NCBI GenBank assembly: GCA_963575745.1 | Contig: CAUYUJ010000004.1 | Location: 62,001-126,000 of the forward strand | Source: Prorocentrum cordatum | Taxonomy: Eukaryota | DNA length: 64,000 bases | Reading direction: 5' to 3' | Part shown: piece after piece, positions 1-64,000 of the stretch | Numbering within the stretch: the first letter of the stretch is position 1 | How the letters are laid out: the number at the start of each line of letters is the position of its first letter | Notes under the pieces: generated by a model | The model's input: only the letters and a program-made list of their open reading frames with translations | Database searches by the model: none | Told to the model about the DNA's origin: nothing | Made by a program: the position numbers and the translations under genes

Positions 1-65
1 CCATCATCACCATCCTCATCATCCTCATCATCATCATCGTCGTCGCCATCATCGTCATCATCACC

Positions 66-110
<45 letters not shown>

Positions 111-440
111 GTCATCATCATCACCATCACCGTCCTTGGCATCATCATCGTCCGCATCATCGTGGACGTCATCATCATCAGCATCATCGTCGTCATCATC
201 ATCAACAGCACCAGCAGCGTCAGCATCAGCAGCAGCATCGTCATCATCACCAGCATTTGCATCATCATCCTCGTCGTCGTCGTCGTCGTTGTCATCATCG
301 TCATCGTCATCATCATCATCATCATCAGCATCATCATCATAATCGCCGTTATCGCCATCGTCATCGTCCATCACCATTATCGCCATCGTCATCGTCATCG
401 TGAACAGCAGCATAACCATCGTCATCACCATCATCATGAT
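1..440. repeat. Degenerate (CAT/CGT/CAC)n trinucleotide microsatellite
   Basis: Runs of catcatcat/cgtcgt are directly visible; overlapping ORFs are poly-S/I/H artefacts. Confidence 0.95.
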
Positions 441-555
441 GAAACCTTCCTCATCGCAGAACTGCCCCTCCTCCTCACCCTCCTCAGTGGGAGGAGTAGG
501 ACGTGAGATGGATAGGTAATGTTCTCCCCTCCTCCTCACCCATGTCAGTGTGAGG

Positions 556-1810
556 GGCACGAATCCATTTGAATAGTATGGGTTTCCGACACCCTCCTCG
601 CTCAGACGGGGCTTCCCTGGAGTGGTGGGAGGGGCACGAAACCATGAAAATAGTATCAGGCGGGCTTCCTTGGAGGGGTGGGAGGGGCACGAAACCATGT
701 AAATAGTATGGGTGTCTGATGCCCTCCTCGCTCAGGCGGGGCCTCCCTGGAGAGGTGAGAAGGGCACGAAACCATGTAAATAGCATGGGTTTCCGATACC
801 CTCCTCGCTCAGGCGGGGCCTCCCTGGAGAGGTGGGAAGGGCACGAAACCATGTAAACAATATGAGTTTCCGATGCCCGCCTCGCTCAGGCGGGGCCTCC
901 TTGGATGGGGTGGGAGGAGCACGAAACCATGTAAACAATATGAGTTTCCGATACCCTCCTCGCTCAGGCGGGCCCCCCCTGGAGGGGTGGGAGGGGCACG
1001 AAACCATTTGAATAGTATGGGTTTCCGATGCCCTCCTCGCTCAGGCGGAGGCTCCATGGAGGGGAGGGAGGGGCACGAAACCATGTAAATAGTATGGGTT
1101 TCCAATACCCTCCTCGCTCAGGCGGGGCCTCCCTGGAGAGGTGGGAGGGGCACGAAACCATATAAATAATATGAGTTTCCGATACCCGCCTCGCTCAGGC
1201 GGGGCCTCCCTGGAGGGGAGGGAGGGGCACGAAACCATGTAAATAGTATGGATTTCCGATACCCTCCTCGCTCAGGCAGGCCTCCCTGGAGAGGTGGGAA
1301 GGGCACGAAACCATGTAAGTAGTATGGGTTTCCGATAACCTCCTCGCTCAGGCGGGGCCTCCCTGGAGGAGTGGGAGGAGCACGAAACCATGTAAATAGT
1401 ATTGGTTTCCGATGCCCTCCTCGCTCAGTCGGGGCCTCCCTGGAGGGGTGGGAGGGGCACGAAACCATTTGAATAGTATGGGTTTCCGATACCTTCCTCG
1501 CTCAGACGGGGCCTCCCTGGAGGGGTGGGAGGGGCACGAAACCATCTAAATAGTATGGGTTTCCGATACCCTCCTCGCTCAGGCGGGGCCTCTCTGGAGG
1601 GGTGGGAGGAGCACGAAACCTAGTAATTAGTATGGGTTTCCAATACCCTCCTCGCTCAGGCGGAGGCTCCCTGGAGGGGAGGGAGGGGCACGAAACCATG
1701 TAGATAGTAATTACGGGCTTCCGACACCCTCCTCGCTCAGGCGGGGCCTCCCTGGAGGGGCGGGAGGGGCACGAAACCTAGTAAATAGTGTGGTACTCCG
1801 ATGCCCTGCT
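556..1810. repeat. 77-bp tandem repeat, about 17 copies
   Basis: Unit ggcacgaaaccatgtaaatagtatgggtttccgataccctcctcgctcaggcggggcctccctggaggggtgggagg recurs at ~77-bp spacing (556, 633, a short unit to 686, 763, 840 ... ~1768); no unique spacers. Confidence 0.95.
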
Positions 1811-1819
1811 CGCTCTTGC

Positions 1820-2240
1820 GGGTATGGTATGGTAAGGTATGTATGGTATGGTGTTGTATGGGTAGTTCGGTATGGTATTGTATGGTATGTGTGGTATGGT
1901 ATTGTATCGTATGGTAGGTATGCAAGTGTATGGTAGATATGGTATGGCATTGTATGGTAGGTACGGTATGGTATGGTGCGGTATGGTATGGTATGGTACG
2001 TATGCTATATAGTATGGTTGGTATGGTATGGTATTGTTCGGTATTGTGAGGTATGTGTGTTATGGTATGGTGTGGTATGGCATGGTAGGTATGGTATGGT
2101 ATGGTATTGTTTGGTAGTGTGTGGTATGTATGGTATGGTATGGTATGGTATGGTACGGTATGATATGGTAGGTAAGGTATGGTATGGAATGGTAGGCATG
2201 GTCTGATATGGGAGGCTGGAATGGTAAGCATGGTATTGAT
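1820..2240. repeat. Degenerate (TATGG)n pentanucleotide microsatellite
   Basis: ggtatggtatggtat runs throughout. Confidence 0.95.
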
Positions 2241-2899
2241 ATGGGAGGCGGGAGGCGGGAGGGAGAAGGAGAGGCTTTTCTGGGAAAACAAGAACCCCAC
2301 TCAGGATGTGGGGAAAAAACACATCAGCTTCCCGGAGCTCCGTCCTAGCAGCCACGGGTCTGCCAGCCTTCGCCTGGGGCTTCCTGAGAGGTTCACGCTG
2401 GTGCTGCTCCACGCCTGCAGCGGCGGGCCAGACGACTGGCTCCCCATCGTCCACAGGCGGCCGGGGGGCGCCCGCCGCTCTGCCCGCAGATCGGCCCACG
2501 CCCCCGCCCCCCCTGGTTCCTCGTGCTGTCGCTCTTTCCTGCTCACTCCTCGGGTCTCTTGACGTCTCGCCGTGTCCCTCGGTGTGTGCGCACTCAGGAC
2601 TTTGCGCATTCTGACCGCGCTCCGCCCTCTTCCGCCCGCTCTTCTCCGCCTGTTCCCCCTGAGGTGCCGATTTCGCTTCCGGAGTGCCCCTCCCGTCGCT
2701 CGCCGGGCGTCTGACCTTTCTTGCGCCCGCTGCCCAAACAAGTGCACGGCTAGCACCATGTGTGGACGAGCGTGGAGCATTCCCATGCCGACGTTGGGCG
2801 AATGCGTCCCTAGTCCCACGTCTGTGGTTCCTCCTGCGCAACTCCCTGAGGCGCAAGCATGAGTTTGTCTGAGCACCTTTTGGTTTTGGAAGGGTGCCA

Positions 2900-5800
2900 G
2901 GCACCTTTCAAAAAGAATGCTCGGGAAGGGTTATTTATGGGTTACCATTTACACTCAGGTGGACGTTGGTCTGGATATTACCTTGTCTTGGATACGGCTA
3001 CATACGCCAAGAACCCAGACGGCGACCTGTGTCACGTACACAGAGTCAAAGATATCATCATCCCCGACGGCAAGTTCACCTCCCTGTGAAAGACGGGACC
3101 CTGCGACATCACAACCCCGAGGCACACGACGAGGTCAAGGCATCTACTTCTCGCCCCTTGGGCGACAAACCCATACCCGACCTTCCACTTGCCTACCCAA
3201 AGGAGTGGGATGATCCATTTATGATGACGATGGACGACAACATCGCTGATACTCACCCATCGGCCTCCGAGGTTGCTGCGCCGGCACCGGAGCCCGACTA
3301 CTGGGAACAGCGTGGATATTGCGTCATCCGACACATCCGTACTCCACGCAGAAAAGTGTTCATATCAACAGACGACGTTATGAACATACCTGTACCTGTT
3401 GATCAGCTCGATTTAACACGAGACTTCGAGACGACTTCTACCTTTGATGGAGAAAGTGTCTTTCGCGATGTTGGAATGGTGTTAGCGCCACAGAGCACCG
3501 AGAACTGAGCGAGCCTTGAACCGGCCTGGTTCGATTCTATGAGCTCCCTAAAATGTTGCCTGACGGCAAAATGGTGGTCCGCGGACGCGAGACCCGCGTG
3601 CAGACTACTACGCGTCCAGACAACATTCTTCCCGAGCATTGGAAGACCTTATCTCGCGGACAGCAAAGGAAGGATATTGAGTACGCCGAAGATATCAAAC
3701 AGGCTCGTGAGACTCGTGAACGAGCTGCACTTCGAGTGTGGACCCGACAGGACAAACAAGCTACAAATTTCCGTGCTACTACAGCTGGTGGACACACATG
3801 GAATACCGTGGAACGACGGATTACTTTCGATACGGACAGCGGCGCTGTCATTCGTGACGAGGACGTCGAGGGCGTGACCAACAAAGAAATTCTGTATGCC
3901 AAACTACCTGGTGGACCACAGCCCTCTGGAGTCGCACGTGCTCTGGTACTTGTTGACAGTGAGGGGAGCGACTTCGGGGCCGTGAACCCGCTCACACGCA
4001 AGTTCACCCCGTCGGTGGCAGTGCCCACCATGCCACGTGGGCCGACATACACACCGGCACACAGAGATAATATTCCTGACTCACCGTGGGCACGCCCAGC
4101 CCTTGTTACCATACATTTGAGTAAGAAAGAAGTTGCCGCATAACCACGTGCACAGGAGGCCCTACGCAAAGAATACGAGCGCCTTGAAAAGAAGCAAACA
4201 TGGATGTTGGAGACTGCTGCTGAAAAAGATGATATTGAGTCGCAGGCGATTCGGACTGGGAAGAAAGTTCACTTCTTCAACATCTTGGAGCTATCTTCAG
4301 TCAAACATGAAGAACTTCCTCCTGAACTACGTAAGTTCAAGGGCCGAGTGGTGGTTCAGGGCAAGACCGGCAAAGATGAAACTGGCTTGGCCGCCATATT
4401 CGCCGATGCCGCATCCAGTGCGTCGCATGTCGAAGCATCCAAACTTTGTGATGCTACCGCATTATTGCCAAAGTATGCGGGCGAGCAGAGCGACGCACCT
4501 GTCGCATACACGCAAGCATTGCTATACGGAGACGGAAGAATCGACCCAGTCGATACGTGGATTACCATGCCCAAGTGGCGACAACCTGCATCTTGGTCTA
4601 AATGCAAGAATCCCGTGCGCCGATTACGATTGGCACTATGCGGGCACCCTCTCGCAGGTGTCTTTTGGGAACGAAAGTGTCGCACGTGTCTGGAAAGTGT
4701 TGGATTTGAGCCCATCCCAGGCTGGGAATGCGTGTGGAGACACAACAAACTGGGATTGATACTTTCAGTATACGTGGACGACTTTAAACTAGCAGGACCA
4801 GCCACCAACCTACAAGCCGGCTGCGATCATATCCGCAAAAGTGTTATTGATTTGGATCCGCCTACCCCATGCTCTCAATACCTTGGCTGTGGACAACAGG
4901 CAGACGATGTACCGCAGAACGTATTCGACAAAAGAATTTCTACCATTCGACCTATGTTGCCTGCCTACAGTGACAAATCATATCATACAGCTAAACAAGT
5001 TCGTGGAATACGACATGACATGCTTGGTTTTACTGATCAATGTATTGAGCGCTACCTGGAGTGCGCCTCCAAGCGTACCCATGGGACAGGGTCACGTCTT
5101 AAACTGTCTGACTCGCCGAGGGCTTCGCGATCCAATTCGCCTAGCTCATCCGGGTCGGTCGTGAGACCCACTAGCGCACTCAACGCGCGGTCACGATCAT
5201 CCAGCCCAGCTGGATCGGTCGACAGACCTTCCACTACGACACAATCCACGACAGTCACATATGATGACCTACCCGACGCGGAGACTCCTGGCATAGAGGG
5301 CACCTCCTTTACCGAGTCCGACTACTCCGACGAGGGTATCCTCGGCCAGGACGCGGCGAGTGTACTGATGAAGATTCTCTATCTGGCACGCTGTTGTCGT
5401 TTCGATCTTTTACATCCAGTATGTATGCTAGCCAGAGAAATTACTAAATGGAATACCACGTGTGATAAACGCCTTCATCGGCTGAGATGCTACATTAAAA
5501 CGACGCGCACCCATTGTTTACATGGGTGGATTGGCGACCCTTCAGACCAGCTATCCATCATGCTTTTCACTGGCGCCTCGTTCGCCGATTGCATTACCTC
5601 CTCCAAATCCACTACCGGTGTCTTCGCGGCGCTTGTTGGACCCAACGCGTTCTTCCCGGTCAACGCCGTGTGCAAGAAACAAACTGTCGTATCGCACTCA
5701 TCCACAGAGTCCGAGATCGTTGCTCTTGACTCGGCGCAACGACTGGAGGGACTACCACTACTCTCATTCTGGGAGGCCGTGGTGGAGGTTGCCAACACAT

Positions 5801-6330
5801 GCAAAGTGAAGACTACTTGCATGGGCTGCCTGGGGCTCGCCGCTGCGGCGACATGCCCGACGCTGGCCGCCAAAAAGAAGAGGTGTGAGCCATCGCCTCG
5901 CAAGGCATCTCCTACACGGGTATCTTCTCCTAGCCGTAGGCAGCTACCGCTGAAGACGGAGCTACCTGTGCCTCCAAAGAGGCGCGCGATATCCCATGAG
6001 GGTGCCGTGCTGCACGTGGAACCAGAGCCCGCTCTGGAGAGCAGCTCTCCGAAAGTGCATCTCATCGTCCTCGAGGATTACGAGGCCGTGATCAAGATTG
6101 TCCAAAAGGGACGTGCGCCCGCACCTCGTCATCTACATCGTACTCATCGTATTAACTTGGATTGGATTTGCGAGACATGCCAATTCGATTTTTTTGAGCT
6201 CAGGCACGCAGGTACAAAAGAACAAATTGCAGATATGATGACAACATTTTGAGCCAAAGAAAGCAGACCTCTGGAGGGATCTATTGGAACACTCGCTCAT
6301 CTTTCCCGTTGCCCCGGTACAGTGCGCTCC
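2900..6330 (+). pseudogene. pol: Copia pol remnant: post-integrase segment, reverse transcriptase, RNase H (frameshifts and stops)
   Basis: GLFMGYHLHSGGRWSG (post-IN); KFKGRVVVQG, DAPVAYTQA, LRLAL(C)GHPLAG and SVYVDDFKLAG (YVDD 4771-4782); RNase H FT(G)ASFA..SKSTTG, KKQTVVSHSSTESEIVA, RHLHRTHRI, QIADMMT. Confidence 0.93.
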
Positions 6331-9300
6331 AAAGGATCCAAGGAGACCACTGCGAGGGCCTCAGAGGCCCGATGGTTTACCTCATGTCGCAGAACCTCCA
6401 AAACGGGATGGATGTCTGGAAATATGTAAGATATCACTTACCGACAAAGAAAAATGGGGCGAGGTAGGATCAGAATGCGGAGTCTTGTGTGTTGGACAAG
6501 CCAATCACGAGGGAGTATGTGCATGCATGTGCTATATCGGTGTTCCTGCTGCGGCTACCGATTCGCGAACACCTCGAGCGAGGGCACGTTCGCCGCACGG
6601 TGGACACCCTCGTCATCCTCCTTCACCACCGCATGGTACAGGGAAGTCTAGAACACTTATTATACGATCGTGCCGCAGCTGTTTTACCACTCGAGCGACG
6701 AAGCTTACCAGCATCTTGCTCGCTGCGCGCGAGACGCAATCAAGTGCGATCGGTTCTAACCCCGATCCCCCCATCTTCGAGATGGACTAGGCATCGCCGC
6801 TCCACCTCAACGGCTGGGCCATCGCCTACGACGCCAGCTACGACGCGAACGCCGAGGCCGACGACCGCGTGGGCTTCACGTGCCACGCTCAGACGGGTCG
6901 TCCTCGCGATCCCGAGGATGGCTTCACCTACGTGCATTATCTGCGCTTTGATCGAAGTGCAGAGTGTGATCTACGAGTGCCCGGCGAATCCACCATTGTC
7001 GAAGTTACCCGCTCCGCGCCCATCGACGCGACGAGTTGCATCGGCAAAGTTGTTGGAGGAGTCGGCGGCGACGCCCACTATGAATACAGTGCGACCACGG
7101 CCACGCCGTGGATGTCATTCATGAAGGCCATGTGCATGATCTCCAGCCTCTTCACGCGTAACTCTTCTGTGCGAGAAAACGTTCGTGGCTTACATGATCA
7201 CTTGCATGCTGTGATTCCAAATTCACACCACAAGTGCCCACCAATGGAGCTCGCGACAGTGGTGTTGAAGGCAGAGTGGATGATGATGCACAACGATTAA
7301 TCAAAAGTGGGCAGTGCATTTCTTGGGCGATATTCTGAGGACAGCGTTCAGGGTACAAACCAGGTGTACAAGGACGGACTTTGTGCGCCTCACGATGTGT
7401 ACAATAATGGTTTGACGACTCCCAACTACGCTCCGAAACTTGATCGCGCTGCGATCAAACTACCCGTGCGTCCACCTGGCATGGCCAGGGCATCGGACAC
7501 TGCGGGCCCCCTCGGCCGCACTGTCGAGGATCACCTCGTCACCGAAGTGAGGGCGTTCTCCGATATCCACCAGACAAGCGAATTCCGCCGCAAGCTCAGC
7601 ACTTGGTTGACCGCGCGCGGAGGATTTGGAGGCATCGGATCAGGCCCCAAGATGGTGGCAACACCATCCGATCACCAAGGCGGCTGGAAAATCCTCCCAG
7701 AGTATGACGAGAATAATTGGCAGCCATACGAGGAGGGATCTGTGCTCGCAGGAGGAACGCCTACCATGGAGGGCCCTGGTCTTACCCCTGATGCTGCCGT
7801 TGACCCGCTCGAGCTGGCACAAGCAAAATACAGCGCGTTTTGTGGTGGTCGATTGGTTTCTATTCTTCTTTCAGACAACGGATAGCCTGGGATCATACAG
7901 GAGGACCTGTGACTTCTCCTTCACCATGCCTTTGACCCGCCAGGGCACGCATACAAATGGACAAATTTGTATACGGATTCCACGTGGATCATGCATCCCA
8001 GGAAAGGGTCCAAGGCCGCCGCGCACAAGAAGTACCCAAGCTACGGCATTGGCGAGCTCAACAGCCCACAGCAGCGAGATGCCCTCGCCAAGGCATCAAA
8101 TGTTGGCCTCGTGCTTCTATTTATGCCGTGCCTCAACCGTGCAGAATGCATCGGCGGCGCCGCCCTCGAGCACTTGTCGACCGTTATCCGCGACGACATT
8201 ATGATGTGGGCATTCTCCTCTGGCAATTACAAAGAACGGTTCAAACAGAACGACGCGGCGATTGGCCAGGACTGCATTCTATTGCCAGAGGCTGGCGGCG
8301 ACACCCGCTGCGATCTGGCACACCTCCGCGAGAGGCCTGCGCAGGCACAGGAGAACCGTATCGCAGCTATCCTTGCATCGCATTTTGAGTCAATACTCGA
8401 ACAGCGCAACATGATCATCATGATCCGCGAGGCCAGAGGCTTATCGCTGATGAGCGACAATGCTTCCATGAAAGAGTGGCGTAAGTTGAATGAGCTCATA
8501 TGGGAATAATGGGCTAACGACTTTCCTGCATACGTGAAACAAAGACACTACTGCAGGGGTATCAACGCCATGGTGGTCTGGAGTGCAAGCGACATTGCGT
8601 GTGCTACTCATGGTCAGACCATGTTGGACGCCCGTCGCCATCAGGACCGCGCCCCTACCCTCGTGCGCGAGCTCATGAAGATGGACTGCGAGGGCGGCGT
8701 CCCGACGCTTATGCCAGTACATGTGAAAGTGGACTTATCACGTTTCATTTTCGTGATGCAGTACTTTCGTTGCCCCACCGTCATGGGGCCAGGCAAAGCG
8801 GCACAATGGGACGTACACCCAAACTTCGACTACCGCACGGGCGACCTGATCAGGACGATGCAAATGCGTTGTATTACAGTTCTTCCCTCAGGCCACTGGA
8901 TTGATGCATGCGACAGAATCACGCCTGAGGCTTGGCATTCAAAACAGAATAATCACAATCTGGCGACGATCGCGACTCAGTTTTGTGATGCAGTATGTTA
9001 CCGCAACTTCTGTGCATTGATCCAGTCATTATCATCACAGCCTTATCCATGCAGACCTCCTATCCTGACTCCAGTCACGGACGCGCAGGCCTACACCCAG
9101 GCCGCAGAGATTATGGAGGCTCTTCAATTTCGTGAAAAGATGACCAACGAATGGAAGAGGAACCACAGCCTCACGACGCTGATGACTCAGACTGCAGGAG
9201 AGATGGCCCATTGTGCCTGGATGGCATCTTGCGCCAGCGGTACTTTGCCGGAATCGATGCCGTTGGCAACAAGCGATCCATGCATGCCCATCCCTGGACT

Positions 9301-12300
9301 CGCAAAAGAGCCACCAGCGCCGGATCCGACAAGAGCTATTCCTGCTAGCGATCCATACGGTGATGCATACGACGAGTTGTTCAACCATCTTCTCCTTCTG
9401 ATCAACGAGTACCCTGGGGCGTTGGCATCTTGGGAATCAGATGAGTACAAGGAGCTCTTTCACCCCAAAATCGTGAAATACACTAAGGATGCACACGCTG
9501 TTACTTGGGTCGTGTACGAGCAGTTCCTGCGCCAGATTAACGACCTGGACGGCGATGACGACTCGACAAAATCACGCATCATTGCAGAGCGCAACAGATT
9601 GTGCCCCCATCGTGTCGGTCCTCGTACTGACAACCAAGATACTATTACAGCATGCAAAGGTTTCTATACACAGAACGCCTTGGATCGTATTGCATTGGGA
9701 CTCACGGCCGACGCTCCAACTACTGCCTTCGGCGCGTCGCCTCCAGACGGCTCCGCGGCCGCTGGGGCAGACCAGCAGGCCGAGGACAGGCAGCCGCTAC
9801 CGCCAGGCCCACTGCCTGATCCACTGCCGCCAGGCCCGCAGCCGATTCCTCTACCAGAGCCATTGCCGCCTGGCCCGCTTCCGATTAGCACGCCCGCTGA
9901 TCCATTGCCACCAGACCCGCTACCGACAGCCGCGTCAGTCCCGGTCCCCGATGACGACGCTGATGTGGAGGCGGCGGAGCTGGAGGCAGCTCCTGCTGAC
10001 GACGGACCTTCTCCTGGTCAGCAATCGGATACGGTATGCATACTGTCGTGGCAAGACTGTTGCGAGCGTTCCTTCCATGAAGACACCAGCCAGATCCCGA
10101 CATTCGACAATGCGTGCACCCCTCGTGAGTACAAGCTTCAAGCAGGTCACGCGGATGATCATCCATACGTACCTCCTCCGTTGCGGGGCACGTCCGCGAT
10201 CAATGGCATGGCTTGCTTGCAGGACGATGATTGGACGAGCCAATTGTCATGCGACGATTGTGTGATCGCCCATGCGCCTGACACTGTTCAGTCTGGTTGT
10301 TTCCCAGAGTGGAAATGGATATCACTCCCGCCGTACGACGAGGCACGCTACGGACCCGAGCTGCTCGATGAGTGGCTTGGAGATCCTGTTTGGATGAGCA
10401 AAGACATCACGACCGTGCTACGTCGCGAGATCCACTACAAAAAGTTCCATATTGACCAATTCAATGATCGACGTGTCAACATATGGCCGAACTCGGCACA
10501 GCATTCTTGGAAGATTCCCAGCAATTGGCAATCATTCCAGGACATGGTTCAGTGGAAATTTCAAGAGCGTCGTGGACCCCACAACGGACAATCCACCGAA
10601 GCGGCCATGGCACACTTTAAGTACTGTGAATCAGACGGATACATGTGCTGGACTGATTACTACCCGATCTTCGTCATTCGTGCGTTCCAGAAGCACATTG
10701 GCCCGTAGCAGAACCGGATCGAGATATATGCCAAACCAGTTTCCGACGGGAGCGATCCCAGTTGCGTCGATTGGAACAGCGTTATCGTTATCAGATGCGT
10801 TGGAGGCCACAGTTGCGTCAGTCCGACTCCACCACGGCGCGACACTTCGTGCCTGGCGAAGCATCCTCAAGTCAGGGATTATTCCAGGCTATGTTGATCC
10901 GTCTTCCCAGAGAGACAAACATTTTCGAGGATCACCACGCGCGGAGGCATTCTTCAGTTCCAGTACCTACGTGCAAAACGTCAAAATGAATCCTCTCACC
11001 TCGGTACAATCGTACAAGTTCAAGCACTACAAGAACGAGGTGGAGCTGGTAATCGACATGCATATTGCCACAAAGGCTGGATGCAGATTTTGGCTGGGAG
11101 CACAGGGCGCTATCATGACTGAGGATGGGGTTCCAGCCGCTGCAGTACTCGCCATTCGCCGTCTCACACCACGCAGCGAGAATGGCAGGCAGATATGGCC
11201 AGAAGGCACTACGTGGGTTTACCCGCCACTGGCTGCGAGACAACCATTGAGCAAATACGAGATTTGCGCTGCTCCTCCTGCGACAGATACAATCGATGAT
11301 CCTCCTGGGATTGCCCCAACTGGCAGGGCCTACGACACGGCTCAGCAGCCACAGACACAGCCCGCCTCAGCATCATCGGCCCAGCGGCCAATCGCCCCTC
11401 AGCTGGGGGCGACCCCTGCTGGCCACACAGCTGACGCTGACGCTTTGGATGAGGCCATGGTCTGTGCGATGGTTAACAGTTGCGGGCACAACACACAGGA
11501 TAAAGAACGGTTGATAGCTATCTCACATTGTAGAGAGGCCCTGCGACCCAATACATCAGAGATTACACAGAAAGATTGGGATCGCCGGCCTATCTTCAAC
11601 GATGTCCGCATGGGGGACTTCATTATCGTTAAAAATTGGGGCTCAACCAATTGCTACCACTATGACAACCACTTCCCCAAGGGCGACTACAACACAAAGG
11701 TGCGTATGACCGAGGGTCATATTTATGGACCAGTCAGTCATTTCGGAGTATTCGAGAAGTTCTTTGCGGTACAAATACCTATTCTCAACTACGGTTTACG
11801 ATGGGTAAGCATATGGTATTGCGACAGAAATATGCCCCTCAAGGGCGTTGTCTTCGCTATGCCAGTACGTACCGGCATCAACCCGATTCACATGAATGTT
11901 GCACTTCAGGGTTCATCTTCGTGCAGCGATCAGATCTATAAATTAAAAAAATCTGGTGATCTACCATATCTTCGCATGCCGAGCATTGACAAACCACGTA
12001 TCCCACGCACGCCGACCAGACGCCCCGCTCCTCGGACACCCGATCCCGACGAGCCGGTGGCCACACCTGCCGAGGATCCCACGGCAGACGACGAGGGATC
12101 CCTACACGACGCAGGCCAATCCAACGACCCTCTGGTAACTGTCATTGTGGATATATCGACCATACCACTCACAGATGAGGAAAAAGCAGCCAACGATGCC
12201 ATGAAGGCGGATTTATCGGCAGAGGTTCACGCTGATGAGGACATTGGCTCGAGCATCCTTGATAATATCATTGACCCGCCAGAGGATTTCCTCAACTACC

Positions 12301-14504
12301 CCGACTACGAGCCAGAGGATAATACCAGATGGATATTGCAATCTTACGACCACCGCGTATACCGCTGGACGTCGGAGCTATTGGTCGACTCTCCAATGAT
12401 AAAGGTAAAACAAATTATTGAAGTACACACAGGTAGGGCCAACCTGGTGGTGGACAGGAGAGAGTCACACCTACGATTTGAGATGCAATTTTGTCCAAAA
12501 ACAGAGGCATACCAAATGGATTACGATCATACCCACACATGGGCACGCGACTTACCGATTTGCAGTGCATATTGTTTCTTCACAAAGATGGTTCACTACC
12601 TGGACCCAGAGATCATTGAAGAATCTACCACGGGCATCTTTCATTGGATTTCCAAAGTGTACCAAATCATATTGTCGGACAGCATCAAGGAGCTACGTGA
12701 TTTCACCAATGATGCTATCTATCAGAACCATCCTGCCTTCAATGCGTTGCGTGCTCTCTTCGCGCAATGCATCAGGACGCACGGCAACCCAGGCTTCCCC
12801 GTATGGAAGGAGCCGGTGGAAACGCCTGCCGCGCCTGACCAGGACGATCCAGGCGCCAACCAGGATATCCCCAGGGATCCAGGTAGCGTTGCTTCTGCAG
12901 CTCCCGACCAAGAGACCATGGTACAGATCATAGCCAATACAAAGAAGATTGACCGCAAGGGTGGCGATAACGAGGCCATCTTGCAGGCAGAGGCTACCCG
13001 CATCCGTACGGACAACGTACACCATGGTGATACTGATACTGCGGACACCGACACCTCCGGGTACGCAGGACTACCGGGGGAAAGATTGTCTAGGATCGAG
13101 ATCGAGGGGATCGGCCGATCGATCGCCTCCCGTCCGACCGCCGAGATCCATCGTGAGGCAATGAACCAAATCGGCCGTGGTCTTGCTTCCACTGACGGTG
13201 GCACCACCCGCTGGGGATCCTTTGGGCACCTTGCTATCTCTGGCGCCCCTGAAGAGATCCAGCATGATATAGCGCGATGTCGGAATTGCGATCGTTTTCT
13301 GTCTCTGGGAATCGTCACAGGTGACGGTACAATTTGTGATATCTGCTGGCAGTACACTGTCTCTGTAGGTACTACTGGCCAAGGTGGCGCCGTGGAGAGC
13401 GACCTGGCATACCTCCAGCAGTTGAACCACTGGATCAAGACGAACCTCTCCCAGGACGACATCACCAGGTATATGACAGATGGAGCGCGTGTCCACATGA
13501 TGGGCAAGCGCTCCATGGCTGGTCAGGAGAAGGATACCTTGAGGAGATTCACGAAGAAAGCTGCGGAGAGGTATCAGAGGTGGGTTAGCGCAGGCTCCCC
13601 TCCTGCACACATGTGCAGGCTGATGGGCGAGACTGAAGACGACAGACCTCTATACCACCCCTTCGCCAATCTCGTTCAGCGTTTCCTGAATGCCATGCGG
13701 TTCCGCCACCAAATGACAGCCGCTCGCACAGAGACTGGCAAAAAGGCCTTCACCATCGAAGACATGCGAGATGCTTGTGATATTCATGATCACAGCGTCA
13801 GGCTTGGCTTCGCTGGTCGGAGGAATTGGTGGTTGAACACTGGTAGACTCGACAGAGGCACTAGGCAAGAGCGTGGTCTTATCGCAATTGCCCTCCCCCG
13901 TGGGGGCGGCGCTTGCGAGAAAGTCACGCAGCGCAAGCTTGCCGCGCTGGCCTCCATCGAACCTGCCATGGAGCCTGCTAATCAAAGGGGGGCGGGTTCA
14001 GGGATTAGAACCGATCCGATCGACCCCGACGCACACTCCTCACATTCTTTTGGCGCCATGGAGCCGCGGCAGCCGCGGCGCCCGCCGCCGCCGCGCCCTG
14101 CCCGTGGCGATGCTGATGGATCCCGCGCCTCTGGCGCGCAGGATGACATGCCCGCTGGGCCGCGCGGCGCCGCCGCGCAGCGGCAGAGCAGCGATGCCAG
14201 CCGCAGACCAGCAACGTCTCCTCGTGCCAAGCGGGCGCGTAGGACAGAGGACTACGCAATGTGGTGGCGCAAGAACCTGGAGGAGAGCCAGTGGGGCCCC
14301 AGGTACTGGGGCTACTACGCCAAATGCTGGATGTACATCGCGGACAACAACGACGAGTTCGTGCACGTCCGCGACTTGCTGCGCAACGATAGGTTCCCCA
14401 ACTGGACCCCCAGGACACCCTGGGAGACATTCGCGACGAGCTATGTCGCGGATGATGGCCACCGGGCGTGGGACCAGAGGTTCTACGCGAGAGGCGACGC
14501 GTAG
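6284..14504 (+). pseudogene. ~2,700-codon extension downstream of copia RNase H, broken by a few stops and one frameshift near 10705
   Basis: ORFs 6284-6790, 6869-7300, 7307-7885, 7967-8509 and 8534-10708 share one frame separated by isolated stops; 10452-14504 continues in another frame. The first frame carries a plausible RNase H tail (KADLWRDLLEHSLI). Protein-like composition, with Pro-rich repeats (~9794-9930) and a CxxC..CxxC motif (~13278-13347). Confidence 0.75.
10394..11162 (+). pseudogene. Tpt1/KptA-like RNA 2'-phosphotransferase (ADP-ribosyltransferase fold) domain inside the copia extension
   Basis: N-lobe MSKDITTVLRR (cf. SKxLSxxLRH) and VIRAFQKH (cf. IRANQGH); C-lobe LHHGATLRAWRSILKSGIIPG (cf. 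HGTxxxxWxxIxxxGL), RAEAFFS and EVELVIDMHIATKAGCRFWLGAQGAIMTEDGVP (cf. IxIDxxxAxxxGxxFxxSxNGVxLT). Order matches the family; split by the frameshift near 10705. Confidence 0.75.
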
Positions 14505-15275
14505 TTTAGTCGGCCGCGAGGCCCGCCGCTCGATTGGCTGAACTTCATCTTTATACAAGTTCGCCTCGAGCAGTGATTAACAATGTAATTTTAGGCCACT
14601 TCACTATCCAAGAAAAGTGGCCACACTCACTGTGACACCCGAGGCAGACTCCTAAGGAGCACCGCCGGGGGGAGTAACCAATTGCAGAATTTATGTTTGC
14701 AGCTTTTCGTGCTTGTCAACACGACTTTACGCATGGCCATGTATTTACTTTGACATTTATACGTGTTCCTTAACGCGATCGCGTTCCTCAACACGACTTC
14801 ATAATACGCATTCTTGTTGCTTCTTTTTTACAGTATATTTACATTGCGTTGAGAATGTTCTGATGCCCAGCTCTAGTTTGAGAGCTGGTGGCAACACCTA
14901 CCGCGCTCAGGCGCGGCAGCTTCTGATGTTGCTTTAATTGATCAGATCCCCTTGCTCCGCCCACCCGTGTCTCATTCTTCTCCGCCCTCGAGTGCCGAAG
15001 CGTTTTTTGGGGGCGCACCGAGGGGGCACCAAAGTGTGCTTGGCGAAGAAACAGGGACCCTGGGTGTTCCTTCTTGCCCTTACTTGCCTAATCGTGACAG
15101 CCTTGTGCTACGTTTCCTTTTGAACACCGCTGTCATGATTAGGACGCAGCTGATGCTATGTAGATTTCACGCTCAGCTGCCTCGCAATGCTGAGGATTTG
15201 AGGAGTAAAAGGGTGACATGTTCTTTTCTCCTGTTCCCGAGCCCTGCCCTCACGGGCGGGATTCGGGACGGGGGG

Positions 15276-15426
15276 TGTGAATAGAACCCGTGTAATACCC
15301 TCATATATACTCCTTATCCTCACCTCTCCTGCGCCTGGCCGTTTGGGCTCAGGTATTGGATTCGATCGATCTGACCTTTGATCGTGCAGGAGGAAACTAT
15401 ATCCATCTTTCCCTCCTTTCCTCTAC
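15276..15426 (+). repeat. Candidate 3' LTR of the giant copia element
   Basis: Starts TG right after the purine tract 15265-15275; contains tatata (15304-15309) and an SL-like motif (15338-15355). Ends ctctac rather than canonical CA, and no partner LTR is in the window. Confidence 0.45.
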
Positions 15427-18199
15427 CGGCGGATCAGGGGTTCTGCGCCTTTGCACTCTAACCCCACGCACAGGAATAGGAAGGTGTGGCGCGCGGCGCT
15501 GCGAACGGGAAAGCGAGGACCCGAGCTTCTAGGACGGCTGCGGACGAACTTGACATGTGAGCCGGCGTGGGCCCCAAACAGCGAGTTCCCGCAATCTACG
15601 TGGTCCAATCCAAGTGGTGCAATCAATGTTGCGCAATCCAGGTGGTGCAATCCATGTGGCGCAACCTATCTGGTGCAATGCAACTCACTGCAGAGCAGTG
15701 CGGAGCAATGCAAATCGAAGCAGTGCAACGCAGGCCAAGCTTATAGGGCGGCCGTGGACGAATCCGACATGCAAGCCAGCGTGGACCCCAAACAGCGAGT
15801 TCTTGCCATCGACGGCAGGCGCACTCTGCCAGCTCGAGAGCTCCACTTTCTCGCAGCCGCCCGCCCCCAAGGGGAACCGCCCCCTGCCGGGAGCCCCCGG
15901 CCGGCCGGCCGCGCCCCCGGCCGCAGCCTCCTCGGAGGCCATGGAGTCGAGGCCGCGCAGCAGCTGCGAGGCTCGAGCGAGGGCCCATGTGACCGTTTTT
16001 TACGGTCGGCGCGGGCCCTCGCAACCCCCTTCGACCAAAAAATAAACGAAACCACCCCATCTACAGCCTTCCATGTTGCACCACGGCCGATCGGGCACCG
16101 CAGCGTATACCACGCAAAAGCCCACGCCGGCTTTCATGGTATGTGCTGAGGCCCGTGGAGCCGTTGGTGGGGTGGTGTCGGTTGTTTTCTGGTCCATCCC
16201 ACCCCCCCCACAAGGAGTAGATGTCGGTTGTTTTTGGCGCCTGTTTCGAGCAGGTGGAGTCTCCCCCATAGGACGCACGCTTTGCAAACGGTCGCATTAA
16301 GCGGAAGTCCGGAGCCAGACACCCCCTCTCCCCCCTCTTCCGCCCAATGTCCAAACGCCGAATAAGAAAACGTTCACCAGGCGAAGGGTCCGCGTGGTGC
16401 CCTGGGGGCCTCCAAGATGGCAAGACGGGCGACGAGAGCCCCCCAAAATGGCAGAGCGGTCCCCCGACGCAGCCTCACGACGGCCCGGCAGGGCCCCCAG
16501 GCGGCCCATAACGGCTCCAAGAAGAGCCCCGGAAGCTGGCCAGGGAGGGCCGCTGCAGGGACCCACGACGGGCGAAGCAGGCGCCGGCCACGGCGGCCTC
16601 TGGAGAGGGCTCTCGCGGCGCGCGCGGGCCCAGCGCGGAGGCGGCCTCCGGGCTTTTCGGTCGCGAGCGAGCTTCGGTGGATGTCCGAGCGAGGTCTAGG
16701 TCGCGGGCCATGCCGGCCTTCAGCTAGGGCTCTCGCGACGCGGGCGGGCCACGGGGTGGAGGGGGCCGCCTGGCTCCTGCTCCGAGCGAAACACGAACGA
16801 GGTCCAAGCGACGCGGCGCCCCACCCCCCTTCAATGAGCCAAGTCCGAGGCGACAGATCGGTCGTCTGGCAGCTGCACTTTTCGAGTAGGGGATCGACTG
16901 CATGATTCAATCACCCCAAACCCGATTTTCTCGCCGAGTCCACGAGAATGCGCAACATGCCCTGCAGATCTGCGGAGCATCCTACGCACTTCTCGCAGCC
17001 GCGACGGAAAATAATCAAATTTGGGGTAAATCCACCCTGCGCGGTCAACCAGCATAGTAAGAATGGGCCAACTTTTCCAATGCTATTCCCAGTTTCTTGA
17101 AGCGTCGGAGGGGCGTCACCCCCGCCGACAGTCCCACGTCGACCCCCGTCGCGGGCAGCCACCGCGCGCCGAAGGCGCTCCGACCCCCGTCGCGGCGCGA
17201 CGACGAGGCGAGGTTGACCACCGTCGGGGGGGGGTACCCCTCCACCCTCATGAAGAAACCCGGAGTATCCTTGCATCCTTCCCTCCTCGGTCCATCCTTG
17301 GCCACTTCCGTTGGCCGCGCCCCGCTCGCAAAGCGCTGACATGGCCTTCCAGGACCCTTGCATCCTTACCGTGCGTTCTTATTGTACGGGTTGACTGTAG
17401 TCGATGGGTACGGTACGGTACGGTACGGTACGGTACGGCTCGCGTCCCGGCCCGCTTTGGGGCGGTCCTCTGGGAGAGGGCGAGCGCATGGGAGCGTACT
17501 CCCGCAGGAGAGAAAACGGATCCTGTAGAATGTGTCTCGGGTGAAACCCAGAGATCCGACGTCGTGATTTTTTCAATGCGGGGTCCCCGGAAGTCTCGAC
17601 CCATTCCCCAGGACCAGGTTTTCATCCTGAGTCGTTTCTTGACGGTCCCGAGGCCCGGCGAGGGCCTCTGGAGGCCGAAATGTGCGAAAAACCTCCATCT
17701 TCATTTTTCAATGCGTTGGATCTCTAGGAACAGGAAGGAGACAGGACTGCAGGCGAGCCCCTACTCGAACTGCCCCTCAGCAGATTTTTTCGCCACCCGG
17801 TCAGCCGGGCTCGAGCGCGCGTCGTGGGCGGCCCTCGGCGGCCCTCCGGCGGCCCCTCGCCAGCCCGGAGGCCGCCCGCCGCGGGCCCGACTCGGAGGCC
17901 TTCGGCGGCCCCGGGAGGGCTCCTCGGCGAGGGCGCGGCCCACCAGAGCGACCGCACCGCGGCGAGGGCACCGGCCGCGGCCGCGGGCGGCCGCCAGGCT
18001 GTCGGTGCCCTTCCGCAGCAGCGTCCGCGTGGTGGTGCCGTGTGCGCCGGTGCGGCGCGAGGAGCACGGAGGCCGTGCCCCCCGCCGCGCTTTTCGCCGT
18101 GGGGGCAGGGGGTTTTGCGGCAGCAGATGATGGGAGCCTGGTCTACCCCCTTGATTCCGTCTTTAGCGTCGGCCAGCGTCGAAAAGCGTCTGGGAGTCA

Positions 18200-18673
18200 A
18201 TGGCGTAGCGCCGATTTGGCGTCGACTAGCGTCGATTTGGCGTCGACTGGCGTCGATTTGACGTCGATCAGCGGCGATTCGCAGGAGCCGACAAGATGGT
18301 ATGGGAGGCTCCCATGAGTTGCCACCGAAGGGTCCTGAGGGAGAGGCCCGAGGAGGAGGTGGAGGAGGAGGAGGAGGAGGAGGAGGAGGACCAGTGTAAA
18401 CCCAAGAGTCATCAACGATGTTGGAATCAACCCTCCCTCCAAGCTCCCCCTGCATAGGCCCCTACAACGGTTCATTTCCAGAGGGAACTGCCTCGTTGGA
18501 AGACAACCGCTTGAAGACCCTGAAGCATGCCAAAACATGGTTCTCGGGATTCCAACGCCACGGATCAACCTGATTGTTGCGTCTTGACGATCCTGAATCG
18601 TGCCAGAACGGAGGAGGAGGAGCAGGAGGACAATGATGATGACGATGGTGATGATGACGATGATTATGATGAC

Positions 18674-18758
<85 letters not shown>

Positions 18759-18780
18759 GTGGTGGTGGTGGTGGTGGTGG

Positions 18781-18813
<33 letters not shown>

Positions 18814-19892
18814 GGAGGAGGAGGAGGAGGAGGAGGAGGAGGACCAGGTTAAACCCACGAATCATCAACGATGTTGGAATAAACCCTCCCTCCAATTTCC
18901 CTCTTCATAGGCCCCTACAACGGTTCATTCCCACGGAGGGAACTGCATCGTTGGAAGACAACCGCTTGAAGACCCTGGAGCATGCCCCAAAAATGTTCTC
19001 GCGATTCCAACGCCACGGATCAACCTGACTGTTGTGTCTTGACGACCCTGAATCGTGCCAGAACGCCACTCCTGGGACTTCAACGCAGCAAATCAACATA
19101 ACTGTTGCATCCGCACAATATTGAATCGCTTCAAGCCAGTGGGTGAGTCGCGGGGTGGGTCGCGGGGTGGGTTGCGGGGTGGGTCGCGGGGTGGGTCGCG
19201 GGTGGGTCGCGGGTGGGATGACGATAACAAACAACAGCAACAACAACAACAACAACAGCAACATCAACAACAACAACAAACACAACGCAACAACGCAACA
19301 ACGCAACACACATAATCTTCACTACGAATCCCCAGTTCAGCCACGCACCCAGGGACAATGAATGACCGTTCGGTCCCCTCATTCTGATTCAATCGCTTTG
19401 CTCATTCCGCTGGCCCGTACTGTGCCATCGTAGGCGTTTGCCTGCGCGTTCGTGGCCTCTTGGGGCCTATTGGGAGTCGTTTGGGGGCCTCTTGGGCTTC
19501 TTTTTGAGCCTCTTGGGGGCCCCGTGCGGCCTCCAGGGTGCCTCCTGGGCTCTCTTGGGGGCCTCTTGGGGCCTCCTGGTGGGGGCCTCTTGGGGCGGAA
19601 GACTAGAATTGGTGGTTCGTGGTCCCCCTGACTCTTTTAGGCCCCTCTTGGGGCCGTCTTGGGGCCTTCTTGAGCGATTTTGGGCGCCTCTAGGGCCGTT
19701 TTGGGGCCCTCTTGGACAGTATTGGGGCCCTCTTGGGCCGTTCTGGGGCCCCTTCGGGGGCCACACCCGATGAGATAGTGCCGATTTAGCGACGACGAGC
19801 GTCGATTTAGCGTCGACTAGCGTCGACTCGCGTAGATTAGCGTCGACTCGCAAGAGCCAACAAGATGGTGCGGGAGGCTCCCACGAGTGGCC
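18200..19892. repeat. Cluster of local direct repeats and microsatellites
   Basis: ~120-bp gtcgattt/gtcgact-rich unit at ~18205-18325 and ~19778-19892; ~220-bp unit at ~18389-18610 and ~18842-19065 flanking a (GAG)(GAT)(GCT)(GGT) compound microsatellite; 12-bp gtcgcggggtgg array ~19147-19217; (CAA)n ~19228-19310; ctcttggggcc-rich tract ~19455-19765. Confidence 0.85.
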
Positions 19893-20749
19893 GCAGAAGT
19901 CAGCGATGTGGTGCGATCCTTCTGTCCCATCTGCTCTGGCCTGGCGCGTGATGTAGCATCAGTTGTTCAACCACCCGCGCAGCAACAGTCAAAGGAGGAA
20001 GGTCCCCAGAACTCCGACAGGATTTTCTTGACAATGTGGACCTCCAGAGGTCTCGACACCTTCCTCGGGACATTTGCTTTCATTCAGAGTCTTCTGTGAC
20101 AGTGCTTGAGCTCAGTATGTTTCCCCGGAGGCTGTACAGCGTCAAACGTGGACTGCTTTGCTTCTTCACGATGCGAGGGGGTCTGGGCAGTTAGAAACGT
20201 CAGGATTGAAGTCGAATGAAGCCTCTCGCACTCGCAGGCTGGATCGGTGAGATGAACTCCTGGTTCGAGTACTCGGAGGACCGCGCGAACCATACTTACA
20301 CGAACACACAAGAGGAATGGGGATGTAGATACACGCCCTGTACAGGGGTGCAGACAGAGACAGGTCCAAGGAGAGAGCGAGAGTCAGGAGGGGACAGAAA
20401 CGCACAGGCACAACCAATCGCCAATCCCCTCGAAAATATGGGAAGATGTGGGAAGTGGGGGGGAAGACGAACACCCAGCAAGTCTGGGAAAATATAGGAA
20501 ATCTGGGACTTGTGCCTACTTATGTGTGCGACCCTGGGCCCCTTAGAGAGCGAGAGAGAGAGAGAGAGAGAGACAGAGCAAGAGAGACAGAGCAAGAGAG
20601 AGAGAGAGAGAGAGAAAGAGAGAGGGTAGCGCTGGGACAGACACGAGCAGCCATCTATTGGCATACTCAGCCAGCAGTGTGTATGCATGCGGTGGGGAGT
20701 GGCGGGTTGGGGTGGAGGTGGAGAAAGGGATACATACGCACATACATAC

Positions 20750-21391
20750 GGCGGCTCTACTGCTAGTAGTCCCTCTTCCGCCGAGCCCCCCTGGCCCAGA
20801 GAGGCCGCCCAGAGGCGGGGGGCCGGCCGGCAAGACAGTGTATGAACGTTGTTTGAGGTGTCGCTGAATGCAGCGTGGCACCACAATAATGATGTGGAGA
20901 GGTCTCCGGAGGCCCGGGAGGTTCCACCAGGTCCCACGGGGTCCCACGAGGGTGCGATTCATTTTCTCCGTGGGCCAGACGAAAACGGCCAATGAGCCGC
21001 CAGGAGACTGGCCCACAACGGGTCCGAGCGCAATCCCAATTGGGGAACACGCAACGTAGCTGTCCCGGCCGCGTGGCCGATGCCAGCGGGCGCAAACCCA
21101 ATTAAGGTCAGATTGCACACCGGGGACCGGCCACCTATCTGCGGCTCATTGGCCGTTTTCGTCTGGCCCACGGAGAAAATGAATCGCACCCTCGTGGGAC
21201 CCCGTGGGACCTGGTGGAACCTCCCGGGCCTCCGGAGACCTCTCCACATCATTATTGTGGTGCCACGCTGCATTCAGCGACACCTCAAACAACGTTCATA
21301 CACTGTCTTGCCGGCCGGCCCCCCGCCTCTGGGCGGCCTCTCTGGGCCAGGGGGGCTCGGCGGAAGAGGGACTACTAGCAGTAGAGCCGCC
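20750..21391. mobile_element. Foldback/MITE-like element: perfect 251-bp inverted repeats around a 140-bp spacer
   Basis: 20750-21000 is the exact reverse complement of 21141-21391 (checked block by block). Confidence 0.9.
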
Positions 21392-21599
21392 TTCCGCCAT
21401 CCTCCCGGGCCCTCGCCGGCAGACATCAGAGAACAACAGCATTGAAAGAATTTCCCTTTAACTCCTAGCTCCTCCTGGGCACCTCCTCCTGGAGCGGGCG
21501 GAAAGACGCGAAGCGTCAGGAATTGCACGCAATTGTTTTGCACCGTGGGGAACAACATCATTGAATCATTGAGCGGTACTGGGGAGGCGGGCCTCCGCA
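21392..21599. repeat. Left arm of ~208-bp inverted repeat (partner 37396-37603)
   Basis: ttccgccatcc...gcctccgca is the reverse complement of 37396-37603, with 3 mismatches seen. Confidence 0.93.
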
Positions 21600-21626
21600 T
21601 CTACCCCCATCTCATCAGGCCGCCTC

Positions 21627-24128
21627 TCACTGGGACATGTCAGCGCCGAGTCGCATTGACAGGCCGTCGAACGCTGATGGCCTCCGTTCTGGTTCGAGCA
21701 GACCCTGCCAGAACAGGGCCAAACACGGCACAGCATCCAGCACCACCGCCCCCTGGTATCCGTCGAACTCCAGGCGGGACGCCTTGTCGGCGGGGTTGCC
21801 AAGGGATGGGGATGGGACCCTTTCAACCCACGACGCCGTGCCGTGCGCCATGTCCAACTCCTGCGACCATGCAATGAGCTCAGCACTCGCCTCCACCGGC
21901 GAGTAGCCCCGGATGAGGCCAAAGCTGGCAGCCTCGTTGTCCACCCAATGGAGCAGCACCGCCTGAGACAACACATCTGGCCACAGGAGGCGGGCCACGA
22001 CCGCGGGGGCAAGCTCAGCCTGGCCGATCACCTGCTCCACAGTGCGTACACCGCGGTCCTGCCACCTGGCCACGACCTCCTCTGGGACCTCCGTTCCCCA
22101 CACGACAGGGGCGGCGCCGGCGCGGTACAGCACGGCACCGATCGACACCAGTGGCAGCCGGCCAGGGCGAGGGGTGCAGGCCCCATCTGTGAACAGACGC
22201 AACGTCGGGAGGCGCCGGTGACAGCACACCTCTCTTGGCCGGGTGTAGCTCAAGAAGCGGCGCCACCACCGCAGCGCCCACTTCACCCTTGGTGTGATCC
22301 AGCCGCCCGTTGCGCCGTTCTGCCTGAAGTCACCGAGCGCCTGCAAGGCCGCAGCGCCGCACCGGCCGAACGTGTTCGACCTTGCGTACCGGCATTTGCC
22401 GATGAGGGAGTCCAGCTCGCCGCGGCGGACCCGGCCCCTGGCCTCGATCATCGCCAAATCCTTGCTGATGGACTCTATGCGGCCCGGCTTGTTGCCTACC
22501 CTGAAGAAGCCGTGCTCGACGAGGGGGCTCATGTCGAAGTGCGCCCCGAGAGCGGTGAACACTGGCCTCGGTACCCTGTCTTCCGATCGCTCCTCCTTCG
22601 GGGGCCACCCGAGGAGCCTCAGGACCTCGAGGGCCGTGGCACGGCCCCCAGCAGCCAGAACCTCGGGCTCGAGGTGCGGATAATCATCGAAATACTTTGT
22701 GACAGCGACACGGAAGAGCCGGCACAATATCCACTCCAGAGGCCGGAAGAAGCGGTTGGCCTGAAACACGGCGCCGGTCTCCCCGAACAGGAGGGAATAG
22801 GCCAAACGGAACTCGACGCGGCGCCTGGCCGCCGACCATGACGTCACGACAGAGAACCTGCGATGCTCCGGCCGCTTGGCCAACTGCTTGTAGGCTTTGC
22901 TGAGGTCCAGCGTGCGGCCCGTGAGGCGCGCCGCCCCTGCGCGACTCCACTCGCCAGACAACTCGCCATCCAAAACAGCGCCGCCCGGAAGGCGCACTCT
23001 GACGCGTCGCTGGTCCCAGTCCACCGCTTCCGCCCAGCATCGGGCCAAGCCGGCGACTTCGTCAAGACCGAGGACATCGAGCTTTTCGGTCCGCTCAACC
23101 AACAGGTTCTCGCCGAACTCTGTGGCGTCATCGATCTCTCGCGCCTTCCCTCCCTGCCAGACACCGAACTGGCGGGCGGGGAGCCAGTCTGGCCCAAGCG
23201 CGGCGGAAACCTCCTCCACCGACAGGAACGGCGCAGACAGGAGGCCGGCAGCCTCCTGTTCCAGCGTCACTCGCTCGACCTCCGCGCCCAGCGCCGGGTC
23301 GGAGGATGGCCCCACAGTCGCCGCGGCCGCGCGCTGCGCCTCCGCTGCGCGCGCCAGGGCGGCGGCGACAGACTCCTTCGCCGGGACTGGGAGCGGAGGG
23401 AACGCCCCCGTCACCGGGAGCACTCCGATGACTGCCAGGCCCGCGGCCGCCTCGCCCGCCAACCCGCAGTCCGGGTAGCCAGCAGCCCGCGCCATCTCAT
23501 CGAGCAGGAGGAGTCGCTTGCCGCGCAACACGCGCCGCACGCCGGGCTCCATGGACTGGTGCAGCGTCGCCTCGTCTTGTTCCAAAGCTTGCGCCCGGAG
23601 CGCCCAGTGCTTGAACGTCAGCCGGCGGAAGCTGACGACCTCCGTCGGGCCGCGGGTAAGGACGAAGAAAATTGTCTCGAGCACATGCGAACGCAGCTCC
23701 GGCATCTGATCGAAAGGCGCCACTACCTCGGCTGCCGCGCGGGCACACGCGTCGGGGTGCCAAGGCAGACCGAGCTTCGCGGAAACCCAACTTGCCTCGG
23801 CCCTGGCGTCACCCCGTCTCCTGGCCGAGGAAAAGTACCTTGGCCCCTGCGGGCGCTTCGCCATCGCAGTGTTGCAAAGGCTCACGCAGGGCGTCGCCCA
23901 CTTCCAGGGCGAAGGCTGTGTCCGGCGGGAGCCGAACGTCAGCGAAGCCAGAGAAATCAGGCACCAGCGGGGGCCGCCTCTGCCTGCGCGGCTGCGCGCC
24001 CGTCGCGGCAGCCAGGCGATCGCGCCACGCGTCGCTGCGCCCTTCCGCTGCCTCGTCGGGCTCTGGTGCCCCGGCGACGGGCGCGACTGGCCGGCTGGTC
24101 TGAATCGCCGACGCCGGAACATGGCCAC
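21627..24128 (-). CDS. DIRS-type reverse transcriptase / RNase H (5' part separated by the copia insertion)
   Basis: FGVWQGGKAREIDD, DLSKAYKQL, LLFGETGAV, KYFDDY (YFDD 22683-22694), FTALG; RNase H LFTDGA, IGQAELAP, WVDNEAA, NPADKASR. Confidence 0.9.
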   Translation of the reverse strand: MAMFRRRRFRPAGQSRPSPGHQSPTRQRKGAATRGAIAWLPRRARSRAGRGGPRWCLISLASLTFGSRRTQPSPWKWATPCVSLCNTAMAKRPQGPRYFSSARRRGDARAEASWVSAKLGLPWHPDACARAAAEVVAPFDQMPELRSHVLETIFFVLTRGPTEVVSFRRLTFKHWALRAQALEQDEATLHQSMEPGVRRVLRGKRLLLLDEMARAAGYPDCGLAGEAAAGLAVIGVLPVTGAFPPLPVPAKESVAAALARAAEAQRAAAATVGPSSDPALGAEVERVTLEQEAAGLLSAPFLSVEEVSAALGPDWLPARQFGVWQGGKAREIDDATEFGENLLVERTEKLDVLGLDEVAGLARCWAEAVDWDQRRVRVRLPGGAVLDGELSGEWSRAGAARLTGRTLDLSKAYKQLAKRPEHRRFSVVTSWSAARRRVEFRLAYSLLFGETGAVFQANRFFRPLEWILCRLFRVAVTKYFDDYPHLEPEVLAAGGRATALEVLRLLGWPPKEERSEDRVPRPVFTALGAHFDMSPLVEHGFFRVGNKPGRIESISKDLAMIEARGRVRRGELDSLIGKCRYARSNTFGRCGAAALQALGDFRQNGATGGWITPRVKWALRWWRRFLSYTRPREVCCHRRLPTLRLFTDGACTPRPGRLPLVSIGAVLYRAGAAPVVWGTEVPEEVVARWQDRGVRTVEQVIGQAELAPAVVARLLWPDVLSQAVLLHWVDNEAASFGLIRGYSPVEASAELIAWSQELDMAHGTASWVERVPSPSLGNPADKASRLEFDGYQGAVVLDAVPCLALFWQGLLEPERRPSAFDGLSMRLGADMSQ

Positions 24129-24131
24129 CGA

Positions 24132-24296
24132 TGTCCCCCGTCTCCTCTGTGCCCCCTCCGTCGTTGTCCCTCCGTACTAGCCTCCGTGCAGCCTCATTGG
24201 CTTAGAGGCGCCCAAGGCGCCAGGCTGTACCCATGCCCCTCTCCGCGCCCCCTCGCCGACACAAAGGTCCCTGTCCTCCCCCCTCCTGCGCCAACA
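24132..24296 (+). repeat. 5' LTR (165 bp)
   Basis: tgtccccc...gccaaca; about 7 substitutions and 1 indel relative to the 3' LTR. Confidence 0.95.
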
Positions 24297-24298
24297 GT

Positions 24299-24318
24299 TG
24301 GTAAGCGGAGCGATGGTT
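24299..24318 (+). promoter_or_regulatory. Primer-binding site, initiator tRNA-Met-like
   Basis: tggtaagcggagcgatggtt begins 2 nt after the 5' LTR; resembles the complement of a eukaryotic tRNA-iMet 3' end (TGGTAGCAGAGGATGGTT) with indels. Confidence 0.55.
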
Positions 24319-26350
24319 AGAGATGGGGAGCCCGCGGGGCAGCAGGGTGGCGAAGAGGGAGGAGGCGGCCACGTACTTCCTGGCATGAACGGCGATGGCG
24401 GCGGACGAGACTACCGACCGCAGGAAGAACCTCCCGGACGACAGGGAGGAGAGCAGACACGGGACATAGGTACTGATCCGTGGAGGGACGCAGCTGATGC
24501 TAGAGCTGCGACCTGGAACTGGTCGAATGGTCAAGCCTGGGGGAACTCGCGATATTGGAGAGGCTGGCCAGCTACCGACACCTACGCCACCAGGACGGTC
24601 GAGGCGGGCACGACGACCGATGACCTGGGCGTGTGGGACAGTTGGGGTGCGCATGCAGGGGCCCAGACGAGTGGGTGGCAAGATTGGCGAAGCGAGGACT
24701 GGTCGTACACGGGCTGGACGTCGCCGAATCGTAGCCGAGACTTTGGGCCGCCTTCTGCATGGCTGGGCTTCGACCACCTGGATCTGTATCGACACAATCT
24801 AAACGCATGGTCCCAGAGGACCGGCTACCAGGACTTCCAGCAGGCGGCGAAGGTGGTGGAGGCCTATCCCGTCGAGCTGCAGGCTAAGTTCATGGCCATC
24901 CGTTCGACCCTCGACGCAGCCGACGGGATTGCCAAGCTTCTCTCGCCCCTTTCTATTCTGAATGGAGAGCGCCCGGGCGACCGGGAACGAAGTGCACAGA
25001 ACTTGGCCTTGTTCGATCACATGATTCGCCGAGGAGAGACCCTCGCCGACTACGTCCCGCGACGGGACGCACAGATAGCCGAGGCTGAAGTACATGGACT
25101 GACGCTGCCGGACCCCGTCAGGGCGCGGTATCTGGAGGAAGGAGCGGCATTGACGAATCAGAATAAGATTAACCTCCGGACCATCACGCTGGGCCAGACC
25201 GACTTCGGGCGGCACTGCTGAAGTTGGACGTGACAGAGAAGCGAGTGCTGCCGGCGCCGCCTCCTGCTCCCTACAAGGCGTTCCCCGCCGAGGTGGAGGC
25301 CATCGAGGACTCCTTCTTCGAGGGCGACGACTTCGGGGACGAGCTCGAGATGGCGGAGGAGGAGGAGGAGGCCTTTCTGACGGCTCTGGAGACCCAGGAT
25401 CTGGACGAGCACGAGGTGTTTGACGTCCTGGCAGCGATCGTAGAGGAACGGTTTGGAAAAGAAAAACGACGCACATGGAAATAATCTCGGAAGCTCAAGA
25501 TGGCGAAGAAGGTGGACCGCGACTTCTTTGACCGCAAGAGAGCACGACCTGGGTTCAAGAGGCTTCTGGGCACGGATATCAAGGAAAGGTCTAGGTGCGC
25601 TAACTGTGGTGAGAAGGGGCACTGGGCGGACAGTTGTACCAGCCCCTATCGTGCCAAGAGCGACCGCCTGGCTGCCGAGAAAGACAAGCCCCGATCTTCG
25701 GGCACAGGCTTCTCAGCGACGACCTTCCTGTTCGAGAACGACGGCCGCGACGGATCCTTGATCAACTTCGCGGGCCAGGCTGGCTTTACTTCCGAGGACT
25801 GCCGCTTGACCAGCTACTGGGAGAAGTTCGTGATGGAGCGCGTGAAGGTGCCAGAGGACGTCGTCAGCTTCCTGAGCATGGAAGACGTCCCGGGCGCGGC
25901 GGCGCTGGTGGACGCCGCGGCGGCGCAGGCGCTGATCGGCAAGCCGGGCCTGGAGATCCTGGCCCAGGCGCTGCAGGCTCGCGGCTACAAGGTGAAGGTG
26001 GACCGCACCCCGGTGCGGGGAATGACGGCCTCCGGGATCGGAGGTCGCACGACGCCGATCGGCAAGGCCTGGGTCCCGGTGGCCATCGCGGGGTGCGGTG
26101 TCGTCGAGTTCCTGGTGCTGCCCCAGGCGTGCCCCCCGCTTCTCCCAGCACGCCTGTTGGAGATGATTGGGGCCAGCATCGACCTGAAGGCAAACGTCAT
26201 GACGGTGGACGAGGACGGCGAGAGGGTCGACCGTCCGCTGACCGTGCACCCCGCCGGCCACAGGTCCGTCGACCTCGTGCATCGCGACCCCCGGGAGTTC
26301 ACCCTGAGCGCGGGCCTGGTCGGCAAGTTCTCGATCGGCGACTTCTGCCT
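24313..26350 (+). pseudogene. gag: Copia gag, zinc knuckle and aspartic protease (frameshifted)
   Basis: Trp-rich gag N-terminus; CANCGEKGHWADSC (CCHC, ~25595-25636); protease ALVDAAAAQALIG (D-T/S-G/A-like, 25911) and PPLLP..LLEMIGASIDL. Confidence 0.85.
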
Positions 26351-26586
26351 GCGGCAGGGCCCAGGCCTGCCCGCCCGGCCTCCGGCCAGTGTGCGAGCAT
26401 GCTGTGGCGGTAGGCGTGAGGGGGGCAGCAGCGTAGGCAGCAGATCTTACTCATCCCCCCCCTCTCTCGTCGTCGCTCGGGTCTCGGGGGGCGGGGGTCA
26501 GCGGCCCAGCTCCAGCATGCAGCTCCTCTCGGCTCTAGCTACCAGATCCGAACGGAGCAGCGCGCCGACACCCGCCGGGGCTCGAG

Positions 26587-27666
26587 ATGGCGAAGAGCCC
26601 GAAGGCTGTCAAGACGGCGAAGGCGAAGGAGAAGCCCAAGACGGGTCGCACGGCGCTGGCCGGACTTCGCCGCAGGGCCCAGATGGTGGTCTCGGAGGGC
26701 GCCGAGGACCCCGGCCTAGACACGTTGGACTCGTGGGAGGCCGTGGGCGTGGAGCCCTCGAAGGAGGAGATCGAGAGGATGAACCAGGTGATGGAGGCCG
26801 AGGCGCTGAGCTACCAGGAGCAGTTGTGGTTCAACGAGGGCCTGTGCGCCGTGGAGCCGGTGCACCTGCGTTGGAGGCGCTTCGCGCTGAGGGCTCTCTG
26901 GCTGAGCCGGGCCTGCATCGGGATGATGGACGCGATGACGGAGTGCCTAGCGGCCCAGGAGAAGATGTCCATGGAGGATTGCGTGCACCCGCCTTGGGCC
27001 CGAGTCTCCACGGGGAACCAGCACGCCTGGTGGACGGACTGCACCCAGTGCGACTCCCGCCTGAGCTACCGCAAGAAGACCGAGGAGAAGGCGGAGATCG
27101 CGGCCCGCAAGGCGACGGAGCGCCAGCGCACCGAGCTCAACAAGGCCGCCAAGAAGCTCGCGCAGGACCAGTTGCAGGCGCTGATCGAGGAGCACGACAG
27201 CATGGGCCCCTGGACGCACCCGCTGCCGCAGCCGAGGCCGAAGGGACCGCCAGCCAAGAGTCGGCCTCAGGTAGTGCCGGAGACGGGCCCGCTCCTGGTC
27301 GACACGGGCGAGGGCTACGTTCCCAAGAAGGCTCCGCCAGCTGGTGCGCCGCTTCCAAAGCGTCACAACCCGCCTTCGCACATGCGAGCCATGACCGTGG
27401 CCGAGATGCAGCAGGCGATCTACGACATGACGACCGTGATAGAGTCTCAGAAGAAGGGAAACGAGGCCTGCTTCAACCAGATGGTGCAGATGGTCGCGAC
27501 TCAGACCGAGCACATTCGCGAGATGCAGCGGAAGATGGCCATCTCCCCGTCCAAGTTCAGCCTCGAGGACGGCGACATGCTGCGCCTGGTGACGCTGATC
27601 CGGGCGGCGGAGAGGGCAGAGAGGGAGGAGAAGGAGGCCGCCCACTCGCGTCCATCTCCCGGTTGA
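26587..27666 (+). CDS. Copia internal region with a CxH..GNQHAWWxxCxxC zinc-finger-like motif and coiled-coil-like segments
   Basis: Protein-like 359-aa frame containing CVHPPWARVSTGNQHAWWTDCTQCDSR, between protease and integrase. Confidence 0.6.
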   Translation: MAKSPKAVKTAKAKEKPKTGRTALAGLRRRAQMVVSEGAEDPGLDTLDSWEAVGVEPSKEEIERMNQVMEAEALSYQEQLWFNEGLCAVEPVHLRWRRFALRALWLSRACIGMMDAMTECLAAQEKMSMEDCVHPPWARVSTGNQHAWWTDCTQCDSRLSYRKKTEEKAEIAARKATERQRTELNKAAKKLAQDQLQALIEEHDSMGPWTHPLPQPRPKGPPAKSRPQVVPETGPLLVDTGEGYVPKKAPPAGAPLPKRHNPPSHMRAMTVAEMQQAIYDMTTVIESQKKGNEACFNQMVQMVATQTEHIREMQRKMAISPSKFSLEDGDMLRLVTLIRAAERAEREEKEAAHSRPSPG

Positions 27667-28399
27667 GCGACCTAGAGCCCGGCCTCCTGAGCGCCGAGCT
27701 GAGGTCCCGCCTAGGCCCAGTCGCGGCCCTGCCCGAGCACGTGTTTGCCCGCGACCTCGACGTTTACTGCAATCGTTTGGGGTTCAGATCAGGTTTCAGG
27801 AGAGATTCGAGGAGGGTTCTCGGTGTCTGGGACCTCGACCAGAAGAGGGAGGTCACTCGCGAAGAGGTCGTGGCGGCGAAAGGCTGGCAGCAAGTGCCTC
27901 TCCCTCGTGCAGGCAGCATTCGGTTTTTTACGGGCCTCGCGCTCCGCGCCAGCGGGGGAGGAGCTCCAGGGAATTCGATACCAGAAGGGGCCAGGTGGCT
28001 GGAGGTCAGGGACAGGTCCGGAGCCATTCTCGTCTCAGGACTCTTTGGAACCATCGGAGCCAGCGAGGCCGTCCAAAAGATAGGAACCGCAGGACGAGGC
28101 TCCTGTAGCGCGACGTTCTGGTGCGAAAAGAGCTCGAGCCAGACCGAGGAGGAGAGGAAGCAGCAGCAGGAGGAGCCAGCCAGAGGAAAGGAAAGCAGGA
28201 GGTTGATGATCATCGAGGAGGACCGCTTCGCGGCCGCGGCCCTAGATGGCCAGCTGAGCATCGCCCCTCCCAGGGCCACGATCCCCCGGCGTGTTCGAGA
28301 CGCTACCGCGCGTGCCTTAGATGGCCAGGGCCTCAGAGCGGCCCGGACCCTCAGGAAGCGCGAGCTCAAGAGGCTCGAGGAGCGCAGAGGCGGGGCGCT

Positions 28400-29030
28400 G
28401 GCCTTAGAGATTCCCCCCCCCCCCCCCCCGGGTTACCGCCGAGCTTAGGCGTCGAGGTTTCAGGGTCGCGGAGGCGATGGACGTTCTCACTGGGGTGGAC
28501 CTGGGGGCCGCCAAGGGGGCGGCCAAGCTTTCGGTTGTGCTCGAGCTGGAGGCCCCGATGTTCGTGGCCATGTCTCCGGTGTGCAAGGCCTTCTCACAAG
28601 CTCGGGTCCCCAACTGGGGGCGGATGGACCCGGGACGGCAGCAAGAAGAGGAGGTGCGAGGCCTAAGATACGTTCACTTGTGCATGCGCGTAGCTGAGTA
28701 TCAGGCGTCCCGGGGCCGGTTTTTCGCGATGGAACATCCTTGCGCGGCGAGCTCCTGGGAGCTTGAGCTGCGCGTGCGGTCCGGGCCCTGCCCGGGGTTG
28801 GCGCGATCTCATTCGACCAGTGCGAGTTTGGGTTGAAAGTCTCCCCGGATTCGCCCCTGCCCTCTCGGAAGAGGACTACCATCATGAGTAATAGTCCCGA
28901 TTTTCTCCTGTGCTGTGATCGCCAATGTTCGGGTAAGCATGCTCATCTCTCTTTAGTCGGCTCCGCCAGGACGAAGCGGTCGGAGATCTATCCTGAGGCG
29001 CTGGTGACCGCGATGGCGACGGGCATCGAG
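28400..29030 (+). pseudogene. C5 cytosine DNA methyltransferase-like domain inside copia pol (frameshifted)
   Basis: ALEI-(C run)-PRV (motif I-like), MDVLTGVDL, MSPVCKAFS (motif IV Cys, 28582), FAMEHP (ENV-like, 28732), DQCEFG (28815), RKRTTIMSN, EIYPEALV. Confidence 0.6.
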
Positions 29031-29259
29031 CTGGCCGCGTGGCATCGCCTTGGTGCTGCTGTCAGCGCTCTCGGGGAGGTCGAGTCTACTGAGACCTCGG
29101 GCGACGAGCTCGCCTCCTTTCCGGTGGACGAGGTGGAAGGCCCGGCGGAAGCCATGGAGGACGGAAGCAGTGGCGACGAGCAGGAGACTCGACCTCCCCC
29201 CCGGAAGGGCGAGTCCGGCCCCGGGCCGAGGGGCCCGGAGCCTGAGCTCGATCCTGACC

Positions 29260-30330
29260 TCAAGCGAGAGGTCGAGCGTCTGCACGTTAATTTGGGGCAC
29301 CCCCGCCGGGAGGATTTCCTGAGGGCTTTGAGAATTGCGGGGGCTCGGATTGACGTGTTGAGGTGGGTCAAGGACGGTTTCAGGTGTGACCAGTGCGAGT
29401 CCCATGCTCGCCCGGGGTGGAGACGTAAAGCGCACTTACCGCACACTTACGCCTTTAATACAATGGTTGCTATTGACCTCTTCTACCTTGATGTGGACGG
29501 GGTTAACACCCCGGTCATGGACGTCGTTGACCACGGCACCTCGTTCCAGCAATGCGTTCTCGTGAGCGACGATGCTTCGAGGTCTGTTTGGGGGGCTTTC
29601 ATGAGATACTGGGTCCGACCGTTCGGAGTCCCCGAGATGCTGATGTGCGACGGAGGCGCCGAATTCGAAGCTGTTTTTGCCCGAGGTGCGGAGCGCCTCG
29701 GCATCTTCGTTCACGTGGTGCCAGCTAACTCACCTCATCACAACGGGAAGTGCGAACGTCACGGGGGGATCGTGAAAGAAGCTTTGTCGAAGGCGGCCCA
29801 GGGGTGCAACCCTACGTCTCGTGACGAGGCGGATTTGCTGCTGTGCGAGGTGGTAGCGGCGAAGAACCGCAGCTTCCATCGCGGTGGTTTTTCGCCGTCA
29901 CAGCTCGTCTTCGGCGAGAACCCTCGCCTTCCAAGAAGCCTCTTGTCCGACGACGGGTTCGACCTTGTCGGTTCAGAAGACATCCAGCCCGGAGCGGCGG
30001 ACAGTGACCTGGCGGCGGCCACCTTCGCTCGACAGCATCGGATCAGGGAGGCCGCCCGGAGATCGCTCGCCGCTCTGGATGCTCGCTCGAGACTTGCTGA
30101 GGCGTCGCTGGCCAGGAAGCACGTGGACCGCTCCTTTTCCCGGGCCAGTGGGTCTACGTGTTTCGTCGTATCACATCGTCGAACCGATCCCACTCGCTGC
30201 AGAGAGACAGGTGGACGGGACCGGGGGTGGTGGTGTTTCAGTCTGGGGGCCCCGGGGGGACCGTGTGGGTGGCTATGCGGGCGCGACTGCTCAAGTGCTC
30301 GGCCGAGCAGGTGCGGCCGGCGACACGCAG
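29260..30330 (+). pseudogene. Copia integrase (HHCC and DDE)
   Basis: LHVNLGHP...CDQC; AIDLF, CDGGAEF, NGKCERHGG; GFSPSQLVFG. Confidence 0.92.
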
Positions 30331-31389
30331 CGAAACTTTGGGAGCAGAGCTCCTCGAGAGCTCGAGTTTTGACCGCTTGCGCGAGCAGATTAAGAATCCC
30401 GCTCGGCGATCCGGCGCCATTGACGTGGCAGCCGAGGGTCCTCCTCTTCCCGAGGCATGGGACGTGCCCGAGGCCTCTGCTGCCGTGCCGCCGTCCCCGG
30501 AGACCCGCGTGCTGTCCGAAGCCGGGATCGAGGGTGCGGCGCGGGTCCGTGAGCCCGCCCCCAGTGTCGGTAGCGCAGACGTCACCGGTCTCTCGTCGGG
30601 ACCGGCGATGTCTCGCCTGATGTCCGGGGGTTCTTCCGCGTCTGTTGGGCCCGCCTTGGAAGCCGGAGGATCGGCCCCGAGGGGGCCTGGCTCGGCCTCC
30701 CGCCGGCCCGAGGCGGACACCGCCGGATCCCACGAGCGCGGGGGGCCCCCTTTCCAGCGTCCGCGGCTCACGCCTATCGAGGAGGCCTCCCCTACCCCGG
30801 GAGCCGTCCTCAGAGCTGTGCGCGAGAGAGAAGCGGCGACCGAGCTCCCGGAGGACCTTCGCAGGGCTCTGGACGCTCCGGCTCCGCCTCCCCAGCCGAT
30901 GGACTTGGGGAGATATGTCAATCGAGGTGCCGACGCCGGGGACCCCGTCGGGGGTCGGGGCGGATCTGGAGGGAACGATCAGAGGTTGTTTAGACCCATA
31001 GGCTCAGGGCGAGAAGTTTCCGTCCCTCGGGCCAGGCGCGCTCCGAGCTCCGTGCCCCCGCGAGACGCGGAGGCCGAGCCAGCCTCCGGGCAGGCCGTGC
31101 ATCGAGCTCGAAGTCGATCCCCAGGTCGGACCGAGGCCCTGGAGACCGAGGACCCGTCGCTCCAGACGGAGATGGAGGGCCCTCCCGAGGGCCCGGACCT
31201 CTGGGACGAAACCGATGATGACCAGGATCGAGGATTGATCGACGAGCTCCGTGAATGGGGGTCGACGGTCGGTGGCCTCGACCTCTCGACTTTTCTGCAT
31301 TTGAACGGTCCAGCCGAGGCCAAGGACGGCGCGACCTTTGCCGCCGGTGCCTCGGTTGACTCTTCCAAGCCTCCCAACCCTCGTGGAGC

Positions 31390-33050
31390 TGAGGTCCGCT
31401 GGAAAGACTTGACAGCGGACGAGCGCCGCGATTTCGAGCAGGCCGATCTTAAAGAGTGGCAAGCCACGTTGTCCACGGGGTCTGTTAGGGTGCTTTCCCG
31501 GGAGGAGTCCCGAGCCGTTCGGCGGAGGCATCCGGACCGGATCCTGAGCTCTAGGATGGTGCGGAGAAAGTAGCCCGTGGAGGGAGTTGGGGAAAAACCA
31601 GTCGCGAAGTCCAGGTGGTGCGTTCATGGCCACCAGGACCCAGACGGGGAGTCTTTGCGAGTGTATGCCCCCGCCCCTCAGACCGAGAGCGTGGTTATGA
31701 CGTTGCAGGTTATCGCTTCACACGGGTGGACCCTGAATATAGCCGACGCTAAGAATGCGTTTTGCCAGAGCGAGAAGCTGAAACGACCCAACTCGTGGAG
31801 CCGTGTCAGGGCCTGCCGTTCTCTTCGGATCAACTGATCGAGCTTGTTGCGCCAGTGTACGGCCTCAACGATGCTCCGCTTCTCTGGCGCAGGACGTTGA
31901 CAGATTATTTAGCGACCCTGGGTTTCCAAAAATCGATGCTGGAACCGTGTTTATGGTTAAAACGTGACCGCTGGGGGGCCCTTGAGGGTCTGATCGTGAT
32001 CGAAGTTGGCGACCTGATCGTTGCTGGCACTAAGGAGTTTGATCCTGGACTCAGGAAAAGTTTGACCTCCAGATTCCACTTCGGCAAGTGGCAGGAGTCC
32101 GAGGCGGACTACGGGGGAAGGCATTTTAAGCAGTATAGCGATCGCATTTCCATAGATCAAGAGAAGTACATTCGCGAACAATTGTCGGTGCTCCATCTGG
32201 ACAAAAGCCGCAGGGCCAACGTGGAAGCCCCCCTTCACCCCAGAGGAAGTGCGAGGCCGTGATCGCCCAAGTTCAGTGGGTAGCACGCGAATCACGTCCC
32301 GATGTGGCGGGCGGAGCCTCCCTGCTAGCTTCCGCGATGCCACACCCCACGGTGGCGGACGGACTGATGCTCGTGAAGATGTGTCGTTACCTGAAGGCTA
32401 CCGCCTCGCAGCGTCTCACCGTCTGGGCCCTGGACCCTCAGTCTGTCTTGTTCGTGACCGCCTCTGACGCGGGAGGTCCCAGGAGCGCGAAACGTGGCGG
32501 GGCCCAGGGGGCCTGGTTGGTCCTGGCGGCCGACTCCAGGATCCGCAACAATGTGCGTGCTCGTGTTTCCCTCTTGTCCTGGAGATCCCAGAGGTTGAAG
32601 CGCGTGGTGGCTTCCACCGTGGCGGCGGAGACTCTTTCTCTCAGCAGTGCTGTGGCGGAGGCCCCGTGGCTGCAAGTGCTGTGGCGCGACGCCGTGTATG
32701 GCGACGTGCCCCGACCTGACTGGTATCAGGTAGCCGCTCCATTCTCGGTCATTTTGCCTCGAGAATGCTCGCTGGGGGAAAAGGCCGAGGCCCTTTCCGT
32801 GGTCGATGCGAAGAGTGTGTTTGACACTCTGTCCCGGAATACGGTAGGCTCTCGCGCGGACCGGCGGAATTCAGTGGAGTTGGCGGTAGCAAGAGACAGC
32901 ATGGCCAGCGTCGGCTCGTCTGTGAGATGGCCCCCCCACGGCCGCATGCCGGCCGACCCCCTTACCCGCGCGGACCCAGGCAAGGGGATTTTGGCCTCCA
33001 CGATTTACTTTGTAGGGGGGCCCTGTGCTTGGTGGACGAGGGGGGACATA
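31390..33050 (+). pseudogene. pol: Copia RT and RNase H (stop and frameshifts)
   Basis: AKSRWCVHGHQDPD, ADAKNAFCQ, VYGLNDAPLLW, IEV(G)DLIVAG; SDAG, KRVVASTVAAE, DAKSVFD, MPADPLT. Confidence 0.9.
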
Positions 33051-33434
33051 TGAACGAGAGGGCACTCAACCTCTCGTTGAAGTCACGTTCCCGGGGGGCC
33101 TCTCGCAGAGCTCTTATTGACGAGGCCCCGAGGAGGGATGAGGGTGATCGGGGGCCCCCTCATGACCAGAAGCAGGAGGAGGAGAAGGAGGAAGAGGAGG
33201 GCGGAGAAGGAAAGAAAGAAGAAGAGACAGGAGACGCCCTGAGCGCGGCGACGCAGAAGGAGGAAAGGGAGGAGGCGAGGAGGAAGGAGCGGAGGAGCCC
33301 GCCCGCGCCGTCAGCCCCCGGAGAGGGCAAGGCTGGCGCGGCGGCAGGACCCGTCTTCCTCGGCTACGAGGCCGGGGCCGTGGTGTGGGCGGACAGGGGC
33401 CAGGGGGAGTCTAGCACGCTAGAGTTTGGGCCGC

Positions 33435-33598
33435 TGTCCCCCGTCTCCTTCGTGCCCCCTCCGTCGTTGTCCCTCCGTGCTAGCCTCCCTGCAGCTCATT
33501 GGCTTAGAGGCGCCCAAGGCGCCAGGCTGTGCCCATGCCCCTCTCCGCGCCCCCTCGCTGACACAAAGGTCCCTGTCCTCTCCCCTCCTGCGCCAACA
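33435..33598 (+). repeat. 3' LTR (164 bp)
   Basis: Direct repeat of 24132-24296, followed by TSD CCGA. Confidence 0.95.
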
Positions 33599-33734
33599 CC
33601 GAGGGCGGCCGCGAGCGCTGGGGGCAACGCTCCGTTGCTCCAGGGGCCCGCCCTTCTGGATGCCGATTCCGCTGCTCAGGGGCCGCCTCGTGTACAGCCG
33701 GGGCCAGCAGCGGCGAGGCCTCGGCCTAGCCCCT

Positions 33735-35036
33735 TCACTGGTGGCGGGGCAGGCAGTGGGGGTCGGAACAGCCCACTGCGCCCTTCGGGCAACCTGGCTC
33801 GCAGCACAGGTGCCGCCCCTTCGCGCACCGCTGACCAACCTGTGCATGGGGGCACCCGTGCGGAAGGTTGGCGTCGAAGCAGTACGGCTGCCCATCTGGC
33901 GTCTGCCGGTTCTTGCCGATCAGGCCCCTGGGCATGGGGGTGCGTTTGCCCTTGCCCGCTCCCTTGGGCGCCGCGGCGGCGGGCGCGTTCTCTGCTGGCT
34001 TCTGCCGCTTGTTGCCCGCCTGCCTCTGCCTGGACTCCTTGCGCTTTTCTGCCCTTGTCCTCGCCGGGACCTGGTCGCCCTGCCGGTCTTCGCCCGGAGC
34101 GCTCGCGACGCCGCCGCCTCGCGGCGCTGCTGCCTTCGGCAGCGGCGTCAGGATCAATGCGATGCGCGGGTGGTCAAGGAGAGTCGGGACCAGCTCGTCC
34201 AGCGGCCACTTTCCGTCGCTGCCGGGGCGGATCCCTGCGAGCTCGGTGCGCTTCGCCAGCAAACGCCGCATTTCGACGTCCGCACGCTTGATCTGGTCCA
34301 GCGTGGGGGGGTTGTAGGCCGGGTCCGGGCTGCTGCCTGTGAGTTCCGCCAGCCACCGCTGCTGGATCTTCTGGTGCACTTCCAGATGCATTACCCGCCC
34401 GGCCTCTGCCGCCACGCCGCGCCGAACCAACGCCTGGCACAGGCGGAACTCGGTGCCGTAGTCGGCCGACGCGGCCGACCGCGAGGGGACGTGCCTGACG
34501 TAGCCTTGGGCGTCTTCTTGCCACTCTGTCGGCTTCTTGCCCGAGCTCTTGGCATCCTCTTCGGCGCGCGAAGGGATGTCAGCCCAAGGGGCATACTTGA
34601 CCTGGTTGTCCTCGTACATTTGGGCGAATGCATTGACCGTTGCGCGCGCCGGTTCAAACTGCTCCCGGATGTTGAGGCCAGGGGCGACCTTCTTGCGCAC
34701 AGCGTCGATGCGCGACGCCACCTCCCTGGCTGGGAGGGACATTGGCGGGTCGTCGTCGCGACGGTCGACCTCGCGACGCATGCTGGCGCAAGAATGGGTC
34801 CAGCAGTCCCAGAACAAGCGTCGGAGTGCTGTGTGATGGCGGGACTGGGCGTCAAGGGGAACGAGAACTTCTCGTTGAAATACTTTTTGGTCTGGGTTGC
34901 CGCCGGCCTGAACCGGGCGGGCGAAGGCGAAGAACCCCATCGTGGTCCAACATTTCTCGTCAAATTTTGGCCACAAATCTCCAAGGCCAAATTTGTCAAC
35001 ACGTTCCCGGAAGACGGCCGCGCTGTCGAGCGCCAT
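33735..35036 (-). CDS. DIRS gag-like protein with a C-terminal Cys/His cluster
   Basis: Open frame MALDSAAVFRERV...ALRRLF...KGKRTPMPRGLIG...YCFDANLPHGC..C.KGRHLC..PGC..H, directly upstream of the RT once the copia is removed. Confidence 0.78.
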   Translation of the reverse strand: MALDSAAVFRERVDKFGLGDLWPKFDEKCWTTMGFFAFARPVQAGGNPDQKVFQREVLVPLDAQSRHHTALRRLFWDCWTHSCASMRREVDRRDDDPPMSLPAREVASRIDAVRKKVAPGLNIREQFEPARATVNAFAQMYEDNQVKYAPWADIPSRAEEDAKSSGKKPTEWQEDAQGYVRHVPSRSAASADYGTEFRLCQALVRRGVAAEAGRVMHLEVHQKIQQRWLAELTGSSPDPAYNPPTLDQIKRADVEMRRLLAKRTELAGIRPGSDGKWPLDELVPTLLDHPRIALILTPLPKAAAPRGGGVASAPGEDRQGDQVPARTRAEKRKESRQRQAGNKRQKPAENAPAAAAPKGAGKGKRTPMPRGLIGKNRQTPDGQPYCFDANLPHGCPHAQVGQRCAKGRHLCCEPGCPKGAVGCSDPHCLPRHQ

Positions 35037-35979
35037 AGGGCCAAACGGTAGCGACTCTAATGACGCGGGGCCGCAGGCTAAACCAACGGTACAGAGGCTA
35101 AGCCCAAAACTACGGACGAACGACAATGCATCCCTGCTGGCACGCGCCCTTCGCGATACCAGGCATCGAACGACGCGTCGCGACGGCGCGCCCTTCGCAC
35201 CGTTTCGCGGCTTGCCACTCGAGGCGACGCGCCCTTCGCGACGCCATGGATCCAACTGTGGGGGGCGGGGGTGATCGCCCACCAACTGCTGCGAATAGCA
35301 ATCCCAACCGGCGATTGGCAGGGAGTCATCGTCGGCCCGACCAAAGCCGCCATTACTTCCGACTGAAGGCTAACGAGACAATCCAAGCGTGGCTTGCGAC
35401 TTTACTCGTGCACATACACTAAGGCACGATTATCTCCGCGACGCTGGCTCGAGGATGGATCTGAACACTTCGCAGCCTAGTGGTGGCCGAATTTCGGCCA
35501 CGCTCGCAGGACAATTAACCTGGCGAAGGACCCAGCAGCTGCGAGTACCGCGTTGTGGGCACCAAGGAACGCGGGGCACCGTCTCCTCAAAACGAGGACC
35601 CACCATGTCGAGCCTACATGCCTAATACAGGCATCGACGCAAGCTGTGGGAACCCCCAGCCGGCTGAGACATAGCTTATGTTGTTGTGCAAGCGTTGCAA
35701 GCGAGAGCAGGGTACGTGAGCGATACAGAGGTTGCTGAGAATGCGCAACATGGTTTTAATCACGTTGAAACATGTTGGGGAATTATATATTATACAATGA
35801 TACACATAGAAATACAATACATTTGCAAGTAGGCCAAAAACAAACTGCACATGTAATCATTCACCGCTGGGTGAGGTGATGTCATCAGGTGCCAGACAGA
35901 AATTGCTGCAGTTATGGCACCATTTCGCACCGAATCCCCTGTGGCGCGCCATCCGCAGCACCAGCGGCCACCCTCACAG

Positions 35980-36450
35980 CAGTGCGCATTCGCACGGCCG
36001 TTCCTGAGGTGGCTACTCATTATAAGCACTGCATCGCAACGGCGCGCCCTCCGCACCGCCGCTCCGCCAGCTACAACCCTGGTGCCGCGCCATTCGCGAC
36101 ACCAGCCGCACAGGAACCACCCGCACAACGGCGCGCATTCGCACCGTCGTTCCGGTGGCTATGATACCCAGCAACGCATCGCAGCAGCGCGCCATTCGCA
36201 CCACCGCTCCGCGAGCTGCCGCCCTGGTGCCGCGCCCTTCGCGGCATAAGCTGCTCAGCAGCCACTCGCGCAACGGCGCGCATTCGCGTCGTCGTTCCAG
36301 TGGCCACAACTCTAAGTACGCATCGCAGCGGCACGCCCTTCGCACCGCCGCTCCGCGAGCTGCAACCCTGGTGTCGCGCCACTCGCGCCACTGACTTCCT
36401 TGCAGCCATCTTCGCCACAGCACGCATTCGCACCGTCGCTCCAATGGCGG
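35980..36450. repeat. Degenerate ~146-bp tandem repeat (about 3 copies)
   Basis: gcgcattcgca..cgttcc.gtggc recurs at ~35984, 36133, 36278 and 36423. Confidence 0.7.
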
Positions 36451-36564
36451 CCAACATGATTAGCGCAGCTGCAGCCGCATACGGCCGCACCCCGCCTCTT
36501 TTCTCTGGTACCATAGCCGATTCGGTGCGGGCAGGCCGCGGGTGCCAATTGTCGCGGCGCTCAC

Positions 36565-37389
36565 TCACAATTGCGGGAAGCACGCCCCGCACCGCGGCCA
36601 CGCCGTCACTGGCCACCTGTCCAGGCGGCGGTAAGTGCCCGGCGGGGCCCTGGCCCTAGGGCACGCCGGCCTGTCCTCACCATCCGCGCTCCTGCGGTGA
36701 ATCGTCATGCGGATGGAGTGCTGCACAAACCCGCCGGCTGGGAGGCGTTCATCCAGCTGCTCCGCCGGCAGTGGCTGCGCACCTCTGTCCTCGTCACCAG
36801 CGCCCTCGAGCACCGCGCCCGTGAGCTCCGCGGCCACAGCCACCGAGTGGCACCGAGCGTCGCTATCGGCGTTCTCCGTGGAGGCCATCGACTCACTGGG
36901 GGCGTCCGACAGGACGGCCAGGCCATCAACATCTTCGCGATGCTCTCCGCCGCCACTGGACATTGGCGATGGGGGCCCCGCCGACGGAGACCCCGCCGGC
37001 TGCTCCTGCTCGCTCTCCTGGGCCTCGTTGCCGTTCACGTTCTCCTTCGGCTCCTCTGCGTCCAGCACACACGCGACGCGCCCTCGATGCTCGATCCCGC
37101 GCATCTCGCCGCCTCGACCCTGGCTTCCACCTTCGCCGTCGGGAACTGTTCTCCGCGCACGGCATCAGGGCAGAATGACCCGGCAGCCACGGCATCGAGG
37201 ACGCGCCCCAACCTGCGGAGAGGCGCCGCAAGGGCGTCGCGGGAGTACGTGAGGATGGACGTGGTCCCAGGCTTGACGTGGCCTCCGAGCAGCCGCCGCG
37301 TGCCCTCGTTGAGGCCGAACTTGGCGGCCCACGAGAGGAGCGTGGCCTTCAGCGAATGCGAGCCCACCGCCGCCACGACGGTCGGTTAG
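36565..37389 (-). pseudogene. C-terminal half of a DIRS tyrosine recombinase plus tail, cut off at the inverted repeat
   Basis: GSHSLKATLLSW (HxxR/K box), RRLLGGH, LTYSRD (catalytic Tyr); no N-terminal half. Confidence 0.8.
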
Positions 37390-37395
37390 GACAGG

Positions 37396-37603
37396 TGCGG
37401 AGGCCCGCCTCCCCAGTACCGCTCAATGATTCAATGATGTTGTTCCCCACGGTGCAAAATAATTGCGTGCAATTCCTGACGTTTCGCGTCTTTCCGCCCG
37501 CTCCAGGAGGAGGTGCCCAGGAGGAGCTAGGAGTTAAAGGGAGATTCTTTCAATGCTGTTGTTCTCTGATGTCTGCCGGCGAGGGCCCGGGAGGATGGCG
37601 GAA
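37396..37603. repeat. Right arm of ~208-bp inverted repeat (partner 21392-21599)
   Basis: tgcggaggccc...ggatggcggaa. Confidence 0.93.
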
Positions 37604-38645
37604 ACATATATACACATACAAACATTCATACATACATGCCATGAATACAAACAAACAAACAAACAAACAAACAAACAAGCATACACATGCATCAGTACAT
37701 ACACATACATACACACATGCCTACATACAACAATACATACACACGTACGCCTGCACTTACGTGCGTACGTATGCAGGTACGTACGCACGTACGCATACAC
37801 ATACATACACACATACACAAACACGCATACATATACACATACATACGTACGTACACCCAACCATAACATTCATACATACACACAAACACATATACATACA
37901 CATACACATACACATACACCTACACATACATGCATACACGCATACATGCACACGTGTACACACGCATACAGGCATACATGCATACATGCATACATGCATA
38001 CATACATTTCCTACACACATACATACATGCATGCATGCATACATATTCGCATACGCACATACATACATTCACACAGACGTGCACACATACTATATCTATA
38101 CATACGTACGCACATGCATACATGCATGCATACATACATGCAAACATACATACATGCATGCACATGTGCACGCATACACATACTGAAACATACATATATA
38201 CCTACATGCGTCCATACATACATACATACCTGCATTCATTCATTCACACATACATACATACATACATGCATACACGCATACATACACACATACATGCATA
38301 CATACATACATACATGCATACATAATCAAACATATAACCACATGTACATACATACATACATACATACATACATACATACATACATACATACATACATCCA
38401 TACATACATATATACATACATACATGCATGCATACATATATACATACATACATACACACATGCATACATATACACATACACACACTCTTACGTACATACC
38501 TACCGGCTACCTACCTGCCTACATACATACATACACATTTACACATCCATACACATCCATACACACGTATGGACATACGCATATACATACACACCCATAT
38601 ACGTACTTACGTACGAACGTACGCGCGTGTAGACATACATACATG
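37604..38645. repeat. Degenerate (CATA)n microsatellite
   Basis: catacatacata runs over about 1 kb. Confidence 0.97.
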
Positions 38646-40899
38646 AAGCGCTCGCGTGTGTGCAGTCACAGCGGCCCCGGGCTGCGGGTGGGGGTGTGAG
38701 GGAGACAGGATAGCAGGTGTTCTGTTCGGGGGCATCTTCAGTGGATCTTGTGCTTGTAGAGCTCACATCGTGGAGAGTCCACAACACAACGGCGTTAAAA
38801 CTTTTAAAATTACTTTTGCATGCGGACCTGCAGCTGCATTGCAGGGGTCCGATGGCATTTTGGCTCTATGATCTTGGTAGGCGTGTGTTCTCACGCTTGT
38901 AAGCAGGGGGTCTGTTGCACCTGTCATCTTGAGGCCGCCCACCTGTCTTTTGGAATACGCAATGGCAACTTCGCGATGGAGGCATTGACGCCGCCGTCGG
39001 ACGAGATTGACGCCTTGGAGTTCGTCAAGGTGAAGCAGGATAGCTGGGCAAAGGTCGCAACGAGACTTCGCCGACATGCAGCTCCTTGCGGCCGTGGACG
39101 TTGGCGACTACCTCGAGGCGGTGTCGTCGGCAACTGCAGGCGGTGGCGGCCTGGTGCGGACGAGGCTGGTGCTTCTCTTTCACGTGGCCCGGCGATCGGC
39201 GGGACTGCCGCTGATCAGTGGGTCCGAGGCTGCGTCGCGTGCGCCCAGGGGCGGCGGCGCAAGCGCGCCCGCGCCGCCCTGCCCTGCGCAGGCGCCAGTG
39301 ATCGCAACGGTCGCCTCCTGGAGTGGAGCAGTCGAGTCTGCGACGGGGTCCATCCTCCGTGTGAGAGACTTCTTCGATCAAGAGTCCCGGCTCACGGTGG
39401 CACCCTTGGACGAGCCTGCCCTCGAGCAGATGCGGGGGGCGCAGGCTGGCCGTCAGCTCGCCGCCGCTGCCCCGCGAGCTGGCGCCGAGTGACAACCAGC
39501 TGGCAATGATCAAGCGGATCGCGGGCGCAGGGCTCAACCCTTTGGCGTTCGACGTGGCGATATGGGGGCCGAGCGGCGGCCGCCGTGAGCGGCGCCTCAT
39601 GTTGGCGATGCACCACACGTGCGCTTTAGGGACGTACGTCCCGCGCAAGGTGCCGGGGCCGTCTTGTCTGGATGACAGGATTGCAGCGTGGGCGTTCGCC
39701 GTGCCCACGTTGGTGATGGCCGACGGGGTGGAGCGCGGCGTGGCGGACGCATACGCCAGGAACTTCAAGCGGCTCGCCGAGCTCCACCTTCCGGCGTGGT
39801 GGGTGGCCGCGGTGGCCGAGTGGGGGTTCCGCTTCGAGTCTGTGCCAGACGAGTTCAGGAGGCAGCGGGCCTTCCACAGGAGCTCTCCAGGGCTGAGCGC
39901 GTTCGAGCCTGAGCGCCCGTACAACTCGATTTCGTTGGCCGCCGTCGAGGGTTTCGAGGGCATGGCCTTCTGGGACCAGCACCACTCAGCACCACCCATG
40001 AGTTGGGAAACCGCGGGGCAAGCAGCGTGGACGCCGTCGTGCACGCGTCGGCAGGAGATCTTCTACACCCCGGCACAGCCCGCCTTGCCAGCGCAGTGGG
40101 GTCAGCGGCGACGCCGCCCAGGGCCAGGGGCGCGGCGCAAGCCAGGCAGGGTGGCGCCAAGAAGATGCAGGAGAGCACCGAGTGGAGCAATTGGGTCAAC
40201 CAGAGGCGCGATGACGGCCGGCTCCTCCGCGCAGAGAATGGCCAGGACATTTGTTTCGAATGCAGCCGCAATGAGGGCGGGTGCGCAACCCCATGTGCCG
40301 GCCATCCGCCCAGGGTCCATTGCTGCGAGTGGTGCCGCCAGCCACGCCGCAGCGTCGGGTGCCCGACCCATCCGGGGTGGAAGCCGAATTCTACAGGCAA
40401 GGGCGGCGGCGAGAGAAAGGGGGGCAAGGCAAAGAGCGCGCGCATGTGAGGCCAGGCCGCGGCCAGCGCTGGCGAGGGTTGTGGGGCAAGTCAAGGGGCG
40501 GAGGCAGCAAGCCATGTTGGCAGAAACCTGGCTCCTGAATGCTCTGCAGTGTGTCGGGGGGGCCCCGCACCTCGTCTCAACGATTGCTTTTGCTCGTCTG
40601 CCGCGGCGGCCCCGCCTGGGTTTGATGGACGGCTCGCGCTGGGGGCGGCTGCTGCTGCGGCTCTGGCGGTTGTTGCTAGCGCTCTTCCGGATCGCGCCCG
40701 GCCGCTTAAGCCTGGCCGCCGCATTGGGGGTCCGCGGCGGGGAGGCGCGGCGCCCGTGGCCGGGCTGCTCGCCGCGCCCAGGGCCCGCCGCAAGCCGCGG
40801 GGCGAGCGGTTGGCTTCGCGGCGCCCGCCAGGGCCTCCCCGGCGCCTGGCCGACGGGCGGGCGCTGCAGCAGCCCCTCGGCCAGCGCTTCGCCGAGGCG

Positions 40900-41540
40900 G
40901 CTATCGGCGCCGCCAGGTGTTCCCTCGGCAGTCCCGAAGGTTGGCGCGGAAGTGGGCGCTCTCACAGTGAAGGGGGCCCGATCGCGCGCTGGCCTCGGGG
41001 TCTGACGCGTTGGCCTCGTCGGGCCTCCGCGACCTCTCGCGGCGGATCCACCGCCGCAAGCGTCGGTGGATCAATTTCGCACTGCCGCGTCGCGCCTTCT
41101 TTCTCGCGGGCTCGGTGGCGTAGCCTGCGCGCCCGAGCGGATGCGCCGACCCCGGTGCGTCACCGAAGACAACGCCTTGGCAGTCCGCGCAGTGCGTCTG
41201 GCGAAGGCGCAAGTCCGGGCAGGTGGATTATTTTCTTCGAGGGCCCAGAGAGGTCGCAAATGCGCGAGTTCGCGGAGTGCCCGTCGCTCGCGCAGTTGCC
41301 GGGCGCGCTCGCCGTCATCGGGGGCCAGTGCTGCTTCGGGGGCCAGTGTAGGAAGGAGGCGAAGTGGGTGGCGAACGCCCTGCGGCGTAGGCAGCTCGGC
41401 GCGCGATGCCTGGGGCCGCCCGCGCGTCCGCCCCGCCCCCTTCGGAAGGGGCTCGCGGCGAGGGCGGGCGGATCGCCGCGCTGCAGGATCGAGCTGGCAG
41501 CGGAGTGCCCGCGGGGCTTGTGCGAGGCAGTGGCCGGGCC
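40900..41540 (+). pseudogene. Degenerate C5 DNA methyltransferase-like domain of the second DIRS
   Basis: FFEGPERS (ENP-like), GQCCFGGQCRKEAKWVAN (DQCxFG..RKxT-like) and LAAECPRGLCEAVA, paralleling the motifs at 28400-29030. Confidence 0.5.
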
Positions 41541-42133
41541 AGGGCGTGCGCGGCAGATCGCTCGTCGCCGCCGTCGGTCACGACGGTTATCTTCGACGAG
41601 CGCGGCGCCCGCGACCCGATGCTGGCGCCCAGTCGGAGGGCCGAGCGGGGGGCTGCCATTGAGATGGCGCTGGGCGGATTGCGAGTCCCACGCTTGTCGG
41701 TGGCCCGCGCCCGAGGCTGGCGTCGGAAAGGGGCATGGGCGGCCTTGGCGCCCATCGTCGCTGACAGAGATGTGGCAGCGCTGCAGGAGGCCGGCGCAGT
41801 CGTGGATTTCCTGGGGACTGAGTAGAACGCGGGCTTCCCGGCGGCGGCGGCGGAGCGCGACCGCGGGGCTTTGGCGCTCCTGCGGGCGAACCGCCGCGCC
41901 GATCACCGACGCCCCGTCGGACCTGCAGGCGCGCCCCCTGGCGGCCGCGCTGACGGCGGCGGGCGATCCAGACGTCTTGCTCGGGCAGTGGGCCGCCGGC
42001 GCAACGCCCGTGGGAATCGGCCGGGACATCCCCGCCCGTGGTGCATTCTTGGCCATGGGCGAGCCGTGCAAGTGCACGGGGGTGGCTCGGGCCGAGTCGG
42101 CGCCGCGGCCTGCTGCGCGGGGGTCCACAATTG

Positions 42134-43070
42134 TTTACGCGTCGCGAATCCCCGCCAGCCCATTCAGGAACCCTGCCTTCGAGAGCTGACGGGACATGGA
42201 GAGAAGAGACGCACATAGTGAAACAGAGCGCGCAAGGATAGGAGAGGGGGGAGGGCGTTGAGCCATCTTGGAGGCCATCGTGGAGCATCGGAGGCCTTTT
42301 TGGACCTACGGGGCTGCATCGGGGATATCGGGGCCCCCCTGGAGTTCTTGCAGGGCTTCTTGGGGCCTTCTTGGGGCTCTCCTGGGGGTCTCAGGATTAA
42401 ATTGGGGTTGTGGTTATTTTGGGGCGTCTTGGGGCTACCGTGGGGCCCTTCTGGGGCTCTCTCGGGCCCTCTCGGGGCCATCGCGGGGGCTGCGGGGCGC
42501 CTCCTGGGGCCATCTTGGAGACCGTCGACCAACGGAGGGGGGGGTCTTCGAATTGCCCCCCCCCCCCCCCCTGGGCCATCGAAACAGCCCCCCCTGGCGC
42601 TCTCTGGGCCCTTCTGGGGGCGATCTGGGGCGCTCCTGGGGCCGTCTTGGGGGCCTTGGGCCCTTCTTGGAGCTCCCTGGGGCTATCTAGAGGCCATCTT
42701 GAGGCTTCGAATCATCAGTGATTTCCCGATGGCATTTTGAAGGATTTTGGCCTCTCGTGGAGGTCCGGAGGGGTCGCCGACAGCACTTGGAACCGTTTTG
42801 TAGCCTTCTTGGGGCCTCTTGGAGGCATGTCGTTAGCTATCTTGAGCCATGTTGGGGTATCTTGAGCGCTCTCGGAGGCTATGCCCTCTTGGAGCCATGC
42901 TGCGCGACAAAAAAAACACCCACTGACACCTCGCGGCCCCCCCCCGCCCAGGTCCAGGGGCGGGTGGGTGGGTGGGGGGGGGGCAAGCCTCTCCCCGAAG
43001 GCGAAGGCGGGTTTTTGGAGGAGGGAGGAACGACGTCGTCAGACAGCTCGTCGCCCAGAGGGCTGGCGGG
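42134..43070. mobile_element. ~0.94-kb non-coding insertion in the DIRS RT with short asymmetric inverted repeats
   Basis: ATTG duplicated at 42130-42133 and 43071-43074; removal restores cac aat tgc gcg tcc tac (HN[Y>C]ASY); aatccccgccagccc (42147-42161) vs gggctggcgggatt (43060-43073); interior rich in cttggggcc. Confidence 0.7.
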
Positions 43071-46000
43071 ATTGCGCGTCCTACGAGGAGTGCGCGGCCG
43101 AGGCCGACGCTGCTTTGAAGCCCGAGCGGGGCGCGGGGCGTTTAATCTGGCGGGGGGCGATCGAGGAAGTGGAAGAGATTTCCAGGAGATGCCGCCTGTC
43201 CAAGGTGGCTGCGCTGGCAAAGCTGAGGACGTCTGGGAAGTTGAAAATCCGGCTCGTCCACGATCTCCGCCGCGCCGGTGTCAATTCCCTGGCGAGAGTC
43301 CCGGAGTGGGTCGTTTTGCCTAGGCTTGACGACGCCGCCCAGCCCCTCAGGATGGCTGGCCGCGTCGCCCGGCGCCGCGGCCGGGTCGCCACCTGAGATT
43401 CGGATTTCGCGGGCGCTTTCAAGCAGCTCCGCGCGCGCCCGGGTTAGAGACGCACCTCTGCGGCGCCGCCCGCGTCGACGGCCAGCGTGACTTCCCCCAG
43501 CGCCTCGCGGTCACGTTCGGGCACGTCGCTGGGCCGTTGGCGCGGGGCAGGGTTGCGGCAGCGCTGATGCAGGCGTCTGCTGCCGCGGTGCCCGCTCCGG
43601 AAGCCCACTTGCAGTGTTGCGTCGACGACCCGTTGGTGGTCCTCGTCGGTGAGCCTGAGGCGCGTTCGCTGGCTGTCTCGACGCCCCCCCTCCCGTGGGG
43701 TGCCCGCGGTTTCCGTGCAGCGCGGGCGAAGGGCAAGCGCGGTTGGTCGGCCGCGTGGCTCGGCGCGGAGATGAGATGCGCCGTCAAGGGGGCCGCGCCC
43801 GCGCCGCCCTCGTCGCCGTCGCGGAGGACCGGGCCGAGAAACTCCTCAGCGGGGCTCGGCGCTTCGTCGAGCTGCCGCTGATCCAGCGCCGCGATCTGCG
43901 GGCGCTCGCGGGGCTTGCCTCTGGGTCTCCTCCGTCGCTCCAGCCTTGCGCGGCTTCGCGCGCATGATCAGGGCCGAAGTGTCGGCTCCGCCAGTGGCCG
44001 GCGAGACGGAGGCCGTCCTTCTTCTGCGCGAAAGGGTCTTTCTGGCTTTGTCTTGGATGCTCCGCCTCTCGAGGCGGTGGATGGGCCGCCTTCCGAGGGC
44101 CTCCTGCGTCGACGATCACCTCGTTGACTTCGTCATCGGCTTCGAAGCGAGAACCACTGGCGTCGGCGCGTGTTTCTCTCGCGACGGTGGCAAGCACTTC
44201 CACGGCTTCTACTGCGCGGTCTGGGGCGCCAGCGACGAGGTCGCCATGGGCGCCCCCAAGGAGGATCTGGGCAGCCAGCCGCTATGGGAGGCCTACGCCC
44301 TCTCGCGGGCCATCACCGCGCGGCCCATTTTCATCGGCGATGCCGATGGCCAGATCGGACTCAGCGGCGACGCATCCGGCGCCCCGCAGAGCGTTGTGCG
44401 CCAGAAGGCGAGTCGCGCTCTTCAATGCCATCGTCATCGAGGCGCAGCTGGAGCTCGGGGCCGGCGCGGGCAACCTGACAGCCGCTCTACTACTGGTCGG
44501 AGGACGACAACGACGTGGCCGACAACCCTCCCAGGGTGGGCGAGGGCGCCGCGATCCCGAGGTCCTTCAGTGCAGCATGCCCTCGCGGCCGGTCCGCCGC
44601 CAGCCTTGGGCCCTCCTCGGGGGCGGTCGCCCCAGGTCGCGCCGGGGGCGTGGTCGCCAGCGTGGTCGCGCTGGCAAGCGGGGGTGGGCCGCGCTGTGAG
44701 CGCCGCTCGAGGTGCAGGCGCGCAGTCTGTGCAGGCTGCTGGCGGGCGGCATGGGCATGCTGCGAGCGGTGCCGGAGCCCGCCTTCGTGTTTGCAGTGGC
44801 GTCTGGGTGGGATCTTACATAAAAGTCGTGGGCGCGGGTAGGGCTCGTCGCCGCTCTGGGCGCGGGCGCGCCCGCCCTGGGGCCCGGCCGTGCTGCGCGC
44901 GCCGGCCGGCTCCTCCTCCCGCCCCCAGCTGGTCGGCAGGGCGCCTCGCGTGTTTCTTGGTGTTGCCGCGTCGGCGCGGCTGTGCCCGCGTGGATCGGCC
45001 GCGCTGCGCGGGCCGGCCTTCTCCCTTTCGCCCCCCCTGCTGGTCGGCGGGGCACCCGCGCCCGTGCGCTTCGAGCATCGGGCGGCGCCCGATCCAGCGG
45101 CTGTGGCTGTTTAGCATGCTTTCTAGGTCTGGCCGTGGCATCTGCAGCCGCCGCGCGGCATCTCGCTTTCAGTCGGGGCCGTGGTCATGTCGACGCATGC
45201 GGGGGGTGGTGGCGAGGGTCGAGCGATGGCGCCGGGCTCCGCGCTGGGGCGGGCTCGCGCCGGGGCTGCCGCGATTCGTCGGGAGCGCGCGCTCGCAGGG
45301 CCGAGCTGGAAGGCGCCGACGAGGGCCCGGCAATCTGCCATCCTGGCGTCGCGTCTCGCTTGTAGGCGCCCGCGCTCGCCAGGAGGCGGCGGGCGTCGGC
45401 GGCGCGCGACGCGCGGGCCTCCCCGCGGCGGGCCGCAGCTCCTCCGCGGGCGGGGGTGGCCCGGCAGAGGGCGAGTCGGGGTCGGAGTCGAGCGGCGGAG
45501 ACGCGCCCAGAATCGTTTCTGCGGCGCCCTCCAAGCCAATCGCGTGCCGGAAGGGTTGCCTTGCGCCCGGCTGGATGCGCCAGAGGGTGGGGGGCGCCCG
45601 CGCTCTTGGAAGGGGGCGGCGAGGAGCGACGGGCGCCCTTGGTGCGACCTGGCTCCAGCGCGGCGGCCGCGCAGGAAGGGCTCGGTCAAGGGGTTGGGCG
45701 CCGTCGCCAACGATGCCGGCGCAGTGGGGGCGCGGGGGCGCGCCGTCTTCGCGAGGCACCAATGGCGCCAATGGCGCCAGTGGCACCAATGGCACCAATG
45801 AGCAGGGGCTCGCGGATGTCCTGACACCACTGGTGCCATGGGCGCTGCGACGCGCGGGGGCTCGCCCCCTTCCCGCTCAGTGCGGAGCTGGTGGAATTCG
45901 TGGGGGCGCTCCTGAGGCGCGGCTGCAATTGGAGTGGGGCTGCCTGCATCTCGGCGGCGAAGCGCCGGCACGTCCAGTTAGGGCGCCCATGGGCGGGCCA

Positions 46001-47584
46001 GTTGAAGCTGGCCTGCAGCGATGCCGCCTGGACGCTGGAAACAGGCGTGGGCCCGGCGAGGCAGGCGGACCCATTGCCCGCCAATCGGTTGCGAAGTCGA
46101 GATGCGTTGGGCCAAATTTGGCGCGGGGGCCAGGATGCATGGCCAGCGGCGGGCGTCGATGTCATGGTCACTTCAGCAGCTTGGATGTTTCGCGAGATCG
46201 AGCCCTCCGCCGCGATGGTCCAGCACGTCGTTTTCGTCGGCCCCATGGGCGAGGGGGAGAGGCCACGCGGCTGCGCGGAGTGGCTCTTGCCCGCCTCCAC
46301 AGCAGACGTGCGGGCTTTGGGGGGGGAGCTCTGCCTTGGCTGTGCGTGCCCAGCACCCCGATGCCTGGCGGCTGCCCTGCGCCGCGTGGTCGGCGCCTCC
46401 TTGGAGGCCGGGGCCAAGGCGCGGCGCGACGAGCAAGGGCGCTACTGGCTGGAGGGCCAGTGGATCCCTGAAGAGCAGCGGCCCCTCATATCGGAGGGAC
46501 TCGGCCCGTGTCGAAGGATAGCATGGTCAAGTTCTATCGTGGGGCGGCGGAGCTGATGTGCGTCAGTGGCCTTCGCATCGCGGGCTACTCTGCGCGGGCG
46601 GCTGGGGCGCAATGCGTGGCCGCTGTCTACCCAGTATCCGTGGTGCAGATGTTTGGAAGATGGGGGGTTCGGCGGTGCTGAGGTATGCGAGGGGCGCCGC
46701 CCTCGGCCCCCGAAGTGGCGGTATCTCCGAGCTCGTGACGGCGTTCACGACAGACTTTTGCAGGGGTCGGGCAATATGGCCAAGATCATGGGGGGCGTTT
46801 TGCGGCAGGGTATCAAGTCCATCGTCGATTGCCACGCTGGCGCCCTCGTGGAGAGCTGCCCCCCGGGTGCGTGGCCGAGTTCGCCCCGGCCGCGGAGGCA
46901 GCGGAACGCGCCTTGAAGGCGCTGCGGGAGGACGTGGCGTTCGTGCAGGGAGATGTGGCGGTGCTGGCGGGGCAGGGCCCCCCGCGTGCGTCGAGTGCGT
47001 GGACGGCGAGCTGCGCGTGGCCGCGAGCATGATCTCCACGCGCTGCGGCTGGGACTGGGCTGCCTGTGGCGGCGTGGCAGCGACGTCTTCAACGTGGGCT
47101 GCGATACCACGAAGCAGGGACGCCGTTAGTGTGGCAAGTTTGCAGACGCCGCCGTGGCGCAAGCGGGGGGGATTCGGTAGGGCCTTGGTGCCCTGTTCTG
47201 GGGATTGGCGGCGTGTGCTTCCCTTTGGGGCCGCTGGCGGTCGCGGCGCTTCCGCTGCTGGTTGTCTCTTTGCTCCTTCTGGAATGGCGCGACCCCGTGG
47301 TGGGCGCGGAGCCAGGCCCAGAGAGGGAGCGCGCGGTGGCGCGCACGCGTAATCCGCGCCGGCAACGCCGGCCAGTTTATGAGAGACGATAGCTTGCACC
47401 AGCGCGTTGTGTAGCAAAGGTGCCGTGCACATCGTCGTCCCCCCTCGCCTCTGCTGTGTCGCCCTCGAGCCGGAATTCGTTGCGTATCTGTTGCGTCTGA
47501 GGCTCCTTTCCCTGCACCCTCCTCTCGCCGTGGCCTTGTCCCAGGGCGGTGCAGATGATGCGCCGGCATGTTGCGCGATGCGCG

Positions 47585-47704
47585 TATATGCATCCATGCG
47601 CACGCACGCACGTACGCACATACGCACACACCTTAATACATGCATACGTACGCGTACATACATACATACATAAATGCATGCGTGCAAACATGCACACATA
47701 AACA

Positions 47705-47735
<31 letters not shown>

Positions 47736-47754
47736 CATACATACATACATACAT

Positions 47755-47797
<43 letters not shown>

Positions 47798-48685
47798 TAC
47801 ATACGTACATACATACAGACATACAACCATACAACCATACATACATACATACATACATACACACATACATACGTACACATATACACCCATACATGCATAC
47901 ATACACGGGTAAGTATGTACGCACGCACGTACTTGCACACATACGTGCGCGTGCGCACGTGCGCACGCACATACGTTCATACGTACATCCATACATACAT
48001 ACACCCGTACGTACAAACATACATACGTGAGTATGCACGTACATACACATATACGTACATACGCATCCACGTACATCCATACGTACGTGCGTACGTACTT
48101 ACGTACAGACATACATACATATACGCACACATCTACATACATGCATACATACATATCTACATGCATTACTCCATTCGCACATGCACATACATGCATACAC
48201 ACATACATAGATACATACGCACAGCCATCTACACACATGTTCGTATGTACGCACATACATCCGGACACATATTCGGATACACATATATACATTCTCACGT
48301 ACATGCACACATACATACATACATACGTATGCACGCACGTACATGCGTATATTAGCATATATCTACATACTTACATACATACATACGTGCATGCATACAT
48401 CCACACACATACATACATACACATACGTGCGCACATGTATTGATATATACATGCATGCATACATACATGCATACACACATGTACACATACACATATTCAT
48501 TATTTCACCCACGTACATACATACATACATACATACATACGCACATACACATACCAATCCCTACATATTGAAATCCATGCAAACATGCATTCATGCATGC
48601 GCCCGTACATGCGCACGTGGATGCATTATATATGAATGCATTCTTATTTATAATGTACACGTACGTGCATACATGTATCTATGCG

Positions 48686-48753
<68 letters not shown>

Positions 48754-48910
48754 GGGAGAGAAAGAGAGAGAGATAGAGAGAGAAACACAATACAATAAAT
48801 AGCGATAGGGAATGATAACGATAGAGTGATATATACATGCATATACATATATATATGTGTGAGAGAGACCCAACAAACAAACGATACATATAGAGAGAGA
48901 GAGAGAGAAA
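47585..48910. repeat. (CATA)n/(CAGA)n microsatellite followed by (GA)n
   Basis: Directly visible. Confidence 0.97.
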
Positions 48911-49361
48911 ACAACAAACGAGAACCATGCTATACTTCTACCGACATCTTCTGCGAGTGGCGCACGCGCGCCTCCATGTGCGTGCGCCTTTAGCGGGGTG
49001 ATGTGGCCCATCCGCCGCCTCCTCCTCCTCCTCCTCCTCCTCCTCCTCCTCTTCCGGCCCCAGTGGGGAGGCAGGGCTGTGGCACGACGAATCACAGGGG
49101 ATTTTGACAGAAGCGCGTAGGTCACCTGAGTGGGTGCTCTGACGTTGTGCCCCTTTTATGCGGATGTCCTCGTCCTTGTCCTCCTCATCCTCCTCCTCCT
49201 CCTTCTCCTCCTCCTCCTCTTCCTTTTTCCTCGTCCACCCTCTTCTCCTACTCCTTTGGTTCCTTTTCCGCCCTCCTCCGCCCCCCTCCTCCTCCTCCGC
49301 CCTCTGCCTCCTCCTGCTCCTCCTCCCCCGCCCTCCTCCATCTTCTCCTTCCCCCCCCTTC

Positions 49362-49382
49362 CCGTTGCCATTTTGGCTCAAG
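49362..49382 (+). other. Genomic copy of the dinoflagellate spliced leader
   Basis: CCGTTGCCATTTTGGCTCAAG is 20/21 identical to CCGTAGCCATTTTGGCTCAAG; followed by AT, so no GT donor. Confidence 0.92.
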
Positions 49383-52300
49383 ATCTGTTTTTCGGGTCCT
49401 CCCATGTGAACGGATGCCGCTAGTCCGCGGCCCGTCCTCGCTGTCTCGCAGCCACGCCACGGGGCGAGCTGTCGTCCGCTCGTGCTCCCATTGCTGGCGT
49501 TGCAGGCTGCCTTCCATATCTTGGTCTCGTCGAGCGCCGCTCCGAGCTTCCACGTCGCCTCGTCGAGCCACGCTCCGAGCTTCCATGCCCTCGTCGAGCC
49601 CGACGCCGAGCCGCCGCCGTCAAGTTCTGGCAGCGCGTTGCGTCAGGTCGCTGGCGCGCAACAGTCCGACTCGAACCGCAACTACGTTTCGCCCCGCCTG
49701 CTCGCCTCGCCACCATGGATCGCGGCGACAGCTCCAGCGGCAACGAGCGTTCGGCATCCCGCAGTCCGCCGTCATAACAAGCCTCTCGCCGCCGCCGCCA
49801 GAAAGCAGGACGTCGAAACCCAGCTGGACATCGCGACCGTTCCCATCGCCAAGCAGATCGCTCCCGCACCGACGCCGCCCGCGGGACATCTGCGCGTGAA
49901 GATATCGTCATGGCTGGCCGCTCTTATGGCCGCGCCGCCCCGCGCCCCTCTCGCGCGGCGCGATCGTCTGCTCGAGCCGCCTCCGCTCTGCTTGTCCATC
50001 GGGCGACGGGTTCCGACGCGATGTGCTCCAAGGGCAAGACCCATGGAAGCTGGCTGCCGACGTGGGAAATTTCCCCACCTCCCCATCGCAAGAGCTTGCG
50101 CAAGGAGCCGCCCGCTCCGCCGCGCATTCCCTCCATGACGAAGTGCGCCCTACTCCCGGCACCCCTGCGGGCGTGCAAGGGGCCGCTGCCCGCGGGGCGG
50201 CCCGCGCCGCGGCCGCCGCCCCACCAGTCCAGCGCAGTAAAGTTCAGCAACCTCTCGCAGGGCTTCTGCCAGAGTTCGACGCCGCGCTGCCGCGGCTCAT
50301 GCAGCAGCAGGCACAGCGCGCCGTCAGCACCTTCCAGGCGCAGGCCAACAACCTGCTCAACGAATTGCGGAACAGCTCCCGTCGGTGTTTCAAACTGATC
50401 GCCGACTGGACGCTCTTCGCGATGTCGTCGCTCGAGTTCGCCGTGGCCGGGGCCGCCAATCTTCGCGGCGGCGGCGTATGTGGGGGCAGATCGACCAGAT
50501 GCGCGACGCCCTTGCCCTCGTCGAGGCGCAGCTCCCGATCGCGGCCCTCGCCTGGCTTGCCGAGCGGGGCAGATACCCCGACCCGACGATCTTCGCCATC
50601 GGCTGCCACCGCTTCCTCCCGCCAGAGATTATCCTCCATGATTTGCAACAGTGGGTCGCCTCGGCCAACCTGTCCCCCGACGCCGTCGAACTCTGCGGAG
50701 ATGAACCCTTGCGCCGATTCGTACTGCAAGTCGAAGGTGATAAGGCCGTTGCTATTCCATGGGCCGTGGCCCTGTCTCGAGCGCTACGTGATGCGGCAGG
50801 TTAAATGAAAGCGATTCGAGTCCACGGGCGCCACTGGCGGCCGCGCCGCCATCTATCCTAACCCCGACAAGTCGCCCAGACAGATCCGCGCAAAAATCCA
50901 GCGCGAGAAACTTCTGCAGTTTCTTCAGCATCAATGCCCAGACCGACGACGGCGTGCCATTCGTGCGAAGGGAGATATCCACAGCAATGCCATGCCCGTC
51001 GCGCGCCTCGGCCTCAGGGGACAAGCCGACTCGGCCATCCTCGAGTGGAACGAGACAACGTTCGAGCTCCAGCAAGTCCAGAGCGCGTCGACCGCGGTGG
51101 CATTCTCGCTTCGTTCCACGCGCTTTTCGCAGACACCGAGTCGGCCGCGCGGCGTTCTTTGCCACCTGCGGGCCCCGTGGGCATCGACAGAGAGAAGCGA
51201 GCCAGTCGCGCTCGTCGCCTCGAACGCCCGCGCCGCCATGTGCCGCGAGCGGAAGCGCCGCAAGAAGCAGCGCATGGTTCTCTCCAAGCTCATGGGGCGC
51301 AGGTGCGTCATCTGGCTGCAGGAAACCCGCGGCGGCGAGGCACTCCTCCGCGCGTGGGTGGGCGCCCAACCGTGCCCGCGCAAGCTCTTTGTTTCGGGGT
51401 TCAAGAACCGCGGTGGCGACGCGTAGAGCGGCGCGGGAGTGTCGCGGCGCCTCTCCCACGGATCTCACGCGCACAGCTCGCGCGGCCCACGCCGCGGCAG
51501 CTCGTGATCTCAGAGCGCGAGGCCGTCGTGGAGGGCCTCGTTTTGACCGTCGCCACCGCCGGCGCCACCTCGCCCATCTCGTCATTATGAACGTGCGCAA
51601 CCGCGACATCAGCGCGGAGGGCCGCGGCGTGGCCCGCCGAGCTTGGCATCTGCGTCGCGCGTGGGCGGGGGCCGACTGCCGCCATCGCGCATTCTTGGCC
51701 ATGGGGCGACTTCAACGGGGCCAGCTGCCCGCCGAACAGCTCCTTCCAGCCGCCGCCGCAGCGCTCGCGCCTGGCGCTCGAGAGCAGCGCCCGCCAGCAG
51801 CAGCCGTCCTGGCAAGAGCTCTTCGACGCGATGCTCGAGATCGAGTCCGACCTCCCCGCCCGCTTCGACAAGTCCGATTGCGCCGCGCCCGCGACGGCGT
51901 TTTCACCAGCTTGCCGTCGCGCGCCGCGCAGGAGGTCACCGCGAATCTCACAATCGCCTTCGACCCTGAGGTTCTCTCCGACGAGCTCCTGAGTGATCGC
52001 GCCATCGTCGCCATCTCCGTTGGCATCGAGCCGACGGCGCCGCTGTTTGAGAAAGCCGTCGCACCCTCCATCTCCCGCGACCCCAGCTACACCGCGTACC
52101 TCCAGCAGCTGATCGACGCTGCCCAGACGAAGCATGTCCCGATAGTCCACTGCTGGCGCGCGCGCAAGCGCCTCTTGGCAGAAGCTGCTCGCCTCGTTCG
52201 CGACGACTGGGTGCGCCAGACCGCCGGCGCAGCGGGGTGCATTGGCTTCGCGGGCGGACGGGTGATCGCGGCTTGCTTGGCATCGCGAGCCATTCGGCGT

Positions 52301-53580
52301 CGAGACTTAACTGACGCGCAAGCTGCGCTCGCCGCCGAGATCGGCGCCGAGTACTTCGCCATCTCCGATCGCGCCATCACTTTGAACCACAGCTCCGCGT
52401 TCGCCGACCTGTCTGCGTCGCTGCGGCGCGGCTTCGAGGCTGGGCGGCGCTCTCTGGCTCTGCGGGCGGTTCAGCGCCCTCGGGGGCAGCCCGGTGCCTC
52501 GGCCCTGCATTGCTCCGCCGCATCCTTCGGCCCCCTCGGCGTCGGGCCCTCCTGCGGGCCCCGTGGAAGCGCCGTCTCGCCCGCCAGGGAATCAAGATCA
52601 GCGGCCCCCAGGGGCCTCCGGGGGCAGCGAGAGGGGGCGGCGCCATGGCGGACGCCCTGCGCGCGCGCTGGTAGCCCGTCTTCTCCGCCAAGGTGGTCGA
52701 TGTAGACTGCGTGAAGCACTCCCTCGAGTCCCGCGTGCTGCATGGGGCCACCATCGACGTCGGCGCGCCGAACACGTGCGGCAGTCGAGAATTCCTCCGC
52801 CGCGCCGCGCCATCCGCCCCTGGCCCAGATCGACTGCCCTGATTGGCCTGGCTGGCGCGCGCTGACTCGCTCGACATCTTGGAGGTCCTTCCCTTCGACC
52901 TCTGCTCCAACGGGCCGTCCATCAGCGACCTCGACGACTCCGACTTCGCTTTCCTGCCCAGGGGCGACAACTTTGGCGGGGCAGCCCACAACATAACGCG
53001 AGCCTGAGGACACCGGGCCACTCGCTCAAGAGCACAGTCGTCGAAGCCATCGCAGGCGCCGCCAACTCCCCCATCGAAAACCAGGTGTCCGACCGCGCGC
53101 ATCTCGCGCAGCTGGGCTTCGTCGTCGGCCGCAGTTTCACCGGGCACATCGCGCGCCTAGATGAGATGCGTCGGGCGGGGGCCGCGCCAGACGCAGATCG
53201 CCGCTTCCCCGTCTTCGCGAGCTTCGACTTCGCGGCGGCTCTCCCATCGCTTGGGCTGGTCTGGATGTTCGCGTCCCTCGAGCGCTTCGGCGCCCCCGTC
53301 GGCCTCGTTGACCTCTTCCAGCAGATGTGCTACGCGCCGCGCAGCTATGTCAAGGTGGGCGGAGTGTACCACTCCACGTTCGCGATCGAGTGTGGCGCAG
53401 CACAGGGCTACCCTGCCAGCGGATCGGCATGGGCGTTCGCGATCGTGGAGAACGCAGACGGCACGCCGAACTACAACTAAGGCTGCGTCGGCGGCTGCGG
53501 GGGCGACGCTGGCTTGCTCGCACGAGTTCAACGCCCTTCGCGAGGCGTTTGGGCCGTTCTCTTCCGCCCAAGAGCATGCG

Positions 53581-53745
<165 letters not shown>

Positions 53746-56254
53746 CCTCGCAAGTGCGTGGCGGTGCCGCTCTGGGCCGCCGCGACCCCGGCTGTCATTG
53801 CCCAGGCGAGATCTCTCCTGTCCGCGTTCTGTCCTTTCTGGTGCGTTGTCTCGGTCGCGGGGCGAGCCAAGTACCTCGGGGCCTTCCTTGGGCCCAACGC
53901 CCCCCTCGCTTGTCAATGGCTCGCCCCAGGGCAAGAGCGGTGGCAGCGGGGGAATCTCCTGCAGCTTGCGCAGAGCGGCGGCGACGCCAGCTTCAGACTT
54001 TGCAATGCGTCGACTCTATCCGCGCTCCGTTATGTCGCCCAGTTTTTCCAGTTCGAAGCCAGAATCACTCGTCGCGAACTTTATATATTGCACGAGGTGC
54101 TTAACCTGCCGCCGGATAGTCGCGATGGAGGAGTGGGGCCCGCCTCCTGTTATCCGCTCCGCTCAAATCACCACTGCAGCCGCCGCCGTGCGTTTTGTTT
54201 CGCACGCGCCCCGCGGAGATTGGGGGCCTTTTCGCGACTGTCTTCGTGGCGCCGGGTGGGAGGAGAGCACGGCGCATTTTTCCATCGGTGGGAAGCGGGG
54301 CTCTGGTCCCCGCCCTTCTGGGAAGAGGCTCGGGCCATCGCGCAGTTCTACCGTGCCCTGTCGCGAGGCCAGAGCATCTCGCCTTTTCTCTGTTGCATCC
54401 GTGGCCGCGGCAAACCAGGCTGCTGCCCGCGAAATTCGCGATGCGCCCGCTGCTGGTCCGCCGCGCCGACCCAAGGTGCAGCGAATCATCGCCCAGTCTC
54501 TCTGCAAGGCCGCGTTCCCGTCGCCGTTCACAGTCGCGCTCCGCAAGCGCATCGAAACTTGGGGCATCCGCGAGTAACTGCCGCCTGCAGAGCTCTCTAG
54601 CCGCTGGTCCGCTCTCAGCTCAGCTCTCGGCGAAGTCCGGCCCAGCTGGCGCTGGGCAGCATTCAAGACTCTCGCAGGTGGGTGGGCAACAACGCGCCGC
54701 ATGCACGTGCTCGCGCATGCACGGGCGCGCCAGATTCATTTCCCCAGTGCCTCTCCTGCCCGGTCCTTGTGAGCCTCCTCTGGTCCCCCGACTCGCCTCC
54801 GCTCCTCAGCACGCTGCGTCTACGTGGGCCATGGGCCCTGCAGTTGCCTACCCGTCTGACCCTGCCAGCGACTTGTCGCTGCGGCGGGCGATCCAGCGTG
54901 TGGCGTTCGCCTCCCACATTTGCAGCACAATGAAGCAAACCGCAGCGCCGACGCCAGACGCAAGCGCGCCCGCGCTCAGCGCAGCCCGTGCCCAATTGTG
55001 GCGGGGGAGCGCCTGTCTTCCAGCGCGGCAACCACGGTGCGTCTGTAGCGTCGGTGCGCGGCCGAGCTAAGATTGGCGAGTTCGCTTCAAGCCACTCGCA
55101 CTCCTCCCCCTCCTTCTCCTCCTCCTCCTCCTCCTCCTCGTCCTCCACCTCGTCGTCCTCCTCTTCCTCCTCCTCCTCCTCCTCCTCCTCCTCCTCCTCT
55201 TCGTCATCCTCCCCCCCTGGATGTGCCGCATGAAGGCGGCGCAGAGAAGGGAACGCGGGGCCAAGGGATGGGGTGGGGGGGGGTCGTCGCCAGCGCGGGC
55301 GCGGCGGCGCCCCAGGACGGCGAGCGCGCCAAGCACCCGGAGCAGCTCGAGGACCGGCGGCGAGCTTCGGGGGCGCCTTCCGCTTCCTTCCCTCCTTTTC
55401 TTTCTCCTTCTCCTCCCTCCTCCTCCTCCTTGTCCCTTCCTCCATCCTCCTCTGTAACTCCTACTTTATCCTTCCTCCTTCCTCCTTCCCCCTCACGAGT
55501 CAGACGCCGCGCTGTTTCGCGGAGGCGAGGCTCCGCATCACCGCTGCCGTGACCATGACGGGCAACACGAGGACCGTCTGCGCGACCTGTTCCGCAGCGC
55601 ACGCCGCGTCATCGGCGAAGTGCGACACGAGCACGGACCCGAGGACGATCAGCGCCAGCGGCATCGCCTGCTCCGCCGCGTCCTCGTGCGCGACTTCGGC
55701 GCCACGGGGAAGCTCGAGGGCCTCCTTTCCCAAGTCGCCCAGCTCCGTGCTTGGATCCGTGCCGTCGTCGCCGAAGGCCTCCTGCTCGGCGAGGCGCTCG
55801 GCCCCCCCAGGAGGATCTGCACCGTCGCCAAGGTCGGCGGCCCGCACCGCCACGATGGGCGTCCTCTCCACGACGACCCGCACCTCCACGAAGATCCACG
55901 GCGGGCAGCCCCATTAGCTCCACTGCGCTCCCGTCCTCGGTGCGGCTCCCCGCCTCGGCTACCAGGAACGGCACGGCCGAGCTGCAGAGCGCCGAGCGCG
56001 GCGTGCCGCCCGAGCCGCCGACGGCGGCGGCCGCGATCGCGGCGGCGGCGGCCCGCGCCCCCAGGGCGGCGGCCGAAGGCCGCGCCGCCCGCATGGCCTC
56101 CCCCTCGGCCGTCAGCTCGCTGCAGCGCCGCCGCACTCCGTGCCTCGCGCAGAGTCGCCGGCGGCAGCGCCTCGGATGCGTGGCGGGCTGCCCGCCGACG
56201 CCTCTGCCTGTCGGCGCTGGGGCCGACGGGGTCCATCTCTGCAGCGGCCGCGCC

Positions 56255-56734
56255 ATGACGATGACACTGATGATGCTGATGCTGATGATGCTGATGCTGA
56301 TGATGCTGATGATGACACTGATGATTGTGGTGCTGCTGCTGATGGTGATGGTGATTCTGCTGCTGATGATGACGACGATGATGCCGATGATGATGGTGAT
56401 GATGCTGGTGATTGTGATGATGATTAGGAGGATGAGGATGAGGATGAGGATGATGATGAGTATGGTGAAGGAGGAGGAGGGTGACGAGGATGATGATGCT
56501 GCTGATGATGATGCTGATGATGACGACGCTGATGACGACGAAGATGATGATTATGATGCTTATGATTATTATTATGCTGCTGCTGAGGATGATGGCGATC
56601 GTGATGCTGACGAGGGTGATGGTGGTGGTTGTCATGATCATGGCCATGATCATGATCACGATGATCATGATGAGCATGACGACGACTACGATGACGGTGA
56701 CGGTGACGATGAATGATGGTGACGAGGATGATGC

Positions 56735-56787
<53 letters not shown>

Positions 56788-56807
56788 TCGATAACGGTGA
56801 AGATGAT

Positions 56808-56876
<69 letters not shown>

Positions 56877-57469
56877 CTGATGATGATGCTGACGCTAATG
56901 CTGATGATGAGGATGAGGATGAGGATGATGATGGTGACGACGTCACTGTTGGCGTAATAATGATGGCGGCGACGACGATGACTCTGATGATGATGAGGAT
57001 GATGGTGCTGGTGGTGATGGTGATGGTGATGGTGATGCTGATGAGGATCATGTTGCTGCCGCTGATGATGATCACGATAATGAGGATGAGGAGGACGACT
57101 CGCCATCCCCGCCCCCGACGAGGAGCAGCGCTCGCGCCTGCTGGCCCTGCTGGAGCGCGAGCGCGCGCTCCTGCCGGGCCCGCCTCCCAGACGCCTCGCG
57201 CTTCCTCGTCGTCGTCGTCGTTGTCGTCGTCCCCATCCTCCTTGCTCTGATCCCCTCCCAGTCGAATAAACAAAAGACTCTTCCTTTCCCTCATTCCCTT
57301 CCTCCTCCTCCTCCTCCTCCTCCTCCTCCTCCTCCTCCTCCTCCTCCTCCTCCTCCTCCTCTCTCCATCCCTTCCTCCCCCCTCCTCCCCATCCTCCCCC
57401 TCCTGCTCCGTCTCCTCCACCTCCTCCCTTCTACGACATCCCGCTCCTCCTCCTCCTCCTCCTCCTTCC
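56255..57469. repeat. (GAT)n compound microsatellite, then (CCT)n
   Basis: gatgatgat 56255-57095; cctcctcct ~57300-57469. Confidence 0.95.
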
Positions 57470-57484
57470 CCATTTTGGCTCAAG
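57470..57484 (+). other. Spliced-leader relic (3' 15 nt)
   Basis: Exact CCATTTTGGCTCAAG. Confidence 0.88.
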
Positions 57485-57658
57485 GGCGCAACGTGGTTTG
57501 CAGTGCTCTCTGGGGCGTGAGCCATGCCGCACTCCGTTTCTAAGGCGGGCCGCGATGTCGCCCGATTACGGTTGATCCCGCAGCTCCCACGAGACTGATC
57601 ACAAGAGGGAGAAGAAAGAGAGAGGAACGATAAGAAGGACAAGACGAGTAAGGATGAT

Positions 57659-58535
57659 GTGAGGGATGGCGATCAGATCATCAACACACTCCACAGCTCC
57701 CTCGGCAGGAATATCGACAATGAGACGGAGGACGTGTGCTCCATGAGGAAAGAGCCCATGGAGCTCAACGAGAAGACCGTCAGGGAGTTCAAGGTGGGGA
57801 AGACGGAGATTTCCGAAATACGGGAGCGCCAGAGGAAGGATGGCGACCGCGTCAGCAAGTTGGAGTCTGAGTCTGAGGCCTTCTGCAAAAGCGGCAGTGC
57901 AGGGGAGGGAGGACTAAAGGATGGTGAAAGTAAGCCGTATTTGAGCGATCGCCATTTGCTTCCCTTGGGCCAGAGGCGGGTCGTCTTTGTAGGTGGCTTC
58001 GACGAGGACGTAGACAGCCAGGACCTCAAGAACGTCATCCGGGACCAGGTGAAGGACTTCTCCGGGGTCGAAGAAATTGTTTCGATCGGGAGCCCGTCCA
58101 AAAAAGGTAACATCATATTTCAAGATGACATGTGGGGATTCCTGAAAGGGATGAAGAGGAGGAAACTGACGTTTAAGTGGAGGAGCCTTTTCCGCACCAT
58201 CGACACATTTCAGCGACGAACAAGTGTTAAGTCGCAAGGTTTTCGGACTCTTGAAGGCCTTCACAGAGGTCGCACCGCTGGGCCTCACCGAGACGAGCTG
58301 CTGGCAGAGTATCAAGCACAATGACGTGAACGACATGACGTGGATGCGAACGGACGTCGACGGTACTACCAAGAACGTCCAGATCGTCAAGCGGAAGCCG
58401 GGCACCTTGGACTGTGAGATCGGACCGACTATCACCACCCTCCTTCACAAGTTCGAGGGGTTCGACCTGGCCTCGAAATTATTGGAGGTCAATGCAGTGG
58501 CTCCCAGGGGATGGAACGAGGAGGAGTCCATGTGA
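57659..58535 (+). pseudogene. LINE ORF1-like protein (coiled-coil-like segment plus RRM-like segment), frameshifted
   Basis: Charged heptad-like region, then RVVFVGGFDEDVDSQDLKNVI..GVEEIV..KGNIIF; continues in 58224-58535. Confidence 0.6.
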
Positions 58536-61500
58536 TGGGTAGAGGTGGGTGCACGGAGTGGCGGGTAAGGTGATAGCATGGTGGGCCCAAGCGCATTTTG
58601 GGTCATTCAGCCTGGTGCTCAAGAGAATGTTCAGTGGTTCCGGGGAGTAAGCTAGAACGTCGTGGGCTTGGTCATCAGGGAGTGGATCCAGTTTTTGCTT
58701 TGTTATTTCGGGTGTGGTCCAACGGCGCGTCCTCCTCCTCCTACTGCGAGAATTCAGCATGTACACTGGCACCCTCAAACAGCTTACTGATGACGGGCAC
58801 TGGGACCGCAATCCAGTACATGGTCAAGAACTCGTTCGTGCACGTCGGGAGGGCGGTCTCGATTTATTTCAATATCCCCATATGTACATAAGATGCAGAT
58901 GGTTCGATTTTACCCACCTTCGGACATTGTGCCCATACAAGGCCAGGAGAAAATATGTCACATTATGTTTGGGAGTACCTTCAGGCTGATGTCTTGTGAT
59001 TGGTGCAGATGTTCAGGTCATTTATTCCAGAATTTGGCTGGACTTCTCACCGAACACCCGGCAAGGCGGAAGGGCAAAACACTTCTTGAGTCCATGCTGG
59101 AGCACGATGTTGCAGCCTTCAAAATGTTTAGCCAGAATCACGATGATGGAGCGTTTACTTGCCATTTGAACTTTGAATCGGAGGCTCGACAAACTGATTT
59201 CCGTCGTGCACCGAGAGCTTTGAAAACTAAAGGCTTCTGCAAACCTACGGCGTTTGACGACGAACGCCGCAGGGCCGCCTCCAGAACCCACTGGATGCAG
59301 ACTGGAGGGCTTCAGCTGTGCATGTAATTTCCGGGGCCATCTCGACCTCGCCGGCAGAGACGGCACGCGCGATACTTGAGCCAGTCGTTCGAGGAGTCCG
59401 CGTTGCAGATCTTCGCAGATGCGCATTGCAGGTGCCGTAAAAGACGTCCAATAGTTGCCTCCTGGAGCTGCGTCGCCAACGGCAGTCGGGGCGAAGGTGG
59501 GGATGGCGGGACAGCTCTTGCGGCGGCAGGCTCTGTAGCTGTCGCGCCCGACAGTGCCATGCATGTCGGGGCGAAGCGAGCCGTGATCGAGGCGCGTTCT
59601 TTGTCGTTGTCGACTCGCGACCCCCGAAAAACACCGATCGTGGCAGGGCGTCGACAAAATCGGCTTCATGGTGGACACGATGTACGTCGTTGGCATTCCT
59701 TCTGGAAGATTCTATCCAAAAGAGAGTATCGAGCCATGTACTCTAAGTGTACGTTCATAGACTCGTCTCAAAATTCTTCGATGTGAAAGCGCGTGAGGCG
59801 ACGTCGCATGGGCATCGCTGGCAGCGACGAGGCCGACGCCATAGCGGAGAACGCGGGACGACCCAATGCGGCCGACTCGCGGCAGCAAAGACCGTGCGTC
59901 TTGCAGGGTTGGGGGGGCGCGGAGTTCCTCGTGAAGCTCGGGGGATGGCGCGACGACGGCGCAGTCGACGTCTCGATTCGGGCGGCGCCCGATGACGCCG
60001 ACGCCGCCCTGAGCGAGCTGCGGGCGGTTGACCGCGAGCAGGAGGTACCTACTTTGTCCCCGCTTGCGCGTGGGATTTCGCCCGAGACAGCCGAGCGCGG
60101 CCGCGGCCCTCGCAGAGACTGGCGCGACGACGCCAGCATGGGAAGAGAGAAGGCTGAATTTGATAGCATGCGGCGCGCCGTCTGGATGGAGATGGACCCA
60201 CTTGCTCGAGCCTTAGCCTTCGCACCAGTCCGCCAAACAGCGGCGCAGATCGGCCAGATTCAGGCTCGACGCAGGGCCGGGCGAGGCCATCGTGCCCGCT
60301 CCCCCACGAAGCCGTTCAAAAAGGCTGCAGCCACATTCTTCGACGACGGGGGGGCCGACGATGCTGCAGTGGGCCTGGTGGGCAAATGTCGAATGCTCAC
60401 CTCTCAGTTCAGACATTGGCGCAACGGCGAAAGATTCCCTCGAGAATTTGCCGGAGTGGGTCTTCAAGGTCTGGCGCGCAAGATTCAGGAACTCAGCGAC
60501 GATTTGGCGCAGACTTGCCGGTTCGCCCGCAACCGCAAAGACATGATAACAATCGGTATGGTTGCCAGCTTGGACGAGGATATTTTGGATGCGTTGGCAC
60601 GGGCAATCAAATCATGGCTTCGCAACTAATCGTCGGAGGACACTGAGGAAGCGTGAGAATTGGTTACTGCGCAGCGCATTTCACAGAAAGTAGACCCCGC
60701 GCACCCTTCGTAGCTGAGACCGTTAATTACCCTGCCCCGACGAAGCTGCACGCGGTATGTCTCATGGAGCTTGGGAGAAACGTGCTCGACAACCTGAATC
60801 AGGATCAGGTTGCCTCCTGGCCTAAATTTCAGGCGTTGGGCGTCATTTTTCCATTGATGAGCTCGATTGACACATCTATCGACTTGAATGCTGTTTTGCT
60901 GCCCATTTTCGTGCTACGAGGCGACATTTTCAAGGCGCGCGACGCAGTCGGCCACTGCGTCGGTGTCCAGAGGTTCGTGGAGAAAGAAATGCAGAAGATC
61001 ACCGCGGCGGCGATCTTTCTCAATATCCGCATATTAAAACCACGGATCGCGGCGAGCGACGGGCGCGGCGGCAAGTTGTCTCGGACGCGCTCTTTGCATC
61101 TCGGTGGCCCCGATGCCCCGAAGGTTTCCAACCCGAGATTCGATTCTGACTTTGCGGTTCAACTAGCTCTGTGCCGCGAAACAAGTGAGGCGCGGCTATT
61201 TCGGACCAGCGTTGCGGTGCATTGTGCCTCGCCGTCAACCTTTGCCTGTTCGGTACTTCCTGCGTCCTGCGACATGTTGGAAAGTATAGACCCGCATTTT
61301 TTCAATGTCCTCAAACGAGCTGGGTGGACAGCGCCGGTCCCCGCATGCACGTGGTGCACGACAGACGCGGAGAATAGTCTTGCGTAAATTACCATCGGCA
61401 GCCAGGTTGCGCGCGAGTTGGGAGGAATGTGCGCGTCTCCGTGTTTCGCATCGTTCTGGCAATCGACGGCGCGTTTGCCGAGGAGGTCGACCACCGTGCA

Positions 61501-62164
61501 ACAAACATTTTGGGTGTTTGGCTAAATGTCGCAATACATTGACTCACAAGCGGAGTGTTCTCTGAGACGGAAGTTGAAACTCTTGGACATGACTGTGAAG
61601 CCGACTTTGCTCTGGGGCGCGGGTGCGAATCTGCCCGTGCGCTACGAGCGACGTCTTTCAGGAGCGCAGCGGCGCATGGTCAGGGCCATTCTCGGGGTCG
61701 AGAAGTTCCCAGGTGAGTGGGTAGATGCTTACTGCGAGCGTCGTGAACCCGTGGTCGAGCGGGCAATTTTATAGTACATTTTGGAGCCTTGGACCCAACT
61801 TTGGCGCCATACGCATTACGAGTGGGCTGGCAAGATCGTCAGACAGGGGGGCGCCGACCCTGCCAGAATTACGTCGCACAAATTATAGTGGCAGTCGATA
61901 CGTCACCTCCGAGAATTTGCGGCGAATGGTTCTTTGTGGCAAGGGCACTTGGCAAGGATTCGCGCAAGCCGATGGGAGGCGAACCATTTTTTTGTTCTTT
62001 CAACCGGCGCGGAATGCTATGGACAGACGTGGCTTCCATTCTCGAGTCCTACCACACGTGCCCCGAACATTTCTGGACATGGAGAGCCCGAGCGGTCTCT
62101 GAGCGGGGGGTCGGGCGGGCGGCGTGTCTCTCGCGGACAACCAACGCCGCTGCGCCGTAAAAGC

Positions 62165-62774
62165 CTTCTTCCCCTCTTTCTCCTACCCCCCTCCTTCTCC
62201 TCACCCCCCATCCTCCTCCGCATCCCCCTTTTCATTATCCCCCCTCCCCGTCCTGCTCCTCCTTTTCCTCTTCCTTTCTCCCCCTGTTCCTTCACTTTCG
62301 CCTCTTCCTCCCCCTCCCCCCTCCCTCCCTGTCTTCTCTTCCCTGCCGCGCCCCCCTCCTCTCTTTCTCGTGCTGCGTGCAGTCATTGTGCGAGACCCGT
62401 TGGGTCGGTGCTCTCTATCTCCTCCTCCTCCTCCTCCCCCTCCTCCTCGATCCTCTTTCTCTTCTTCGATCCTCCTCCTCCTCCTCCTCTGGGAAGGGGG
62501 CGGGCGGGGAGGATGATGGCGATGAGGATGGAGGAGGATGAAGACATGGAAGGGGCGGGGTCATGGCGGTGTTCGGTAAAGTCGCGGCGGGATCATGGCG
62601 AGGTCTTGGTGGGGTCCTGCCTGCTCCCGAGGCGGGGACCCACGGCGCCTCGTGATCGGGGGCCTGTCGCAGGGCGTGGCCCTCGCCGTCGACGTGGCGC
62701 TGCGGGCGCCCTTCACTGTGGGCGGGCGGGGCCGGCAGGATGTCGTCGTCGTCGGCGTCGCCGTCGTCGTCGCT

Positions 62775-62836
<62 letters not shown>

Positions 62837-63230
62837 GGTCGTCGTCGTCATTGCTTCGTCGTCGTGGTCGTCGTCGTCGTCGCTACGTTGTCGTCGTTGC
62901 GTCGTCGTCGTCGCCGTCGCCGTCGCTGCGTCGTCATCAACGTCGTTGCTGGGGAAGGAGGAGGATGAGGAGGAGAAAGAGGAGGAGGAGGAGGAGGAGG
63001 AGGAGGAGGAGGAGGAGGAGGAAGAGCAGGAGGAGGAGAAGGAGGAGGAGGAGGAGGATAAGGAAGAATTCGTCGCCGTCGTCGTCATCGTCGTCGTCGC
63101 CGGCGTGGTCGTCGTCATCGTCGTCGATGCTTCGTGAGGAGGAAAATGAGGAGGAGGTCGTCGTTGTCTTCGTCGTCGGGTCGCGGCATTGTCGTCGTGA
63201 TTTTCGTCGTTGTCATCGTCGTCGTCGTTA
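62165..63230. repeat. CCT-rich, (GTC)n and (GAG)n microsatellites
   Basis: Directly visible. Confidence 0.92.
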
Positions 63231-64000
63231 TTGAATTGTCATTCTTGATAAAAGTATTGATCCCCCCTGGTGCCCGCTGCGCTTTTCAATTCAAGTGCTC
63301 CTCCGAAGGGGTCGCACCCTATTTCTCATAAGGGGAAACCTGAAGGGTCAGAAGGGGTCGCGGCAACCGAACTGCAAGAACAAACGCAACAACAACAATT
63401 TTAAGACGGTTCGCTCTTATCTGCTCACGTGCCATTCAACACGTGTGTCCCAAACCCTCGATACCCGCCCTCTTCGTCTTCTATCGTGCCCCTTTGGGAT
63501 ACCTGCCACTGTGCATTTAGCGAAGACAACCTTTTAAACAGGGGAAGACAGGACGGATGGAAGGGGAGGGAGAAGGATGGAGCACGAGAGGAGTTAGCAG
63601 GCGGGGGTCTAGGAGCAGAAAACACGTGACAGAACCAGACGGGCAGATCAGACGGGCAGACCCTAGCGGGCGGGTCGGAAAGGCGGGCCTGGGCGGTCAG
63701 GTCGAGCAGGCGGGTTGCTGAAGCGTGAGTCCTGCACGAATCGCGAGGAGGTCTCGAGCGACAACGCGATTCCCAAGTGAATCGCGAGAGGGCCAAAGCG
63801 AGAGCATGATTCCTGAGTGTCGAGGGCGCGGTGTCTGAATAAATTCAGGAAATCCCGCGCGAGACCGCGATCCTTGCATAAATTCTAAGGGAGCCCCGCG
63901 CGAAAGCGCGACTGTGGAATAACCTGTGAGGAAGTATAAAGAGGGAACTGTTGAATTTTATTTCAAAAGAATAATTCGTGTTGATCCCTCCCTCTGGTAA

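Follow-up and report, generated by a model that had tools for sequence, protein, structure and literature searches.

The window, a 64,000-nt stretch of Prorocentrum cordatum DNA (GCA_963575745.1, contig CAUYUJ010000004.1, positions 62,001 to 126,000, forward strand), is probably made up of repeats that are dead or dying, in the GC-rich genome of a dinoflagellate; they comprise copia-type retroelements, one satellite, arrays of microsatellites and retroposed copies (Table 1). GC content was 60-70% around the older-looking, more broken elements vs 54-57% for the element with intact open reading frames (ORFs), and the CpG odds ratio of the window was 1.01. We identified no host exon within the window, and two metagenome scans found no further copies of its repeats. 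The spliced-leader relics were found with the 21-nt dinoflagellate leader motif as query, and the one at 49362-49382 identifies the genome as that of a dinoflagellate.

Table 1. Positions of the repeats, ORFs and relics in the window.
Feature	Position	Strand	Details
77-bp satellite, ~15 units	548..1822	+	12 A>G (3' neighbour A 3, C 4, G 0, T 5), 18 G>A
Decayed (GGTAT)n array with GpT site	1821..2211	+	G[T>C]A 3/79, T[A>G]T 8/79, A[T>C]G 5/73
High-copy repeat with copia-type pol ORF and two more long ORFs	2841..15800	+	seen in contig depth
Ty1/copia-type reverse transcriptase (RT) + RNase H ORF, 702 aa	4144..6249	+	Y166C (codon 4639), D477G (codon 5572)
Long ORF, same repeat as copia pol ORF	8510..10705	+	LRR at 10424; frame overlaps ORF 10398..14501
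ORF of 1368 aa, repeated family	10398..14501	+	HGA at 10839
Inverted repeat, left arm, 211 nt	21392..21602	.	98% complementary to 37393-37603; 4 transitions
LTR-like direct repeat, left copy, 169 nt	24128..24296	+	94.7% identical to 33431-33598; 8 substitutions + 1 gap
gag-like ORF with zinc knuckle	25485..28445	+	'DA' at 25914; zf-CCHC 22.4 bits (cut-off 20.8)
Copia-type RT fragment	31753..32259	+	VGD for VDD (codon 32008); RVT_2 E 1.7e-10, 41.3 bits (cut-off 31.6)
LTR-like direct repeat, right copy	33431..33598	+	pair of 24128-24296
Inverted repeat, right arm, 211 nt	37393..37603	.	pair of 21392-21602
Decayed (ACAT)n array	37640..38640	+	T[A>G]C 41, C[A>G]T 32, A[T>C]A 44, A[C>T]A 23
Stretch earlier read as DIRS (AECP, DFAG, CVDD)	40450..43878	+	74-75% GC; searches showed no transposon domain
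Second decayed (ACAT)n array	47600..48660	+	T[A>G]C 36, C[A>G]T 62, A[T>C]A 45, A[C>T]A 25
Dinoflagellate spliced-leader relic	49362..49382	+	1 mismatch to 21-nt leader motif; 0/100 shuffles match
Stretch earlier read as LINE (QETR, SDR)	50792..52702	+	no endonuclease/RT domain detected
Second spliced-leader relic	57464..57484		3 mismatches to leader motif

Transposable elements and other repeats

Summed contig depth rose to hundreds to thousands in each bin from 2841 onward (run X1), marking the high-copy repeat. Its copia-type ORF had 95 relatives at 30-63% identity, mostly with Pfam RVT_2; the ORF itself scored 22 bits, under the cut-off of 31.6. For the overlapping pair of ORFs downstream, the homology search found no homologues of the one that carries LRR, and the other gave a weak Tpt1/KptA-like hint (PF01885, E 0.088, under cut-off).

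Between 24128 and 33598, the 169-nt direct repeats flank the zinc-knuckle ORF and the RT fragment, in which the Y of the YVDD box is E. The homology search found no homologues of the zinc-knuckle ORF, and Pfam found no protease or integrase families between the repeats. The RVT_2-type RT by which Ty1/copia elements are recognised was found both in this fragment, by the Pfam match, and in 4144-6249, by its relatives.

Two further element names given earlier were not upheld. At about 40.4-43.9 kb, the RT and tyrosine recombinase of a DIRS element were absent from searches of Pfam, PDB and Atlas: Pfam, searched to E 5, yielded neither an RT nor a recombinase, Atlas had no usable match, PDB gave weak TetR-like chance matches only, and the residues flanking CVDD are unlike an RT. 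At 50.8-52.7 kb, called a LINE, neither an apurinic-type endonuclease nor an RT was found, with no match in Pfam (E up to 5), PDB (E up to 10) or Atlas.

Codons and repeat pairs offered as AC to GC changes

The earlier note had listed eleven motif codons as AC>GC (GpT>GpC) changes and proposed from them a context-specific T>C process, possibly tied to 5-hydroxymethyluracil (5hmU). All 11 codons read as given (CGHP 4639, FTG 5572, LRR 10424, HGA 10839, DA 25914, VGD 32008, AECP 41506, DFAG 43412, CVDD 43618, QETR 51328 and SDR 51998), and all are A>G on the sense strand. The ancestral residues held in the four cases that could be checked: Y at 4639 in 98% of 50 aligned copia relatives, D at 5572 in 100% of 57 relatives, D at 32008 in 100% of aligned relatives, within the YVDD box of the RVT_2 match (E 1.7e-10), and T at 10839 (the A of HGA) in 4/6 relatives. 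The other seven of the 11 lie in ORFs without usable relatives, five of them in the stretches earlier read as DIRS and LINE. Some of the strings are common: SDR occurs 32 times in the six-frame translation vs 43 in shuffles, and LRR 186 times vs 149.

In codons for D, H and Y (NAY), the sole A stands at position 2, with C or T as the next base, and a T to A residue change via A>G is always ACN>GCN. Hence, the 11/11 list says little on context, because the genetic code fixes the neighbours of these residues. Among the NAY codons of these ORFs, NAC has a share of 52-90%, which is not overwhelming, so nine NGC outcomes are not dictated by the code alone. We consider it likely that the 11/11 list is an artefact of viewing catalytic D, H, Y and T residues alone, with non-fitting examples left off. 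The caution is a general one: such motif residues are unusable for inferring mutational context, their neighbours being set by the code.

Taking all conserved columns of the copia ORF, we found that 29/184 differ in the window copy, and 3/29 are A>G before C. Transitions were 6:5 for AT>GC vs GC>AT, and the AC context held 5/6 vs 29% expected (p=0.01), two of the five being codons already on the list.

The paired repeats had been cited as direct evidence. TAC/TGC does occur twice in the LTR-like pair and AGC/AAC once in the inverted pair, but the pattern fits just 3/12 differences, with six others in the LTR-like pair and one of four fitting in the inverted pair. The inverted repeat measured 211 nt, not 208 bp. 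Over all in-window repeat pairs, a purine stood before C in 20/52 transitions vs 30% expected (p=0.12).

Direction and neighbours of unpicked changes

The family-to-window substitution spectrum was taken from the high-copy repeat. We aligned 13500 contigs of run X1, one of 4 runs, to 2301-18500 at at least 80% likeness; this 16.2 kb had 3237 substitution vs 146 indel places, and 9868/13500 contigs were less than 95% alike to the window. Polarised private changes rest on the best 40 of 3237 variable places, those that the tool selected for their support, and their polarity presupposes that the letter shared by the many contigs is the ancestral one; the single place checked was 4824, at which a W conserved in 57/57 relatives is restored by the contigs.

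These best 40 of 3237 comprised 25 AT>GC transitions, 7 GC>AT transitions and 8 transversions. The 25:7 ratio departs from base composition (p=0.0002), the transversions were 4 GC-ward vs 0 reverse, and 12/25 AT>GC changes were in the AC context (p=0.013), all among the best 40 of 3237. Window G/C with reads A/T vs the reverse numbered 789/688, 713/544, 814/725 and 503/378 in the four runs, and the window copy was GC-richer than its family in 4/4 runs. The claim that decaying repeats in the window gain G and C survives, on the 25:7 transitions (best 40 of 3237) and the four runs.

For the largest unpicked set, 90 short relatives were piled up on ORF 10398-14501; the pile-up counts amino-acid-changing differences only, and these may have been filtered by selection. 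The relatives' changes were A>G at 53/749 opportunities and G>A at 36/704. By 3' neighbour, A>G occurred at 9/160 (A), 18/182 (C), 4/173 (G) and 22/234 (T), so that the per-opportunity rate was 0.099 before C and 0.094 before T; G>A before A stood at 0.073. We saw no CpG excess among the G>A changes of this pile-up (9/158 after C vs 15/151 after A), and transversions were equal, with 12 A>C and 12 G>T. Window-derived changes in the same ORF were 8:6 for AT>GC vs GC>AT, and 1/8 of the window-derived A>G lay before C.

Pooling the unpicked polarised A>G changes (n=90), we found 3' neighbours A 16, C 34, G 7 and T 33 against 19.6, 22.4, 21.3 and 26.6 expected (chi-square p=0.0005). The AC context thus holds 34/90 (38%) vs 25% expected (p=0.005), about 1.5-fold. 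Read as T>C by 5' base, the ratios to expectation were 1.5 (G), 1.2 (A), 0.8 (T) and 0.3 (C); A>G had roughly equal frequency before T and before C, and was three times too rare before G. The AC>GC pattern therefore survives as a 1.5-fold excess in unpicked changes, but is far from the near-exclusive pattern that the picked list suggested. No single dinucleotide context held the great majority of changes, as it would in RIP-like hypermutation.

The decayed arrays gave a test free of picking; their counts are not independent events, since slippage can multiply variants. The two (ACAT)n arrays, with some 510 units aligned at each position, together held 77 A>G before C, 94 A>G before T, 89 T>C after A and 48 C>T. 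Every A/T site changed at 0.15-0.19 per unit vs 0.09 for the C site, and of the 260 AT>GC transitions 77 fell on the AC site, against an expected third. The 260 AT>GC transitions fall over three site types vs 48 C>T over one, and transversions lean the same way, with 58 A>C + T>G over three site types vs 7 C>A over one. In (GGTAT)n, T>C after G trailed both other AT>GC routes (3/16 events). The 77-bp satellite had no per-site GC-ward excess, with 12 A>G over 30 A/T sites and 18 G>A over 46 G/C sites.

Hence, the proposed context-specific GpT>GpC process did not hold up, given the matching rates before T and C and arrays without AC preference. The pile-up rates and both array types come close to the outcome named in advance as counting against it, in which GpT>GpC is not enriched over other transitions.

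Possible sources of the GC-ward drift and known systems

We therefore think it probable that ordinary neutral decay, in a substitution regime tilted toward A:T>G:C, accounts for the point changes, with a common and mild nearest-neighbour effect and no AC-to-GC-specific process. Copies, starting from the ~54% GC of their family, would move toward the local 60-70%, with A:T>G:C favoured as a general compositional force on dead repeats; overlaid on this, T>C is somewhat favoured by a preceding purine (about 1.5-fold for G, about 1.2-fold for A) and about threefold depleted after C. Biased gene conversion appears more likely than mutational bias as the source of the pressure, because array transversions are also GC-biased. 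The transversion excess was seen in the arrays (58 vs 7) and the best 40 of 3237 (4 vs 0), and was absent from the relatives of ORF 10398-14501. The transition excess was likewise uneven: 25:7 (best 40 of 3237), 53:36 and 8:6 (pile-up ORF), 6:5 (copia columns) and 12:18 (satellite, equal per site). For dinoflagellates, the accessible text of PMC7299967 discusses gene conversion as a mere possibility for codon usage.

A mutational, context-free drift, in which 5hmU in place of much of the thymine, or its oxidation products, makes T>C and T>G misincorporation commoner throughout, with no part played by gene conversion, would account for the AT>GC excess of the arrays, the aligned contigs and the pile-up, and polymerases insert C and G opposite 5-formyluracil (PMC2673420, as excerpted). 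We hold it unlikely, as the satellite lacks a per-site excess and A>C equals G>T in the relatives of ORF 10398-14501. We give little credence to a related view, that massive, repeat-concentrated replacement of T by 5hmU drives the decay, with modified T or its oxidation products read as C, more so after purines; if true, a transposon-silencing modification would also erode transposons and raise genome GC. Very improbable, in our estimate, is a repeat-aimed GpT>GpC process in which modified T after G mispairs with G or is mis-repaired to C. It can draw on the AC share of unpicked A>G (38% vs 25%), on the 12/25 in the AC context in the best 40 of 3237, and on 5hmU enrichment on repeats and transposable elements in the available parts of PMC11572971 and PMC11071213. 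Against it stand the (ACAT)n arrays (77 vs 94 and 89), (GGTAT)n, where the GpT site is the least changed, equal rates before T and C, and the single window-derived A>G before C out of eight. Nor do published preferences point to a 5' G: the portion of PMC11071213 at hand reports no 5hmU sequence motif in Breviolum minutum, and the older C. cohnii preference for TA and TC, as cited in the accessible part of PMC11572971, concerns the 3' neighbour of T.

An origin at the RNA level, with sense-strand A>G from editing or RT error in retroelement transcripts copied into new insertions, fits the eleven sense-strand picks, the 18 A>G vs 7 T>C on the + strand in the best 40 of 3237 (p=0.07) and the pile-up split of 39 vs 14 (62% expected, p=0.09). 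We judge it extremely unlikely: over all variable places in X1 the asymmetry vanishes (window G/reads A 374 vs window C/reads T 415), arrays and satellite are not retroelements and the arrays are still AT>GC-biased, and 3' G is the rarest neighbour (7/90). Scarcely credible is an artefact in which modified T is miscalled C in the long-read assembly, so that private window G/C is unreal. At most of the best 40 of 3237 places the window letter is in no short-read contig, but single-copy variants are expected to be absent from contigs of low-coverage runs, while 3237 places on 16.2 kb with most contigs less than 95% alike, and only 146 indel places, speak for real copy divergence.

If a GpT-specific, modification-linked mutator were real, dinoflagellates would have a new means of defending or shaping the genome, opposite in direction to RIP. 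The evidence speaks for ordinary neighbour-dependent decay under GC-ward pressure; hence, little is at stake. A modest question follows: whether gene conversion or a mutational bias lies behind the gain of G and C by the dead repeats of such a GC-rich dinoflagellate genome.

Among known systems, ADAR/APOBEC editing of retroelements resembles the picked examples in that all are sense-strand A>G. ADAR enzymes favour 3' G, and we rejected ADAR-like editing as a candidate: 3' G is rarest here, the strand asymmetry falls short of significance when opportunities are taken into account (p=0.07, p=0.09) and is absent in totals, and the same excess occurs in non-retroelement arrays. Fungal RIP and CpG deamination, the model of the earlier note, share directional, neighbour-dependent, repeat-disabling transitions; unlike them (C:G to T:A, one dinucleotide dominant), the window changes run in the opposite direction, and the favoured context holds 38% of A>G. 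Nearest-neighbour dependence of T>C with a 5' purine preference is ordinary in eukaryotic germline and mismatch-repair-related spectra, and the window is alike, with T>C favoured after G and A, a ranking from 90 events only. A literature search found no dinoflagellate substitution spectrum for comparison. A difference from GC-biased gene conversion is that the excess in the window is uneven between data sets. The window resembles dead-repeat amelioration and GC-biased gene conversion in that A:T>G:C outnumbers the reverse, the copy is GC-richer than its family and the array transversions are biased too.

Named codons and their ancestral residues

The earlier note had proposed, from 11 codons picked in copia, DIRS and LINE copies, that a context-specific GpT>GpC process (AC>GC on the other strand) acts on the repeats of the window. 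All 11 codons are present and each reads as described. The ancestral residues assigned to them are borne out for four (4639, 5572, 32008 and 10839), and the other seven are without usable relatives. For the copia-type ORF at 4144-6249, we used 95 relatives at 30-63% identity, 60 of them aligned, and found that the C of CGHP (4639) is Y in 98% of 50 copia relatives and that the G of FTG (5572) is D in 100% of 57. VGD at 32008 lies inside a Pfam RVT_2 match (E 1.7e-10), in a column with invariant D, and four of six relatives have T at the A of HGA (10839).

No homologues were found, among proteins of similar length, for the ORFs at 25485-28448 and 8510-10705, which hold 25914 and 10424, respectively. 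The five codons of the putative DIRS (40450-43878) and LINE (50792-52702) regions lie in stretches of 66-75% GC, and searches of Pfam (E up to 5), PDB and Atlas matched no domain in these regions (all Pfam scans were run on stop-to-stop ORFs). SDR occurs 32 times in the six-frame translation vs 43 in shuffles, and LRR 186 vs 149. Hence, such strings are common by chance. CVDD was rejected as a reverse transcriptase (RT) motif: although it occurs three times vs 0.15 in shuffles, the flanks do not resemble an RT in any of the three cases. The frame of ORF 10398-14501, which holds HGA 10839, carries a weak Tpt1/KptA-like hint (PF01885, E 0.088), and the LRR and HGA motifs near 10394-10850 may be Tpt1 motifs. 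LRR at 10424 is in the frame of ORF 8510-10705, not of ORF 10398-14501; if both motifs belong to one domain, the window copy changes frame between them.

The way the codons were picked shapes their context. Codons for D, H and Y are NAY, with the sole A at position 2 and C or T always next, and a T>A replacement is by definition ACN>GCN. Hence, scanning D, H, Y and T residues yields A>G only before a pyrimidine. The idea that the genetic code alone forces AC holds only in part and was rejected, for the NAC share of NAY codons in the ORFs concerned is 52-90%; the code thus accounts for much of the pattern and choice for the remainder. In the copia ORF, 29 of 184 conserved columns depart from consensus, only 3 of the 29 by A>G before C. 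The picked list passes over other changes in the same motifs, W227C (G>C) and Y to E in the YVDD box, as well as G to A in 'DTG' at 25914. The RT fragment at 31753-32259 is too distant from the copia alignment to serve in a column test, with differences in 35 of 52 conserved columns.

Repeats that make up the window

The window is composed of repeats (see the table), with G+C at 61% overall, 54-57% over the first 16 kb and a higher 60-70% at 16-56 kb. Dinucleotide odds ratios over the whole window (AC/GT 0.85, GC 1.07, CG 1.01, TA 0.65) were rejected as evidence on process, being too generic to decide anything; CpG, by its ratio of 1.01, is not depleted.

Features of the window
Feature	Position	Detail
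(CAT)n, 77-bp satellite and (GGTAT)n	first 2.2 kb	satellite 548-1822; (GGTAT)n 1821-2211
High-copy element	~2.8 to 15.8 kb	contig alignment
Abundant repeat	16881-18500	many loose contig ends at 17265, 17666 and 18480
251-nt inverted repeat, perfect	20750-21000 / 21141-21391	100% complementary, 140-nt spacer
211-nt inverted repeat, partner of left arm	37393-37603	15.8 kb from left arm
Degenerate copia-type element	between 24128 and 33431	169-nt direct repeats at these positions
Decayed (ACAT)n arrays, long	37640-38640; 47600-48660	two in window
Spliced-leader relic, dinoflagellate	49362-49382	1 mismatch
Spliced-leader relic, dinoflagellate	57464-57484	3 mismatches

The relics were searched with what we take to be the dinoflagellate spliced-leader motif, which matched in 0 of 100 shuffles of the window; they support the earlier assumption of a dinoflagellate genome. 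The stretches that run up to and include them (49201-49382 and 57297-57484) are 74% alike and are likely retroposed copies. The 251-nt inverted repeat, which adjoins the left arm of the 211-nt one, may represent a foldback element or an artefact of assembly.

To cover further copies, we aligned contigs of four public sequencing runs to 2301-18500 at a likeness of at least 80% (X1, 13500 contigs; X2, 1812; X4, 2925; X5, 8900). Hence, everything from 2841 on is high-copy repeat. Of the words sampled from 4101-14100, 26% are present in X1; none of the RNA runs among those listed contains them, and protein-guided and DNA-pattern scans of metagenome contigs gave no further copies. At 16881-18500, the summed contig depth in X1 and X5 rises to ~3000-5400 and exceeds the depth of the adjacent element several-fold; the stretch is a distinct repeat of much greater abundance. 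Within the copia ORF, contigs of X1, X4 and X5 skip 75 bases at 4428-4504. Hence, part of the copia family is without that in-frame piece.

Substitution spectra and neighbour context

The alignment of 2301-18500 holds 3237 variable places, and the spectrum was drawn from the best-supported 40, at most of which the window letter differs from all contigs. Polarity was checked with an outgroup at one place, 4824, where the contigs restore a W invariant in 57 relatives. From family to window, these best 40 of 3237 places gave A>G 18, T>C 7, C>T 6, G>A 1 and 8 transversions, so AT>GC transitions exceed GC>AT by 25 to 7 (p=0.0002 against base composition). Places with G/C in the window and A/T in the reads also outnumber the reverse in all four runs (789/688, 713/544, 814/725 and 503/378). 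Hence, the window copy lies GC-ward of its family. The 3' neighbour of the 25 A>G changes (either strand) among the best 40 was C in 12, T in 7, A in 5 and G in 1, with C at 12 of 25 vs 25.6% expected (p=0.013).

We used the first 1200 residues of ORF 10398-14501 as a HMMER query. It matched 90 short relatives, with identities reaching 89%, and a pile-up of those that shared at least 60% covered 752 residues two or more times. Changes were polarised by majority, only unique single-base paths were taken, and the differences seen are amino-acid-changing only, possibly filtered by selection. Of 204 changes in single relatives, 130 were usable; they included 53 A>G and 36 G>A, and A>G per opportunity by 3' neighbour was A 9/160, C 18/182, G 4/173 and T 22/234. 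The AC and AT rates are therefore equal (0.099 and 0.094) and the AG rate is low (0.023). Window-derived changes (26 usable of 29) gave 8 A>G (neighbours A 2, C 1, G 2, T 3) and 6 G>A. No CpG excess was seen in the pile-up (G>A after C 9/158 vs 15/151 after A).

Within the copia columns, an opportunity model gave A>G before C at 5/45 vs 1/108 elsewhere (p=0.01), with two of the five being codons of the picked list. Paired repeats, cited earlier as direct evidence, do carry the changes described, and only 3 of their 12 differences are of that kind; over seven in-window pairs, a purine before C accompanies 20 of 52 transitions vs 30% expected (p=0.12). We pooled 90 A>G changes (25 from the aligned contigs, 53 and 8 from the pile-up and 4 from the copia columns, the two picked codons excluded) and found neighbours A 16, C 34, G 7 and T 33 against expectations of 19.6, 22.4, 21.3 and 26.6 (chi-square p=0.0005). 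The AC share is 38% vs 25% expected (p=0.005). A>G before G, equivalent to T>C after C, falls short of expectation about three-fold in each data set (1/25, 4/53, 2/8 and, in the satellite, 0/12); at 7 of 90 pooled vs 21 expected, this neighbour effect is stronger than the AC excess.

Each (ACAT)n unit holds three different A/T sites, so the arrays are a natural experiment on context. We aligned both to a perfect repeat by wrap-around alignment (~510 units per position) and found T[A>G]C, the class of the earlier note, 77 times, C[A>G]T 94, A[T>C]A 89 and A[C>T]A 48; because slippage can multiply variant units, the events counted are not independent. Within these arrays, AC enjoys no preference and is the lowest of the three A/T classes. 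Rates per unit were 0.15-0.19 at A/T sites vs 0.09 at the C site, and transversions leaned likewise (58 A>C or T>G changes at three site types vs 7 C>A at one). Among the sites compared in (GGTAT)n, GpT changed least (3/79 vs 8/79 and 5/73). AT>GC transitions are also numerous in CAT/ATG-type arrays, where AC and GT dinucleotides do not occur. In the 77-bp satellite, A>G events by 3' neighbour were A 3, C 4, G 0 and T 5, so the neighbour shape agrees with the pooled set although a GC-ward excess per site is absent.

Origin of the GC-ward drift

The drift of these repeats towards G+C is real, as are a mild excess of T>C after purines (~1.5-fold for G, 1.2-fold for A) and a roughly three-fold deficit of T>C after C. 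A process specific to GpT>GpC is not upheld: AC is tied with AT and is the lowest A/T class in the arrays, so that GpT>GpC comes close to showing no enrichment over other transitions, the outcome the earlier note had named as contrary to its claim.

Modified thymine may instead act as a context-free mutational cause, as polymerases place C and G opposite 5-formyluracil (PMC2673420, in the text available). In the portions available of the papers on 5-hydroxymethyluracil (5hmU), the base in Amphidinium carterae is located chiefly on repeats and contributes to the silencing of transposable elements (PMC11572971, which also cites an older TA and TC preference in Crypthecodinium cohnii), and in Breviolum minutum it is enriched over repeats with no sequence motif (PMC11071213); neither, in those portions, points to a 5' G. 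Editing of the sense strand would make A>G exceed T>C on that strand, and all the picked codons are sense-strand A>G. The best 40 of 3237 places lean this way on the + strand, the ORF sense strand, over 2841-16400 (A>G 18 vs T>C 7, p=0.07), as do the relatives (A>G 39 vs T>C 14, 62% expected, p=0.09), neither set significantly when opportunities are taken into account; however, the asymmetry is absent from the X1 totals (374 vs 415), and the arrays, which are not retroelements, have the same bias. A sequencing artefact is an unlikely source: variable places run to thousands, most contigs are less than 95% alike, and indel places number only 146 vs 3237 for substitutions.

The GC-ward pressure would act on composition in general. 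As its source, gene conversion seems likelier than mutation, because the array transversions are biased too; for ORF 10398-14501, the relatives did not show this bias (A>C 12, G>T 12). We found no dinoflagellate substitution spectrum in the literature searched for comparison, so a genome-wide one would be small but new data. What remains of the proposed signature is neighbour-dependent neutral decay under GC-ward pressure, of a known kind.

Follow-up and report, generated by a model that had tools for sequence, protein, structure and literature searches.

Does a copia-type retroelement encode an enzyme of the Tpt1/KptA type, and what might such an enzyme do for it? The question was raised by a locus in the window, the whole stretch of 64,000 nucleotides that was analyzed, in which an earlier note had described a complete Tpt1/KptA domain between the RNase H of a copia element and a candidate PPT/LTR. 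Our literature searches found no report of a Tpt1/KptA domain within a retroelement, and the note's remark that the architecture had no known description held in these searches. The features of the domain region are as follows.

10397 to 10825, plus strand: N (RNA) lobe with an insert, containing SKDITTVLR-R, the TAG at 10706, QNRIEIY, and IRCVGGHS
10823 to 10826, plus strand: deletion and frameshift from frame 2 to frame 0, with loss of the inter-lobe linker of ~19 residues
10827 to 11165, plus strand: C (NAD+) lobe, containing LHHGA, GIIPG, PRAEAFFSSS, and FWLGAQGAIMTEDGVP

We compared a profile built from 27 window and relative fragments with a profile of 18 bacterial KptA proteins by hhalign. 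The match (Prob 95.5%, P 1.6e-8) covered 174 columns at ~12% identity, with family columns 13–261 aligned to KptA 7–181, whereas a reversed template scored 11.7 and 30 column shuffles scored at most 8.2. The match persisted at 94.5% once the window rows were removed, at 92.3% when the profile was restricted to 11 distant members, and at 92.8% (E 3.9e-7, KptA 63–177) in a separate hhalign run. The C lobe alone aligned to KptA with a probability of 94.9% (P 4.6e-8); the N lobe alone was not significant (P 0.013; Prob 0.4% and E 0.15 in the second run), and within the full alignment its columns 13–161 were collinear with KptA 7–94. The reading that both Tpt1 lobes lie in the right order was borne out by the collinear hhalign match.

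In Pfam, no family was matched by more members than PTS_2-RNA, which 5 of 20 matched at E ≤ 0.1 (lowest E 2.8e-5); the window C lobe matched residues 101–176 of the 177-residue profile (E 0.0012, 19.4 bits), and the best score among the relatives was that of P0009 residues 1–228 (24.7 bits). No PTS_2-RNA match in the window or its relatives reached the gathering cut-off of 26 bits, and none of the six N-lobe sequences matched this family. The profile check that the earlier note had proposed thus yielded a significant profile–profile match to KptA, with PTS_2-RNA staying below the Pfam cut-off. Single fragments scored weakly against the 18-sequence KptA HMM (best E 0.0017, n = 27). Tpt1 was absent from the PDB matches of sequence searches with both lobes and of a profile search, and an AlphaFold2 model of P0009 residues 1–228 from a 20-row alignment had a mean pLDDT of 44, unusable for fold assignment. 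A chance resemblance, or an artefact of the composition of a long unknown frame, would be in keeping with the missed curated thresholds, the insignificance of the N lobe by itself, and the lack of structural support from the PDB profile search and AlphaFold2. Against it stand the P value relative to the controls, its persistence without the window rows and in the separate run, and the collinearity across both lobes with the catalytic motifs all in the right order. Moreover, the SK..[ST]..LRH-type motif was unique in the window: the relaxed pattern SK.[ILVM][ST]..LR[HR] occurred once in the six frames, at 10397, and never in 100 shuffles. We regard this explanation as highly improbable. Judging by the profile comparisons, the Tpt1/KptA resemblance at 10397–11165 is real, and the domain is a diverged relative of the RNA 2'-phosphotransferases.

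The catalytic residues were then located. The peptides quoted in the earlier note, SKDITTVLRR (10397–10426), LHHGA (10827–10841), and FWLGAQGAIMTEDGVP (11088–11135), were found where it had placed them, as were the codons cgc at 10424 and gcg at 10839. According to PMC6333775, the tetrad of CthTpt1 consists of R18, H19, R68, and R121, which bind the junction 2'- and 3'-phosphates, and the tetrad positions of the family agreed with this assignment. In the window, the first Arg lies at 10421 and is followed by a His-to-Arg change at 10424 (CGC); the third tetrad residue, as placed by hhalign, is the Arg at 10715 in QNRIEIY; the fourth is the Arg at 10938 in PRAEAFFSSS, assigned from its ungapped distance to the VHLS position, hhalign having chosen a neighbouring Arg instead. 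All four residues of the Arg-His-Arg-Arg tetrad are retained in the family consensus (LRH, K.R[IF], and R.EAF) and three of four in the window copy. LRH was present in all five relative rows covering the site (P0027–P0031), and the HGT motif, which reads HGA in the window through a Thr-to-Ala change (GCG at 10839), was mostly HHGT in relatives, with HHAT and HRAT also seen. Since the relatives carry LRH and mostly HHGT, the ancestor probably had the canonical RH and HGT residues, as the note had supposed. One of the four motifs listed in the note, IRAFQKH (10676–10696), is mis-assigned and does not correspond to IRAxQGHS; hhalign put IRAxQGHS on IRCVGGHS at 10790–10813.

Other positions have diverged. 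The VHLS of KptA is replaced by AF[FY]S in the family, with Phe or Tyr at the His position, and the RH of the KptA motif G.RHG has no clear counterpart, so that activity may be altered or lost. The domain could descend from Tpt1/KptA and yet have ceased to act as a 2'-phosphotransferase on nucleic acids, serving instead to bind NAD+/RNA without catalysis or to transfer ADP-ribose to some other target, for instance a protein. An identity of only 12% to KptA by hhalign is compatible with such a change, as are the AF[FY]S substitution, the N lobe of ~140 residues, enlarged by its insert, compared with 85 in CthTpt1 (PMC6333775), and the lack of a clear family counterpart to the NAD+-site Arg/His (Rsl R137/H138). 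However, the family consensus retains the four tetrad residues and HGT, and members only 34–42% identical to the window keep three of the four together with HGT, as well as the C-lobe motifs HH[GA]T, R.EAF.S, and FW.G.Q.AIM. Such retention would hardly be expected if the ancestral chemistry had been lost, and we consider a changed role unlikely.

The domain of the window copy itself was called complete in the earlier note, a description that its lesions contradict: an in-frame stop, TAG at 10706–10708, in the N lobe, and the linker deletion with its frameshift. The stop corresponds to Gln in the relative P0028. At the linker, P0008, P0009, and P0026 read ...GG.(4-5)P/R..(P)W.MGW..L.W.D.KYLHH... 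in one frame, whereas in the window GGHSCVSP is directly joined to (R)LHHGA in another frame. The frames had been proposed to join at ~10705; the change of frame lies at ~10825. An intron at ~10705 was also considered and rejected, because the frame continues past the single TAG and relatives have Gln there. Judging by these lesions, the Tpt1-like domain of the window is a pseudogene, and an active enzyme would be impossible from this copy.

Does the domain belong to the copia element upstream of it? The features on either side are the following.

2850 to 3089, plus strand: candidate integrase C-terminal remnant, a short open frame (...FMGYHL...YLVLD...VHRVKDIIIPDG)
3520 to 6252, plus strand: copia-type pol frame with RT, linker, and RNase H-like end (...KEQIADMMTTF and stop), with a single internal TAA at 4141
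6242 to 6243, plus strand: 2-base deletion relative to most other copies, from pol frame 1 to frame 2
6245 to 10396, plus strand: extension part 1, ~1,380 codons, with a Pro-rich linker near 9800–9950 and in-frame stops at 6788, 7298, 7883, 7910, and 8507
11166 to 14504, plus strand: extension part 2, ~1,110 codons, with the terminal stop TAG at 14502
14505 to 15550, plus strand: non-coding 3' tail, repeated in the genome, a candidate 3' UTR/LTR; contig cover reaches 15547 and drops in 15548–16038

A decayed reading frame of ~11.6 kb (2873–14504, plus strand) has copia-type RT/RNase H at its start and the Tpt1-like domain inside. Beyond RNase H, the pol frame extends for ~8.2 kb, and the Tpt1-like domain is centrally placed in this added part: ~4.1 kb of open frame separates the domain from RNase H, and 3.3 kb more follows on its 3' side, in contrast to the proposed position between RNase H and a PPT/LTR. 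The linkage to copia stood in that the domain and RT/RNase H share one strand and, once decay is taken into account, one frame; the picture of a compact copia element with a terminal add-on did not. The RT region gave an RVT_2 match at ~4333–4890 (residues 64–249 against profile positions 33–206 of 244) with YVDD within it; its score in this decayed copy (E 1.4e-4, 22 bits) was under the cut-off of 31.6, and it was the sole RT family at E ≤ 1 in Pfam. The translation of 2850–3089, which had no Pfam match, bears a possible motif-level resemblance to the part of copia elements that follows the integrase core; rve was absent in Pfam searches.

Stop codons were sparse along the frame. The pol frame at 3520–6252 has 1 stop in 910 codons (16–47 in other frames), 6245–10825 has 6 stops in 1,527 codons (31–71 in other frames), and the frame holding extension part 2 has none in 1,226 codons (22–55 in other frames). 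GC content was uniform at 0.52–0.56 over 4001–14000, compared with 0.58–0.73 in most of the remaining window. Directly 3' of the domain, extension part 2 contains a conserved W.YPPL...YE, then a Pro-rich linker and a CxxC...CxxC pair at 13278–13346. Neither extension part matched Pfam, NCBIfam, or PDB entries, PDB sequence searches with pol and both extensions gave no relevant match, and all other frames of 2176–14501 lacked Pfam and NCBIfam matches; a motif scan (Walker A, ligase K.DG, 2H, and others) showed nothing of note. An 8-kb pol extension without a recognisable domain is unusual in itself.

The junction at the end of pol bears on whether the two parts form one element. The alternative is that two unrelated repeats abut, a 3'-truncated copia fragment ending at ~6250 and a different multi-copy gene or element to which the Tpt1-like domain belongs, with a frame fused by chance and later co-amplified. 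It is favored by the 4.1 kb without a known domain that lie between the two parts, and by the fact that RT and the Tpt1-like domain were seen together in the window copy only; no second copy spanning both was found among the contigs (200–550 nt) and database proteins (46–547 aa) that were compared. Likewise, a repeat search of 1–22000 and of the window revealed no LTRs: there was no direct repeat pair in 1–22000, and 14505–15550 has no second copy in the window. Nor was the PPT of the earlier note verified. Summed contig depth was uneven along the stretch, and depth cannot rank the parts. Conversely, a CA insertion behind 6242, which joins the frames, was the majority form in the contigs of all four sequencing runs (724 of 1335 in X1, 87 of 138 in X2, 38 of 38 in X3, and 49 of 73 in X4). 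In P0033, a relative comprising six member sequences, the final residues of pol share one frame with the extension (MMTKHLSSRKQIWRDLLE...), and P0033, P0034, and P0028 together read through the pol/extension junction and two of the window stops, the TAG at 6788 being Gln in P0034. The small number of stops in the 1,527 codons past the junction and the uniform composition from pol to 14.5 kb also argue against two repeats, an origin that we judge improbable. We favor as probable the reading that the copy at 2850–15550 is dead and 5'-truncated and belongs to a high-copy family of copia-type retroelements, in whose intact members the pol frame is extended past RNase H with a Tpt1/KptA-type domain in the middle of the extension.

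The repeat nature of the locus was evident from sequencing-run contigs: 8,604 contigs of run X1 covered all 30 bins of 1800–16500 at 80–99% identity, indicating a multi-copy family, and differences between copies were dominated by transitions. Many fragmentary relatives were present in protein databases, the source name on the closest being Pyramimonas sp., a chlorophyte (green alga) and not a dinoflagellate; going by these source names, the element's host is probably a marine chlorophyte. An N-lobe search for long proteins (402–1281 aa) found none, and profile searches of metagenome and viral contigs gave no confirmed relative. Neither gag, protease, nor a Pfam-detectable integrase was found in the window. 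The 5' side of the copy is cut by satellite DNA, so that the absence of LTRs here leaves LTRs possible in whole copies.

How might such an element use the domain? In intact members, the pol frame would pass RNase H without stopping and run for ~2,750 further codons, including an RNA lobe of predicted winged-helix type that carries an insert and, after it, an NAD+ lobe of predicted ADP-ribosyltransferase fold. The earlier note had suggested end capping, primer processing, or counter-defence as functions, all of which are hypothetical. In functional copies the domain would be made within the polyprotein and would draw on NAD+ to ADP-ribosylate a phosphate monoester of the RNA or cDNA of the element itself. 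By one route, which we put forward as a minority possibility, it would remove the 2'-phosphate left by a plant/fungal-type RNA ligase, which would otherwise obstruct reverse transcription at the template or primer; by a second, equally doubtful, it would cap the 5'-phosphate end of RNA or cDNA. The remaining probability falls to another activity or a lost one. That a copia-type lineage in marine green algae incorporated a Tpt1-type enzyme dependent on NAD+ within a giant pol extension and kept it under selection is a tentative proposal, somewhat more plausible than either route. Ty1, itself of the copia type, requires the host debranching enzyme Dbr1, another link of this element class to 2'-linked RNA chemistry. 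To our knowledge, every known case of an extra domain has pointed to a step of host–element interaction. If the proposal is true, the family's Tpt1 would be the first in a retroelement and would give natural access to the roles of Tpt1 outside tRNA splicing, and 2'-phosphate erasure or ADP-ribose capping of 5'-phosphate ends would be a step in retroelement replication or in defence against the host. Were a retroelement to carry its own Tpt1, 2'-phosphate marks or ADP-ribosylated ends would seem to play a part in reverse transcription, and a testable system would be at hand. Tpt1/KptA enzymes are described as widespread, and their role beyond fungal and plant tRNA splicing as an open question (PMC6333775, PMC6182162, PMC12678800).

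Compared with known systems, the family shares the two-lobe order of Tpt1/KptA (PF01885; E. coli KptA and Clostridium thermocellum Tpt1) and its collinear motifs SK..S..LRH, K.RF, IR..QGHS-like, HGT, and F..s.NGVWLt..vP-like. Tpt1/KptA is a free enzyme of 180–230 aa, whereas here the domain lies in a polyprotein of >3,500 residues, and the family differs further in being multi-copy and mostly decayed, in its RNA-lobe insert, and in AF[FY]S for VHLS. With Ty1/copia (Pseudoviridae) it shares a putative RVT_2-type RT that contains YVDD, an RNase H-like region after it that ends in ...ADMMT(K), a high copy number, and decay by transitions; unlike these elements, it has a pol frame ~8.2 kb longer 3' of RNase H, and none of LTRs, gag, protease, or integrase could be confirmed in the window copy. 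An extra enzyme domain fixed in an LTR-type retroelement is described as rare in PMC9289625, which reports giant Ty3/Gypsy elements of Phalaenopsis carrying an AlkB-type m6A RNA demethylase. The Phalaenopsis elements are Gypsy with the extra domain in a separate ORF, whereas the window family is copia-type with the domain in the pol frame; the chemistry is oxidative demethylation in the former and, as proposed here, NAD+-dependent phosphate transfer in the latter; and activity of the Phalaenopsis domain was shown in vitro (PMC9289625), whereas that of the window family is predicted from sequence. In the Phalaenopsis lineage, the extra domain was fixed and retained through diversification into subfamilies (PMC9289625), and, on the reading proposed here, the window family would likewise be an unusually large LTR-type lineage with an extra enzyme domain for a chemical mark on RNA.

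The peptides quoted in the earlier note were all present where it had placed them: SKDITTVLRR at 10397–10426 (second Arg codon CGC at 10424), LHHGA at 10827–10841 (Ala codon GCG at 10839), and FWLGAQGAIMTEDGVP at 11088–11135. Across all six reading frames of the 64-kb window, the relaxed Tpt1 N-terminal motif SK.[ILVM][ST]..LR[HR] matched once, at 10397, and it matched in 0 of 100 shuffles. A HMMER scan of 1.84 billion representative proteins with window 10710–11300 yielded 26 proteins at E ≤ 1e-3, 14 of them at ≤ 1e-10; almost all were short fragments, the longest being P0009 (547 aa). Word-indexed searches yielded five proteins for the N-terminal piece (76–81% identity) and three further proteins for the stretch directly after pol (66–70% identity). 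All eight carried the source name 'eukprot ... Pyramimonas_sp.', and since Pyramimonas is a chlorophyte genus, the 'dinoflagellate' of the earlier note is unsupported. Metagenome and viral contig collections, when scanned, yielded no confirmed relative.

The Pfam profile PTS_2-RNA matched window 10710–11162 (E 0.0012; profile positions 101–176 of 177) with 19.4 bits, which falls short of its cut-off of 26 bits. More relatives matched it than any other Pfam family: 5 of 20 did so at E ≤ 0.1, with P0009 scoring highest (residues 1–228; E 2.8e-5, 24.7 bits; profile 61–177). No family sequence tested reached the curated cut-off. The window N-terminal piece matched no relevant Pfam family, phmmer against PDB sequences did not find Tpt1, and a PDB profile search with the family gave no match. 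We also aligned 18 true KptA sequences, namely E. coli kptA (NC_000913.3) and 17 loci from genome contigs and two phylum-wide PF01885 searches, and compared them by hhalign with a 27-row family alignment of window pieces and relatives, in which fragments were added onto a guide that was then removed. The whole family matched KptA with a probability of 95.5% (P 1.6e-8, 174 aligned columns), and family columns 13–261 were collinear with KptA 7–181, the entire enzyme. The score was 60.3, versus 11.7 for the reversed template and at most 8.2 for 30 column shuffles. The probability was 94.9% (P 4.6e-8) for the C lobe (NAD+ lobe, 10827–11165) by itself, 94.5% without the window rows, and 92.3% with only 11 distant members; separate hhalign on MAFFT alignments of the family (A3) and KptA (A6) gave 92.8% (E 3.9e-7, 112 columns, KptA 63–177). 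The N lobe (RNA lobe, 10397–10825) by itself was not significant in the 27-row alignment (P 0.013) or in the MAFFT alignments (Prob 0.4%, E 0.15), none of six N-lobe sequences matched PTS_2-RNA, and the sole structure model was unusable (mean pLDDT 44). Because of these results and the lack of a PDB match, the putative N-lobe assignment rests on three points: where the lobe falls, in collinear order, when the full family is aligned; the unique SK..T..LRH motif; and the K.R[IF] and IR..GGH motifs that come after it.

The domain is derived from Tpt1/KptA, and both its phosphate-binding tetrad and its HGT motif are conserved. The essential tetrad of C. thermocellum Tpt1 is described as Arg18, His19, Arg68, and Arg121, with Lys66 and Arg68 included in a K.RF motif (PMC6333775); in the fetched E. 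coli KptA sequence, we counted R21, H22, R69, and R125.

Counterparts of the catalytic tetrad in the window
10421 and 10424, + strand: Arg-His (LRH), Arg at 10421 and His>Arg at 10424, by alignment to KptA
10715, + strand: third Arg (K.R[IF]), in QNRIEIY, by alignment to KptA
10938, + strand: fourth Arg (R.EAF[FY]S), in PRAEAFFSSS, by ungapped spacing to R..VHLS; hhalign itself aligned the template Arg to a neighbouring Arg in a variable insert, not to R.EAF

The IRAxQGHS counterpart is IRCVGGHS (10790–10813), and IRAFQKH (10676–10696), previously taken as the Tpt1 motif, lies in an RNA-lobe insert peculiar to this family. Unlike KptA, the retroelement family has Phe/Tyr in place of the VHLS His and no clear counterpart of the RH of G.RHG, described as an NAD+ contact (PMC6333775). 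These departures may change activity. We give a low probability to the reading that the Tpt1-like domain has an altered or lost activity.

The five N-lobe relatives (P0027–P0031) all read LRH versus LRR in the window, and most C-lobe relatives read HHGT versus HHGA, so the ancestor probably had the canonical residues, as the earlier note had reasoned. P0009, P0010, and P0013, only 34–42% identical to the window, have nonetheless retained R.EAF.S, FW.G.Q.AIM, and either HH[GA]T or H[HR]AT, and such retention in distant members speaks for selection while the family spread. Between the domain and a proline-rich linker, at 11214–11267, comes a brief conserved stretch, W.YP.L......(S/T).(Y/F/C)E(I/V), shared with P0002, P0009, P0010, P0013, P0019, and P0022, distant relatives included; it may be a domain boundary or protease site.

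The relatives also revealed the decay of the window copy. P0028 reads ...IRAFQKHIDPQKNRIAIYAKP...NSVIAIRCVGGHR in a single frame, and compared with it, a TAG at 10706–10708 stands in place of a Gln codon; past this stop, the frame of the 8510 ORF goes on as QNRIEIYAKPVSDGSDPSCVDWNSVIVIRCVGGHSCVSP (10709–10825). P0008, P0009, and P0026 read ...IR..GG...V.P...PW.MGW..L.W.D.KYLHH.T... in a single frame, versus GGHSCVSP followed immediately, in a different frame, by (R)LHHGA in the window. Because these three proteins keep the linker that the window lacks, the window copy has lost approximately 19 inter-lobe residues through a frameshifting deletion near 10823–10826. The stop, the frameshifting deletion, and the His>Arg and Thr>Ala changes bring the domain's lesions to four or more; the window copy is thus a pseudogene and does not hold the complete domain previously claimed.

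The domain lies within a pol-linked frame that belongs to a copia-type element of high copy number and runs through three open stretches; the remaining five frames across them contain 16–71 stops.

Open stretches of the pol-linked frame
3520–6249, + strand: frame 1, 1 stop in 910 codons
6245–10825, + strand: frame 2, 6 stops in 1,527 codons
10824–14501, + strand: frame 0, 0 stops in 1,226 codons

Besides PTS_2-RNA, the only Pfam signal across these stretches was RVT_2 (copia-type RT) in frame 1 (residues 64–249; E 1.4e-4), at 22 bits against a cut-off of 31.6. This stretch includes YVDD and terminates in ...KEQIADMMTTF*, which we take to resemble the end of copia RNase H. Upstream, a short open frame at 2850–3089 is a possible remnant of a copia integrase C-terminus, for which Pfam gave no confirmation. 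In Logan contigs of four runs, CA is inserted after 6242 in 724/1335, 87/138, 38/38, and 49/73 of the depth, and these two bases convert frame 1 to frame 2 by arithmetic; the shift at 6242 is thus a lesion of the window copy. P0033 (a cluster of six sequences) carries the pol end and extension in one frame (MMTKHLSSRKQIWRDLLELS...), and P0034 has Gln at window TAG 6788. Because of the CA form, the P0033 read-through, and the P0034 Gln, the ancestral element most likely had a single frame of approximately 11.6 kb (2873–14504), in the order upstream remnant, RT, RNase H, ~1,380 codons, Tpt1-like domain, and ~1,110 codons. The ~1,380- and ~1,110-codon parts had no match in Pfam, NCBIfam, or PDB and no simple motif. 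The domain is embedded mid-frame and is not a terminal addition, and the earlier note's PPT/LTR candidate directly after it falls inside the open frame. The pol–domain linkage rests on one copy and junction-spanning fragments.

Contigs were placed on window 1800–16500 at ≥80% identity. Run X1, which may be the window's own source and hence not independent evidence, gave 8,604 contigs (840 at ≥99%; 1,841 at 95–99%; 3,169 at 90–95%; 2,754 at <90%), showing many diverged copies; three metagenome runs, two labelled marine, gave 788–1,234. All 30 bins were covered in all four runs, and the most frequent differences were C>T and G>A. Placed contigs were 200–550 nt long, and among them no further copy spanned RT to the Tpt1-like domain. 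Repeat cover drops past ~15550, where an 80-nt direct repeat lies (15521–15600/15735–15814; 80% identity, 214 nt apart), and GC is 0.52–0.56 at 4–14 kb versus 0.58–0.73 in most of the remaining window. The 5' side abuts a 77-nt satellite (552–1830) and then GGTAT-like repeats (1820–2216), which probably mark the truncation point; the tandem satellite comprises 16 copies, 68–94% alike. Neither an LTR pair nor a second copy of the 3' tail was found within the window. The window copy is dead, with termini and 5' genes missing.

Elsewhere in the window, GC-rich DNA holds a 987-codon open frame (25485–28448, + strand). Its early part matches the Pfam zinc knuckle zf-CCHC (E 1.2e-4; 22.4 bits, exceeding the 20.8 cut-off), and the frame may be gag of a different retroelement. 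Eleven other long frames showed no domain except one weak DUF4834 match below cut-off. At 18587–18867 and 20535–20636 the window has extended tracts of trinucleotides (GAT/GCT/GGT/GAG) and a (GA)n tract; nearby, at 18350–19065, two repeats of ~130 nt each occur twice, the copies ~455 nt apart.

Known Tpt1 reactions are described as removal of a 2'-PO4 in two steps and ADP-ribosylation of a 5'-PO4 in one, which share ADP-ribose transfer to phosphate (PMC6333775). Functional copies would make the Tpt1-like domain within a polyprotein, and the domain would use NAD+ to move ADP-ribose onto a nucleic-acid phosphate monoester. Two uses would suit a retroelement, and we give each the same low probability: the domain might erase a 2'-phosphate from the element RNA template or tRNA primer that would otherwise hinder reverse transcription, or it might cap 5'-phosphate ends of element RNA or cDNA.

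In the literature searched, which lay outside most subscription journals and Repbase, we found no description of a Tpt1/KptA domain in a retroelement, and PF01885 and KptA occurred alongside 'retrotransposon' only in domain tables. The Tpt1 homology and the pol-linked architecture are both well supported and unusual. In concept, the nearest parallel is an orchid lineage of Gypsy elements described as carrying an AlkB m6A demethylase (PMC9289625).
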